Source: an uncultured bacterium (GTDB taxonomy: Bacteria; CAIJMQ01). Taken from it: a stretch of DNA of 21,454 nt. Positions 1 through 21,454 of this stretch are shown here, piece after piece. Location: NCBI GenBank assembly GCA_964573245.1, contig CAZNJA010000021.1, positions 1 through 21,454 of the forward strand, given 5' to 3'. The notes beneath the pieces were generated by a model. The model made no database searches. It was not told the DNA's origin and worked only from the letters and a program-made list of their open reading frames with translations. Each line of letters begins with the position of its first letter. Within the stretch, counting starts at the first letter, position 1. Both the position numbers and the translations under genes were made by a program.

Positions 1-469
1 ATTCCGCAGGGTGAATCAAATCAATTTTATTTAACACGATAGCAGGCTTTATGTTTCCGTCTTTTGCTATTGCAAGACATCTTTCTAAGCGATTTAGATT
101 ATAATCTCTGTCAACCGACTCTACGGCAAAGGTAATGTCAATATTTGCGGCAATAACTTGAGTTGCGTTTTTATCGCTATATTTTCTTTTTAACATTGTT
201 TTTCTTGGCAAGACTGCGTGAATTACGGCCCGCTCATAGTCAAGTTCGGTAATAGCCACCCAATCCCCGACGGCAGGATAATCTTCTCTTGATAAAGCAT
301 TAAACATTTGTCTGCCGGTTATTTTAGCCAAATATTCATTAGTAGTATTTTTTACTATATAAGCCTCTTTGTGTTCAGCTATAACACGCGCAACTAAGTA
401 GGCATCCAGCCCTAAAGTTTTGCGATTAGATGCAAAAAAAGCGTTATAACCTAAATCTTTCAGTTTCAT
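1..469 (-). CDS. rsgA: Ribosome small subunit-dependent GTPase A, 3' end runs off the window
   Basis: Manual translation from ATG 469: MKLKDLGYNAFF...ARVIAEHKEAYIV...YPAVGDWV...VLPRKTMLKRK...QVIAANID...YNLNRLER...IVLNKIDL. This is the RsgA OB-fold followed by the NKxD motif. Confidence 0.9.
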   Translation of the reverse strand, partial: MKLKDLGYNAFFASNRKTLGLDAYLVARVIAEHKEAYIVKNTTNEYLAKITGRQMFNALSREDYPAVGDWVAITELDYERAVIHAVLPRKTMLKRKYSDKNATQVIAANIDITFAVESVDRDYNLNRLERCLAIAKDGNIKPAIVLNKIDLIHPAE

Positions 470-492
470 TTTATTGTTCTGTAATTTCTAAA

Positions 493-574
493 CCCGTTAG
501 AAGCCTGCCTCGACAGCAAGACGGGTAAGTCGCCAGAGATAACTGCCACACCTTTGATGTGGACTTCTAATGGG
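493..574. mobile_element. Family A miniature palindromic element with a nested 22-nt hairpin (504-525)
   Basis: Termini ACCCGTTAGAAG (492-503) and CTTCTAATGGGT (564-575) pair 11/12. Removing 504-525 leaves a core matching the panC copy at 50/60 positions. Confidence 0.85.
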
Positions 575-575
575 T

Positions 576-2021
576 CTAATTTTTATGAAACCGTCTTGAT
601 CTATTGTTCCCTGTCCGTTCGCCACTGCTTCCATGGCGGGTTGACGAGGATGAGCGATTGCGTTTATGGGAGAATCGGCTGGGGCGTGAACCGCCTGAAT
701 GAGAACTCCCTGAGCGTGAACCACTTGGGTGTGAACCACCTGTGCGCGAACCACCTGAATGAGGACTCCCTGAGCGTGAACCACTTGGGTGCGAACCACC
801 TGCGCGTGAAGTGCCCGAATGAGAACGGTTGCGAGAATGTGACGACCCCTTATATCTGCCTGGAGAAAATTTATGAGCGCGGGCAGGAGGAAGGTCAGCC
901 GGAAGCGGTGAAATCGGAAGACTTTTTCTTATCAGACGTTCAATACGGTACAAATCACGCCGCTGCTGGGAAGTTGCGAATGAAATAGCATGTCCGTTAG
1001 CGCCGGCGCGGGCCGTTCGTCCGATTCGGTGCACATAATCTTCAGAGTTATCCGGAAGGTCATAATTAATTACCAGTTCAATGCCGATTACATCAATACC
1101 TCTTGAAGCAACATCGGTGGCTACTAATACGCGATATTTCCCTGATTTAAATCCTTGAAGCGCCTCACGGCGTTGGAAAAGGGAGCGGTTGGAATGAATC
1201 TCTGCGGCTCTATGTCCAATACTGCAAAGCACCTTCGTAAGTTTGCTTGCTCCGTGTTTTGTCCTTGTAAAAATAAGTGTCGGGCCGGAATATTGTTTGA
1301 GAAGTTTTTCCAATAGACGGGATTTCAAATCTTTTGAAATAATAAAAATTTCCTGTGTTACCTGTTTAACTGTTGTCCCGGTAGGAGCAACCTCTATTCT
1401 AATCGGAACTTTCATGTATTTCGTAGCCATATTCATAATTGCGTGAGGTATTGTCGCGGAGAAAAGCATTGTTTGTCGCTCACGCGGAAGCGCGTTGAAG
1501 ATTTGTCTAATTTGGGGCTCAAATCCCATGTCTAACATACGGTCTGCTTCATCAAGTACGACAATAAGAACATTTGCAAGCCGCACTGTTCTTTGCTCTA
1601 AATGGTCATTTAAACGACCCGGAGTAGCTATAATAACATGTGGATTTCTGTTAAGCGCTTGTATCTGGGGGCGTATTGACGTACCTCCGATAATAACAGC
1701 CGTTTTTAATCTCATATCTGCGCCGATTTGATGCAACGCTTCGTCAACTTGTATGGCAAGTTCCCGCGTGGGAACCACCACCAAGCCGCGCCCTTTTACT
1801 TGACATAGCTTTTGAAGCATCGGGATGCCAAACGCAATTGTCTTACCGGTGCCCGTCTGGGCAATACCTACTACATCCTTGCCCTGTATTGCTACCGGCA
1901 TGGCTTGACTTTGAATCGGGGTAGGTTCTTTATAGTTTAATTTTTCCAGTGTTCTTAAAAAACTAGGCATGATGCCCAGCCCAGAAAAAGCCGTATTTTG
2001 ATGTTGATGGTTTTGACTCAT
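576..2021 (-). CDS. DEAD-box ATP-dependent RNA helicase (RhlE/CshA-like) with a Ser/Gly/Arg-rich tail
   Basis: Motifs PTPIQ, AQTGTGKT, PTRELA, TPGRL, DEAD, SAT, ATDVASRGID, HRIGRTAR. Confidence 0.95.
   Translation of the reverse strand: MSQNHQHQNTAFSGLGIMPSFLRTLEKLNYKEPTPIQSQAMPVAIQGKDVVGIAQTGTGKTIAFGIPMLQKLCQVKGRGLVVVPTRELAIQVDEALHQIGADMRLKTAVIIGGTSIRPQIQALNRNPHVIIATPGRLNDHLEQRTVRLANVLIVVLDEADRMLDMGFEPQIRQIFNALPRERQTMLFSATIPHAIMNMATKYMKVPIRIEVAPTGTTVKQVTQEIFIISKDLKSRLLEKLLKQYSGPTLIFTRTKHGASKLTKVLCSIGHRAAEIHSNRSLFQRREALQGFKSGKYRVLVATDVASRGIDVIGIELVINYDLPDNSEDYVHRIGRTARAGANGHAISFATSQQRRDLYRIERLIRKSLPISPLPADLPPARAHKFSPGRYKGSSHSRNRSHSGTSRAGGSHPSGSRSGSPHSGGSRTGGSHPSGSRSGSSHSGGSRPSRFSHKRNRSSSSTRHGSSGERTGNNRSRRFHKN
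684..810 (-). repeat. Coding tandem repeat, about 2 x 60 nt built from 15-nt subunits, in the helicase tail
   Basis: 684-743 closely matches 744-803. Encodes SRAGGSHPSGSRSGSPHSGG / SRTGGSHPSGSRSGSSHSGG. Confidence 0.9.
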
Positions 2022-2144
2022 AAATTTTTATATACGAAGATTTTATAATTTAAGCCGGAAATAATCTTCTCGTCGGACACCTCAATATGTAGGTTTTCTA
2101 TCAATAGCATAATTACACCTTGAAAATATAAAAATTAACTGCAA

Positions 2145-2173
2145 AGAATAGCACGCAAAGCAATAAGTAGCAA
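2145..2173 (-). promoter_or_regulatory. Putative sigma70 promoter of the helicase gene
   Basis: TTGCTA (2173-2168), 17-nt spacer, TATTCT (2150-2145) preceded by TGn. Implies a 5' UTR of about 115 nt. Confidence 0.5.
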
Positions 2174-2190
2174 GTAAGTGTAAGAATTTT

Positions 2191-2219
2191 CTCCCACATC
2201 AAAATCTTTGGCGCGGAAG
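2191..2219. repeat. Degenerate family B 29-nt hairpin element downstream of ssrA
   Basis: 21/29 identical to the reverse complement of the mnmA insert, sharing the CAAAATCTTTGG core. Folds on the minus strand with G-U pairs. Confidence 0.6.
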
Positions 2220-2257
2220 TTTACAAAATATATCAAAGGCAGGAGGACAACTCAATA

Positions 2258-2613
2258 TGGTGGAGGTGACGGGAATCGAACCCGTGTCCATAGAAAAGCT
2301 CCTAAAAGGCAGCTACACGCTTGTTCCTTATTTTAGTTTAATTTCTCTCCTCTCCCAAGGACAAGATAAGAAAGAAACGAGTCTGGTTTTTTGTCCTTCT
2401 TGCCCTTCAGACCGAGAACAAGAAGTAAGCCCGTTTTCCTGCATCCTTAATGCCCAACAGGCAAAAGCGTATAAGGATGTCGACCGCTTTGTTAAGCGGC
2501 GAAAGCTACAGCTTCTTCAGCTTTTGTATTTTGTCAGGTTTTAACGAGGCCTCCTGACAACCTCGGCGTGCTCCTTTTAGCCGCTTGCTCCATGTCGATG
2601 CCTTGGCACCCCC
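2258..2613 (-). ncRNA. ssrA: tmRNA (transfer-messenger RNA)
   Basis: 5' GGGGGTG pairs with 3' CACCTCC-ACCA, including the G3-U alanine identity pair. T-loop GGTTCGATTCC. Tag frame at 2521-2492 encodes AEEAVAFAA*. Adjacent to smpB. Confidence 0.95.
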
Positions 2614-2620
2614 ATTAATA

Positions 2621-2770
2621 AAATAAAAAATTAAACATCAAATATCAAAAATACATATTAAAATTTAAAATGTAAAAAAAGAACAACCCAAACACTTGTT
2701 TTTTGTTTAGTTATTAAAAATTTTACATTTTGCATTGTCATTTTACTTTTTACCTTTTAATTTTTGATTT
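2621..2770. repeat. AT-rich imperfect inverted repeat with about 7-nt periodicity
   Basis: A-rich arm 2621-2672 aligns with the reverse complement of T-rich arm 2719-2770; (T/C)AAAA-type units recur. Confidence 0.6.
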
Positions 2771-2777
2771 ATTTTTC

Positions 2778-3227
2778 CTATCTTCCCTTTACCGCTTTTC
2801 TTATTTCCTTTTCCACATCGTGCTTTTTTAAGTCGGCGCGTTTATCAAATAGTTTTTTGGCTTTTGCAAGCCCGAGTTCTACTTTCGCCCAGCCCCTACT
2901 TGCGAAATAAATTTTTAACGGAATCAGCGCCAGCCCTTTTAAAGCAAACTTTCCCGCAAGCTTCTTAATTTCGTTTTTATGCAAAAGAAGTTTTCTTTTT
3001 CTGGTCGGAGCAGTGTTAAAAATGCTCCCCTCTTCGTAGGGGGTAATATGCATATTGTAAAGAAAAACCTCTCCATCTTCAACTTTTGCGAAAGCATCAA
3101 CGATACTTACATTCCCTTCACGCAAAGATTTAACCTCTGTTCCTTTAAGCACAAGCCCGGCTTCAAATTTGTCCGTAATATGATATTCGTGAAAAGCCCG
3201 CTTGTTTTGGATTACTTTTCCGGCCAT
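2778..3227 (-). CDS. smpB: SsrA-binding protein SmpB
   Basis: NKRAFHEY, EAGLVLKGTEVKSLR, RKRKLLLHK, KVELGLAKAKKLFDKR. ATG 3227 preferred over the upstream TTG in the ORF track. Confidence 0.97.
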   Translation of the reverse strand: MAGKVIQNKRAFHEYHITDKFEAGLVLKGTEVKSLREGNVSIVDAFAKVEDGEVFLYNMHITPYEEGSIFNTAPTRKRKLLLHKNEIKKLAGKFALKGLALIPLKIYFASRGWAKVELGLAKAKKLFDKRADLKKHDVEKEIRKAVKGR

Positions 3228-3233
3228 GCGGGG

Positions 3234-3261
3234 ATTGTACCCTAATAAAACCAAAAATCAA
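3234..3261 (-). promoter_or_regulatory. Putative promoter giving a leaderless smpB mRNA
   Basis: TTGATT (3261-3256), 16-nt spacer, TACAAT (3239-3234), then 6 nt to the ATG. No Shine-Dalgarno sequence. Confidence 0.5.
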
Positions 3262-3324
3262 ATCTTAAATAGCAAAGACAGAAACCAAAAACATAAAAAT
3301 ATATTTACATTTTTAATATGTATA

Positions 3325-3395
3325 TTCCCTCTGCAATTTTAAAAATTGCGAGGACTTAGTCCCTGAAATTGCAAAGCAATTTCTAGGGGTAATTT
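3325..3395 (-). repeat. Family C double-hairpin element embedded in an AT-rich array
   Basis: Hairpins at 3328-3353 and 3361-3388. Minus-strand ends AAATTACCCCTAGAAATT and CAGAGGGAA match the ends of the 18021-18098 element. Confidence 0.7.
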
Positions 3396-3425
3396 TTTAT
3401 TTTTGATATTTGATATTAAGCGAAG

Positions 3426-4046
3426 CTACGCTTCCTCAAACACTTCTGCCTCGAATATATAAATATTTGTGTCTTTATCTTTCCATGCATCTGGCGGCAG
3501 GCCTGCCTTGTGAGAGCATAAACAGGAGAGAAACTCTTCCTTTTTCCAGCCGGTTTCTTCGGCGACCTGTGGAAGAAATACGCCCTGATTAAACCCTTTT
3601 CGAACGATTACACCATGTATGCCCAGTTCAATTTCCTTAACATTTTTTATCTTTCTCGGTTGGGAAAGAACGGAAATCTCTATTTTTATATCCTTTAATT
3701 CGCTTTCCGTGACAGGTGGAAACCGCGGGTCCTGTGTGCTTGAGGCAATCGCCATATCCCGCACAGTTTGATAAAGCGGCTCACTGCTTACTATATGCCC
3801 AATACAGCCGCGCAACGACTCCTCATCATGTGGTTTGCTTTTGGCCCCCAAACCAGAGCGAGCCCCGCCTTGACGCGAGGCAGGTCGGTTCGGGGTAAAA
3901 TTTCTCAAAGTTACAAAAGCGCCGTAAGATTTTAATAGTTCAGGGTCGTCCTCGCTAAATTTAGTAATTTTTCTTTCTTTGATATATGTCTTGAGCGTCT
4001 GGCGAGCAATTTCTAATAATTTCTTCTTTTGTTCTTTGTTAAGCAT
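3426..4046 (-). CDS. amrA: AmmeMemoRadiSam system protein A (AMMECR1 domain) with an in-frame palindromic insert
   Basis: GAFVTL...LRGCIG, DPRFPPV, IEISVLS, GVFLPQVA, KAGL. ATG 4046 overlaps the end of the upstream gene. Confidence 0.9.
   Translation of the reverse strand: MLNKEQKKKLLEIARQTLKTYIKERKITKFSEDDPELLKSYGAFVTLRNFTPNRPASRQGGARSGLGAKSKPHDEESLRGCIGHIVSSEPLYQTVRDMAIASSTQDPRFPPVTESELKDIKIEISVLSQPRKIKNVKEIELGIHGVIVRKGFNQGVFLPQVAEETGWKKEEFLSCLCSHKAGLPPDAWKDKDTNIYIFEAEVFEEA
3846..3895. mobile_element. In-frame palindromic element with a nested hairpin (3864-3884)
   Basis: Coding-strand arms CCCCGAACC and GGTTTGGGG; inner CCTGCCT...AGGCGGG. Encodes about TPNRPASRQGGARSGLGA between VTLRNF and the LRGCIG region. 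Confidence 0.8.
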
Positions 4047-4536
4047 TTTTATTAAACAGTTGAACAATTGGTTTATGTGTGAAAAAGACGAAAAACATTA
4101 TATAAATTACAAGATCCCAAATTCCCATAAAGCTTATTGTAAATCTACCCATCAAAAACATTGTTATAAACCTACTAAGAATGACCAGAATAATTAGAGA
4201 TAATAACATCTTTCTCGCCCACGATTTCCTCAGAAACAGGGATATTCCAGATACTATAAAAGATGCCGAGAGGAGGAAGGAGAAAGCAAATAAATACAGA
4301 ACCGTTGCTTTATTTTGTATACCCCAAATTTCTTGCACTGCATCTAAATAGTAACTAAATGACTTTACAATTTCTGTAAAAATACTTGATCCCTCAACAT
4401 GAAGAATGAAGGCAATAACAATACTTGGCGCAAAAATAGCAAATACTTTTATCAAACCGTGTAAACATATACAAACTGCAATAAATCGTAACAAAAATAA
4501 AGGTTGTTCCAACTTTTGTTTAATCTTTAAAAGCAT
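4039..4536 (-). CDS. Hypothetical integral membrane protein, about 4 TM segments
   Basis: Hydrophobic ORF with an LFLRKSWAR loop, co-oriented between panC and amrA. ATG 4536 is the likely start; the ORF track start at 4578 is TTG. Confidence 0.7.
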   Translation of the reverse strand: MLLKIKQKLEQPLFLLRFIAVCICLHGLIKVFAIFAPSIVIAFILHVEGSSIFTEIVKSFSYYLDAVQEIWGIQNKATVLYLFAFSFLLSASFIVSGISLFLRKSWARKMLLSLIILVILSRFITMFLMGRFTISFMGIWDLVIYIMFFVFFTHKPIVQLFNKNA

Positions 4537-4545
4537 TTTCTTTTC

Positions 4546-4568
4546 CCGATAACCGAACACCGATAACC
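4546..4568. repeat. Heptamer tandem repeat CCGATAA-CCGAACA-CCGATAA-CC
   Basis: Directly visible just downstream of the panC stop. Confidence 0.6.
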
Positions 4569-4570
4569 AT

Positions 4571-5521
4571 TTACCCAATTATCATATTATCTATCAACCG
4601 CACTTTACCTATTCGGACCGCAAGTAATATTACCACTTCCCCGGTTATTTTTTTAACGGGTCGCAATGTTTTGGGTTCTCTTATTTCGATGTAATCGATA
4701 TTTAACCCTGCATCGTCCCGCCATTGTATCAGTGGCGGGTCTGGTGCAGGGCTTTCTTTCTTTATCATTGTTTGCATTCTTTTCTTAACTTTTTCGGCAT
4801 CGGTTGAGCCGTTTTTTATTAATTTCTTTGCTTCAATTAGTGAACGATAAAGAATTGTTGCGGATTTACACTCTTCTCTGCTTAAGTATGCATTTCTTGA
4901 ACTTTGGGCGAGGCCGTCTTTTGCCCTTACGGTTGGTAAGGTTTTTATTTTTGTATCTATGTTAAGGTCTTTGACCATTTTTTTAATTATGACTGCCTGC
5001 TGATAGTCCTTCTGTCCGAAATAACTCTTGTCCGGCTGGACGATGTTGAATAGTTTCAGCACGACAGTTGTAACGCCTCTAAAATGTCCGGGGCGAATTT
5101 TTCCTTCAAGAATACTGGATAATCCTGTTTCCTCCACATAGGTTGAGAAATTGTCGGGATTCACCCCGTTAGAAGTAAGTCGCCCAGGGCGACTGCCACG
5201 CCTTTGGTGTGGACTTTTAACGGGGTACATGTCTTCAACTGATGGGGCAAAGATTATATCAACACCTTCTTTTTTTGCGATGGTGTTATCGTGAGAGAAA
5301 TTTCTCGGATATTTTTTGTAGTCCTCTTTTGGCCCAAACTGCGTAGGGTTGACGAATATGCTTAATACGACGATGTCGTTTTCTTTTCGCGCTTTTTTTA
5401 TAAGCGAAACGTGTCCGTCGTGGAGCGCGCCCATTGTCGGGACAAAACCTATTGTTTTGCCTTTCTTTTTAAGGGTTTTTATTGTTGATGTTAATTTGTG
5501 TGGGGATTTAATTACTTTCAT
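4571..5521 (-). CDS. panC: Pantoate--beta-alanine ligase with two in-frame palindromic inserts
   Basis: GFVPTMGALHDGH, SIFVNPTQF, RPGHFRGVTTVV, FGQKDYQQ, DGLAQSSRN, RLIDN. Confidence 0.97.
   Translation of the reverse strand: MKVIKSPHKLTSTIKTLKKKGKTIGFVPTMGALHDGHVSLIKKARKENDIVVLSIFVNPTQFGPKEDYKKYPRNFSHDNTIAKKEGVDIIFAPSVEDMYPVKSPHQRRGSRPGRLTSNGVNPDNFSTYVEETGLSSILEGKIRPGHFRGVTTVVLKLFNIVQPDKSYFGQKDYQQAVIIKKMVKDLNIDTKIKTLPTVRAKDGLAQSSRNAYLSREECKSATILYRSLIEAKKLIKNGSTDAEKVKKRMQTMIKKESPAPDPPLIQWRDDAGLNIDYIEIREPKTLRPVKKITGEVVILLAVRIGKVRLIDNMIIG
4706..4751. mobile_element. In-frame palindromic element with a nested hairpin (4717-4739) in the panC C-terminal domain
   Basis: Outer arms CCCTGCATC and GGTGCAGGG; inner CCCGCCATTG-TAT-CAGTGGCGGG; flanked by TTAA at 4702-4705. 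Confidence 0.8.
5164..5225. mobile_element. Family A element, in frame in panC
   Basis: Termini ACCCCGTTAGAAGT and ACTTTTAACGGGGT pair 13/14. Two internal hairpins. Adds 22 aa between MYP and DNFSTYV. Confidence 0.9.
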
Positions 5522-5533
5522 GTTCTTTTAATA

Positions 5534-5608
5534 TGTCATTGCGAACAAAGTGAAAGGAGTGTGGCAATCTCACAAGATTGCTTCGTCGTTACACTCCTCG
5601 CAATGACA
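5534..5608. repeat. REP/RPE-like intergenic palindrome of the TGTCATTGCGA...TCGCAATGACA type
   Basis: Perfect 11-bp terminal inverted repeats (5534-5544 and 5598-5608) and an internal GCAATCT/AGATTGC stem. Confidence 0.85.
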
Positions 5609-5617
5609 GTATATTGT

Positions 5618-5676
5618 AATCTGTGTAATCCCCGCCTGCTGCGAAGCGGGCAGGTCTTTTTAAAATCAGTGTAATC
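5618..5676. repeat. AATC(T/A)GTGTAATC direct repeats enclosing a family D hairpin (5631-5654)
   Basis: 5618-5630 and 5664-5676 match 12/13, with CCCGCCTGCT-GCGA-AGCGGGCAGG between them. Confidence 0.7.
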
Positions 5677-6445
5677 ATTTATATTCCCGAGCTATTTCCT
5701 CTGCCCTGCCTATTCTATCATCAACATGCGGATGGGTTGAGAAAAACACCTCTATTTGTGAAGGAGTTCTTTTATATTGTTCTTTCAATATTTTTAAAAA
5801 TTCAACCATTCCATAAGGGTCGTAACCTGCTTTTGCGGCATATGTTATGCCGAGTTCATCCGCCTGAAATTCGTCGTTTCTTGAGTATCCCAAAGAGGTT
5901 AAATTGAATGTTAGATTTGCGAGGTTTTGTATGTCGCGGTCGCTTCCTCTTAATAAAATGCTGTAAATCATGGAATAACCGATTTGAGATTCTACTCTTT
6001 TGATTCCGTGTCGCGCGTTGACGTGTCCGATCTCATGTCCCAAAACACAGGCGAGCTGGTCGTCGTTTTCAGCTTCTTTTAGAAGCCCTTCCGTCACATA
6101 TATGTAGCCGCCGGGCAGAGCCAAAGCGTTCACATCCTCCACTTTTAAAATTCCGAATTTATAAGGAAGATGAGGTCTGCCGCTTGCTTTCGCGACTCTT
6201 AGTCCTATTTTTGTAAGATAGATGTTAAGCCTCTCATCCTTTACTATGCCGTGTTTTCTCTCCAAGGACGCGGCGGCTTCTTTTCCTATCTGGATTTCTT
6301 GTTTTTCTCCTATCAGGGTTGACTCGTCTTTGCCGGTGACGGGGTTATAGACGGTAGCACAACCTATGAGAAATAAAGACAAGAAAAATAAAAGAAGGTA
6401 TTCGGTTTTCGGTATTCGGTTTTCGGGACTTATTTTAAATCTCAT
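5675..6445 (-). CDS. M48-family Zn metallopeptidase lipoprotein (BepA/YfgC-like catalytic domain)
   Basis: Lipobox LIGC, NALALPGG, HEIGH, YSRNDEFQAD, STHP. Confidence 0.9.
   Translation of the reverse strand: MRFKISPENRIPKTEYLLLFFLSLFLIGCATVYNPVTGKDESTLIGEKQEIQIGKEAAASLERKHGIVKDERLNIYLTKIGLRVAKASGRPHLPYKFGILKVEDVNALALPGGYIYVTEGLLKEAENDDQLACVLGHEIGHVNARHGIKRVESQIGYSMIYSILLRGSDRDIQNLANLTFNLTSLGYSRNDEFQADELGITYAAKAGYDPYGMVEFLKILKEQYKRTPSQIEVFFSTHPHVDDRIGRAEEIAREYK
6397..6426. repeat. Heptamer tandem repeat (GGTATTC-GGTTTTC)x2 in the M48 5' coding region
   Basis: Perfect 14-nt duplication; encodes PENRIPKTEY ahead of the hydrophobic signal region. Confidence 0.7.
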
Positions 6446-6948
6446 TTTTTCTTCACCAAGGTTTTATTATATAACACAACCGAGCCGTTATCACTTGAAT
6501 CTTTCAGCATTTGGCTGACTGTTTTTTTAATAAGCGGATGTGAAAGACGCGGCGAAATTTCTTTTAACGGGATAAGGATAAATTTTCTTTTATGAAGTTG
6601 TGGATGCGGAACCACTAAGGTTTTACTTTTTAAAACTTTTTTATCATAAAAAAGAATGTCTATATCGATTGTGCGGGATCCCCACTTTTGGGTCGGCTTT
6701 CTGCCGATTTCTTTTTCTATGCGCTTGATTTCTTTCAGCAGTTCTTCGGGAAAGAGATTTGTTTTGCCTTTTATGACGAGGTTTAGGAAGCTAAGTTGCT
6801 CAGTTATGCCCCACGGCGAAGTTTCATATATGGAAGAAATTTTTATAATGTCAAACCCGATTTCTTTAAGAAGTTTTATTGCGGTTTGAATGTTTTTAAG
6901 GCGGTTTCCGATATTAGAACCTAACGAAAGATAAACGAATTCTATCAT
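6442..6948 (-). CDS. folK: 2-amino-4-hydroxy-6-hydroxymethyldihydropteridine diphosphokinase
   Basis: YLSLGSNIG, SSIYET, FLN, RTIDIDIL, PHP. Confidence 0.95.
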   Translation of the reverse strand: MIEFVYLSLGSNIGNRLKNIQTAIKLLKEIGFDIIKISSIYETSPWGITEQLSFLNLVIKGKTNLFPEELLKEIKRIEKEIGRKPTQKWGSRTIDIDILFYDKKVLKSKTLVVPHPQLHKRKFILIPLKEISPRLSHPLIKKTVSQMLKDSSDNGSVVLYNKTLVKKK

Positions 6949-6958
6949 GGCCGTATGT

Positions 6959-9900
6959 TTATCTTCCCAAATCCCTCAAAGTTTTGCGGGCTAACTGAAA
7001 GTCAGGATTAATCTTTAAAATTTTCTTCAATTCAAGTTTCGCATCTTGGTATCTCCCCGCATTAATGTATGCCACAGCCAAGCCGTATCGCGCTTCTACC
7101 CATTGAGGGTTTAGTTTTATTGCCATGTTCAATTCGTTTATAGCTTTATCGAGCATGCCGGTCTGAAAATACATTTTTGCAAGATTATAGTGGAAATTAG
7201 GATAGGCGGGACCTATCTTTATTGCTGTTTGTAAGAGGTCTATTGCCTCCTCAACTTTTCCCGTCTTGTAGTAAATATCCGCCAAATTGTAATAGGGAGC
7301 TAAATAAGTAGGTTCTATTTCTATTGCTTTTTGAAATGCCTCGATAGCAGCATTGTCATCTAAACCTTGGTATCTATAGACAACACCCAAATTGTTATGG
7401 GCCATTGCCAAATCAGGCTCTATTGCCAATGCTTGTTTTATTATGGTTATCGCCTGTTCATATTTCCCCAGTTCAAGATAAGCGCTTCCCATTTGGGAAA
7501 GGGCTTGCACGCATTGAGGGTCTATCTCCAGTATTTCCTTATAAATTTTTATCGCTTCTTCGTGTCTGCCTTCTTTTTGATAGAAACCTCCCTCGCCGAG
7601 ATATCTTTGTTTGCCTGCATCGAAAAGAAATTGAATGCTTTTGTCTTCAGGGTTGACGTTCAATGCCTTGCGATATTGCCGAAGCATATCTCCTATCCGA
7701 GACTCTTGAGTAAAAATTTGGCCTAAAATCTCATGTTCTTTCGATTCAAAATACGTCTTAAGTTTTTCCTTAATGTTATCAGTATCCTTACCTGTATTGA
7801 CCAAAAGAGGAAAGGCGCTCTGTCTGAATTCTTCCAGTTCTCTCATATTCAAGGGGATGGTAGCTACTCCCTTTTGCCCTTCCCATGCAAATTGGATGGG
7901 AGTATTATTATCGGTATTTATCGGTGAGTCTTTCGTGAAATCTACAGTAGCTTCTCCCATAATAAAACGGCTCAAAAAGGCGAAAGGGTCATCTAAGTGC
8001 AATACTTCTAAATCCTCTTTAATTGTTTTGTCCTCCAATTTTTTAGTAAATAAATCAAAATCAATCTCTAATTTTTCATTTGCTCCTAACATTAGGCTAT
8101 AACCTGTAGGGAGCCATAGGCTTGTATGGGGAAAAACCGATTGGAAGGTTTTTAGTATGATTTTATAGTCTCTCGGGACTAAAGAATGCAAAGGAAGCCA
8201 CTGACAGATTATCCCCCCCTCATTTAAGATTTTTTCACATGATTCGTAAAACTCTTTAGTATAAAGCATCCAACTGTCACTGCTCGCCGGATGAGTAGCG
8301 TCACAAATTATCACATCGTAACGGTTTTTAGTGGTCAGAAGATAATTTCGGGCATCTTCAATTATCAAGTTAACCTTTGGGTCGCTTAAAACATTCTGGT
8401 TTTCTTCAAGGAAATAGTTACTTGCCTTAACCATTTCAGGGGAAATTTCTACAGCATCTATTTGCTCAAGGTCGTGCGTGGCCACTGCTCCGGTGGTGAT
8501 ACCGCCCCCGAAACATATTACTAATGCCTTTTGCGGATTTTTGTGCAACAAGTTAGGCAAATGTCCCAACATATGGAAAGTTTGTAAAGAAGCATAATCC
8601 GTGGGCACTTCCTCAATATTGTTAAGCTTCAATATTTTTATACTATCGTTTTTTTCTACTACTGTTACAGTGGCATAAGCGCCCTCTTTATAATAAAGCA
8701 ACTTTTCGCCAGGTTGTAAGGAATAGAAATTAATATTATGATAAATACTGGCAATAACCGCCAAAAAAATTAAAACGATAGATAATATGCCGTATTTACT
8801 CTTTCGAGATGCGGATGGGTGGGCGATAATTATTATTCCTCCAAGGGTAATGTTAATAAAAGCAATTAAAAAAATGCTCTTTTGCAATCCTATCATTGGA
8901 ATAAATATAAAACCGGCAATAAAAGAGCCGACTATGGCGCCAACGCTGTCCAAGCAACCAAGATTTCCTATGTATCGCCCAACGTTTTTTAAACTGCGAG
9001 CATAAATTCTACCGACCAAAGGAAACGTTGTTCCCATCAAAAATGAAGGAACAAGCATTACAAGAAAAGAATATATATAACTGAAAAAAATATAGTTGCC
9101 AACTGCTTGTTGCCTTGGAGCAAATATAAAATAAAATCTAAACCAGTCAAAAGAAAGCAAAGCCCCAAATAACAACAAAATTAATATCGCAGAAAGTCCA
9201 ATGCATATTTCTATAAAGCCCAGCAACGTTAATAAATTTTTCTTCTTATCCACAATCTTTGCCATCCAGAAGCTGCCCAAGGATAACCCGCTTATAAAAC
9301 TTGTTACAATAATTGAAAAATTGTATGTGGTATTATCTAAAAACAGAACAAGTATCCTCATCCAGAGCACCTCATAAGCCAAAGAAACGAACCCCTCTAT
9401 TGCGAAAACCCACAACACCAAATAAAGTATATGTTTAGGATATGGCGGGGTAGTCTCTAAAGAGAGCGTTTCGACCTCGGCAAGTGTCTCATTTTCTGCA
9501 TCTTTTCCGGTATCTACACTTTTGCTTACTGCCAAACTGATTGCCCCAATTAAAATATTTATAATCGCCGCAAGATATAGAGTTTGCCTAACTCCTATGG
9601 TTTTGATCAGAAGAAATCCCGCCAGAAGACAACCAATTACCGCCCCCAAATTGTTTACAGAGTAAAGACTGCCTATGTTCCATCCCAATTCTTTTAGCTT
9701 CTTGACAAAGAATTTACTAAGAACAGGCAGAGTGCCCCCCATAAGAGTAGTGGGAATAAGCAGCAAAAGGAATGCCAAGAGGAATCTAACGAGACTGAAA
9801 AGGTAGAAGCTGGCGTAGAGATATCTGTGAAGTAGAAGATAAAGCTCTGTTAAGCCGGAAAGAATAAACGGGAATAAAAGCGCAAATACGCCGATACTTA

Positions 9901-10165
9901 TTTGAAGGCAGGCAAACAGTTTGACCGGGTTTTTATGTCTGTCGGCGTATCTGCCAAAATATAAGCTGCCCAGCGCTAAGCCTGCCATAAACGCGCTTAG
10001 AACCGTGCTTGCCGCAAAAACAGTTATCCCAAATACCAGCCCGAACATGCGTACCCAGATTACTTGGTAAATTAATGCGCTGGCGCCCGAAAAAAAGAAG
10101 AGGATAAATAAGATTAATCGTGTGGTGTTATCAGTGGAGAGAATACTTTTCGCAGACTTCTTCAT
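6959..10165 (-). CDS. Fused multi-TM / spermidine-synthase-like SAM-binding protein with C-terminal TPR repeats
   Basis: FFFSGASALIYQVIW, many TM segments, LVICFGGGIT, VEISPEM, EDARNYL, YDVIICD, YTKEFY, QWLP, then TPR-like repeats. Confidence 0.88.
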   Translation of the reverse strand: MKKSAKSILSTDNTTRLILFILFFFSGASALIYQVIWVRMFGLVFGITVFAASTVLSAFMAGLALGSLYFGRYADRHKNPVKLFACLQISIGVFALLFPFILSGLTELYLLLHRYLYASFYLFSLVRFLLAFLLLLIPTTLMGGTLPVLSKFFVKKLKELGWNIGSLYSVNNLGAVIGCLLAGFLLIKTIGVRQTLYLAAIINILIGAISLAVSKSVDTGKDAENETLAEVETLSLETTPPYPKHILYLVLWVFAIEGFVSLAYEVLWMRILVLFLDNTTYNFSIIVTSFISGLSLGSFWMAKIVDKKKNLLTLLGFIEICIGLSAILILLLFGALLSFDWFRFYFIFAPRQQAVGNYIFFSYIYSFLVMLVPSFLMGTTFPLVGRIYARSLKNVGRYIGNLGCLDSVGAIVGSFIAGFIFIPMIGLQKSIFLIAFINITLGGIIIIAHPSASRKSKYGILSIVLIFLAVIASIYHNINFYSLQPGEKLLYYKEGAYATVTVVEKNDSIKILKLNNIEEVPTDYASLQTFHMLGHLPNLLHKNPQKALVICFGGGITTGAVATHDLEQIDAVEISPEMVKASNYFLEENQNVLSDPKVNLIIEDARNYLLTTKNRYDVIICDATHPASSDSWMLYTKEFYESCEKILNEGGIICQWLPLHSLVPRDYKIILKTFQSVFPHTSLWLPTGYSLMLGANEKLEIDFDLFTKKLEDKTIKEDLEVLHLDDPFAFLSRFIMGEATVDFTKDSPINTDNNTPIQFAWEGQKGVATIPLNMRELEEFRQSAFPLLVNTGKDTDNIKEKLKTYFESKEHEILGQIFTQESRIGDMLRQYRKALNVNPEDKSIQFLFDAGKQRYLGEGGFYQKEGRHEEAIKIYKEILEIDPQCVQALSQMGSAYLELGKYEQAITIIKQALAIEPDLAMAHNNLGVVYRYQGLDDNAAIEAFQKAIEIEPTYLAPYYNLADIYYKTGKVEEAIDLLQTAIKIGPAYPNFHYNLAKMYFQTGMLDKAINELNMAIKLNPQWVEARYGLAVAYINAGRYQDAKLELKKILKINPDFQLARKTLRDLGR

Positions 10166-10278
10166 AAGTAAATGAATTTTTCTTTACTTTTGTGCTACTG
10201 TTATGATTTTTCAACAGAGCTACTACAACATACTATTTTTGCTCACCATTTCTCGAGAGTGAGGACGTTTTGATAATT

Positions 10279-10584
10279 CTATTCAAAACTATTAGTAGTC
10301 TCTTGCGGCACAGCTGTTTCTTCTTGGGTTATGATTTTTTCAAGAATAGATGACGGTTTTACCGTTTTTGTGGATAAGGACAGATACAGCGAAGTAATTA
10401 AAAACAAAACAGCAAGCCCTGCGGTAATTTTTGCCATCGGCCCTCCCGAAGAAGGCGTAAACATACCGCTGCTACCGCCTCCAAAGATGTTTGCAAGCCC
10501 TGCGCCTTTACCTGCTTGGAGCAGAACTATGGCTATCAGCCCCAAAGACGTAACGATATGAATTATTGTTATAAATGTCATCAT
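10279..10584 (-). CDS. secG: Preprotein translocase subunit SecG
   Basis: Two TM helices around VLLQAGKGAGLANIFGGG, plus KITA. Confidence 0.92.
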   Translation of the reverse strand: MMTFITIIHIVTSLGLIAIVLLQAGKGAGLANIFGGGSSGMFTPSSGGPMAKITAGLAVLFLITSLYLSLSTKTVKPSSILEKIITQEETAVPQETTNSFE

Positions 10585-10596
10585 AATTTTATTCCT

Positions 10597-11784
10597 TTAC
10601 TCCGGACGGACAGGTATAGCTGTTATGCCCGGAAGTTCTTTCCCTTCCAAAAATTCTAGTGACGCCCCGCCGCCGGTTGATATATGGGAGAATTTTTCTT
10701 TTAGATTAAATTTCTCCACGGCGCTTACGGAATCCCCGCCGCCTACAATGGATACGGCGTCTGATTGGGCAATGCTTTTGGCAACTTCTTTTGTGCCGTT
10801 AGAGAATTTTCCCATTTCAAATATTCCCATCGGTCCGTTCCATACGATTGTTTTGGCTTCTTTTATTAAATTTTGCGCTAAAGCAATGGTTTTTTCCCCG
10901 ATATCAACACCTTTCCATCCGTCAGGTATTGTAGCGTCAGAAGTTTGTTTTGTTTCGGCGTCTTCTTTAATTTCTTGCGCTATTATATGGTCGATGGGTA
11001 AAACGAGTTTAATTCCCTTTTCTTTAATTTTTTCCAAGATTTTTTCTGCCTCATCTTTTTTGTCTTCTTCTACAAGAGAGGCGCCGACATCAACTCCCTG
11101 AACTTTCAAGAAAGTATATGCCATCGCTCCGCCGATAATAAGAGAATCGACTTTATCCAAAAGATTCGTTATTACGCCGATTTTGTCGGAAACCTTTGCG
11201 CCACCCAAAATAGTCAAAAACGGTCTTTCAGGCGATTCAAGCACCTTAGAAAAATATTCAATTTCTTTTTTCATGAGAAAACCCACGCCTGAAGAAAGAT
11301 ATGAAGCGATGCCGTAGGTTGAAGCGTGAGCGCGATGAGATGTTCCGAAAGCGTCGTTTATGTAAATATCAGCTAAAGACGCAAGCTGTTCGGAAAAAGT
11401 ATCATCGTTTTCTTCTTCTTCGGAATGGAACCTGACGTTTTCAAGCAAAAGCACTTCACCTTCTTTTAAGTTATTGACCACTGTTTTTACTTCATCGCCT
11501 ACGCAGTCTGACGTTGTTTTTACGGGTTTCTTTAGAAGAGAAGAGAGCCGCTCAGCAACGGGTTTCATCCGCAACTTTTCAACTACTTTGCCGTCGGGTC
11601 TGCCTAAATGAGAGGCAAGAATCAATTTACTTCCTTTATCGAGCGCATATTTTATTGTAGGCAGGGCCGCCTTGATTCTTGTGTCGTCTGCAACTTTGCC
11701 GTCTTTGAGCGGGACATTAAAATCAACACGCATAAAGACTTTTTTGCCTTTAAGGTCAAAGTCTTCTATTGTTACTTTTCTCAT
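10597..11784 (-). CDS. pgk: Phosphoglycerate kinase
   Basis: [55 protein letters not shown]. Confidence 0.98.
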
Positions 11785-11809
11785 CGCTTATCTGCCTTTT
11801 TTATTTTCA

Positions 11810-12933
<1,124 letters not shown>

Positions 12934-12982
12934 TTAAAAACCGAACAAATTCTTAATTTTTTATTCCTTCATTAAAGCGCGT

Positions 12983-13011
12983 ATTATAAAAACCGTTTCG
13001 AAATATGTCAA
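12983..13011 (-). promoter_or_regulatory. Consensus sigma70 promoter of the gap-pgk-secG operon
   Basis: TTGACA (13011-13006), 17-nt spacer, TATAAT (12988-12983). Confidence 0.85.
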
Positions 13012-13038
13012 ATCGGCAAGTTTATGGTTTTTCAGTAT

Positions 13039-14127
13039 TTATTTTTCCACAAAGATATTTACGGGAATTTCCATGCGCGGTTTGCTGGGGTTGTTGGTGT
13101 AGATGACGATAAACCCTTCTATTTTTCCCGTCGGGACATTATCTTTCAAAGAAGCTATGATGTCGTATTCTTTGTTCTCGATTTTAGGGCTTACCTTTAT
13201 TGAAATAAATTCGTCCATATAATTTTCTATTTTTTCTATTTTTAACGGCTCGCTGCCTGTGGTTTGGATATTTATTTTTTGCGCTGGAGTTTCTCCTTGT
13301 TTTACCGAGCCGAAAAAAAATAATGGCGGGAAAAAAAGTATTGAAGGCTCGGAGAGCGAAGGGTTTTCTTGTGAACTGAATCTGATATTGCCGACAACAG
13401 GAACTTCTGTCTTAGAATAGTTTTCATCGTTGGTGTAAATAGTCATCGTTTCGTTTATTAAGCCGACAGGCATATCGGGTGTAACGGCAACTTCGACTTC
13501 AAATTTCTTAGTATATTCGTTGGGCGGCTTTTGCTCAATTTCCCTCGTTTGCACAGTAAGATACTCCGAAGAGGATTTTGCTCTTAGAATTTGTAAATCT
13601 TTGTTGCCTCCTTTGCTAATATAGATTTTTCTGTTTTCCTGAACACCTTTTTTCAAAGTCTCAAAATCTATCTTTGAAGGAACAACAAAAAGCGCGGTTT
13701 CGACAACTCCTTCAATTTTGAGTTGTATTGGCGGCGCATTGGAATCAATATAGATGTTTTTACTAACGAACCCTCTGTAACCTGCTGTATTAAGCGAAGC
13801 TCTTATTTCTCCCTCGCCGCCGGAGGCTATCGTTTTTTCAGAGATAACCACCGCGGTGCAACCGCAAGGCGCAAACACGCTTTCTACAACAAGTTTGCTT
13901 TGCCCTATGTTGCGAAATTTGAAAGTATGCTCTATTTTTTCTCCTTCTTTCGCGCGACCAAAATCAAAAATACGTTCCGTAAATTCGACATTGGTCTTTT
14001 CCAGTGCGACAGGGGGAGAAGAAGGGACCTTATTTTTTAGAATCGATAAAAAAAGAATAACCGTAATAATCGCAAGCGTTACTGCCGAAATTATTAATAC
14101 AGTTGGATTTTTTTCGTCTTTAGCCAT
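13039..14127 (-). CDS. Membrane-anchored DUF1573 (Ig-like) domain protein
   Basis: N-terminal TM segment, FDFG...F.F.N.G...PCGCT...GEI motif, then two further Ig-like repeats. Confidence 0.8.
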   Translation of the reverse strand: MAKDEKNPTVLIISAVTLAIITVILFLSILKNKVPSSPPVALEKTNVEFTERIFDFGRAKEGEKIEHTFKFRNIGQSKLVVESVFAPCGCTAVVISEKTIASGGEGEIRASLNTAGYRGFVSKNIYIDSNAPPIQLKIEGVVETALFVVPSKIDFETLKKGVQENRKIYISKGGNKDLQILRAKSSSEYLTVQTREIEQKPPNEYTKKFEVEVAVTPDMPVGLINETMTIYTNDENYSKTEVPVVGNIRFSSQENPSLSEPSILFFPPLFFFGSVKQGETPAQKINIQTTGSEPLKIEKIENYMDEFISIKVSPKIENKEYDIIASLKDNVPTGKIEGFIVIYTNNPSKPRMEIPVNIFVEK

Positions 14128-14214
14128 GGAATTTCTAATAATTAAAATTTGGTTCTAGGAACTGTGTAATTTAATTATACTATAAAACTTTGACAAATTT
14201 TTTACATCAATTCT

Positions 14215-14242
14215 TTGACAAAATTGGAAAACACAGTATAAT
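14215..14242 (+). promoter_or_regulatory. sigma70 promoter of the rrf2-cysK cluster
   Basis: TTGACA (14215-14220), 16-nt spacer, TATAAT (14237-14242). A TCATC...GATGA dyad at 14242-14259 could be an operator. Confidence 0.75.
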
Positions 14243-14286
14243 CATCACTAAAACGATGACAATAATAGTATTTTAAGGACAGGAAC

Positions 14287-14733
14287 ATGAAACTTTCCAC
14301 AAAAGGACGTTATGCAGCAAGGGCTATGTTAGATTTGGCGCTTCATAACGAAAAGAAAATTGTATTATTAAAAGATATAGCAAGAAGACAGGAAATCTCT
14401 GAAAGATATCTCGAAAATATAATGAGAATTCTTGCATCTAATGGTTTGGTAGTGAGTGTTCGGGGGAGGAACGGCGGGTTCAGTTTGACAAGAGAGCCCT
14501 GCGATATAAAACTAAGTCAGATAATTCAGGCAGTTGAAGGTTCGGTGTCGCCCGTGTGTTGCGTAGATAATCCGAAATCGTGTAAAAGAATGCCCATTTG
14601 TGTTACTTATGCTATCTGGGGGAAACTAAAAAAAGCTACCTTTGATATGCTTGATTCAATAACTTTAGAAGACATGGTAAAGATGCAGAAAGAAAAACTA
14701 AAAGGAAAAGAATTAGGAATGTATTATATTTGA
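14287..14733 (+). CDS. Rrf2-family transcriptional regulator (IscR/CymR-like) with a Cys cluster
   Basis: MKLSTKGRYA, ISERYLE, SVRGRNGGF, CCVDNPKSCKRMPIC. Confidence 0.92.
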   Translation: MKLSTKGRYAARAMLDLALHNEKKIVLLKDIARRQEISERYLENIMRILASNGLVVSVRGRNGGFSLTREPCDIKLSQIIQAVEGSVSPVCCVDNPKSCKRMPICVTYAIWGKLKKATFDMLDSITLEDMVKMQKEKLKGKELGMYYI

Positions 14734-14763
14734 TAGCCCCGATGTTCTTCGGGACAGGGAGGG

Positions 14764-15699
14764 ATGAAGATGGTAAAGATTGCCGATGATATAACCAAAC
14801 TGGTTGGTAATACACCTTTAGTGCGACTAAATAAGATAGTAAAAGACATAGATGCGCAAATAGTTGCAAAACTTGAATTTTTCAATCCCTGCGGCTCGAT
14901 TAAAGACCGTATCGGTATAAGCATGATTGAGGCGGCGGAGAAAAAGGGATTATTAAAGGAAAATCCTGTTGTTGTGGAACCTACCTCGGGCAATACGGGT
15001 ATCGCATTGGCATTTGTCTGCGCTGTTAAGGAATATAAGTTAATTTTGACTATGCCGGATACAATGAGTAAAGAAAGGAGAAACGTGCTTAAGGCTTTAG
15101 GTGCAGAACTCGTTCTTACTCCGGGTGCCGAGGGGATGAAGGGCGCGATAAAAAAAGCGGAAGAGATAGTTAAAAAAAACAAAAAAGCTTTTATGCTCCA
15201 ACAGTTTGAAAATCCTGCCAACCCCGAAACCCATCGCAAGACAACCGCTTTGGAAATCTGGAATGATACAGACGGTAAAGTTGATGTTCTTGTTGCGGGA
15301 GTTGGGACCGGGGGCACGATTACGGGAATTGCCGAAGTGTTAAAAAAGAAAAAACCGTCATTTAAAGCTGTTGCCGTTGAACCGGCAAATTCACCGGTTC
15401 TATCGGGAGGAAAAGCGGGCCCACATAAAATTCAGGGGATTGGAGCAGGTTTTATTCCTGATGTTTTAAATAAAGATATTATAGACGAAACAATACAGGT
15501 CACCGATAAGGAAGCGGTATCTACTGCTATGCTTCTTGCCAGAAAAGAAGGGATATTCGCAGGCCTTTCCTCCGGAGCTGCCGTGTCTGCGACATTAGAA
15601 ATCGGTAAAAGGAAAGAAAACAAGGGGAAATTGATTGTCGTTATATTGCCTGATTTGGGCGACCGTTATTTATTTGAACCTAACGAAGCGGACATTTAA
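14764..15699 (+). CDS. cysK: Cysteine synthase A
   Basis: [43 protein letters not shown]. Confidence 0.95.
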
Positions 15700-15702
15700 A
15701 AC

Positions 15703-16674
15703 ATGAAGATAAAAGCAATCGCTCTAATTTCAGGTGGGTTGGACAGTGTTTTAGCCGCGAAGATTATATCCAAACAGGCAATTGAAGTTATTGGCGTAAG
15801 TTTTTTAACTCCGTTTTGCGGAAATAATTTTGAGAAAAACATTAACTCTTTGTCTAAGGAATTACATATAGACATGAGGTTGGTGGATATCTCTAAAGAT
15901 TTTTTGCAAATGTTGGCGTCCCCGCGTTACGGCTACGGCAAAAATTTGAATCCTTGTATAGATTGTCGGATACTGGAATTGAAAAAGGCGCATCAATTAA
16001 TGAAGGAATTAAAAGCGGGTTTTATTATTACGGGTGAGGTCTTGGGGCAACGTCCAATGAGCCAAAATAGAAACGCGATGGAACTTATAGAAAAGAAAAG
16101 CGGAGTCGAGGGTTTACTTGTTAGGCCTCTTTGCGGCAAGCTATTTGCTCCTACTATTGCCGAAAAAGAGGGGTGGATAGATAGAAATGGACTTTTGGAC
16201 ATAAACGGCCGCTCGAGAAAAAGACAATATGAATTGGCAGGCAAATACAAAATTTCCGGGTATGGCGCACCGGCAGGCGGTTGCCTTCTTACCGACCCGG
16301 GTTTTAGTTTGATAGTAAGGGATCTCCTTCAATCTGATATGCTTGATATCGGCTCCATAAATTTAAGTAAAACCGGTAGATACTTTAGTATTACCGATTC
16401 TTTTAAATTAGTGGTTGGCAGAGACCAAGAGGACAACCTAAAACTTTTGGAACTTGCCAAGAAAGAGGATGTAATCCTTGAACCGCAATCAAAGGGTCCG
16501 GTTGCAATAGGTAAGGGAAAGAGAGAAAATGAAAACCTTCAAGTAGCATGTCGGATAGTTGCTTATTATTGTAAAAAAACAGACGTAGATGTAAAGGTTT
16601 CTTATGACGGGAAAGAAAAAACAATAAATTGTGCTGGAATTGGTAAATTGGAATTGTCAAATTATAGAGTTTGA
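15703..16674 (+). CDS. ThiI/MnmA-like PP-loop tRNA sulfurtransferase-family protein
   Basis: SGGLDS PP-loop, NPCIDCR, TGEVLGQRPMSQ, RPL, PAGGCLLT. No N-terminal THUMP domain. Confidence 0.85.
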   Translation: MKIKAIALISGGLDSVLAAKIISKQAIEVIGVSFLTPFCGNNFEKNINSLSKELHIDMRLVDISKDFLQMLASPRYGYGKNLNPCIDCRILELKKAHQLMKELKAGFIITGEVLGQRPMSQNRNAMELIEKKSGVEGLLVRPLCGKLFAPTIAEKEGWIDRNGLLDINGRSRKRQYELAGKYKISGYGAPAGGCLLTDPGFSLIVRDLLQSDMLDIGSINLSKTGRYFSITDSFKLVVGRDQEDNLKLLELAKKEDVILEPQSKGPVAIGKGKRENENLQVACRIVAYYCKKTDVDVKVSYDGKEKTINCAGIGKLELSNYRV

Positions 16675-16676
16675 AA

Positions 16677-17765
16677 ATGAACCCCGTTAGAAAACCTACG
16701 AGGAGCTTGTTTGGGTTTTTCAAAGTAAGGAGCAAAAAAATGTCTAAGATGTGTAATGCAGGGGGAGGAAAATTTTCTAACGGGGTGAATAACATTGTTC
16801 GAAAAATAAATGATTTAAAAAAGAAAAGAAATGCTGTAATACTGGTTCATAATTATCAATTGCCAGAGGTTCAGAACATCGCGGACTTCTTAGGTGATTC
16901 TTTAGGGTTGAGCCAGAAAGCAGCGGAAACAGATGCGGAAGTAATCGTGTTCTGCGGCGTGCATTTTATGGCGGAGACGGCATCAATCCTCTGTCCCGAT
17001 AAGATTGTGCTCATACCCGAACTAGCTGCCGGCTGCCCGATGGCGAATATGATTGATGCCGAAGAGGTGCGTAATTTAAAGAAAAAACATCCCGATGCCA
17101 CTGTTGTTGCTTATGTAAACACAACCGCCGAGGTGAAAGCGGAGAGTGATGTCTGCTGTACTTCGGCAAATGCCGTTAAAATAGTTGATTCTTTGCCTGC
17201 TAAAAAAATCATTTTTATTCCTGATAAATATTTAGGACAATATGCTGCAAGTCAGATTAATCCCGTTAGAAATAAATCGCCAGAGGCGATTGCCTCCGAT
17301 GGGTATCGGAGAATTTCTAACGGGACAAGCAAAGAAATAATATTCTTTGAAGGGTACTGCCCTATTCATGTCAAGATTTTGTCGGAAGATATCTTAAGGG
17401 CAAAAAAAGAACATCCTTCTGCCGAAATACTTGTTCATCCCGAATGCACTCCGGATGTAATTGCTATGGCAGACAAAGTGTTTTCAACAACCGGTATGCT
17501 TAACTATGTTAAAAAGACCAAAAGCGAAGAAATAATCATCGGGACTGAAGTAGGAATCGTTTACAGGTTGCAAAAGGAGAATCCGGATAAAAGTTTTTAT
17601 CCCGCTTTCAAACATGCAATTTGCGAAGATATGAAGAAGAACAATTTAGAAAAAGTGCTCTGGTCATTGGAAGAAATGAAATATGAAATAAAAGTGGATG
17701 AACAAATAAGGTGGAAAGCAAAAAAGGCAATTGAGAAAATGTTAGAGTATAGTAGAACAGATTAA
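16677..17765 (+). CDS. nadA: Quinolinate synthase NadA with two in-frame palindromic inserts; start uncertain (16677, 16740 or 16785)
   Basis: HNYQ, GDS, FCGVHFMAE, AGCPMA, YVNT, CCTSANA, PDKYLG, CPIH, HPEC, GTE, CEDMK. Confidence 0.95.
   Translation: MNPVRKPTRSLFGFFKVRSKKMSKMCNAGGGKFSNGVNNIVRKINDLKKKRNAVILVHNYQLPEVQNIADFLGDSLGLSQKAAETDAEVIVFCGVHFMAETASILCPDKIVLIPELAAGCPMANMIDAEEVRNLKKKHPDATVVAYVNTTAEVKAESDVCCTSANAVKIVDSLPAKKIIFIPDKYLGQYAASQINPVRNKSPEAIASDGYRRISNGTSKEIIFFEGYCPIHVKILSEDILRAKKEHPSAEILVHPECTPDVIAMADKVFSTTGMLNYVKKTKSEEIIIGTEVGIVYRLQKENPDKSFYPAFKHAICEDMKKNNLEKVLWSLEEMKYEIKVDEQIRWKAKKAIEKMLEYSRTD
16682..16785. mobile_element. Family A element (104 nt) inserted at nadA codon 2 with a perfect TGAA duplication
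   Basis: Perfect 14-bp inverted repeat ACCCCGTTAGAAAA / TTTTCTAACGGGGT. TGAA at 16678-16681 and 16786-16789. Confidence 0.9.
17261..17325. mobile_element. Family A element, in frame inside nadA
   Basis: Perfect 13-bp inverted repeat TCCCGTTAGAAAT / ATTTCTAACGGGA, plus two perfect 7-bp internal hairpins. Adds about 23 aa. Confidence 0.9.
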
Positions 17766-17787
17766 ACTACAAGAAAGGAGAAATAAA

Positions 17788-18009
17788 ATGAGGGAAAAAG
17801 TGGAAAAAGCCTTAAGTAAAATACGCCCGGCATTACAGGCAGACGGAGGGGATGTAGAGTTGGTTGAAGTTACCGAAGACGGAATTGTCAAGGTCAAACT
17901 TACAGGCGCCTGCGGAGACTGCCCTATGGCTCAAATGACTTTAAAAGGCGGTATCGAAAGAGTTTTAAAAGAAGAGGTTCCGAATATAAAGAGAGTGGAA
18001 TCGGTATAA
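17788..18009 (+). CDS. NifU C-terminal / Nfu-type Fe-S carrier protein
   Basis: IRPALQADGGDVELV, LTGACGDCP, TLKGGIE; AAGGAG ribosome-binding site. Confidence 0.93.
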   Translation: MREKVEKALSKIRPALQADGGDVELVEVTEDGIVKVKLTGACGDCPMAQMTLKGGIERVLKEEVPNIKRVESV

Positions 18010-18020
18010 TAAAAAGTCAA

Positions 18021-18098
18021 AAATCACCCCGAGAAATTCAAAGAATTTCCGGCCCCTAGAAATGCAGAGCATTCCACGGGGAAAGATTCCAGAGGGAA
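18021..18098 (+). repeat. Family C element containing a 29-nt CCCC...GGGG hairpin (18053-18081)
   Basis: 18021-18073 matches 21401-21453 at 52/53 nt. Contains a GAAATTC-AAA-GAATTTC hairpin. Confidence 0.9.
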
Positions 18099-18118
18099 AG
18101 CAAAAAGGCAAAACTAAA

Positions 18119-20293
18119 GTGAAAAAACAGCTAGTATTTATTTTTACAGCTCTTTTGTTTTTAGCGATTTGTTGCACATTGACTTACTGCGAACCCGATG
18201 TAACTGATTTGCACAACCAAAGCGTGAAAATCGATAAGGCGCCGAACATATATTTTTCGGAAACCGCTTTTGATTTTGGGTTCGTATATCAGGGAGAGAA
18301 AGTAGAGCATATATTTAAATTCAAGAATATCGGAGACACAGGGCTGACAATAGATAAGGTAAGAGCATCATGCGGCTGTACTGCTGCCGTCATTTCCGAC
18401 ACGTATATCCCGCCCAGTGGCGAGGGTGAAATAAAGGCGACTTTCAATACCGCCGGGTATATAGGGCGGCAAAGCCAAAGCATTTATGTCCAAACAAATG
18501 ACCCCCTGAATCCCACGATAGTACTCCAAGTTAAGGGAGAGGTTAAAATAGAAATCAAAGTAAGCCCCCATTCCATACAATTCGGAGATATCCCCCCGCA
18601 TACTTCTGCTGTCAGCCGAATTGAAATAATCCAAAAAGGAGAGCAAGCGCTTATAATCGACAAAATAAAAACACACAGCAATTACATAAAAATAGACAAG
18701 GTAGAAAAAAGAATACATCAAGGTAAAAATATTTATTCTTTGGACGTTTCCTTAACACCCAAAACACCCGCAGGGCGTTTTTTTGACAGACTTGAAGTCT
18801 ATACTAATTTGGAAAGGAAACCCTTAATTTTAATAGGAGCACAGGGAAGGATTTTAGGAGATATAATGCTTTCTCCGGAACGAATAATTTTCAAAACAGT
18901 GCCCGGCGAGAAAAAAGTTTCTTCCGTTACTATTTCTTCAGAAGACGATGACTTTGAAATTCGAAAAGTGGAAAGCACTATAAAATATCTTTCTGTGGAA
19001 CTCATTCCTATTGAAACATTTAAAAAATACAGGATTGATCTTAATATAGATACAAAAATCCCCGTGGGTTTAATCGACGGCGAGATAATAGTGTACACAA
19101 ATCGTCCGCGAGAAACCGAGTTAAGGATACCGGTTTTGGGACAGATAATAAAACCCGCCTTGTCGGATACCTTCACGGGTCTACAGGGTTCCGCCTCAAC
19201 CCAAACGCAGACCCGCTCGAACGAAATCCAAATAGGTTATTTCTTTGAAAGAGGTTGTTTGGATTGCGAACACGTGCATAGTCTTTTACAATCCTTACAA
19301 GAAGAATTTCCCTCTATCACGATTGAGGAATATGATATAGGCGTAAGAGAAAACATGGGATTAAATGAGGCGCTATGCGAAATTTATGGCATTCCCGAAG
19401 AGAAAAGACTGATAACGCCCACAATTTTCGTAGGCAAAGATTATTTGATAGGAAAAGGGATCACAAGACAAAAAATCATCGAACTGACCAATAAATATCC
19501 GAAAGGCGCTTCTTTGCCGCTGGAGGAAGCAGCCAAAAGCGCAGATGTTGCGGAAAGCAGCATAGCGGATAGGTTCCAGCATTTCGGTATTTTCGCCATA
19601 ATAGCGGCGGGACTGTTGGACGGAGTCAATCCTTGCGCTTTTGCCACGATAATATTTTTCATTTCATATCTTACCATCTTAAAAAGAAAGGGGCGGGAAA
19701 TTGTCATTGTGGGAATCGCTTTCACATCCGCTATCTTTATCACATATTTTTTAATTGGCATTGGGTTGCTCGAGTTTTTGAAATATCTTACCTTTCTTAA
19801 ACATTTCACGAAATTTTTATACGTGCTCGTTGCGGCACTTACTTTTCTTCTCGGCATTTTAAGTTTTTGGGATTTTCTTAAAAGCAGGAAAGGGAAGGCA
19901 ACCGAATCCGTATTGCAACTTCCCCGCTTTTTGAAAAATAAAATACATTCCACAATTAAGGAACAAGCGAATTTAAGAAGATATGTTCTTGCGGCTTTTA
20001 TAACGGGGTTCATTGTCTCCATATTGGAAATGGCTTGCACCGGACAGGTTTATTTGCCCACGATTGTTTACGCGACTGGAATCAGCGATTTGAGATTTGC
20101 CGCTTATATATCTCTTTTACTTTATAACATCATGTTTATTACTCCGCTTATCGTGATTTTTATACTGGCGTATTTTGGAGCGACAGCTATCGATTTAAGC
20201 GATACTTTGGGCAAAAATATGGCGCTGATAAAGCTTTTGCTGTCTATTCTATTCTTTATTTTCACCGCGTTTTTGGTAATGTTGTTGATATGA
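18119..20293 (+). CDS. DUF1573/Ig-like + thioredoxin-like CxxC + CcdA/DsbD-like membrane domain fusion protein
   Basis: Signal-like N-terminus from GTG 18119, SCGCT, GCLDC, LDGVNPCAF, LEMACTGQVYLP and several TM segments. Confidence 0.8.
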   Translation: MKKQLVFIFTALLFLAICCTLTYCEPDVTDLHNQSVKIDKAPNIYFSETAFDFGFVYQGEKVEHIFKFKNIGDTGLTIDKVRASCGCTAAVISDTYIPPSGEGEIKATFNTAGYIGRQSQSIYVQTNDPLNPTIVLQVKGEVKIEIKVSPHSIQFGDIPPHTSAVSRIEIIQKGEQALIIDKIKTHSNYIKIDKVEKRIHQGKNIYSLDVSLTPKTPAGRFFDRLEVYTNLERKPLILIGAQGRILGDIMLSPERIIFKTVPGEKKVSSVTISSEDDDFEIRKVESTIKYLSVELIPIETFKKYRIDLNIDTKIPVGLIDGEIIVYTNRPRETELRIPVLGQIIKPALSDTFTGLQGSASTQTQTRSNEIQIGYFFERGCLDCEHVHSLLQSLQEEFPSITIEEYDIGVRENMGLNEALCEIYGIPEEKRLITPTIFVGKDYLIGKGITRQKIIELTNKYPKGASLPLEEAAKSADVAESSIADRFQHFGIFAIIAAGLLDGVNPCAFATIIFFISYLTILKRKGREIVIVGIAFTSAIFITYFLIGIGLLEFLKYLTFLKHFTKFLYVLVAALTFLLGILSFWDFLKSRKGKATESVLQLPRFLKNKIHSTIKEQANLRRYVLAAFITGFIVSILEMACTGQVYLPTIVYATGISDLRFAAYISLLLYNIMFITPLIVIFILAYFGATAIDLSDTLGKNMALIKLLLSILFFIFTAFLVMLLI

Positions 20294-20309
20294 GCGGGAG
20301 AAAACAAAA

Positions 20310-21401
20310 TTGTTTAAAAAAAAAGTTCTGGTTGCAATGAGCGGCGGCGTAGACTCTTCGGTAGCGGCGTTTTTACTAAAAGAAGAGAAAAAATACGATG
20401 TCATTGGTGCAAATTTTAAGTTATTTGATGCTCAAACGAAACCTTATTACAAAAATCAAAACACCAAAGACGCTCAAGCTGTCTGCGAAAAAATAGGGAT
20501 TCCGTTTTACTCTTTTGATTATAGCAGGGAATTCAAAGAGAAAGTTATCAATTATTTTTGCGCAGAGTACTCGAAAGGAAAGACCCCCAACCCATGCGTT
20601 ATGTGCAACGAAAAAATAAAATTTGGCGCACTCTTTAGCAAAGCAAAATCATTGGGCGCGGATTATATCGCAACGGGACATTATGCCAGAAAAGCGCATA
20701 ATAAAAAAACAAAAAGGTATGTCCTAAAAAAGAGTAAAGATAAAAACAAAGACCAATCCTACTTTTTATTCTTTCTGACGCAGGGACAACTTAAATCTAC
20801 TCTTTTCCCGCTTGGGGGTTACACCAAGGAGGAAGTGCGCCAAATCGCGAAAAAGATCGGTTTGAAAACTCACAATAAACCAGAAAGCCAAGATGTTTGC
20901 TTTATCTATGGCCGAGACTACCATGAGTTTTTGGAAACTCATCTAAAAGGTTTTTATAAACCCGGCCCGATTACCCGTAGCAAAGGCGAAGTCGTAGGCA
21001 AACATAAAGGCATCCCGTTTTATACAATAGGGCAAAGAAAAGGCTTGGGACCCCATAAAAAGGCGATGTATGTTACTGGCATTGATAGCAAAAAGAATGT
21101 TATAGTAATCGGAGAAGAAAAAGAACTTTATCAGGACACTTTATTCGCGGAAAAGGTTACATGGACAGGGATAAGCAAATTAAAAGAGCCGCTGAAAGTA
21201 AAAGCCAAAACGAGATACGGGAGCAAAGAAAGCGAAGCGGTTATTTCTCCTACGGATAAAGGGATGGTTAACCCACACACCAAAGATTTTGGTGTGTGGG
21301 TTAAAGTAAAATTTGCCAAACCGCAAAGAGCAATTACTCCCGGACAAGCGGTAGTGTTTTATAATAAAGACATTGTTGTCGGCGGAGGGTGGATAAAATA
21401 A
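20310..21401 (+). CDS. mnmA: tRNA-specific 2-thiouridylase MnmA with an 11-aa palindromic insert
   Basis: AMSGGVDSS, TPNPCVMCN, ATGHYA, KDQSYFL, ESQDVCF, TIGQRKGL, AITPGQ. TTG start with GGGAG upstream. Confidence 0.97.
   Translation: MFKKKVLVAMSGGVDSSVAAFLLKEEKKYDVIGANFKLFDAQTKPYYKNQNTKDAQAVCEKIGIPFYSFDYSREFKEKVINYFCAEYSKGKTPNPCVMCNEKIKFGALFSKAKSLGADYIATGHYARKAHNKKTKRYVLKKSKDKNKDQSYFLFFLTQGQLKSTLFPLGGYTKEEVRQIAKKIGLKTHNKPESQDVCFIYGRDYHEFLETHLKGFYKPGPITRSKGEVVGKHKGIPFYTIGQRKGLGPHKKAMYVTGIDSKKNVIVIGEEKELYQDTLFAEKVTWTGISKLKEPLKVKAKTRYGSKESEAVISPTDKGMVNPHTKDFGVWVKVKFAKPQRAITPGQAVVFYNKDIVVGGGWIK
21272..21300. mobile_element. Family B 29-nt perfect hairpin with TTAA duplication, in frame in mnmA
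   Basis: TTAA-CCCACACACCAAA-GAT-TTTGGTGTGTGGG-TTAA. Confidence 0.92.
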
Positions 21402-21454
21402 AATTACCCCGAGAAATTCAAAGAATTTCCGGCCCCTAGAAATGCAGAGCATTT
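21401..21454 (+). repeat. Family C element, second near-identical copy, truncated by the window end
   Basis: 52/53 identity to 18021-18073. Confidence 0.9.

Follow-up and report, generated by a model that had tools for sequence, protein, structure and literature searches.

MITEs that sit in frame inside bacterial genes are already known, and our literature search on them returned the cases of RPE, QMITE, and ERIC. Coxiella QMITE1, ERIC, pneumococcal BOX, and Anabaena MITEs are not known outside a single genus or family each, and for several of them the parent insertion sequence has been identified. IS1380 elements carry CC or CCC termini and generate a duplication of 4–5 bp (ISfinder tables). 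PMC10969869 describes Rickettsia palindromic elements (RPEs) as ~150 bp long and confined to Rickettsia. According to PMC10813416, piggyBac repeats start with CCC and duplicate TTAA, with the rare variants TAAA, TCAA, and CTAA, and IS1380 forms the prokaryotic outgroup for piggyBac.

We analyzed a stretch of 21,454 nt from the genome of an uncultured bacterium (the stretch is called the window, its genome G000, and other G-numbers denote the genomes compared with it). An earlier note had described at least 14 short palindromic elements here, six of them within coding sequences. All six were recovered at the positions given there as perfect or near-perfect palindromes, though the overall recount came to ~13 (Table 1), and a palindrome at 2536–2563 proved to be part of the tmRNA gene, the sole match to Rfam in the window at the gathering threshold. 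The note's broader view, that several families of non-autonomous mobile elements are present, was supported. Like RPEs as presented in PMC10969869, they are short palindromes inserted repeatedly and in frame into unrelated housekeeping genes, and would add a peptide where the fold is judged able to accommodate it. They differ from RPEs in measuring 28–174 nt, with a sharp terminal repeat of 13–16 nt and a 4-bp duplication (no RPE sequence was compared), and in their host, which belongs to a free-living candidate phylum unrelated to Rickettsia, with the same ends present in many other phyla. QMITE1, ERIC, BOX, and Anabaena MITEs resemble them in being non-autonomous, in having terminal inverted repeats, and in fusing at times in frame with host reading frames (PMC10969869 and PMC5896051), but here one identical repeat reaches across phyla, and the search for a parent was negative.

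Table 1. Palindromic elements of the window, with strand where assigned
Position	Strand	Description
492..575	.	Family-A MITE, 84 nt, ends A..T not C..G, CTAA/CTAA flanks
3328..3392	.	Family-B two-hairpin element, CCCCTAGAAAT-type ends, intergenic between smpB and the AMMECR1 gene
3846..3895	-	Palindrome inserted in frame in AMMECR1 (amrA); outer stem CCCCRAACC, nested CCCGCC-type hairpin
4706..4751	-	panC insert 2, in-frame palindrome; outer stem CCCTGCA..TGCAGGG around hairpin CCCGCCATTGTATCAGTGGCGGG
5164..5225	-	panC insert 1, family-A MITE, in frame; 62 nt + 4-nt flank = 66 nt = 22 aa
5534..5608	.	Palindromic element between genes, TGTCATTGCGA..TCGCAATGACA
5630..5655	.	GC-rich hairpin, CCCGCCTGC..GCGGGCAGG type, then T run
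11810..11912	.	Family-A MITE, ~100-nt subfamily, 3' end of gap, flanks TTCA/TAAA
16682..16785	+	Family-A MITE, 104 nt, nadA start, perfect TGAA/TGAA duplication
17261..17325	+	Family-A MITE inside nadA, in frame; 65 nt + 4 = 69 nt = 23 aa
18020..18080	.	Family-B element upstream of and overlapping the DUF1573 gene start
21272..21300	+	Family-C hairpin MITE in mnmA, CCCACACACCAAA..TTTGGTGTGTGGG, 29 nt, TTAA/TTAA
21400..21454	.	Family-B element past the mnmA stop codon, cut by the window end

The right duplication copy of the element at 492–575 holds the stop codon of a DEAD-box helicase gene (576–2021, minus strand), and the family-C insert together with its duplication adds 33 nt, or 11 aa, to mnmA in frame. 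The nadA element at 16682–16785 is in frame, as the earlier note had it, yet lies directly after the ancestral ATGAA start, outside the gene body; read in the nadA frame it stays open, and it contains its own AAGGAG-N7-ATG. The region around the first family-B element (3322–3417) has ~83–86% identity in G001 and G002, and the family-B copies at 18020–18080 and 21400–21453 are 98% identical. The central hairpin of panC insert 2 recurs within other elements. In four metagenome runs, a great many contigs from other organisms also contain a piece (5575–5609) of the intergenic element that starts at 5534.

Family A, the main family, is bounded at both ends by a terminal repeat of 13–16 nt, CCCCGTTAGARAT, followed by AGG in the fuller form, and its true borders lie one C/G beyond those first drawn (CCCC..GGGG). 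The interior consists of one or two GC-rich subterminal hairpins, to which longer forms add AT-rich filler. Exact 9-mers occurred 58 and 53 times against ~3.4 expected per strand, palindromic CCC..GGG pairs numbered 198 compared with 53 for the GGG..CCC control, and the four genomes of the genus hold 33, 15, 29, and 16 exact-end pairs. A 4-bp target-site duplication, first read from the flanks of 57 raw G000 copies (45 kept after filtering), is mostly TNNA and more broadly YNNR, with a spectrum of TTTA, TGAA, TAAA, TCAA, and TTAA. Flanks were identical in 14 of the 45 filtered copies, where permutation predicts 3.8 and reached at most 11 in 10,000 trials, and matched TNNA in 69–73% of G000 copies against a genome background of 8.6%. 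Because the duplication is intact in only those 14, many G000 copies are old, a point that we set against a transposase origin. The duplication also accounts for an earlier observation that element plus 4 nt is a multiple of 3: the 4 nt are the duplicated target. Across nine copies of 71 nt, 99% of the 14-bp outer helix is paired. Positions 11–13 co-vary between the two arms of the repeat, a feature that we likewise counted against a transposase origin, as a model of transposase binding alone does not require it. Other G000 families (CCCCCACACCAAAG.., CCCCGCNCC.., and CCCCTAGAAAT..) likewise have C-run ends, with a TNNA duplication in several copies, and therefore probably use the same enzyme as family A or a related one.

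The earlier note had tied the families to this lineage, an emphasis that did not survive comparison with other genomes, since the main family is not peculiar to it. The same repeat with perfect 4-bp duplications was found in Omnitrophota, Planctomycetota, Patescibacteria, Thermodesulfobacteriota, and others. Identical 4-nt flanks bordered 69 of 122 long-form copies from 119 genome loci (9.3 by permutation) and 87 of 123 short-form copies from 120 metagenome loci; the 13-nt repeat is exact in these 122 genome-contig and 123 metagenome copies by design of the search pattern. Viral contigs yielded 0 matches to the long-form pattern. In G000 the main family is represented by one local population; the MITE group to which it belongs has the identical terminal repeat in many phyla. 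Among 151 genomes of the phylum of G031, 24 bore elements, with G031 and G121 the richest.

We then compared the interrupted genes with their orthologs, and for PanC, NadA, MnmA, and AmrA we found the empty sites that the earlier note had proposed to look for, in close relatives and in outgroups. Across 14 PanC sequences aligned from 20 fetched ORFs, insert 1 (~22 aa) was present only in G000 and G002 and insert 2 (14–15 aa) only in G000; the G002 element occupies the same site as insert 1, with its two internal hairpins in reversed order. The internal NadA insert has an orthologous copy in G001 and a shortened remnant in G002, and its site is empty in seven relatives (G003, G004, and five more distant), while the N-terminal NadA insert occurs in G000 only. 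AMMECR1 has 16 extra aa in G000 that are absent in G001 and G004, and the MnmA insert is absent in all four relatives covering its site. At gap, the stop codon and last two codons do come from the element, as the earlier note claimed, and an orthologous copy in G002 gives an ending of APLEI followed by the stop.

In an AlphaFold model of PanC, pLDDT fell below 50 only at residues 102–128 and 260–271, which correspond to the two inserts, and both were placed in coil between secondary-structure elements. A loop position alone would also be expected if the segments were ordinary lineage-specific protein loops, or assembly artefacts, with no mobile DNA involved. That explanation is barely credible, given that the same 13-nt ends occur at at least 45 places in G000, coding and non-coding, with target duplications, that outgroups are without the segments, and that independent assemblies carry the inserts. 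For the elements of nadA, amrA, and gap, contigs from runs X1 and X3 agreed with the window without a single difference; among the contig pieces listed, none spanned the panC or mnmA inserts. With orthologous inserts in separately assembled genomes as well as in run contigs, the inserts are real DNA and no artefact of assembly. No empty-site allele, or joint precisely skipping an element, appeared in the run contigs, which drop rare variants and so are silent on excision.

Reading frame separates genic from other copies. In G000, length was a multiple of three for 19/19 copies inside an open frame, compared with 12/26 of the others (Fisher p = 6e-5), and all 19 host ORFs matched Pfam families, further hosts including RibF, TruB, KdsB, LipB, ProB, GpsA, UvrC, and Mfd. 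Metagenome copies behaved similarly, with 21/22 in genes being in frame against 46/101 others; 16 of these 22 host ORFs matched Pfam families, in genes such as RtcB, PheS, and UvrB. These data support the view that only frame-preserving, stop-free copies persist within genes. Of the earlier proposal that selection keeps frame-preserving inserts in tolerant loops, the frame part stands, and the part on loops agrees with the predicted structure of PanC, the one protein modeled. To judge from the frame bias, the inserts would be translated. The strong hairpin potential of the elements could instead suggest that they are removed before protein is made, by intron-like or other processing, such that no new peptides arise. 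We consider this highly improbable: inserts cut out of the RNA would have no reason to be multiples of three or free of stops, so the frame bias counts against it, and no Rfam family other than tmRNA was found in the window.

To identify a candidate mover, Pfam transposase profiles (PF13701, PF01609, PF13843, PF01797, PF13546, and PF00665) were searched against G000–G004 and MITE-rich genomes of other phyla. None of the 20 ORFs of the window matched a transposase family, in agreement with the earlier note. PF13701, PF01609, PF13843, PF13546, and PF00665 were all without matches in G000 and G001, and PF13701 and PF13843 were without matches throughout G000–G004, though the PF13843 profile matched no control genome either, so its negative carries no weight. 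No transposase gene matched in these searches had element-type ends. Over the 151 genomes, four transposase families showed no enrichment with the elements, and no co-occurring transposase emerged among IS1380, DDE_Tnp_1, IS701, rve, and Y1.

The features of the ends nevertheless invite comparison with IS1380 and piggyBac-type transposons, from which the elements might derive: family A starts with CCCC and family B with CCCCTAGAAAT, the 4-bp duplications are TNNA-rich and include TTAA, and the pattern of insert presence and absence (the internal NadA insert, PanC insert 1, and the 3' end of gap) is homoplasious with respect to the species tree, as the precise excision of such transposons might produce. 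The target is, however, wider than a strict TTAA, and the search for a cognate transposase, whether inside element-bearing genomes or co-occurring with them, was negative. PF13701 exceeded the cut-off in 1 of 24 element-bearing genomes (2 with a weak match; ~1.4 expected by chance) against 8 of 127 others, and the repeat of the IS1380 copy in G033, CCATGAGGTTTGA, differs from that of the elements. We therefore regard this derivation as unlikely.

GC-rich hairpin interiors kept by compensatory change, high copy number, modular doublets, and small hairpins nested repeatedly inside other elements without any duplication are reminiscent of REP/REPIN sequences, for which the mover would be a RAYT or IS200-type HUH (Y1) transposase acting on single-stranded hairpins. 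Y1_Tnp-like genes are indeed present in G000 (one degenerate 436-aa protein), G002 (four), and G003 (two). They are absent from G001, G031, and G121, however, and near-universal in the 151 genomes irrespective of elements (20/24 element-bearing, 102/127 others). The elements here also have true terminal repeats and variable 4-bp direct duplications, which HUH transposition is not known to make, leaving a REP/REPIN origin very unlikely. Integron attC sites were considered separately and rejected: the likeness to core sites is loose, the copies lie scattered and form no arrays, and duplications are present.

The earlier note had suggested looking for a transposase or nuclease ORF bounded by the same termini, and our search for one was negative. 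Terminal repeats in G000, G031, G100, and G121 all fell in pairs ~30–270 nt apart, with no autonomous element among them, and in G031 every end that seemed solo proved to be paired, ~120 nt off, with a second end carrying 1–3 mismatches. Within ~1.5 Mb of DNA flanking 239 loci, long pairs of ends were only chance pairs or neighboring MITEs. The long repeats of G000 turned out to be ordinary genes, tuf among them. A parent insertion sequence, with a long pair of ends and an ORF, was thus found in none of these four genomes or 239 loci, but as most are draft metagenome assemblies, its absence is unproven.

We conclude, with a probability of roughly 85%, that the inserts are MITEs left by a transposase of the cut-and-paste type acting in trans. 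Integration would duplicate a 4-bp target, with TNNA preferred. Insertion could occur anywhere, with purifying selection presumably clearing most genic copies. Survivors would be those whose length plus duplication is divisible by three and whose terminal repeat is read in one of two stop-free frames, as P-V-R-N...I-S-N-G-V or A-P-L-E-I...F-L-T-G, and would sit in tolerant loops, leader peptides, and gene ends. The AT-rich forms of 100–125 nt are full of stops and so would survive mainly between genes. A more speculative extension, which we offer tentatively and regard as doubtful, is that the CCCCGTTAGARAT elements form a pan-bacterial MITE superfamily with no known parent and with piggyBac-like end chemistry (C-run ends and a 4-bp duplication). 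Their mover would be a transposase class not yet recognised, as none of the families tested co-occurs, and precise loss with re-insertion at the same site might let them insert peptides reversibly into core enzymes of uncultured bacteria with small genomes.

In the open-access literature searched (Creative Commons PubMed Central and bioRxiv), these ends were undescribed among the matches listed, though supplementary files may list such repeats. Of the matches listed for MITEs with Omnitrophota, Patescibacteria, or Ratteibacteria, none contained "miniature inverted-repeat", and those listed for MITEs with IS1380 or piggyBac held nothing on these ends. What is new here is an unusually widespread group with no known transposase, and it offers a second, much broader natural case of the phenomenon seen with RPEs. 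Core enzymes by the dozen (PanC, NadA, MnmA, RibF, TruB, PheS, UvrB, RtcB, and others) would carry predicted peptides of 11–40 aa derived from mobile DNA, and the inserts provide a ready-made map of insertion-tolerant sites. A candidate phylum has the 13-nt repeat in the same unchanged form as Omnitrophota, Planctomycetota, Patescibacteria, and Thermodesulfobacteriota, which implies that a transposase is shared among many bacteria and moves horizontally; finding it would lengthen the list of prokaryotic transposases. Gene calls and protein families of metagenome-assembled genomes are inflated and fragmented by these elements, and recognition of their motif permits masking.

Palindromic elements lie within several genes of the window, and each one claimed in the earlier note was recovered at its position. 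Ortholog alignments of PanC, NadA, AMMECR1, and MnmA showed the inserts as clean extra protein segments at sites empty in relatives, as had been proposed. The PanC alignment used 14 sequences out of 20 fetched ORFs; in it, a 22-aa segment was present only in the window's own genome, G000, and its relative G002, and a 14-15-aa segment only in G000. For NadA (11 sequences), a 23-aa internal segment (NadA-2) was found in G000 and G001, with a shortened remnant in G002; it was absent from relatives G003 and G004 and from five more distant genomes, and G011 had a few extra residues there. A 36-aa N-terminal NadA extension, immediately 3ʹ of the ancestral ATGAA, was exclusive to G000. AMMECR1 of G000 carried 16 more residues than that of G001 and G004, and MnmA 11 more, seen in none of the four relatives covering the site; TTAA/TTAA duplications flank the mnmA hairpin. 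The end of gap is indeed rewritten, with the last codons and stop of a GAPDH ending ..YMFTP* falling inside the element; G002 has the orthologous element and its GAPDH ends ..APLEI*. Conversely, at sites empty in G000, the HPPK region holds two inserts common to G001 and G002, and PGK holds one more. The set of genic inserts differs species by species. In the element at the start of nadA, AAGGAG is followed after seven bases by an ATG that is in frame with nadA. A related G001 copy has a similar motif, and the element may provide an alternative ribosome-binding site and start codon.

The possibility of assembly artifacts was not upheld, as orthologous inserts occur in separately assembled genomes. 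The window stretch was present in fourteen DNA runs labelled salt-marsh metagenome. Contigs from metagenome runs X1 and X3 covered the nadA-start, internal nadA, amrA, and gap elements with 0 differences, which is weak independent support because the runs may include the source sample.

G000 comprises 1.46 Mb in 110 contigs at 38% GC, with the window as contig C21. Pfam assignments across the window agreed with the gene names in the earlier note: RsgA, DEAD-box helicase, SmpB, AMMECR1, PanC, M48 peptidase, HPPK, an MFS-spermidine synthase-TPR fusion, SecG, PGK, GAPDH, two DUF1573 proteins, Rrf2, a PALP enzyme, a ThiI-like protein, NadA, and MnmA. The 20 window ORFs gave no match to any transposase family. 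An Rfam search of the window located a tmRNA gene, and a 95-aa ORF was rejected as spurious because it overlaps this gene. The 1068-aa fusion gene sits between HPPK and secG, and its 3.3-kb region looks like a gain in G000, since the syntenic regions of G001, G002, and G004 hold only a short spacer. The DEAD-box helicase gene contains at least eight tandem 15-nt units in its 3ʹ part, which would give the protein a repetitive tail at the C-terminus. A 73-aa protein, which looks NifU-like by its GACGDCP motif, is encoded in the conserved, supposedly non-coding region downstream of nadA. Intergenic arrays of 7-8-nt units (GATACTAG or TATCNAG-like) occupy 27 places in G000, often as inverted pairs, and have no relation to the MITEs.

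Coordinates of features in the window and in related sequences
Feature	Genome	Location
Tandem 15-nt units, DEAD-box helicase gene	G000	window 669-833
Spurious 95-aa ORF	G000	window 2257-2544
tmRNA	G000	window 2258-2613
Intergenic element TGTCATTGCGA..TCGCAATGACA	G000	window 5534-5608
High-depth stretch	G000	window 5575-5609
Fusion-gene region	G000	window 6950-10300
gap 3ʹ element	G000	window 11810-11912
AAGGAG-ATG, nadA-start MITE	G000	window 16730-16752
Related copy with similar motif	G001	C11:57789-57889
73-aa protein after nadA	G000	window 17788-18009
HPPK-region inserts	G002	locus L035 2939-3001 and 3207-3268
HPPK-region inserts (minus-strand coordinates)	G001	locus L034 12695-12742 and 12948-13009
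7-8-nt-unit arrays, examples	G000	C13:14532, C15:17245, C36:4060
MITEs in prepilin-like genes	G000	C4:23506-23628, C17:24156-24203
Membrane protein with weak Y1 match	G000	C12:23859-25169

The genome-wide scan of G000 proposed in the earlier note returned 57 CCCGTTAGA..TCTAACGGG pairs (within 200 nt, at most one mismatch per end), and the exact end 9-mers occurred 58 and 53 times versus ~3.4 expected. By flank inspection, the palindrome reaches one C/G further (CCCC..GGGG) and the terminal repeat goes on into RAT, often RATAGG. Outside it, the adjoining 4 nt on either side form direct repeats that vary by copy (TTTA, TCAA, TTGA, TGAA, TTCA, TAAA, CTAA). Removing 12 weak matches left 45 bona fide copies, 14 of which had identical 4-nt flanks, compared with 3.8 by permutation (maximum 11 in 10,000); TNNA made up 69-73% of flanks against a background of 8.6%. 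These repeats are a target-site duplication, which accounts for the earlier rule that an element and 4 nt together make a multiple of three. Other families, with ends CCCCCACACCAAAG.. and CCCCGCNCC.., had duplications TAAA, TTTA, and TGAA. Palindromic CCC..GGG pairs numbered 198 in G000 versus 53 for the GGG..CCC control, and all short repeats together amount to 32.6 kb, ~2.2% of the genome. The intergenic element TGTCATTGCGA..TCGCAATGACA is a second cross-organism repeat: summed contig depth over part of it was 224-1434 versus ~5 around it in four metagenome runs, and many other organisms therefore carry that stretch.

Tabulating length modulo three in G000 gave multiples of three for 19/19 embedded copies (host frame staying open for 20 or more codons in both directions) versus 12/26 others (Fisher p = 6e-5), the 19 including probable non-genes (C3:26780, C13:15598, C53:8881, C75:3774, and a minus-strand frame over the nadA-start element). 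All 19 host ORFs tested, 16 of them from 26 raw embedded copies plus three others, matched Pfam: RibF, TruB, two DUF1559 pilin-like proteins, a thymidylate-synthase-like protein, KdsB, a chorismate-binding enzyme, a GT1 glycosyltransferase, LipB, Ogg, an M48 peptidase, UvrC, ProB, a NuoN/Mrp subunit, GpsA, Mfd, a radical-SAM protein, UDP-glucose dehydrogenase, and a PfkB kinase. Of the three frames of the terminal repeat, just one contains a stop (TAG inward, TAA outward). Translated copies start P-V-R-[NDSK] and finish I-S-N-G-[VAT] in one frame, and start [AT]-P-L-E-I and finish [FS]-L-T-G in the other. When PanC was modelled with AlphaFold2 (11-row alignment; mean pLDDT 82), confidence was low only at residues 102-128 and 260-271, the two inserts, which are predicted to lie in coil that separates secondary-structure elements. 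In two DUF1559 prepilin-like genes, a MITE directly precedes the GFTLIELL cleavage/methylation motif, its TTTA duplication falling within the G-F-T codons, and flanks GGNTTTAC recur at several other copies; such placement may reflect a target preference, or tolerance of inserts in a leader peptide that is cleaved off.

Short forms (45-72 nt) consist of the terminal repeat and two hairpins, and 100-125-nt forms have a single hairpin by one end, their interior being AT-rich and highly variable. Across nine 71-nt copies from four species, standard pairing held in 94% of 270 pair cells, compared with 36-49% when slid. Five pairs showed two-sided changes: terminal-repeat positions 11-13 co-varied with 59-61, and one hairpin pair changed from G-C to A-U in three of the nine. 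Both the hairpins and the ability of the ends to pair are therefore maintained, the constraint being on either DNA or RNA. Small hairpins such as CCCGCCATTGTATCAGTGGCGGG also recur nested within other elements, without duplications.

Six window proteins (1,811 columns) gave the fully supported tree ((G000,G003),(G004,(G001,G002))), unrooted and for the window region only. Three inserts were homoplasious on it: NadA-2, the gap 3ʹ element (G000 and G002; absent from G001, G003, and G004), and PanC-1 (G000 and G002; absent from G001 and G004). At the PanC-1 site, flanks match between G000 and G002 but internal hairpin order is opposite, and the alignment showed no footprint at the empty PanC site of G001. 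Repeated hits at the same sites, precise loss, or in-place inversion may each explain this history.

The earlier reading of a mobile element largely stood, but not that of a lineage-specific main family, as the same ends occur in many phyla. Within the window's phylum, represented by only nine species in the genome collection, exact-end pairs were confined to the four genomes of the genus (33, 15, 29, and 16), with 0 in five others. Elements in loci labelled Candidatus Ratteibacteria match a genus-mate's elements exactly. A long-form scan (CCCCGTTAGARAT-N75-105-ATYTCTAACGGGG, one genome per species) matched at least 119 stretches, those listed including Omnitrophota, Planctomycetota, many Patescibacteria lineages, Thermodesulfobacteriota/Deltaproteobacteria, Elusimicrobia, Nitrospirae, Clostridia, Stahlbacteria, and others. 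Among the matches listed, interiors were unrelated between lineages, 4-nt flanks were identical in 69/122 versus 9.3 by permutation (foremost TTTA, TGAA, TAAA, TTCA, and TCAA; also CGCG, CGTG, TGGG, and CTTG), and only 2/122 lay within long open frames. Short forms in metagenomes (gap 24-54) matched at least 120 stretches; among those listed, flanks were identical in 87/123, 21/22 embedded copies (frame open for at least 40 codons each side) were in frame versus 46/101 others, and 16/22 host frames matched Pfam. These hosts include RtcB, glycogen debranching enzyme, a PIF1-like helicase, molybdopterin oxidoreductase, PrmC, a NuoL/M-type subunit, UvrB, DNA polymerase III deltaʹ, PheS, and MoeA. 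No viral contigs matched the long-form pattern. In an even sample of 151 genomes from the phylum of the element-bearing genome G031 (one locus of which is labelled Omnitrophota), 24 had at least one exact pair, versus 0 for the reversed-pattern control.

The C-run ends and 4-bp TNNA duplication resemble piggyBac and IS1380, as described in PMC10813416. They also resemble the end and duplication values that ISfinder gives for IS1380. The transposase did not bear out membership of that group. PF13701 (IS1380), PF01609, PF13546, and PF00665 had no matches in G000 or G001. PF13843 also matched nothing there, a result without weight because it matched no control genome either. PF01797 (Y1) had four hits in G002, two in G003, and in G000 a degenerate domain, a weak match (32.7 bits) at the N-terminus of a predicted membrane protein of 436 aa that has a 446-aa counterpart in G003. 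Within the 151-genome sample, element-bearing genomes were not enriched over the others for PF13701 (any hit, 2/24, one over cut-off, versus 13/127), PF01609 (6/24 versus 39/127), PF13546 (1/24 versus 8/127), or PF01797 (20/24 versus 102/127). No parent element was found in G031 or in the long-contig genomes G100 and G121, where every end lay in a MITE-sized pair or near a degenerate partner. The IS1380 and IS701 copies that turned up have different ends. The genomes searched gave no pointer to a parent, but most of them are drafts, where insertion sequences are poorly assembled, and its absence is not proven.

Collectively, the observation of palindromic in-frame elements is confirmed and the earlier interpretation is largely right; current activity, mobilization in trans, and translation of the inserts stand as inferences. 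Among the papers listed by literature searches, none was seen to describe these ends, or MITEs from the phyla concerned. According to a 2024 review (PMC10969869), in-frame MITEs are documented, Rickettsia palindromic elements (RPEs) are the extreme case, and further MITEs include QMITE1, ERIC, BOX, and Anabaena MITEs. In proteins, the present elements act similarly to RPEs. Their DNA structure, with terminal repeats and target duplications, is that of classical MITEs. In-frame MITEs as such being already known, this family stands out by its missing transposase and its phylogenetic breadth.

Follow-up and report, generated by a model that had tools for sequence, protein, structure and literature searches.

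The best explanation of the CCYGCC...GGCRGG hairpins in the 21,454-nt stretch of DNA analysed here (the window), and on balance a probable one, is that they form a superfamily of tiny mobile DNA elements that carry no gene and are of the REP or small-dispersed-repeat kind. Searching the whole genome with the pattern CCYGCC-N4-16-GGCRGG and merging overlapping matches gave 59 loci, whereas Markov simulations of the same pattern gave means of 1.1 (order-1), 3.1 (order-3) and 4.9 (order-5) loci, which places the family far above chance. The two arm hexamers were over-represented on their own (747 and 726 copies in the genome), and the arm counts alone predict 4.8 loci. A wider set of 82 loci was obtained with an arm spacing of N3-30 and with the copy at position 504 added. 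The genome under study (G000) is a 110-contig metagenome assembly of 38% GC and 93% completeness.

The four window copies described in the sequence-only reading were borne out in sequence and coordinates, and are listed with their hosts in Table 1.

Table 1. Hairpin copies in the window, their hosts and related empty elements, with folds calculated from DNA parameters.
Positions	Strand	Feature	Location or reading	Fold
504..525	-	CCTGCCTCGACAGCAAGACGGG; degenerate subtype d copy, minus-strand reading CCCGTCTTGCTGTCGAGGCAGG	Within family-A element	-0.8 kcal/mol, z +0.57
493..574		Host family-A palindromic element CCCGTTAGAAG...CTTCTAATGGG (terminal-inverted-repeat pair list)	Spacer, rsgA / DEAD-box helicase gene	-13.2 kcal/mol, z -2.1
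5165..5224		Empty family-A element; empty reference for the 504 copy	panC insert 1, 22 aa	
3864..3884	+	CCCGCCTTGACGCGAGGCAGG; subtype d copy, 21 nt	amrA; in-frame reading PASRQGG	-4.1 kcal/mol
3846..3895		Outer hairpin CCCCAAACC...GGTTCGGGG with the 21-nt copy in its loop	amrA	-11.2 kcal/mol
4717..4739		CCCGCCATTGTATCAGTGGCGGG; subtype c copy, perfect 10-bp stem, without CAGG tail	panC insert 2	-8.6 kcal/mol, z -5.3
4705..4752		Scaffold hairpin CCCTGCATCGT...TCTGGTGCAGGG with the 23-mer at its tip	panC insert 2, net 42 nt, 14 aa	-18 kcal/mol, z -5.9
5631..5654	+	CCCGCCTGCTGCGAAGCGGGCAGG; subtype b copy, 24 nt	Spacer, M48 peptidase gene / panC	-7.1 kcal/mol
5618..5676	+	AT-rich host array; insertion between direct repeats AATCTGTGTAATC (5618-5630) and AATCAGTGTAATC (5664-5676)	Spacer, M48 peptidase gene / panC	
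21270..21301		Empty CCCACACACC-AAAGATTTT-GGTGTGTGGG hairpin		

The copy at 504 has one mutated arm and a barely stable fold; its reverse complement resembles the copy at 3864, as had been claimed. When three family-A copies that lack it (C19:22962-23017, C27:6701 and window position 5165) were aligned with its host, the copy stood out as a clean gap of 22 nt. The outer hairpin in amrA and the 21-nt copy in its loop make up most of a 54-nt insert peculiar to G000, which was missing from amrA of four close relatives (G001-G004) in the DNA alignment. An empty paralogue of this outer hairpin was found at C56:2264; in G001 the same type is filled at another loop position, and the family also flanks a GIY-YIG gene at C1:10068. 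The second panC insert was missing from three close relatives (G001, G002 and G004), and its 23-mer was also found in family-A hosts at C3:11071, C13:15635 and C39:4965. Compared with its empty paralogues on C103, C43 and C93, the site at 5631 is longer by exactly the 24 nt of the copy, which is inserted directly after GTGTAATC. The 24-mer was found in G000, G001 and G002, and L115, L146 and L166 are metagenome contigs in which this type of array is likewise filled. The hairpin at 21270 proved to be the empty counterpart of C24:14641 and C77:4230, and in this host type elsewhere a 27-mer lies at the 5' edge of the loop. The window copies are lineage-specific, being absent from the orthologous amrA, panC and M48-panC sites of the relatives. 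Those at 3864, 4717 and 5631 were covered without differences by contigs of four public runs, among which the source sample may be; no empty allele was found among these public contigs, from which rare variants tend to drop out.

The commonest length in the wider set was 27 nt (21 of 82 loci), and this modal form consists of a CCCGCC stem, an 11-nt loop, a GGCGGG stem and a CAGG tail. Four subtypes were set apart mainly by the loop, which contains ...TGCCAAATCTTGG... in subtype a and ...TGCTGCGAAGC... in subtype b; subtype d reads CCCGCCTTG...CGAGGCAGG, and subtype c is a perfect palindrome, CCCGCCA...TGGCGGG, with no tail. The loop portion CTGCC of subtypes a, b and d is able to pair with the tail, giving the arms CCCGCCTGC and GCGGGCAGG, whose pairing includes a single C.A mismatch and a single G.T pair. 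The four subtypes may have arisen separately.

Empty sites were defined by a match spanning the insertion point with E<=0.01, and 1500 random 25-nt deletions served as control. An empty paralogous site was found for 18 of the 82 loci, as compared with 3 of the 1500 deletions. In 16 of these 18 filled/empty pairs, spread over at least eight host kinds, the difference was a pure gap as long as the element, ambiguous by no more than 1 nt. Insertion is therefore exact to the base, and the lack of a multi-base target duplication that had been remarked upon at 504 holds there and in 15 more clean pairs. The same 21-27-nt sequences occur as exact gaps in unrelated hosts, which supports the reading of a mobile micro-element. 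The target motif is weak: TC preceded 12 of 46 oriented copies (background 5.9%), and ATC preceded 8 of the 46.

An unlikely alternative to mobility of the element is that the hairpins spread mainly by taking the place of existing ones similar in size, and not by transposition into new sites; recombination, gene conversion, or template switching where a hairpin causes a stall, would be the means. Such exchange would account for two 102-nt family-A copies (C3:11004 and C22:9710) that differ by an exact 23-nt swap of CCCGCCATTGTATCAGTGGCGGG for CCATCCGACGTTACGTCGGAGGG, for a 17-nt TCCGACGTWACGTCGGA hairpin in the anticodon-arm place of partial tRNA-Val and tRNA-Ala copies, and for the scaffold of the second panC insert, GCACCAG-(18-24 nt)-ACGGTGC, a family of nine copies with variable apical hairpins of different families, every one filled and none empty. 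However, the 16 pairs are pure insertions with nothing to replace, AT-rich arrays and unique coding sequence included, both host halves are intact around the self-nested copies described below, and the swapped modules have no obvious shared flanking homology to guide conversion. The same-length swaps suggest that replacement or recombination occurs as well.

The element was found in family-A palindromes, in the loops of other hairpins and in arrays of AT-rich repeats; in metagenome contigs it was also found inside copies of itself. Eight of the 82 loci lay inside family-A elements, which make up 0.37% of the genome, against 0.29 expected, a density of 1.54 per kb as compared with 0.20 per kb in non-coding DNA. 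At four G000 loci a CCCCCACACC hairpin holds a 27-mer at the edge of its loop. Self-nesting, found at C11:5109 and at metagenome loci L111, L138, L144 and L185, restores exact hosts: in CCCGCCTGCTGC/a/GAAGCGGGCAGG and CCCGCCTGCCAAATC/a/TTGGCGGGCAGG, where a is the inner copy, the host halves join to an exact 24- or 27-mer. Another arm was present within 25 nt at 24 of 64 distinct metagenome sites. Composites can recur as units, as exemplified by a 39-nt one, CCCGCCTGCTTG-CTCCGACG..CGTCGGAG-CGGGCAGG, at C2:22726 (candidate empty site, C8:23255) and C23:12174.

The sequence-only reading had taken the element for a hyperparasite that prefers, or is tolerated only in, existing hairpins. The preference for repeats stood, in the light of the empty sites, the family-A hosts and self-nesting. 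In the strict form, which confines insertion or survival to repeats or hairpins already present and has every protein insert grow stepwise in place, the idea is distinctly improbable, even though all four window copies are nested, enrichment in family A, hairpin loops and the own family is strong, and the amrA outer hairpin exists empty elsewhere. Automatic tests for nesting (location in family A, an empty paralogue, or at least three flank matches) were positive for 30 of the 82 loci, and for 38 once a neighbouring arm was counted; the other 44 were negative throughout, at least six of these being nested by eye. About half of the loci are thus in or beside other repeats, and the remainder are in unique sequence, many in frame within genes; solo copies at C8:26334 (in a 2662-codon gene), C37:9914 and C22:15043 contradict an obligate association. 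Nor are hairpins the only hosts, since mutually pairing flanks were found at just 6 of 80 loci (0.7% of random sites, 1.9% of random non-coding sites) and many hosts are AT-rich direct-repeat arrays.

Gene models contained 47 of the 82 loci, and 35 lay in the non-coding 12% of the genome, an enrichment. The length was a multiple of three in 33 of the 47 copies within gene models versus 14 of the 35 outside (Fisher p 0.0075), and 15 of 26 oriented in-gene copies read as PA(R/S)...GG. In genes, mainly multiple-of-three copies persist, mostly in this one frame. Of the stepwise growth of protein inserts that had been suggested, the amrA case is plausible, with an empty paralogue of the outer hairpin and an inner element of 21 nt that keeps the reading frame. 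In-place growth of the second panC insert is unlikely, because the 23-nt inner hairpin alone would shift the frame of a working gene and the scaffold is never empty; the apical hairpins of its copies are different but similar in size.

That the hairpins are selected functional motifs (terminators, RNA stabilisers or protein-binding sites), alike through function and not mobile, is highly improbable. GC-rich stems in a genome of low GC, the excess in non-coding DNA and a TCTTTTT following the copy at 5631 on the plus strand would agree with it. However, the T-run at 5655 is the host array's own and is present in empty sites, the genes beside this copy are on the opposite strand, and more than half of the copies are within gene models. 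The loops and the arm asymmetry are identical letter for letter across unrelated hosts and genomes, which convergence does not explain.

The family was present in all four genomes of the genus, with exact-arm copies numbering 24 in G000, 36 in G001 (21 of subtype b), 19 in G002 (mostly subtype a) and 7 in G003; the expansions are lineage-specific. Variants were found in two relatives of the same class (G006 and G007), and copies also in two genomes of other phyla (G010 and G048) and in 77 metagenome stretches. Chance, compositional bias or a metagenome-assembly artefact, for which the fragmented assembly and the over-represented arm hexamers might speak, has a negligible probability and was rejected on the basis of the simulations (at most 5 loci expected, even given the observed arm counts), a reversed-pattern control (0 in the genus genomes) and the independent contigs of the four runs and the metagenome stretches.

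The filled and empty sites show that copies enter new sites as whole units, exactly and without target-site duplication. The element may be transferred as single-stranded DNA, so that easily single-stranded sites, such as hairpin loops and AT-rich arrays, would be preferred, and cutting and joining could be carried out by a putative hairpin-recognising nuclease or transposase acting in trans. No intact HUH/RAYT, TnpB, reverse transcriptase or rve gene was found to accompany the element, and the IS200/IS605-type or RAYT gene flanked by the hairpin that had been envisaged was not encountered. The single Y1-like gene of G000 scored 33 bits, where the RAYT model has its cut-off at 80, its HUH position, as we take it to be, reads K-V-Y, and no such hairpin flanks it. 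No Y1 match was obtained in G001, the genome richest in copies, and the four RAYT-like genes of G002, with HUH intact, have no such hairpin within about 1.5 kb. TnpB, reverse transcriptase and rve gave no match in G000, which at its completeness does not prove their absence. A canonical HUH/RAYT candidate thus appears to be missing or degenerate. G000 has six small GIY-YIG genes, whose products have UPF0213 proteins as nearest solved relatives, and sister hairpin families lie within 350 nt of four of them; flanking on both sides by the CCCGCCTGC-type family was seen at 0 of 20 small GIY-YIG loci (6 in G000; 14 in G001, G002, G003 and G010). These nucleases with sister hairpins are the best remaining lead for a candidate mobiliser, without a link to the CCYGCC...GGCRGG family.

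IS200/IS605 elements move by "peel and paste" as single-stranded DNA, depend on DNA hairpins and make no target duplication; their two ends carry different hairpins, insertion takes place 3' of a fixed motif of 4-5 nt, and the strand bias is strong. The present element shares insertion without target duplication, hairpin dependence and, presumably, a single-stranded form, but it has one hairpin and a weak TC preference, and G000 and G001 lack an intact Y1 transposase among the matches found. Its near-balanced orientation in G001 (19 forward, 17 reverse; 14 versus 8 on the longest contig) fits poorly with the strand bias. SDR1-8 of the Nostocaceae are reportedly hairpin-forming repeats of 21-27 nt that move between related genomes and occur within one another as well as within MITEs; no enzyme is known for them. 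By this account they resemble the present element in size, hairpin form, mobility and mutual nesting, and they differ in host phylum and sequence.

GTAG- and CGTC-tagged REP sequences are GC-rich stem-loops of 20-40 bp whose copies number from tens to hundreds, with a four-base tail at one end and subfamilies varying in loop and stem; some lie inside small palindromes (T. roseum GTAG-23 in CCGSSCC(n3,4)GGSSCGG) or in frame within genes (O. terrae, R. conorii), and CGTC REPs have no dedicated flanking transposase (Di Nocera, De Gregorio and Rocco 2013, PMC3733652). The present family resembles them in all these respects, the lack of a dedicated flanking transposase being shared with the CGTC type. 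It differs in the tail (CAGG, or CCTG on the other strand), in having no RAYT gene flanked by the repeat, in being mostly singletons and not dimers, in its high share of genic copies, and in exact self-nesting in the loop, not described for REPs in the accessible text of PMC3733652. The NTS/SRM system consists of hundreds of copies of an oriented hairpin repeat, 20-50 nt long, and of Ssn, a small GIY-YIG protein with a single domain, which recognises the repeats in single-stranded form and whose gene they flank; what has been shown for Ssn is cutting of DNA and not its movement (Chenal et al. 2025, PMC11893778, the discussion of which also names IS200/IS605 elements and gene-less derivatives). 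The small GIY-YIG genes with sister hairpins are reminiscent of this system, but the published SRM search motif fits 0 of the 82 loci and the two-sided flanking is missing. Rickettsia palindromic elements, also tolerated in frame, add a short peptide to housekeeping proteins (Ogata et al. 2000, summarised in PMC3733652 and PMC3184786); they measure about 100-150 nt, whereas the present element has 21-27 nt and its composites reach 54 nt, and nesting is not a stated feature of theirs in the accessible text of these two papers. The family itself is new, and the kind of selfish DNA to which it belongs is already known.

All four CCYGCC...GGCRGG micro-hairpins that the sequence-only reading had placed in the window were recovered exactly at their positions, and the copies at 504 and 3864 were confirmed as reverse-complement look-alikes. 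The fold energies of the 3864, 4717 and 5631 copies were -4.1, -8.6 and -7.1 kcal/mol, respectively, and the 504 copy, with one arm mutated, barely folds. The assembly (G000), in which the window is contig C21, comprises 1.46 Mb in 110 contigs with 38% GC and is 93% complete; its phosphoglycerate kinase matched the enzyme encoded in a 'Candidatus Ratteibacteria' genome at 90% identity and a counterpart from a 'Candidatus Omnitrophota' genome at 84%. The genes near the hairpins, all on the minus strand, are rsgA, a DEAD-box helicase gene, tmRNA, smpB, the AMMECR1-family gene amrA, a membrane protein gene, panC and an M48 peptidase gene. The pattern CCYGCC-N4-16-GGCRGG was found at 59 loci of the genome, as compared with Markov means of 1.1, 3.1 and 4.9 (order 1, 3 and 5) and with 4.8 loci expected from the observed arm counts alone. 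Widening of the spacer to 3-30 and addition of the 504 copy gave the working set of 82 loci. Gene models were ORF-based and rough, made with no gene finder; 35 of the 82 loci lay outside these models (12% of the genome, hence an enrichment) and 47 inside.

The commonest element length was 27 nt (21/82 loci), and in the modal form CCCGCC and GGCGGG enclose a loop of 11 nt and are followed by a CAGG tail. The ends, CCCGCC... and ...GGCAGG, were fixed by alignments of filled and empty sites, i.e., of copies with the element and paralogous sites lacking it. Subtypes a, b and d have their arms in common, and whichever strand is read the pairing of these arms includes one C.A mismatch and one G.T pair; an asymmetry shared in this way argues that the three are related by descent. 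Subtype c, perfectly palindromic and tailless, may be a family of its own.

To locate empty sites, each element was removed in silico and the joined flanks were searched against the genome. A spanning empty site (E<=0.01) was obtained for 18 of the 82 loci, versus 3 of 1500 random 25-nt deletions, and in 16 of those 18 the alignment showed only a gap of exactly the element's extent, ambiguous by one base at most. No target was duplicated in these 16 clean filled/empty pairs, the 504 copy included, in agreement with the lack of target duplication noted earlier for that copy. The 5' flank in element orientation was TC in 12 of 46 copies (background 5.9%) and ATC in 8 of 46, with many other flanks besides. 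The same hosts and junctions were found in 30 loci of the congener G001 and at 64 distinct metagenome sites. The element is a genus-wide family of 21-27-nt hairpins that inserts exactly and without duplication. In contigs of four salt-marsh runs, the 3864, 4717 and 5631 sites occurred in the filled state alone, with no skipping joints; since rare variants are lost from contigs and the source sample may itself be among the runs, these data are silent on mobility. A transcription terminator at 5631 was ruled out, the T-run there being part of the host array.

Subtypes, junctions and associated features of the micro-hairpin (C, contigs of the genome under study; junctions as left flank / element / right flank)
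Feature	Location	Sequence or type	Remark
Subtype a	no copy in window	CCCGCCTGCCAAATCTTGGCGGGCAGG	27 nt
Subtype b	window 5631-5654	CCCGCCTGCTGCGAAGCGGGCAGG	24-25 nt
Subtype c	window 4717-4739	CCCGCCA...TGGCGGG	23 nt
Subtype d	window 3864-3884, 504-525	CCCGCCTTG...CGAGGCAGG	variable length
Junction	window 504 copy	GTTAGAAG / 22 nt / TAAGTCGCC	
Junction	window 5631 copy	...GTGTAATC / 24 nt / TCTTTTT	
Junction example		...ACGAGAATC / 27 nt / CAGAATCTAG	
Junction example		...TTTTTAATC / 27 nt / TCTAACGGGG	
Junction example		...GGAGCTATC / 21 nt / TCTAACGGGG	
Junction example		CCCCCACACC / 27 nt / AAAGTTTTTGGTGTGGGGG	
Reverse nesting	C2:22726, C23:12174, C82:5192, C5:19835		
AT-rich direct-repeat arrays	window 2634-2760, 3255-3420, 6395-6430; M48-panC spacers of congeners G001 and G002		
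Small GIY-YIG gene	C14:13250 (region C14:12790-13560, locus L107)	TCCGACG..CGTCGGA hairpins	beside tRNA-Val
Small GIY-YIG gene	C1:10068 (region C1:9990-10400)	amrA-type outer hairpin, both sides	inside duplicated tRNA
Small GIY-YIG gene	C23:234 (region C23:1-440)	CTCGCCACC..GGTGGCGGA hairpins, upstream only	beside a tRNA
Small GIY-YIG gene	C27:11452 (region C27:11400-11900)	CCCCACACC upstream, ACCCCGCACC..GGTGCGGGGT downstream	
17-nt hairpin in partial tRNA copies	C14:12816-12832, 12924-12940, 13079-13095; C10:26314-26330; C58:8127-8143	TCCGACGTWACGTCGGA	

The sequence-only reading had placed the element exclusively inside other repeats. Genome-wide, nesting is not obligatory; what stands is a preference for other small repeats, the element's own loops included. 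Family A, a larger palindromic repeat, hosts 8 of the 82 loci, as against 0.29 expected (its 57 elements make up 0.37% of the genome), and the density of the element is 1.54 per kb in family A versus 0.20 per kb in non-coding DNA; within these hosts it occupies several different positions. The element was also found at the edge of the loop in CCCCCACACC hairpins, in a CCMYGAACC...GGTTYRKGG hairpin and in the AT-rich short direct-repeat arrays typical of spacers in the genus. Self-nesting, in the order host left half, element, host right half, was found at C11:5109 and at the metagenome loci L111, L138, L144 and L185; the host halves rebuild an exact 24- or 27-mer whose loop is split at TGC/GAA or AAATC/TT. 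The reverse arrangement, with a TCCGACG..CGTCGGA or subtype c hairpin within the loop of CCCGCCTGC..GCGGGCAGG, also occurs, and a 39-nt composite was found at two loci.

By automatic tests 30 of the 82 loci lay in family A, had an empty paralogue or showed at least three flank matches, and 38 qualify as nested once a neighbouring arm counts too; the other 44 pass no automatic test, and at least six of these are nested by eye. Flanks pairing with each other were found at 6 of 80 loci; the corresponding figure was 0.7% for sites drawn at random and 1.9% when the draw was confined to non-coding DNA. With 6/80 loci only, the idea that a larger hairpin always carries the element at its tip was rejected.

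The spacer arrays of the genus consist of short AT-rich direct repeats (GTGTAATC, GGTATTCGGTTTTCGG, TTACGAATTACTG and others), are favoured landing sites of the element, and vary at orthologous sites between congeners. Another palindromic element (gtcattgcgaac...cgcaatgac) lies at 5524-5609 of the window. Contigs of the four salt-marsh runs that contain its 33-nt core (~5575-5607) have depths adding up to thousands and many different flanks, so the core is common to many organisms there; one metagenome copy (L175) carries the 27-mer in its middle. Two 102-nt family-A copies (C3:11004-11105 and C22:9710-9811) differ by an exact same-length swap of a 23-nt hairpin module. A tandem repeat at 669-833 of the window (period 15 nt, 8 units) codes for the C-terminus of the DEAD-box helicase, a tail rich in Ser, Gly, Arg and His, and two degenerate CCYGCC-like hairpins lie near it, at 610-640 and 855-887.

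PanC carries two inserts, of which insert 1 (22 aa) is a family-A element. The same site is occupied in the congener G002 in the opposite orientation: the two elements (window 5165-5224 and locus L003) share the codon position, flipped, and encode different 22-aa peptides, either because the element flipped in place by way of its terminal inverted repeats or because it was inserted twice independently. Insert 2 (14 aa) is unique to the genome under study. The 54-nt AmrA insert, missing in four close relatives, is composed of an outer hairpin and a 21-nt element in its loop. Stepwise growth of such inserts, as had been proposed, is plausible for amrA, wherever the second step took place, since an empty member of the outer-hairpin family lies at C56:2264 and the same outer hairpin is filled at another loop position in G001. 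In-place growth is unlikely for panC insert 2, whose 23-nt inner hairpin could not have entered a working gene alone; its scaffold family has nine copies, all with an apical hairpin of 18-24 nt, and these apical hairpins belong to different families.

On the rough ORF-based gene models, the length is a multiple of 3 in 33 of 47 genic versus 14 of 35 non-genic copies (Fisher p 0.0075), and of the 26 genic copies that could be oriented, 15 are read in the frame P-A-R/S...G-G. Genes tolerate copies that keep the frame.

Distribution was counted with exact arms, CCCGCCTG-N4-14-CGGGCAGG, in a collection that included only nine genomes of the same phylum. The genome under study has 24 copies and its congeners G001, G002 and G003 have 36, 19 and 7, respectively; a genome of the same family (G004) has none. 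Two genomes of the same class have three copies with another loop (G006) and eight copies, seven with this G006-type loop and one with a different loop (G007). In other phyla, eight copies were counted in G010, seven of them 26-27-nt and subtype-a-like, and four variant copies in G048; as G010 is the sole genome of its kind in the collection, vertical and horizontal origin of its copies are not separable. The reversed-pattern control gave 0 in every one of these genomes. The dominant subtype changes from genome to genome, as in mobile families, and exact subtype a was found in 77 metagenome stretches.

An IS200/IS605-type (HUH, RAYT) gene flanked by the hairpin, as had been envisaged, was seen at none of the 17 Y1 loci inspected (eight from relatives and a further nine); the first set showed no hairpin over the stretches covered, and in the second set none of the nine loci had a flanking hairpin within ~1.5 kb. 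The G003 Y1 locus has one hairpin, inside the gene, and in one G002 Y1 locus a short CCCGCCAGAGGCGGG palindrome lies upstream, at ~1.2 kb from the gene; in G002 the HUH motif is preserved in all of its four RAYT-like genes. The genome under study has a single Y1-like gene, whose 436-aa product scored 33 bits against a RAYT model cut-off of 80 and reads S-D-K-V-Y-L-L at the degenerate HUH position, N-H-V-H-L-L being the RAYT counterpart. No hairpin flanks this gene, and a solved-structure search with the N-terminal part of the protein gave no match. The 436-aa protein (L001 1429-2739 on C12; L064 on contig C5 of G003) has an N-terminal RAYT-like domain with the HUH histidines lost, fused to a membrane segment and a C-terminal domain resembling the product of the upstream gene, and the G003 orthologue contains an in-frame CCTGCCCG...CGGGCAGG hairpin within the gene. 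No Y1 match was obtained in G001, in an assembly 92% complete, so that absence is not proven. Searches of the 93% complete genome under study for TnpB (PF07282), reverse transcriptase (PF00078) and rve (PF00665) gave no match.

Six small (81-104 aa) single-domain GIY-YIG genes are present in the 1.46-Mb genome. Several lie within or next to tRNA genes, accompanied by partial duplications of the tRNA, and each has a flanking hairpin family of its own; sister hairpin families lie within 350 nt of four of the six. UPF0213 proteins are the nearest solved relatives of their products. Similar GIY-YIG, tRNA and hairpin arrangements were observed in G002 and G010. A CCCGCCTGC-type hairpin on both sides of a small GIY-YIG gene was found at none of 20 loci (six in the genome under study and 14 in G001, G002, G003 and G010); a lone copy lies 274 nt upstream of such a gene at the G002 locus L211 only. 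The SRM motif HGTCWYN(0-2)YYVSBRHN(0-5)WNVSBRGN(0-2)RNCYNB was absent from all 82 loci when both strands were searched with 12 nt of flank at either end, and across the genome it gave two matches versus one in the reversed control. Since there is neither two-sided flanking nor a fit to SRM, the GIY-YIG link is a lead for the whole hairpin zoo of these genomes and not evidence for this element.

At L211 (G002:C104:240-3464), a 96-aa GIY-YIG gene lies amid arrays of ATTCCCGCG...CGCGGGAATGAC-type hairpins, which resemble, by eye, the Neisseria dRS3 consensus ATTCCC[N8]GGGAAT given in PMC11893778; the SRM-motif regex has no match there. Partial tRNA-Val/tRNA-Ala copies adjoining intact genes carry, in place of the anticodon arm, a 17-nt hairpin with a 5-bp stem and a 7-nt loop. 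At these loci ARAGORN and Rfam called intact tRNAs only.

With regard to mechanism, the element would move as single-stranded DNA into sites that easily become single-stranded, and we infer that a hairpin-specific enzyme would catalyse the movement in trans. Against this stand the weak target motif, an orientation near balance (19:17 in G001) and the enzyme itself, none having been found. Several exchanges of one hairpin for another of equal length suggest that replacement is a further route. A wider proposal, which we regard as improbable, is that small single-domain GIY-YIG single-strand nucleases lodged in tRNA genes write all hairpin modules into single-stranded sites and swap them between such sites, the same 27-mer occurring across phyla. 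The zoo in these genomes includes the CCCGCC type, TCCGACG..CGTCGGA, CCMYGAACC..GGTTYRKGG and CCCCRCACC..GGTGYGGGG. Were this proposal true, modules would enter each other's loops and replace like-sized hairpins, even the anticodon arms in tRNA copies, and larger palindromic elements and in-frame protein inserts would be assembled piecewise.

Like REPs of the GTAG/CGTC classes (Di Nocera 2013), the element is a short palindromic stem-loop (20-40 bp in REPs; modal 27 nt here) in many copies, here at 82 loci; unlike them, it has a CAGG tail in place of the terminal GTAG/CGTC tetranucleotide, and no RAYT gene flanked by the repeat (REPtron) was present among the Y1 loci inspected. REPs are mainly extragenic; here DNA outside the gene models is enriched for the element (35 of 82 loci), and 47 loci lie inside them. 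Small palindromes and genes are known to harbour some REPs, and the CGTC class is likewise without a flanking transposase (PMC3733652). From the SRM/NTS repeats of Ssn nucleases (Chenal et al. 2025, PMC11893778), which flank a small cd10448 GIY-YIG gene on both sides, the element differs in the motif and in flanking no such small GIY-YIG gene at the 20 loci examined. The absence of target-site duplication in 16 pairs is shared with gene-less derivatives of IS200/IS605; these differ in having a fixed tetra- or pentanucleotide 5' of the insertion, two distinct end hairpins where the element is a single hairpin, and an intact Y1 (HUH) transposase in the genome; no such transposase was found in G000 (93% complete) or G001 (92% complete), so that absence is not proven in either. 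The arms are inverted repeats as in a classical MITE, without the direct target-site duplication of the latter in the same pairs. Small dispersed repeats of cyanobacteria, reportedly described by Elhai in 2008, are said to be 21-27-nt mobile hairpins nested in other repeats, and the element behaves alike. With Rickettsia palindromic elements it shares in-frame residence in working genes (panC, amrA; 33/47 genic copies a multiple of 3), at 21-27 nt as against ~100-150 nt. We file the element as a REP-like mobile micro-hairpin, set apart from GTAG/CGTC REPs, SRM/Ssn repeats, IS200/IS605 derivatives and classical MITEs. No account of this family, nor of small repeats in Ratteibacteria/Omnitrophota, was found in the literature searched; a CAGG-tailed family could be among those in the REP tables of the Additional files of PMC3733652.

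At 21-27 nt the element approaches the minimum size of mobile DNA, and its insertion chemistry can be read from dozens of filled/empty pairs as exact, duplication-free and often directed into loops, the element's own included. The copies show a possible build-up of larger palindromic elements and of short peptide inserts, in PanC and the AMMECR1-family AmrA, from smaller modules. In Ratteibacteria- and Omnitrophota-like genomes, such inserts alter the length of proteins and can lead gene callers and alignments astray. The element occurs without either known partner enzyme of such repeats (RAYT, Ssn), in a genus of very small genomes with few mobile genes, and because there are few candidates to test, the question of which enzyme moves REP-like hairpins is unusually tractable here.

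Follow-up and report, generated by a model that had tools for sequence, protein, structure and literature searches.

The window analysed here, a stretch of 21,454 nucleotides, is contig C21 of the assembly G000 (1.46 Mb in 110 contigs, 38% G+C), a MAG from a small phylum represented by nine species genomes in the collection. Its nadA gene, encoding quinolinate synthase, contains in frame a short segment that is predicted to fold into a compact branched structure and that adds residues 196-218, INPVRNKSPEAIASDGYRRISNG, to the NadA protein. The locus therefore raises the question of what this segment is and how a housekeeping enzyme came to carry it. We propose that it is probably a copy of a non-autonomous DNA transposon (MITE) tolerated in frame. 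The observations behind this proposal are a repeat family with terminal inverted repeats (TIRs) and target-site duplications (TSDs), its presence and absence among congeners, a reading-frame filter and covariation in three helices.

An earlier, sequence-only reading of the window had described the nadA insert as a three-way junction, and the 13-bp stem and two 7-bp hairpins were found exactly as claimed (Table 1). The core reads CCCGTTAGAAAT ... ATTTCTAACGGG, while the outermost C/G and the 4-bp flanks are degenerate in this copy (TTAA-T...A-CAAG). Folded as RNA, the element has a minimum free energy (MFE) of -35.8 kcal/mol (z -5.53) and, folded as DNA, one of -25.6 (z -7.95), with none of 200 shuffles as good in either case. 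The panC copy in the same window has an equal shape, formed by AGTCGCC/GGCGACT and then CCACGCC/GGTGTGG (one G-T wobble) in plus-strand order. The coordinates also agree with the view that the layout is sense in nadA, on the plus strand, and antisense in panC, a gene on the minus strand.

Table 1. Elements of the repeat family in the window, their parts in the nadA insert, and the nadA gene
Feature	Positions	Strand	Remarks
Composite copy, 82 nt	493..574		Intergenic; CTAA duplication intact
Family A copy, 60-nt core, in frame in panC (4571-5521, -)	5165..5224	+	Antisense layout
Longer-class copy, right end worn (TCTCTTTACGGGG)	11811..11913		Intergenic
nadA, quinolinate synthase	16671..17765	+	Likely ancestral ATG 16677
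Second nadA element, 102-nt core 16683-16784	16682..16785		In start codon; TGAA duplication intact
Family A element in nadA	17257..17329	+	Core 17262-17324, 63 nt
5' arm of 13-bp closing stem = terminal inverted repeat, (T)CCCGTTAGAAAT	17261..17273	+	Predicted fold, covarying pairs
Hairpin 1, AATCGCC-AGA-GGCGATT	17275..17291	+	Arms 17275-17281 / 17285-17291
Hairpin 2, CTCCGAT-GGGT-ATCGGAG	17294..17311	+	Arms 17294-17300 / 17305-17311
3' arm of closing stem, ATTTCTAACGGG(A)	17313..17325	+	Predicted fold

The insert belongs to a dispersed repeat family. The motifs CCCGTTAGA and TCTAACGGG occur 58 and 53 times in the genome, compared with 0-15 occurrences for ten scrambled 9-mers (both strands). 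Pairing of the ends gave 60 elements of up to 400 nt, 41 of them with lengths divisible by three, and the 57-60 paired elements of 36-160 nt found in 1.46 Mb are small, non-coding and multi-copy. The consensus of the unit is CCCCGTTAGA(A/G)AT ... AT(T/C)TCTAACGGGG, with terminal repeats of 12-13 bp that are perfect in the nadA copy, and it runs one base past the core at each side (C...G). In the mechanism that we propose, two perfect TIRs would pair as the closing stem and one, two or three hairpin modules would lie between them, producing a T-shaped junction. Searched with a covariance model seeded with eight copies, the four genomes of the genus (G000-G003) gave 59, 53, 60 and 33 matches, and G004, from a sister genus of the same family, gave three; matches were counted on both strands, so that the number of sites is about half.

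Compensatory changes among the copies had been taken earlier as a sign that structure rather than peptide is conserved. In an alignment made with MAFFT only (22 copies, outer stem and hairpin 1), 89.4% of the cells were paired, against 37-46% with the partner slid, and 41 cells had changed on both sides, against 19.8 in shuffles (none of 500 reached the observed count). In the second alignment (A4; model-guided, 21 copies from five genomes, 13 outside the seed), which is fitted to the structure model and made up of copies that are kin to one another, 89.3% of the cells were paired (35-45% in slid controls), both-sided change affected 18 of the 30 pairs (0/500 shuffles), double-change cells numbered 61 against 22.4 in shuffles (0/500), and the covariation score was 0.347 against 0.175 (0/500 shuffles). 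The double-changed pairs of A4 were distributed over the outer stem (7/17), hairpin 1 (5/7) and hairpin 2 (6/6 modelled). Covariation thus persists, in all three helices, in this larger set of 21-22 copies. The peptide does not share this conservation: its interior varies, because host genes read the element in either direction and in two different frames, and the recurrent PVR...SNG comes from the termini only. Covariation of all three helices also favours a different account of the family, in which a structure-reading enzyme would mobilise the element in the form of folded single-stranded DNA, or through RNA. The candidates are a Y1 transposase of the REP-associated or IS200/IS605 type, or a hairpin-specific ssDNA nuclease of the Ssn (GIY-YIG) kind with the element as its target. 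We regard this route as unlikely, and the traces left by insertion are among the reasons.

Exact 4-bp direct repeats were found one base outside the core in 16 of the 57 elements examined in this genome (three of the 60 rows were excluded for a length above 160 nt or a nested end), whereas 2000 permutations of the partners gave 3.8 on average and 10 at most, and exact direct repeats of 5 or 6 bp were found in none of the 57. The duplicated sequences were TTTA (seven times), TGAA, TCAA and TTCA (twice each) and TTGA, TAAA, CTAA and CAAA (once each), giving a pattern of TNNA, 4 bp long and directly outside the CCCCGTTAGA...TCTAACGGGG termini. Metagenome contigs retrieved with a 16-nt end tell the same story: of 88 ends, 77 had a partner no more than 400 nt away and 11 had none, and an exact 4-bp repeat was present at 28 of the 77. 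Distances to the partner were 65, about 121-125 and about 277-281 nt. An exact repeat was also seen in 11 of 38 regex candidates from five genomes that belong to other lineages, chance matches counted in. The nadA insert itself has no intact TSD (TTAA/CAAG).

The size of the insertion could also be read from orthologous sites. Filled and empty sites differ by 69 nt in nadA (63 + 6) and by 66 nt in panC (60 + 6). Between a site in contig C8 of G000 and its counterpart in contig C23 of G003 the difference is 66 nt, with TAAA once in the empty site and twice in the filled one, and the comparison of C39 of G000 with C56 of G003 gave 75 nt (69 + 6). These values fit a mechanism in which insertion would duplicate a 4-bp TNNA target, each event adding the core plus two plus four bases. 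Staggered duplications of 4 bp are a product of double-strand cut-and-paste DDE transposases, and to our knowledge the Y1/HUH transposases of single-stranded DNA make no target-site duplication. TIRs combined with a TSD of fixed 4-bp length are characteristic of a MITE that a DDE transposase moves in double-stranded form. The family would accordingly be mobilised in trans by an enzyme of this class that cuts with a 4-bp stagger and may be of the IS1380/piggyBac kind.

The search for structure-reading enzymes pointed in the same direction. Among 18 Y1_Tnp loci (L101-L118, from 11 genomes searched with PF01797), none was bracketed by the element; at L109, the sole Y1 locus with a clear end pair, the copy lies inside or beside a long Y1-like ORF rather than bracketing it, and the locus was discarded as a candidate. 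The host does encode a Y1_Tnp-like domain protein of 436 aa as well as six small stand-alone GIY-YIG frames, and Ssn nucleases bind dispersed hairpin repeats in many phyla, according to the part of PMC11893778 available to us, which adds to the case for movement as folded single-stranded DNA or via RNA. However, the Y1-like protein shows, by inspection, DKVY where the HUH motif is expected, G001 has copies of the element and no Y1_Tnp match, only one of the six GIY-YIG genes is within about 300 nt of a copy, and the termini carry neither a GTAG nor a CGTC tag. A GIY-YIG/Ssn link was likewise set aside, as the genes showed no association with the copies and the termini are unlike the NTS consensus in the available part of that source. 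The step from a conserved fold to recognition of folded single-stranded DNA or RNA during mobilisation, which the sequence-only reading had taken, is thus not supported, in view of the 4-bp TSDs and of the Y1_Tnp loci, none of them bracketed. The folded form, as a DNA hairpin or cruciform, may still play a part in transposition.

Comparison among relatives revealed both clean absences and internal changes. NadA of G003 and G004 is without exactly residues 196-218, that of G001 has a 22-residue counterpart of the insert and that of G002 a 10-residue remnant. G000 and G002 share the panC insert, whereas G001 and G004 lack it. In all, the sites in nadA, panC, C8, C39, C2 and C32 were filled in one species and empty in another. 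At the panC site, the copy of G002 is the reverse complement of that of G000, and at the C39 site hairpin 1 of G001 differs. Such swapping or flipping of hairpin modules at orthologous sites also counts in favour of the folded single-stranded DNA or RNA route considered above. In-situ inversion between the arms, conversion from other copies, or excision followed by re-insertion would each explain part of these changes.

The hairpins themselves are worn in the nadA copy of G001, the panC copy of G002 and the copy of G004 (MFE -19.3, -22.6 and -15.8), compared with -33.3, -36.2 and -24.3 for their counterparts in G000. The nadA copy of G000, on the other hand, keeps 27 perfect pairs and has outer arms identical to those of G001, in flanking gene DNA that is about 80% identical. 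Hairpins intact in G000 and lost in G001 need conversion, re-insertion or selection in situ. Another reading is a use for the host, whether as an mRNA stem tuning the expression or stability of nadA and panC or as a functional loop peptide, and the good state of the G000 copy between diverged flanks speaks for it. So does the fact that copies with worn TSDs fold as well as those with intact ones: the fold z-scores of TSD-intact and TSD-worn copies did not separate in the short class (7 versus 27 copies, p 0.16) or in the long class (9 versus 14, p 0.20), and our data thus give no sign that structure decays after insertion. Nevertheless, we consider a host use improbable. Congeners do without the insert in the same genes, it is partly deleted in nadA of G002, the hairpins are worn in the three copies just mentioned, both orientations and two frames are used, the pLDDT of the insert is low, and the same element is found in many unrelated genes and between genes. 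Under the MITE reading, the hairpins would instead be a property of transposition-competent copies and not a host function.

We divided the 57 elements into a short class of up to 110 nt (34 elements) and a long class of 111-160 nt (23), and counted a copy as in an ORF when at least 30 codons lay on each side. By this measure 20 of the 34 short copies (59%) lie in ORFs, compared with 732 of 1000 random 63-nt windows (73%), but only three of the 23 long ones do. Long copies are thus under-represented in genes, whereas short ones occur there near the background rate, and only in harmless form. Among the 20 short copies in ORFs, 18 have a length divisible by three and no stop codon in the frame of the host gene. 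Of the 20, 15 are read as P-V-R...S-N-G and five as P-L-E...L-T-G; the remaining frame runs into TAG or TAA within the termini. As the termini are palindromic, copies in genes can be read as PVR...SNG or PLE...LTG in either orientation. Since the share of short copies in ORFs is near random, insertion seemingly does not avoid genes, and selection after insertion would retain within genes only copies that lengthen the frame by a multiple of three and bring in no stop.

The same filter bears on the idea of an intron-like removal at the RNA level, which would yield a protein without the insert. The long closing stem brings both junctions together, as such a process might use, and nothing direct speaks for it. 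We consider it very improbable, because a filter that leaves 18 of 20 copies in frame and stop-free would serve no purpose if the mRNA lost the insert; nor did any Rfam family apart from tmRNA (2258-2613) reach the gathering score across the window. At the DNA level, contigs from two metagenome runs contain the nadA insert in unaltered form, and a joint lacking it at 17262-17324 was not seen in the metagenome DNA contigs. Joints at 16693-16774 enclose different letters and belong to other copies of the repeat. The runs listed as carrying the nadA stretch are salt-marsh metagenome DNA runs, with no RNA run among them. A NadA protein carrying the insert would contain the peptide PVRNKSPEAIASDGYRRISNG.

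The insert was said to lie shortly before a conserved cysteine (GYCPIH), and we could place it 12 residues ahead of Cys230, which is invariant in 29 NadA sequences and aligns to the cysteine of GHCYVH in solved NadA chains. We take Cys230 to be a ligand of the cluster. The solved chains align to NadA in two stretches broken at the insert. In the AlphaFold model (mean pLDDT 86.5), residues 1-35, 200-207 and 216-218 have values below 50, whereas those on both sides of the insert are at 95 or above. The 23 extra residues are modelled, at low confidence, as a detour that separates a helix from the strand leading to Cys230, and the remainder of the fold is predicted to be intact.

Residues 1-35, the other low-confidence part, are encoded by a second element in the same gene. 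It landed in TGAA of the nadA start region (copies at 16678-16681 and 16786-16789), and the frame opened by the old ATG at 16677 is now 36 codons longer. An in-frame GTG at 16785, which would yield the native NadA N-terminus, is formed by the last G of the element together with the right-hand TGAA duplicate, and the element also carries AAGGAG and an in-frame ATG (16740).

Which transposase mobilises the family was approached from the side of the ends as well. In the ISfinder tables, elements of the IS1380 family have direct repeats of 4-5 bp and ends starting with CC. In our sampled genomes they start with CCCG or CCTG and have AT-rich duplications of 3-5 bp, for example CCCGGATATTTC... with TTAG/TTAG, or CCCGAAAAATGC.... 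The family is treated as the prokaryotic outgroup of piggyBac in the accessible part of PMC10813416. We searched the NF033539 profile in the genus, in five repeat-rich genomes and in the 401 genomes. No IS1380-family gene was found in the genus, nor did searches of the family for DDE_Tnp_1 (PF01609) and rve (PF00665) give a gene with matching ends there, and the CCCCGTTAGA end was present at none of the 30 IS1380 loci examined in other genomes. At one locus, L263, an IS1380-like ORF adjoins a copy, with ends not common to both. The search for DDE_Tnp_1_7 (PF13843) gave no gene in the genus or family, and its controls were blank too, so that it says nothing. TSD-matched end pairs 400-6000 nt apart were absent from this genome, and no full-length autonomous unit surrounded the 88 ends in metagenome contigs. 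A parent IS with equal ends was therefore not found in this genome, in the genus, at the 30 IS1380 loci or in the metagenome contigs. This is weak counter-evidence, because MAGs often lose IS copies, and an IS1380-like transposase as partner is a tentative lead only.

A bolder form of that lead is a new IS1380/piggyBac-like transposase acting on hairpin ends, with precise excision and copies re-entering the same TNNA sites. We hold this to be doubtful, although it would explain at once the flipped panC copy, the exchanged C39 hairpin and the clean empty sites. If true, it would mean a horizontally shared and reversible supply of in-frame loop cassettes in the housekeeping enzymes of several phyla.

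Paired termini were found in 24 of 401 sampled genomes, G000 included, compared with two of 401 for a reversed-pattern control. Within the phylum, the strict pattern was confined to the four genomes of the genus (4/9 genomes). High-scoring three-way copies with flanks of their own, TSDs and in-frame positions are present in G163, G318 and G164; these flanks show no similarity to G000, so the contigs are not mis-binned. That distant lineages have these termini in common suggests that a transposase as yet unseen has spread horizontally. In the literature searched, neither 13-mer end had a literal occurrence, and the 9-mers occurred only in unrelated papers among the matches listed.

Several known systems share part of this picture. 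The ends resemble those of IS1380/piggyBac elements in starting with CC(C)G beside an AT-rich 4-bp target duplication, and differ in that CCCCGTTAGA was absent at the 30 loci and no IS1380-family gene was found in the genus. With the REP and REPIN sequences linked to RAYT, and with palindromes tagged with GTAG or CGTC, the family has in common short GC-rich hairpin modules that show compensatory changes, are often paired and are sometimes intragenic; unlike them, it has target duplications, no GTAG/CGTC terminal tag and no linked Y1 gene. The terminal T-shaped hairpin of parvoviruses (AAV) exists in flip and flop forms. By analogy, our elements may be described as an outer palindrome closing two small inner ones, with both hairpin orders seen here in two species at the same place in panC; the analogy, drawn from a single locus, implies neither a replication-origin role nor descent. 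From Ssn-related motifs, as far as they are described in the available part of PMC11893778, the family differs in termini that are not the CGTC...hairpin NTS consensus and that do not flank a GIY-YIG ssnA homologue.

The closest likenesses are to MITEs and to the RPEs of Rickettsia. Like the prokaryotic MITEs Correia, Nezha and QMITE, as presented in the accessible part of PMC10969869, the elements have TIRs and a TSD, are non-coding, number tens of copies and are present or absent among relatives. They are set apart from other MITEs by interchangeable covarying hairpin modules arranged in a T shape, by short variants in frame in coding DNA and by a parent IS that was not found. The RPEs, for which we know of no clear TIR or TSD signature, offer the nearest parallel for life inside genes. 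They too are palindromic dispersed repeats in frame in unrelated housekeeping genes (Ogata et al. 2000, 2002, cited through the available part of PMC10969869), where they add extra loop peptides to host proteins that are seemingly intact, translation being predicted in our case. In the same part of that source, RPEs are described as about 100-150 bp long, restricted to Rickettsia and conserved in peptide. Our family has cores of 45-102 nt, clear TIRs and 4-bp TSDs, copies read in both orientations, and termini that recur in several distant lineages.

The element family is probably a MITE with a T-shaped palindromic body, tolerated in frame like the RPEs of Rickettsia. It accounts for odd inserts and N-terminal extensions of 20-36 residues, which matters for the annotation of uncultured genomes. 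NadA, struck once at its start codon, where the start was rebuilt, and once 12 residues before a conserved cysteine, is a test protein for insertion tolerance. The family offers a clean case, with explicit TIRs and a 4-bp TSD, of selfish DNA becoming extra loops in essential enzymes.

The 102-nt copy of the family A element (the MITE-like palindromic repeat) that lies in the nadA start codon contains AAGGAG and an in-frame ATG (window 16740), and recreates an in-frame GTG at 16785. A similar copy of 101 nt, with AAGTAAGGAG...ATG, was found elsewhere in G001, another species of the same genus (G001:C11:57789-57889). The two copies may represent a subfamily with its own ribosome-binding site.

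The metagenome contigs fetched with the element end (L240-L318) added a size class of ~277-281 nt, bounded by the element ends, to those of 65 nt and ~121-125 nt. On one of these contigs (L263), a 449-aa IS1380-like ORF was located ~460 nt from a short element copy, with no ends in common between the two.

The CCCC-N-AGAAAT theme of the element termini is also present in the simple hairpins that form the other family of the sequence-only reading, two copies of which are 98% identical. A 15-nt unit is repeated about 11 times in tandem at window 669-833, within long overlapping ORFs on both strands near 497-988.

Coordinates of the features in the window and in the source genome (G000; C, contig)
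Feature	Location	Strand	Remarks
tmRNA gene	window 2258-2613	-	tag peptide AEEAVAFAA
Simple hairpins, stems CCCCGAGAAATT and CCCCTAGAAATGC	window 18025-18075, 21405-21453, 3378-3401		
Inverted repeat GTCATTGCGA...TCGCAATGAC	window 5538-5609		between panC and next gene
Element in nadA start codon	window 16678-16789 (with flanks)		TGAA duplication intact
Small GIY-YIG frame 1	G000:C1:10068-10280		~210 nt from CCCGTTAGA element
Small GIY-YIG frame 2	G000:C1:26126-26347		
Small GIY-YIG frame 3	G000:C27:11452-11649		
Small GIY-YIG frame 4	G000:C23:234-437		
Small GIY-YIG frame 5	G000:C14:13250-13456		
Small GIY-YIG frame 6	G000:C30:13244-13474		
436-aa protein, N-terminal Y1_Tnp-like domain (32.7 bits)	G000:C12:23859-25169 (L101 1429-2739)		

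The 436-aa Y1_Tnp-like protein of the source genome seems, from its sequence, to be devoid of the HUH motif. The fusion partners of its Y1_Tnp-like domain are a membrane-spanning stretch and a C-terminal domain; the latter recurs in an adjoining 202-aa protein. At a Y1_Tnp locus of another species of the genus (G003, L109), a pair of CCCGTTAGA/TCTAATGGG ends (1838-1900) lies ~60 nt downstream of the domain match. In addition to UvrC, the 1.46-Mb source genome carries six stand-alone reading frames of the GIY-YIG type, all small (91-114 aa), and a CCCGTTAGA element was found near frame 1 only, with none near the other five.

In four metagenome runs, the summed contig depth over window 5575-5609, part of the inverted repeat beside panC, was ~290-1860 against ~5 in the surroundings, and dozens of loose ends occurred at both of its edges; this repeat is therefore common to many organisms of the community. 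The inverted repeat resembles, by eye only, the CGTC-tagged or Ssn-related hairpin motifs of a paper on Ssn (GIY-YIG) nucleases and dispersed hairpin repeats (PMC11893778).

Follow-up and report, generated by a model that had tools for sequence, protein, structure and literature searches.

A 29-nt hairpin inserted in mnmA of an uncultured bacterium and its probable relation to small GIY-YIG nuclease elements

The in-frame hairpin in mnmA

Can a perfect hairpin of 29 nt, read in frame within a conserved gene, be a mobile element, and what could have moved it? The question is raised by mnmA of an uncultured bacterium, which encodes a tRNA-specific 2-thiouridylase of 363 aa, the host protein of the insertion, and lies on the forward strand at 20310..21401 of contig CAZNJA010000021.1 (the window, i.e., the whole stretch of 21,454 nt that was analysed). 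The assignment is based on the open reading frame (ORF), on solved MnmA structures matching the 363-aa ORF (E 1e-78 to 5e-71) and on orthologues, present in 28 of the 30 other genomes searched. On the same strand, a left TTAA (21268..21271) is followed by a left terminal inverted repeat, or arm, of 13 nt, CCCACACACCAAA (21272..21284), a spacer or loop of 3 nt, GAT (21285..21287), a right arm of 13 nt, TTTGGTGTGTGGG (21288..21300), and a right TTAA (21301..21304). The initial annotation described a perfect 17-bp stem that includes the flanks, and the arm pair found at 21268-21304 indeed measures 17 nt with TTAA, is 100% complementary and leaves 3 nt between its halves. It is the longest inverted repeat of the window, for which base composition predicts about 2.5e-6 stems of this kind (17 bp, perfect, with 3 nt in the loop). 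The degenerate motif suggested for a search matches the window once and none of 100 shuffles.

Removal of 33 nt gives ATG GTT AAA GTA AAA TTT, exactly as had been claimed, and what these 33 nt contribute to MnmA are 11 in-frame codons (21270..21302, forward strand) encoding NPHTKDFGVWV. The MnmA alignment consists of 29 rows, of which 28 are informative (the contig of one relative stops short of the site), and the 11 residues appear in 0/28. The peptide is thus not broad among MnmA orthologues, and the proposal that it had been added by an insertion is borne out also by the DNA of relatives, in which the site is empty: TTG GTA AAA GTG AAA in G001 and G002, of the same genus, and TTA ATT AAA GTA AAA in G004, of the same family. 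Judged from the aligned sequences, the mnmA hairpin is a lineage-specific 33-nt insertion. The reading frame stays open because 29 nt of element and 4 nt of duplication add up to 33 nt and the frames used contain no stop. In an AlphaFold2 model of the protein (mean pLDDT 88.5), the insert is placed with low confidence in a loop that connects strands 307-313 and 330-339 of the C-terminal barrel. From translation and modelling, the element is predicted to contribute 11 additional residues to a surface loop of the C-terminal beta-barrel, where it would be tolerated.

The insertion had been called very recent. In relative terms this holds, as none of the other eight family copies in the genome combines fully matching arms with a perfect duplication, as the mnmA copy does, and the congeners have the empty site; in absolute terms the dating is coarse, because these congeners are only 68-69% identical in MnmA. 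An empty mnmA allele, sought as a joint or a deletion in contigs of four runs (depth 2-5; such contigs are blind to rare variants), was not found. The hairpin itself is bridged with 0 differences by independent Logan contigs of two public runs, which possibly include the source sample of the genome assembly (X2 record 8, 21231-21381; X1 record 3, 21244-21394). It could still be argued that the hairpin is not mobile DNA and arose by a local template-switch (quasi-palindrome) mutation or as an assembly artefact, since strand switching in replication can yield perfect palindromes and the assembly, a metagenome bin, is fragmented. However, independent contigs hold the mnmA hairpin, and the same arms are found at many unrelated sites, in many genomes and with different assemblers, which leaves this explanation with almost no probability.

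A dispersed family with 4-nt direct repeats

The arms of the mnmA hairpin conform to a family consensus, CCCCCACACCAAA / TTTGGTGTGGGGG (family A), while the spacer differs among copies. With up to 3 errors allowed, nine copies are present in this genome versus 0 in the shuffled genome. The exact core occurs in 3/9 genomes of the phylum, all three of the window's genus; beyond the phylum, at least 123 loci were recorded in named records from many phyla, and 66 of the matches listed carry a CC..GG extension that is rarely expected by chance. Family copies are seen in many uncultured phyla. Genome G032 has 71 forward and 74 reverse occurrences of the arm, corresponding to about 70 copies, and G031 and G033-G035 have 11-25 on each strand, compared to 0 for the reversed control. 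The mobile unit that had been supposed from a single hairpin is accordingly represented by a multi-copy family in this genome and far beyond it. K-mer clustering of all hairpins of the genome joined unrelated low-complexity hairpins and served as a list only. No match to the mnmA hairpin was obtained in 72,556 plasmids, the sole match in 50,697 phage records is 18 nt long and at chance level, and a stricter hairpin pattern has 0 matches in IMG/VR viral contigs.

Many copies lie within genes. ORFs of at least 229 aa hold 5/9 copies of this genome, and in-frame copies were found in mnmA, in a LarC-like gene and in mfd. The copy in the LarC-like gene is a second 11-aa insertion specific to this genome, at a TAAA site that is empty in relatives. 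Hairpin loops may themselves contain nested insertions, e.g., in uvrC and at C24:14624. Element length plus duplication is divisible by 3 in 12/20 coding-like versus 13/38 non-coding-like copies, a weak test in which coding-like means merely an open frame of at least 60 codons on each side of the copy.

It had also been claimed that TTAA was duplicated upon insertion, and the flanks of other copies agree with this. Perfect 4-nt direct flanks were found in 26/66 copies versus three with inverted flanks, and the mean number of flank matches over the 66 copies is 2.68 of 4, compared to a mean of 1.70 and a highest value of 1.95 over 200 shuffles. Among 77 distinct longer elements, 40 have perfect 4-nt repeats and only one has a 5-nt repeat; the repeat types of these longer elements are TTCA, TTTA, TTGA, TAAA, TCAA, TGAA, TTTG and TCCA. 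The duplication is perfect in only 4/15 elements of the class that carries a GIY-YIG gene and in 1/9 copies of this genome. Taken over the family, these flanks indicate duplication of 4 bp of target, of T-N-N-A type. Since 4-nt direct repeats are found family-wide, the TTAA..TTAA of mnmA is a genuine 4-bp target-site duplication (TSD) and not the mere end of a palindrome; both copies of the TSD are further supported by the empty site in relatives.

The type of duplication bears on the possibility that the hairpin is a REP/REPIN-like or IS200/IS605-derived sequence moved as single-stranded DNA by a RAYT-type Y1 (HUH) transposase. The family shares with REP/REPIN sequences the small size and the form of a short GC-clamped hairpin in many copies, and one PF01797 (Y1_Tnp) domain is encoded in this genome (C12:23931-24167). 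However, REPs are extragenic, have a Y1 HUH enzyme (RAYT) and lack a target duplication, which Y1 transposition does not make, whereas family copies have variable 4-nt direct repeats beside them and often lie within genes (the 5/9 copies in long ORFs). Inspected by eye, spacer and flank vary independently of each other. The PF01797 domain, the single one in the genome, forms the N-terminus of a 436-aa protein in which the HUH histidines are apparently absent; this protein was considered as a mobilising partner and set aside, as it looks inactive, with no obvious HUH motif by eye, and the genome yielded no other RAYT candidate. A Y1-type origin is, on balance, very improbable.

Longer members and the GIY-YIG gene

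Beside the 29-nt form, the family comprises size classes of 56-72 nt, 105-150 nt and about 303 nt, and its ends read CCCCCACACCAAA(CGAGC). Fifteen distinct elements of 299-307 nt have these ends. The ~303-nt class is filled exactly by one ORF encoding an 85-aa GIY-YIG nuclease, a gene that had escaped the initial annotation, and an ORF of 84-86 aa is intact in 13/16 aligned elements. The Pfam profile PF01541 matches 3/3 proteins tested (E 2e-16 to 3e-17), and the 85-aa protein consists of the GIY-YIG catalytic domain alone. The solved structures nearest to it are those of functionally uncharacterised UPF0213 proteins (PDB 1ZG2 and 1YWL, E 3e-6 and 8e-6), and it scores 19-23 bits against the group I intron endonuclease model, for which the cut-off is 56. 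The median dN/dS of 0.137 indicates that the nuclease gene is under purifying selection. The inverted repeats of full-length elements are 18-19 nt long, i.e., longer than the 13-nt arms of the hairpin, and the same is true of the intermediate sizes. Elements with long flanks lie in unrelated contexts in 9/9 cases, with a mutual identity of 71-84%.

The association of ends and gene is also visible between genomes. In hairpin-rich genomes, the best GIY-YIG match adjoins family ends in 5/5 cases. Among 31 relatives, paired arms are present only in this genome and in G002, G003 and G015, and a GIY-YIG match with E<=1e-18 occurs in 4/4 of these arm-bearing genomes versus 2/27 others, counts that are not independent, as three of the genomes belong to a single genus. 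The congener G001 has neither paired arms nor such a match, and G010 and G018 have close GIY-YIG genes and no paired family-A arms. Other GIY-YIG subfamilies bear other inverted repeats, e.g., ACCCCGTTAGAGATA in G003 and G018, and these match other hairpin families of this genome. A full-length element with intact family-A ends was not found in the present assembly (93% complete, 110 contigs), in which the GIY-YIG gene that comes closest (C27:11434-11724) is bounded by ends that are variant and uneven (CCCCACACCTTT and GGGTGTGG, one to each side). A gene region of G002 (L317) that has no counterpart beside a tRNA gene at C81 of this genome was tried as an orthologous empty site for GIY-YIG genes and dropped; it is not counted as support because the element has 21-nt direct repeats and not the family inverted repeats.

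The anatomy would also suit a MITE of minimal size that depends on a conventional DDE transposase (e.g., of IS1380, IS5 or piggyBac-like type), encoded elsewhere or lost from the bins; the GIY-YIG gene would then be cargo, or a homing-endonuclease gene that came to lie between the repeats. The combination of terminal inverted repeats with a duplication of constant length, here the 4 bp of T-N-N-A/TTAA, is what staggered cutting by DDE enzymes classically leaves. In piggyBac and IS1380, the ends are CC(C)...GG(G) and the duplications are TTAA or 4-5 bp long, and the family resembles piggyBac, IS1380 and IS5-type transposons in such ends and in a 4-bp TTAA or T-N-N-A-like duplication. Metagenome bins, moreover, are often without insertion sequences. 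On the other hand, the sole gene found between family ends is that of the GIY-YIG nuclease, and profile searches of six incomplete bins for a cognate transposase (PF13701 and PF01609) gave no match in this genome and a single one in G031-G035, an insertion sequence of G032 whose ends are unrelated. Among the arm positions listed for hairpin-rich genomes, none has the spacing of an insertion sequence, and 105 partnered arm occurrences in the metagenome set yielded one candidate partner at ~1.1 kb, a loose match. The GIY-YIG ORF, furthermore, fills the element exactly and is under purifying selection, and different repeats go with different GIY-YIG genes. Mobilisation by a DDE transposase is, for these reasons, unlikely, although it deserves more weight than the other alternatives.

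Alternatively, the palindrome might be the recognition and cleavage site of a GIY-YIG homing endonuclease, rather than derived from the nuclease element, and the nuclease gene would home into the centre of the hairpin, while the hairpins spread by another route. The position of the ORF exactly between two arms and the nested insertions in hairpin loops would fit such a scheme, as does the cleavage of uninterrupted target sites by homing endonucleases, stated in the accessible part of the source (PMC1564403). The 85-aa protein shares the GIY-YIG catalytic domain with these enzymes, and GIY-YIG domains are known from selfish elements (PMC1564403, accessible part). However, homing endonucleases have extra DNA-binding domains, one cognate site and no inverted repeats or duplications, whereas the protein studied here is a bare catalytic domain of 85 aa, encoded between inverted repeats and scattered over unrelated sites (the 9/9 contexts above); the domain is, in addition, a property of the 303-nt relatives and not of the hairpin itself. 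Homing would account neither for the 4-bp duplications nor for the spread of hairpins to new sites. The longer repeats of full-length elements, common to the intermediate sizes, look like an internal deletion series, and homing driven by homology would have very little sequence to rely on in arms of 13-19 nt. We regard this explanation as improbable, more so than that of a DDE transposase.

Proposed mobilisation and comparison with known elements

The reading that we prefer, and consider probable, is that the mnmA feature is a 29-nt non-autonomous mobile element inserted at TTAA with duplication of 4 bp, and that its family is mobilised in trans by the small GIY-YIG nuclease. The mnmA element would represent the smallest form of the family, consisting of two 13-nt arms and 3 nt. 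It is proposed that the 85-aa nuclease recognises the inverted repeats and moves its own ~303-nt element as well as, in trans, the gene-less hairpins. Insertion would take place at T-N-N-A sites cut with a 4-nt stagger, followed by repair by the host. Both the role of the nuclease as mobilising enzyme and the chemistry of insertion are what we infer from this arrangement. Against them stands that GIY-YIG enzymes are known as hydrolytic nucleases, not strand-transfer enzymes, and that transposition by a nuclease alone has no known precedent. Their hydrolytic nature is described also in the accessible part of PMC1564403.

A wider reading, to which we give about even chances, is that these elements constitute an undescribed class of ultra-small mobile elements. 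Its autonomous form would be ~300 bp long, with only an 85-aa GIY-YIG (UPF0213-like) nuclease between 13-19-nt inverted repeats, and the hairpin would be its minimal non-autonomous form. The class would make 4-bp T-N-N-A duplications, comprise many nuclease/repeat subfamilies, be distributed over the Candidate Phyla Radiation as well as further uncultured phyla, and regularly insert in frame in essential protein-coding genes. In the literature covered, to which subscription journals do not belong, no description of inverted-repeat-flanked GIY-YIG mini-elements or of these hairpins was found. If this reading is correct, no self-mobilising DNA element smaller than the gene-bearing form would be known, and mobile DNA would exist far below the size assumed for it, at 29 nt without a gene and ~300 bp with one, compared to 800-2000 bp for insertion sequences. 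It would mean that a bare GIY-YIG nuclease may mobilise an inverted-repeat element with target duplications, a chemistry not known from this fold; small stand-alone GIY-YIG proteins would thereby acquire a function, and the many orphan small genes of this UPF0213-like type an explanation. In streamlined uncultured bacteria, short peptides would be added to such conserved proteins as MnmA, Mfd, UvrC and a LarC-like protein, and the elements would be a steady source of loop insertions, annotation errors and contig breaks in metagenome assemblies.

Among known repeats, the small dispersed repeats (SDR) of heterocystous cyanobacteria, reportedly described by Elhai et al. in 2008, are said to be of 21-27 nt and to occupy sporadic sites, some of them nested in other repeats. 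They are like the mnmA element in being very small and apparently mobile, and differ in sequence and host range; they are not known to have such an inverted-repeat and duplication anatomy or an associated gene.

The closest likeness in behaviour towards host genes is with Rickettsia palindromic elements (RPEs; Ogata et al. 2000, 2002, via PMC10969869, accessible part). Both are palindromic, lie in frame in unrelated housekeeping genes and are read, in the case of mnmA by prediction, as extra peptide segments that are tolerated. RPEs, however, are ~150 bp long (about 100-150 bp across the RPE sequence families), restricted to Rickettsia and without a known mobilising enzyme, according to the accessible part of PMC10969869, whereas the mnmA element has 29 nt, belongs to an uncultured lineage of a nine-genome phylum, and is a member of a family with a 4-bp duplication, a distribution over many phyla and ends in common with nuclease elements.

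With bacterial MITEs (Correia, Nezha, ERIC and others; PMC10969869, accessible part), the family has in common inverted repeats, here a perfect 13 nt in mnmA, a fixed-length TSD, here 4 bp, and many gene-less copies that are dispersed, with filled and empty sites, and share the ends of a larger gene-bearing element. Known MITEs are usually at least 50 nt long and originate in transposase-encoding insertion sequences of 800-2000 bp (PMC10969869, accessible part). In contrast, the non-autonomous form of the present family is reduced to two repeats and 3 nt, and the gene-bearing form with the same ends has ~303 bp and encodes the 85-aa GIY-YIG nuclease and no known transposase. The term GIY-YIG has 0 occurrences in the accessible part of this MITE review (PMC10969869).

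Two further genes, considered as possible insertion hot spots, showed insertions in both G003 and the present genome. A thymidylate-synthase-like gene carries different hairpin families in the two genomes at exactly the same position, and in truB the insertions of the two genomes are several codons apart.

A hairpin inserted in frame into mnmA

Positions 21268-21304 of the window read TTAA-CCCACACACCAAA-GAT-TTTGGTGTGTGGG-TTAA. According to the repeat finder, no inverted repeat in the window is longer than this one, whose 17-nt arms are 100% complementary and separated by 3 nt, and about 2.5e-6 perfect stems of this kind are expected in the window from base composition. The perfect TTAA-flanked hairpin described in the initial annotation is thus confirmed, and the degenerate motif derived from it has one match in the window versus 0 in 100 shuffles. 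The hairpin is in frame within a 363-aa ORF (20310-21401), which matches solved structures of the tRNA-specific 2-thiouridylase MnmA with E values of 1e-78 to 5e-71. Two public salt-marsh runs, which may contain the source sample of the genome, yielded Logan contigs that bridge the hairpin with 0 differences (X2, 21231-21381; X1, 21244-21394). The hairpin is therefore supported in these contigs; the polymorphic empty allele also envisaged in the initial annotation was not seen in them, and such contigs cannot show rare variants.

MnmA loci were sought in 30 other genomes and matched in 28, one of which contributed a second paralogue to the resulting alignment of 29 open frames. The row of the same-genus genome G003 is uninformative, because its contig ends there and the row stops before the site. 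None of the 28 informative orthologue rows carries the 11-residue peptide NPHTKDFGVWV, which argues for an insertion. Two extra residues were found at this site in three orthologue rows, so the loop there varies in length. In a separate G003 fragment (C100:6-191), query residues 289-363 are spanned by 62 codons, a count consistent with an empty site. At the DNA level, the empty site reads GAT TTG GTA AAA GTG AAA in the same-genus G001 and G002 and GGT TTA ATT AAA GTA AAA in G004, of the same family; the filled site of the window reads ATG GTT AA[C CCA ... GGG TTA A]AG TA, and deletion of 33 nt leaves a single GTTAAA again, as had been claimed. In an AlphaFold2 model of MnmA (15 sequences, mean pLDDT 88.5, pTM 0.86), the insert, residues 320-330 of the 362-residue query, forms a low-confidence loop of the C-terminal barrel between strands 307-313 and 330-339. 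The open frame, this modelled position and the survival of similar mfd inserts across species suggest that translation includes the insert and that it does no harm.

Family copies and target-site duplication

The window's own genome, G000 (1.456 Mb, 110 contigs, 38% GC, 93% complete), contains nine copies of the arm consensus with up to 3 errors, versus 0 in a shuffled genome. Of the nine, five lie within open frames of 229-1128 aa, and the mnmA copy alone pairs perfect arms with a perfect 4-nt direct repeat. A LarC-like protein has gained 11 residues (VHPHTNALVMG) from a second copy, which is missing in G001, G003, and G004, and a decayed copy in mfd is common to G000 and G003 and missing in G004 and the relative G005. 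Other family arms in G000 are parts of longer or nested copies. Hairpins with at least 11 pairs number 1148 in the whole genome versus 125 in a shuffled one, and the genome also harbours several further hairpin families built as CCC...GGG. A decayed copy of the mnmA family was noticed at 2191-2219 of the window (CTCCCACATCAAAATCTTTGGCGCGGAAG, right flank TTTAC), within a 125-aa open frame.

In the genome collection, where the phylum is represented by 9 genomes, the exact core was found only in G000, G002, and G003, which share a genus. A scan with a single genome for each species returned at least 123 loci matching 18 specified core bases; by estimate, chance alone could produce some tens of core matches in 596 Gb. 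Among the matches listed, the stem is extended by CC..GG or more in 66 of the 123 loci, which chance would rarely produce. Record titles of these 66 include many kinds of Patescibacteria, Omnitrophota, Ratteibacteria, Planctomycetes, a Nitrospira MAG, Deltaproteobacteria MAGs, and others; one locus titled Candidatus Ratteibacteria (L099) shares its gene context with a G003 locus, which hints at the taxon of the window's genus. One arm was counted in five hairpin-rich genomes of this kind: G032 has it 71 times forward and 74 times in reverse, and each of the remaining four has it 11-25 times per strand (reversed control, 0). Nearly all arms among the matches listed have a partner at hairpin distance. 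This census excludes local mutation or artefact as the origin of the hairpin. No match to the hairpin was found in the plasmid collection, the phage collection or the viral contigs.

The 4-nt flanks of the 66 extended copies, among the matches listed, match each other perfectly as direct repeats in 26 and as inverted repeats in 3, with a mean match of 2.68 of 4 versus 1.70 for shuffled partners (highest mean in 200 shuffles, 1.95). The repeats vary among copies (TTTA, TAAA, TTAA, TTCA, TTGA, TCTA, CGAG, CCTG), T being preferred at position 1 and A at position 4 of both flanks. Again among the matches listed, 77 distinct longer elements form a second set, of which 40 have a perfect 4-nt repeat and one a 5-nt repeat. 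Since the direct flanks are of 4 and not 5 nt family-wide, the element proper measures 29 nt and the TTAA on either side of it is a real 4-bp duplication, as the initial annotation had it. Together with its 4-nt duplication, the most frequent form (29 nt) adds 33 nt and thereby keeps the reading frame. A REP/RAYT-like single-strand system is an improbable alternative; the target duplications speak against it. In this context, a 436-aa protein of G000 (C12:23859-25169; locus L034, 1429-2739) was observed to have an N-terminal IS200-like Y1_Tnp domain in which the HUH histidines are not obvious and which looks inactive by eye. The same polypeptide also contains a predicted membrane segment and, at its C-terminus, a domain resembling the adjoining 202-aa protein.

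Cyanobacteria are known to have very small repeats. Palindromes lying in frame in housekeeping genes, like the one in mnmA, are known from Rickettsia as palindromic elements (RPEs), which at ~150 bp are longer (PMC10969869). The mnmA hairpin is an in-frame MITE-like element.

Longer members carrying a GIY-YIG gene

The 18-nt end CCCCCACACCAAACGAGC was found at 122 or more loci in a metagenome scan, and among the matches listed a partner end was found for 105 of 132 arm occurrences, the element sizes clustering at 56-72, 105-150, and 299-307 nt. In G035 (Doudnabacteria), elements of ~135 nt that carry these ends and are flanked by TTTA lie between ribosomal protein genes. The 299-307-nt class is filled by a single ORF on the opposite strand, starting 8 nt inside one repeat and ending at the other. 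Among the matches listed, this ORF of 84-86 aa is intact in 13 of 16 aligned elements and shortened or interrupted in three, and a perfect 4-nt duplication is present in 4 of 15 elements of this class. The encoded protein consists of the GIY-YIG catalytic domain alone (PF01541, E 2e-16 to 3e-17, three of three tested); the group I intron endonuclease model scores far under its cut-off, and the closest solved structures are UPF0213 proteins, whose function is not known. Median dN/dS over 11 of the ORFs is 0.137 (dS being finite in 40 of 55 pairs). Among nine elements that have 150-nt flanks on each side and are mutually 71-84% identical, the contexts are unrelated, a single 19-nt stretch being matched between flanks.

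The repeats, the 4-bp duplication of fixed length and varying sequence, the deletion series, and the gene-bearing form sharing the same ends are the anatomy of an inverted-repeat element family with non-autonomous derivatives. Because the nuclease is the sole gene within this anatomy, it is taken as the mobilising enzyme, and it would act in trans on the gene-less hairpin; we give this about an even chance. Against this, GIY-YIG enzymes are, to our knowledge, hydrolytic nucleases only, which would leave strand joining to host repair or an unknown partner. Alternatively, the nuclease gene could be a passenger and the mobilising enzyme a conventional DDE transposase absent from the bins; piggyBac and IS1380 combine CC ends with duplications of TTAA or 4 bp. 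No IS1380-type or IS4/IS5-type DDE domain was found in G000, and the search for a DDE partner in the five hairpin-rich genomes gave a single, unrelated insertion sequence.

The nuclease gene and the repeats occur together. Homologues of the 85-aa protein occur in all five hairpin-rich genomes, and the best match adjoins family ends in each, with both arms in three by a strict pattern; in the other two, one of the arms is mismatched. Among 31 relatives, paired arms of the family were found only in G000, G002, G003, and G015; a homologue at E<=1e-18 is present in all four of these versus 2 of the 27 others (G010, G018), counts that are not independent because three of the four positives belong to one genus. 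The congener G001 (10 contigs) has neither paired arms nor a homologue at this threshold. The assembly of G000 (110 contigs, 93% complete) yielded no full-length element of the family; of its five small GIY-YIG ORFs, the closest (C27:11434-11724) has variant and uneven ends. Around remoter GIY-YIG genes, the bounding inverted repeats are different ones (ACCCCCGCACCAATCCG, CCCCGCCCTTTTGGC, ACCCTGTGAAATAA, ACCCAGCACC, and, in G003 and G018, ACCCCGTTAGAGATA), several of which match other hairpin families of G000, two of them present in the window. A further alternative is that the gene homes into pre-existing palindromes. Full-text searches outside subscription journals and supplements returned nothing on GIY-YIG mini-elements flanked by inverted repeats; "inverted repeat" does not occur in a GIY-YIG phylogenomic survey (PMC1564403), nor GIY-YIG in a MITE review (PMC10969869). 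The elements linked to GIY-YIG are possibly a new class.

Neighbouring palindromes, tRNA genes, and nested copies

In-frame palindromic elements of 64-65 nt, of the ACCCCGTTAGAAGT.../TCCCGTTAGAAAT... family, occur at 5163-5226 of the window, in a minus-strand ORF of 318 aa (4574-5527), and at 17261-17325, in a plus-strand ORF of 365 aa (16668-17762); GIY-YIG genes in G003 and G018 are bounded by the same repeat type. Two small GIY-YIG genes of G000 (C1:10056-10331 and C14:13169-13513) lie inside or beside tRNA genes, surrounded by duplicated tRNA halves. The G002 homologue is also beside a tRNA gene, and the matching site of G000 (C81) is without it. At a G035 locus (L169, C13:2100-2900), family arms flank apparent tRNA gene sequence, one of them directly after a tRNA-like 3' part.

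At 21408-21454, past the mnmA stop codon, come two small hairpins of the CCCTAGAAAT/CCCGAGAAAT type, and a related one lies at 3356-3392. The contig end falls inside the second of the two, and several contig ends of the hairpin-rich genome G031 also bear hairpins, so these repeats probably break assemblies. An in-frame nested pair was observed in uvrC of G000 (C42:9300-11009), with a CCCGCCTGCCAAA...TGGCGGGCAGG hairpin within the loop of a CCCGTTAGAAA...TTTCTAACG hairpin. A thymidylate-synthase-like gene carries, at an identical codon, a CCCCCACACCAAA hairpin in G003 (L038) and a 90-nt CCCCGTTAGAAGT-family element in G000 (C5, ~31300), and in truB differing elements lie a few codons apart in G000 (C3, ~13200) and G003 (L042); both cases could be hot spots or replacements.
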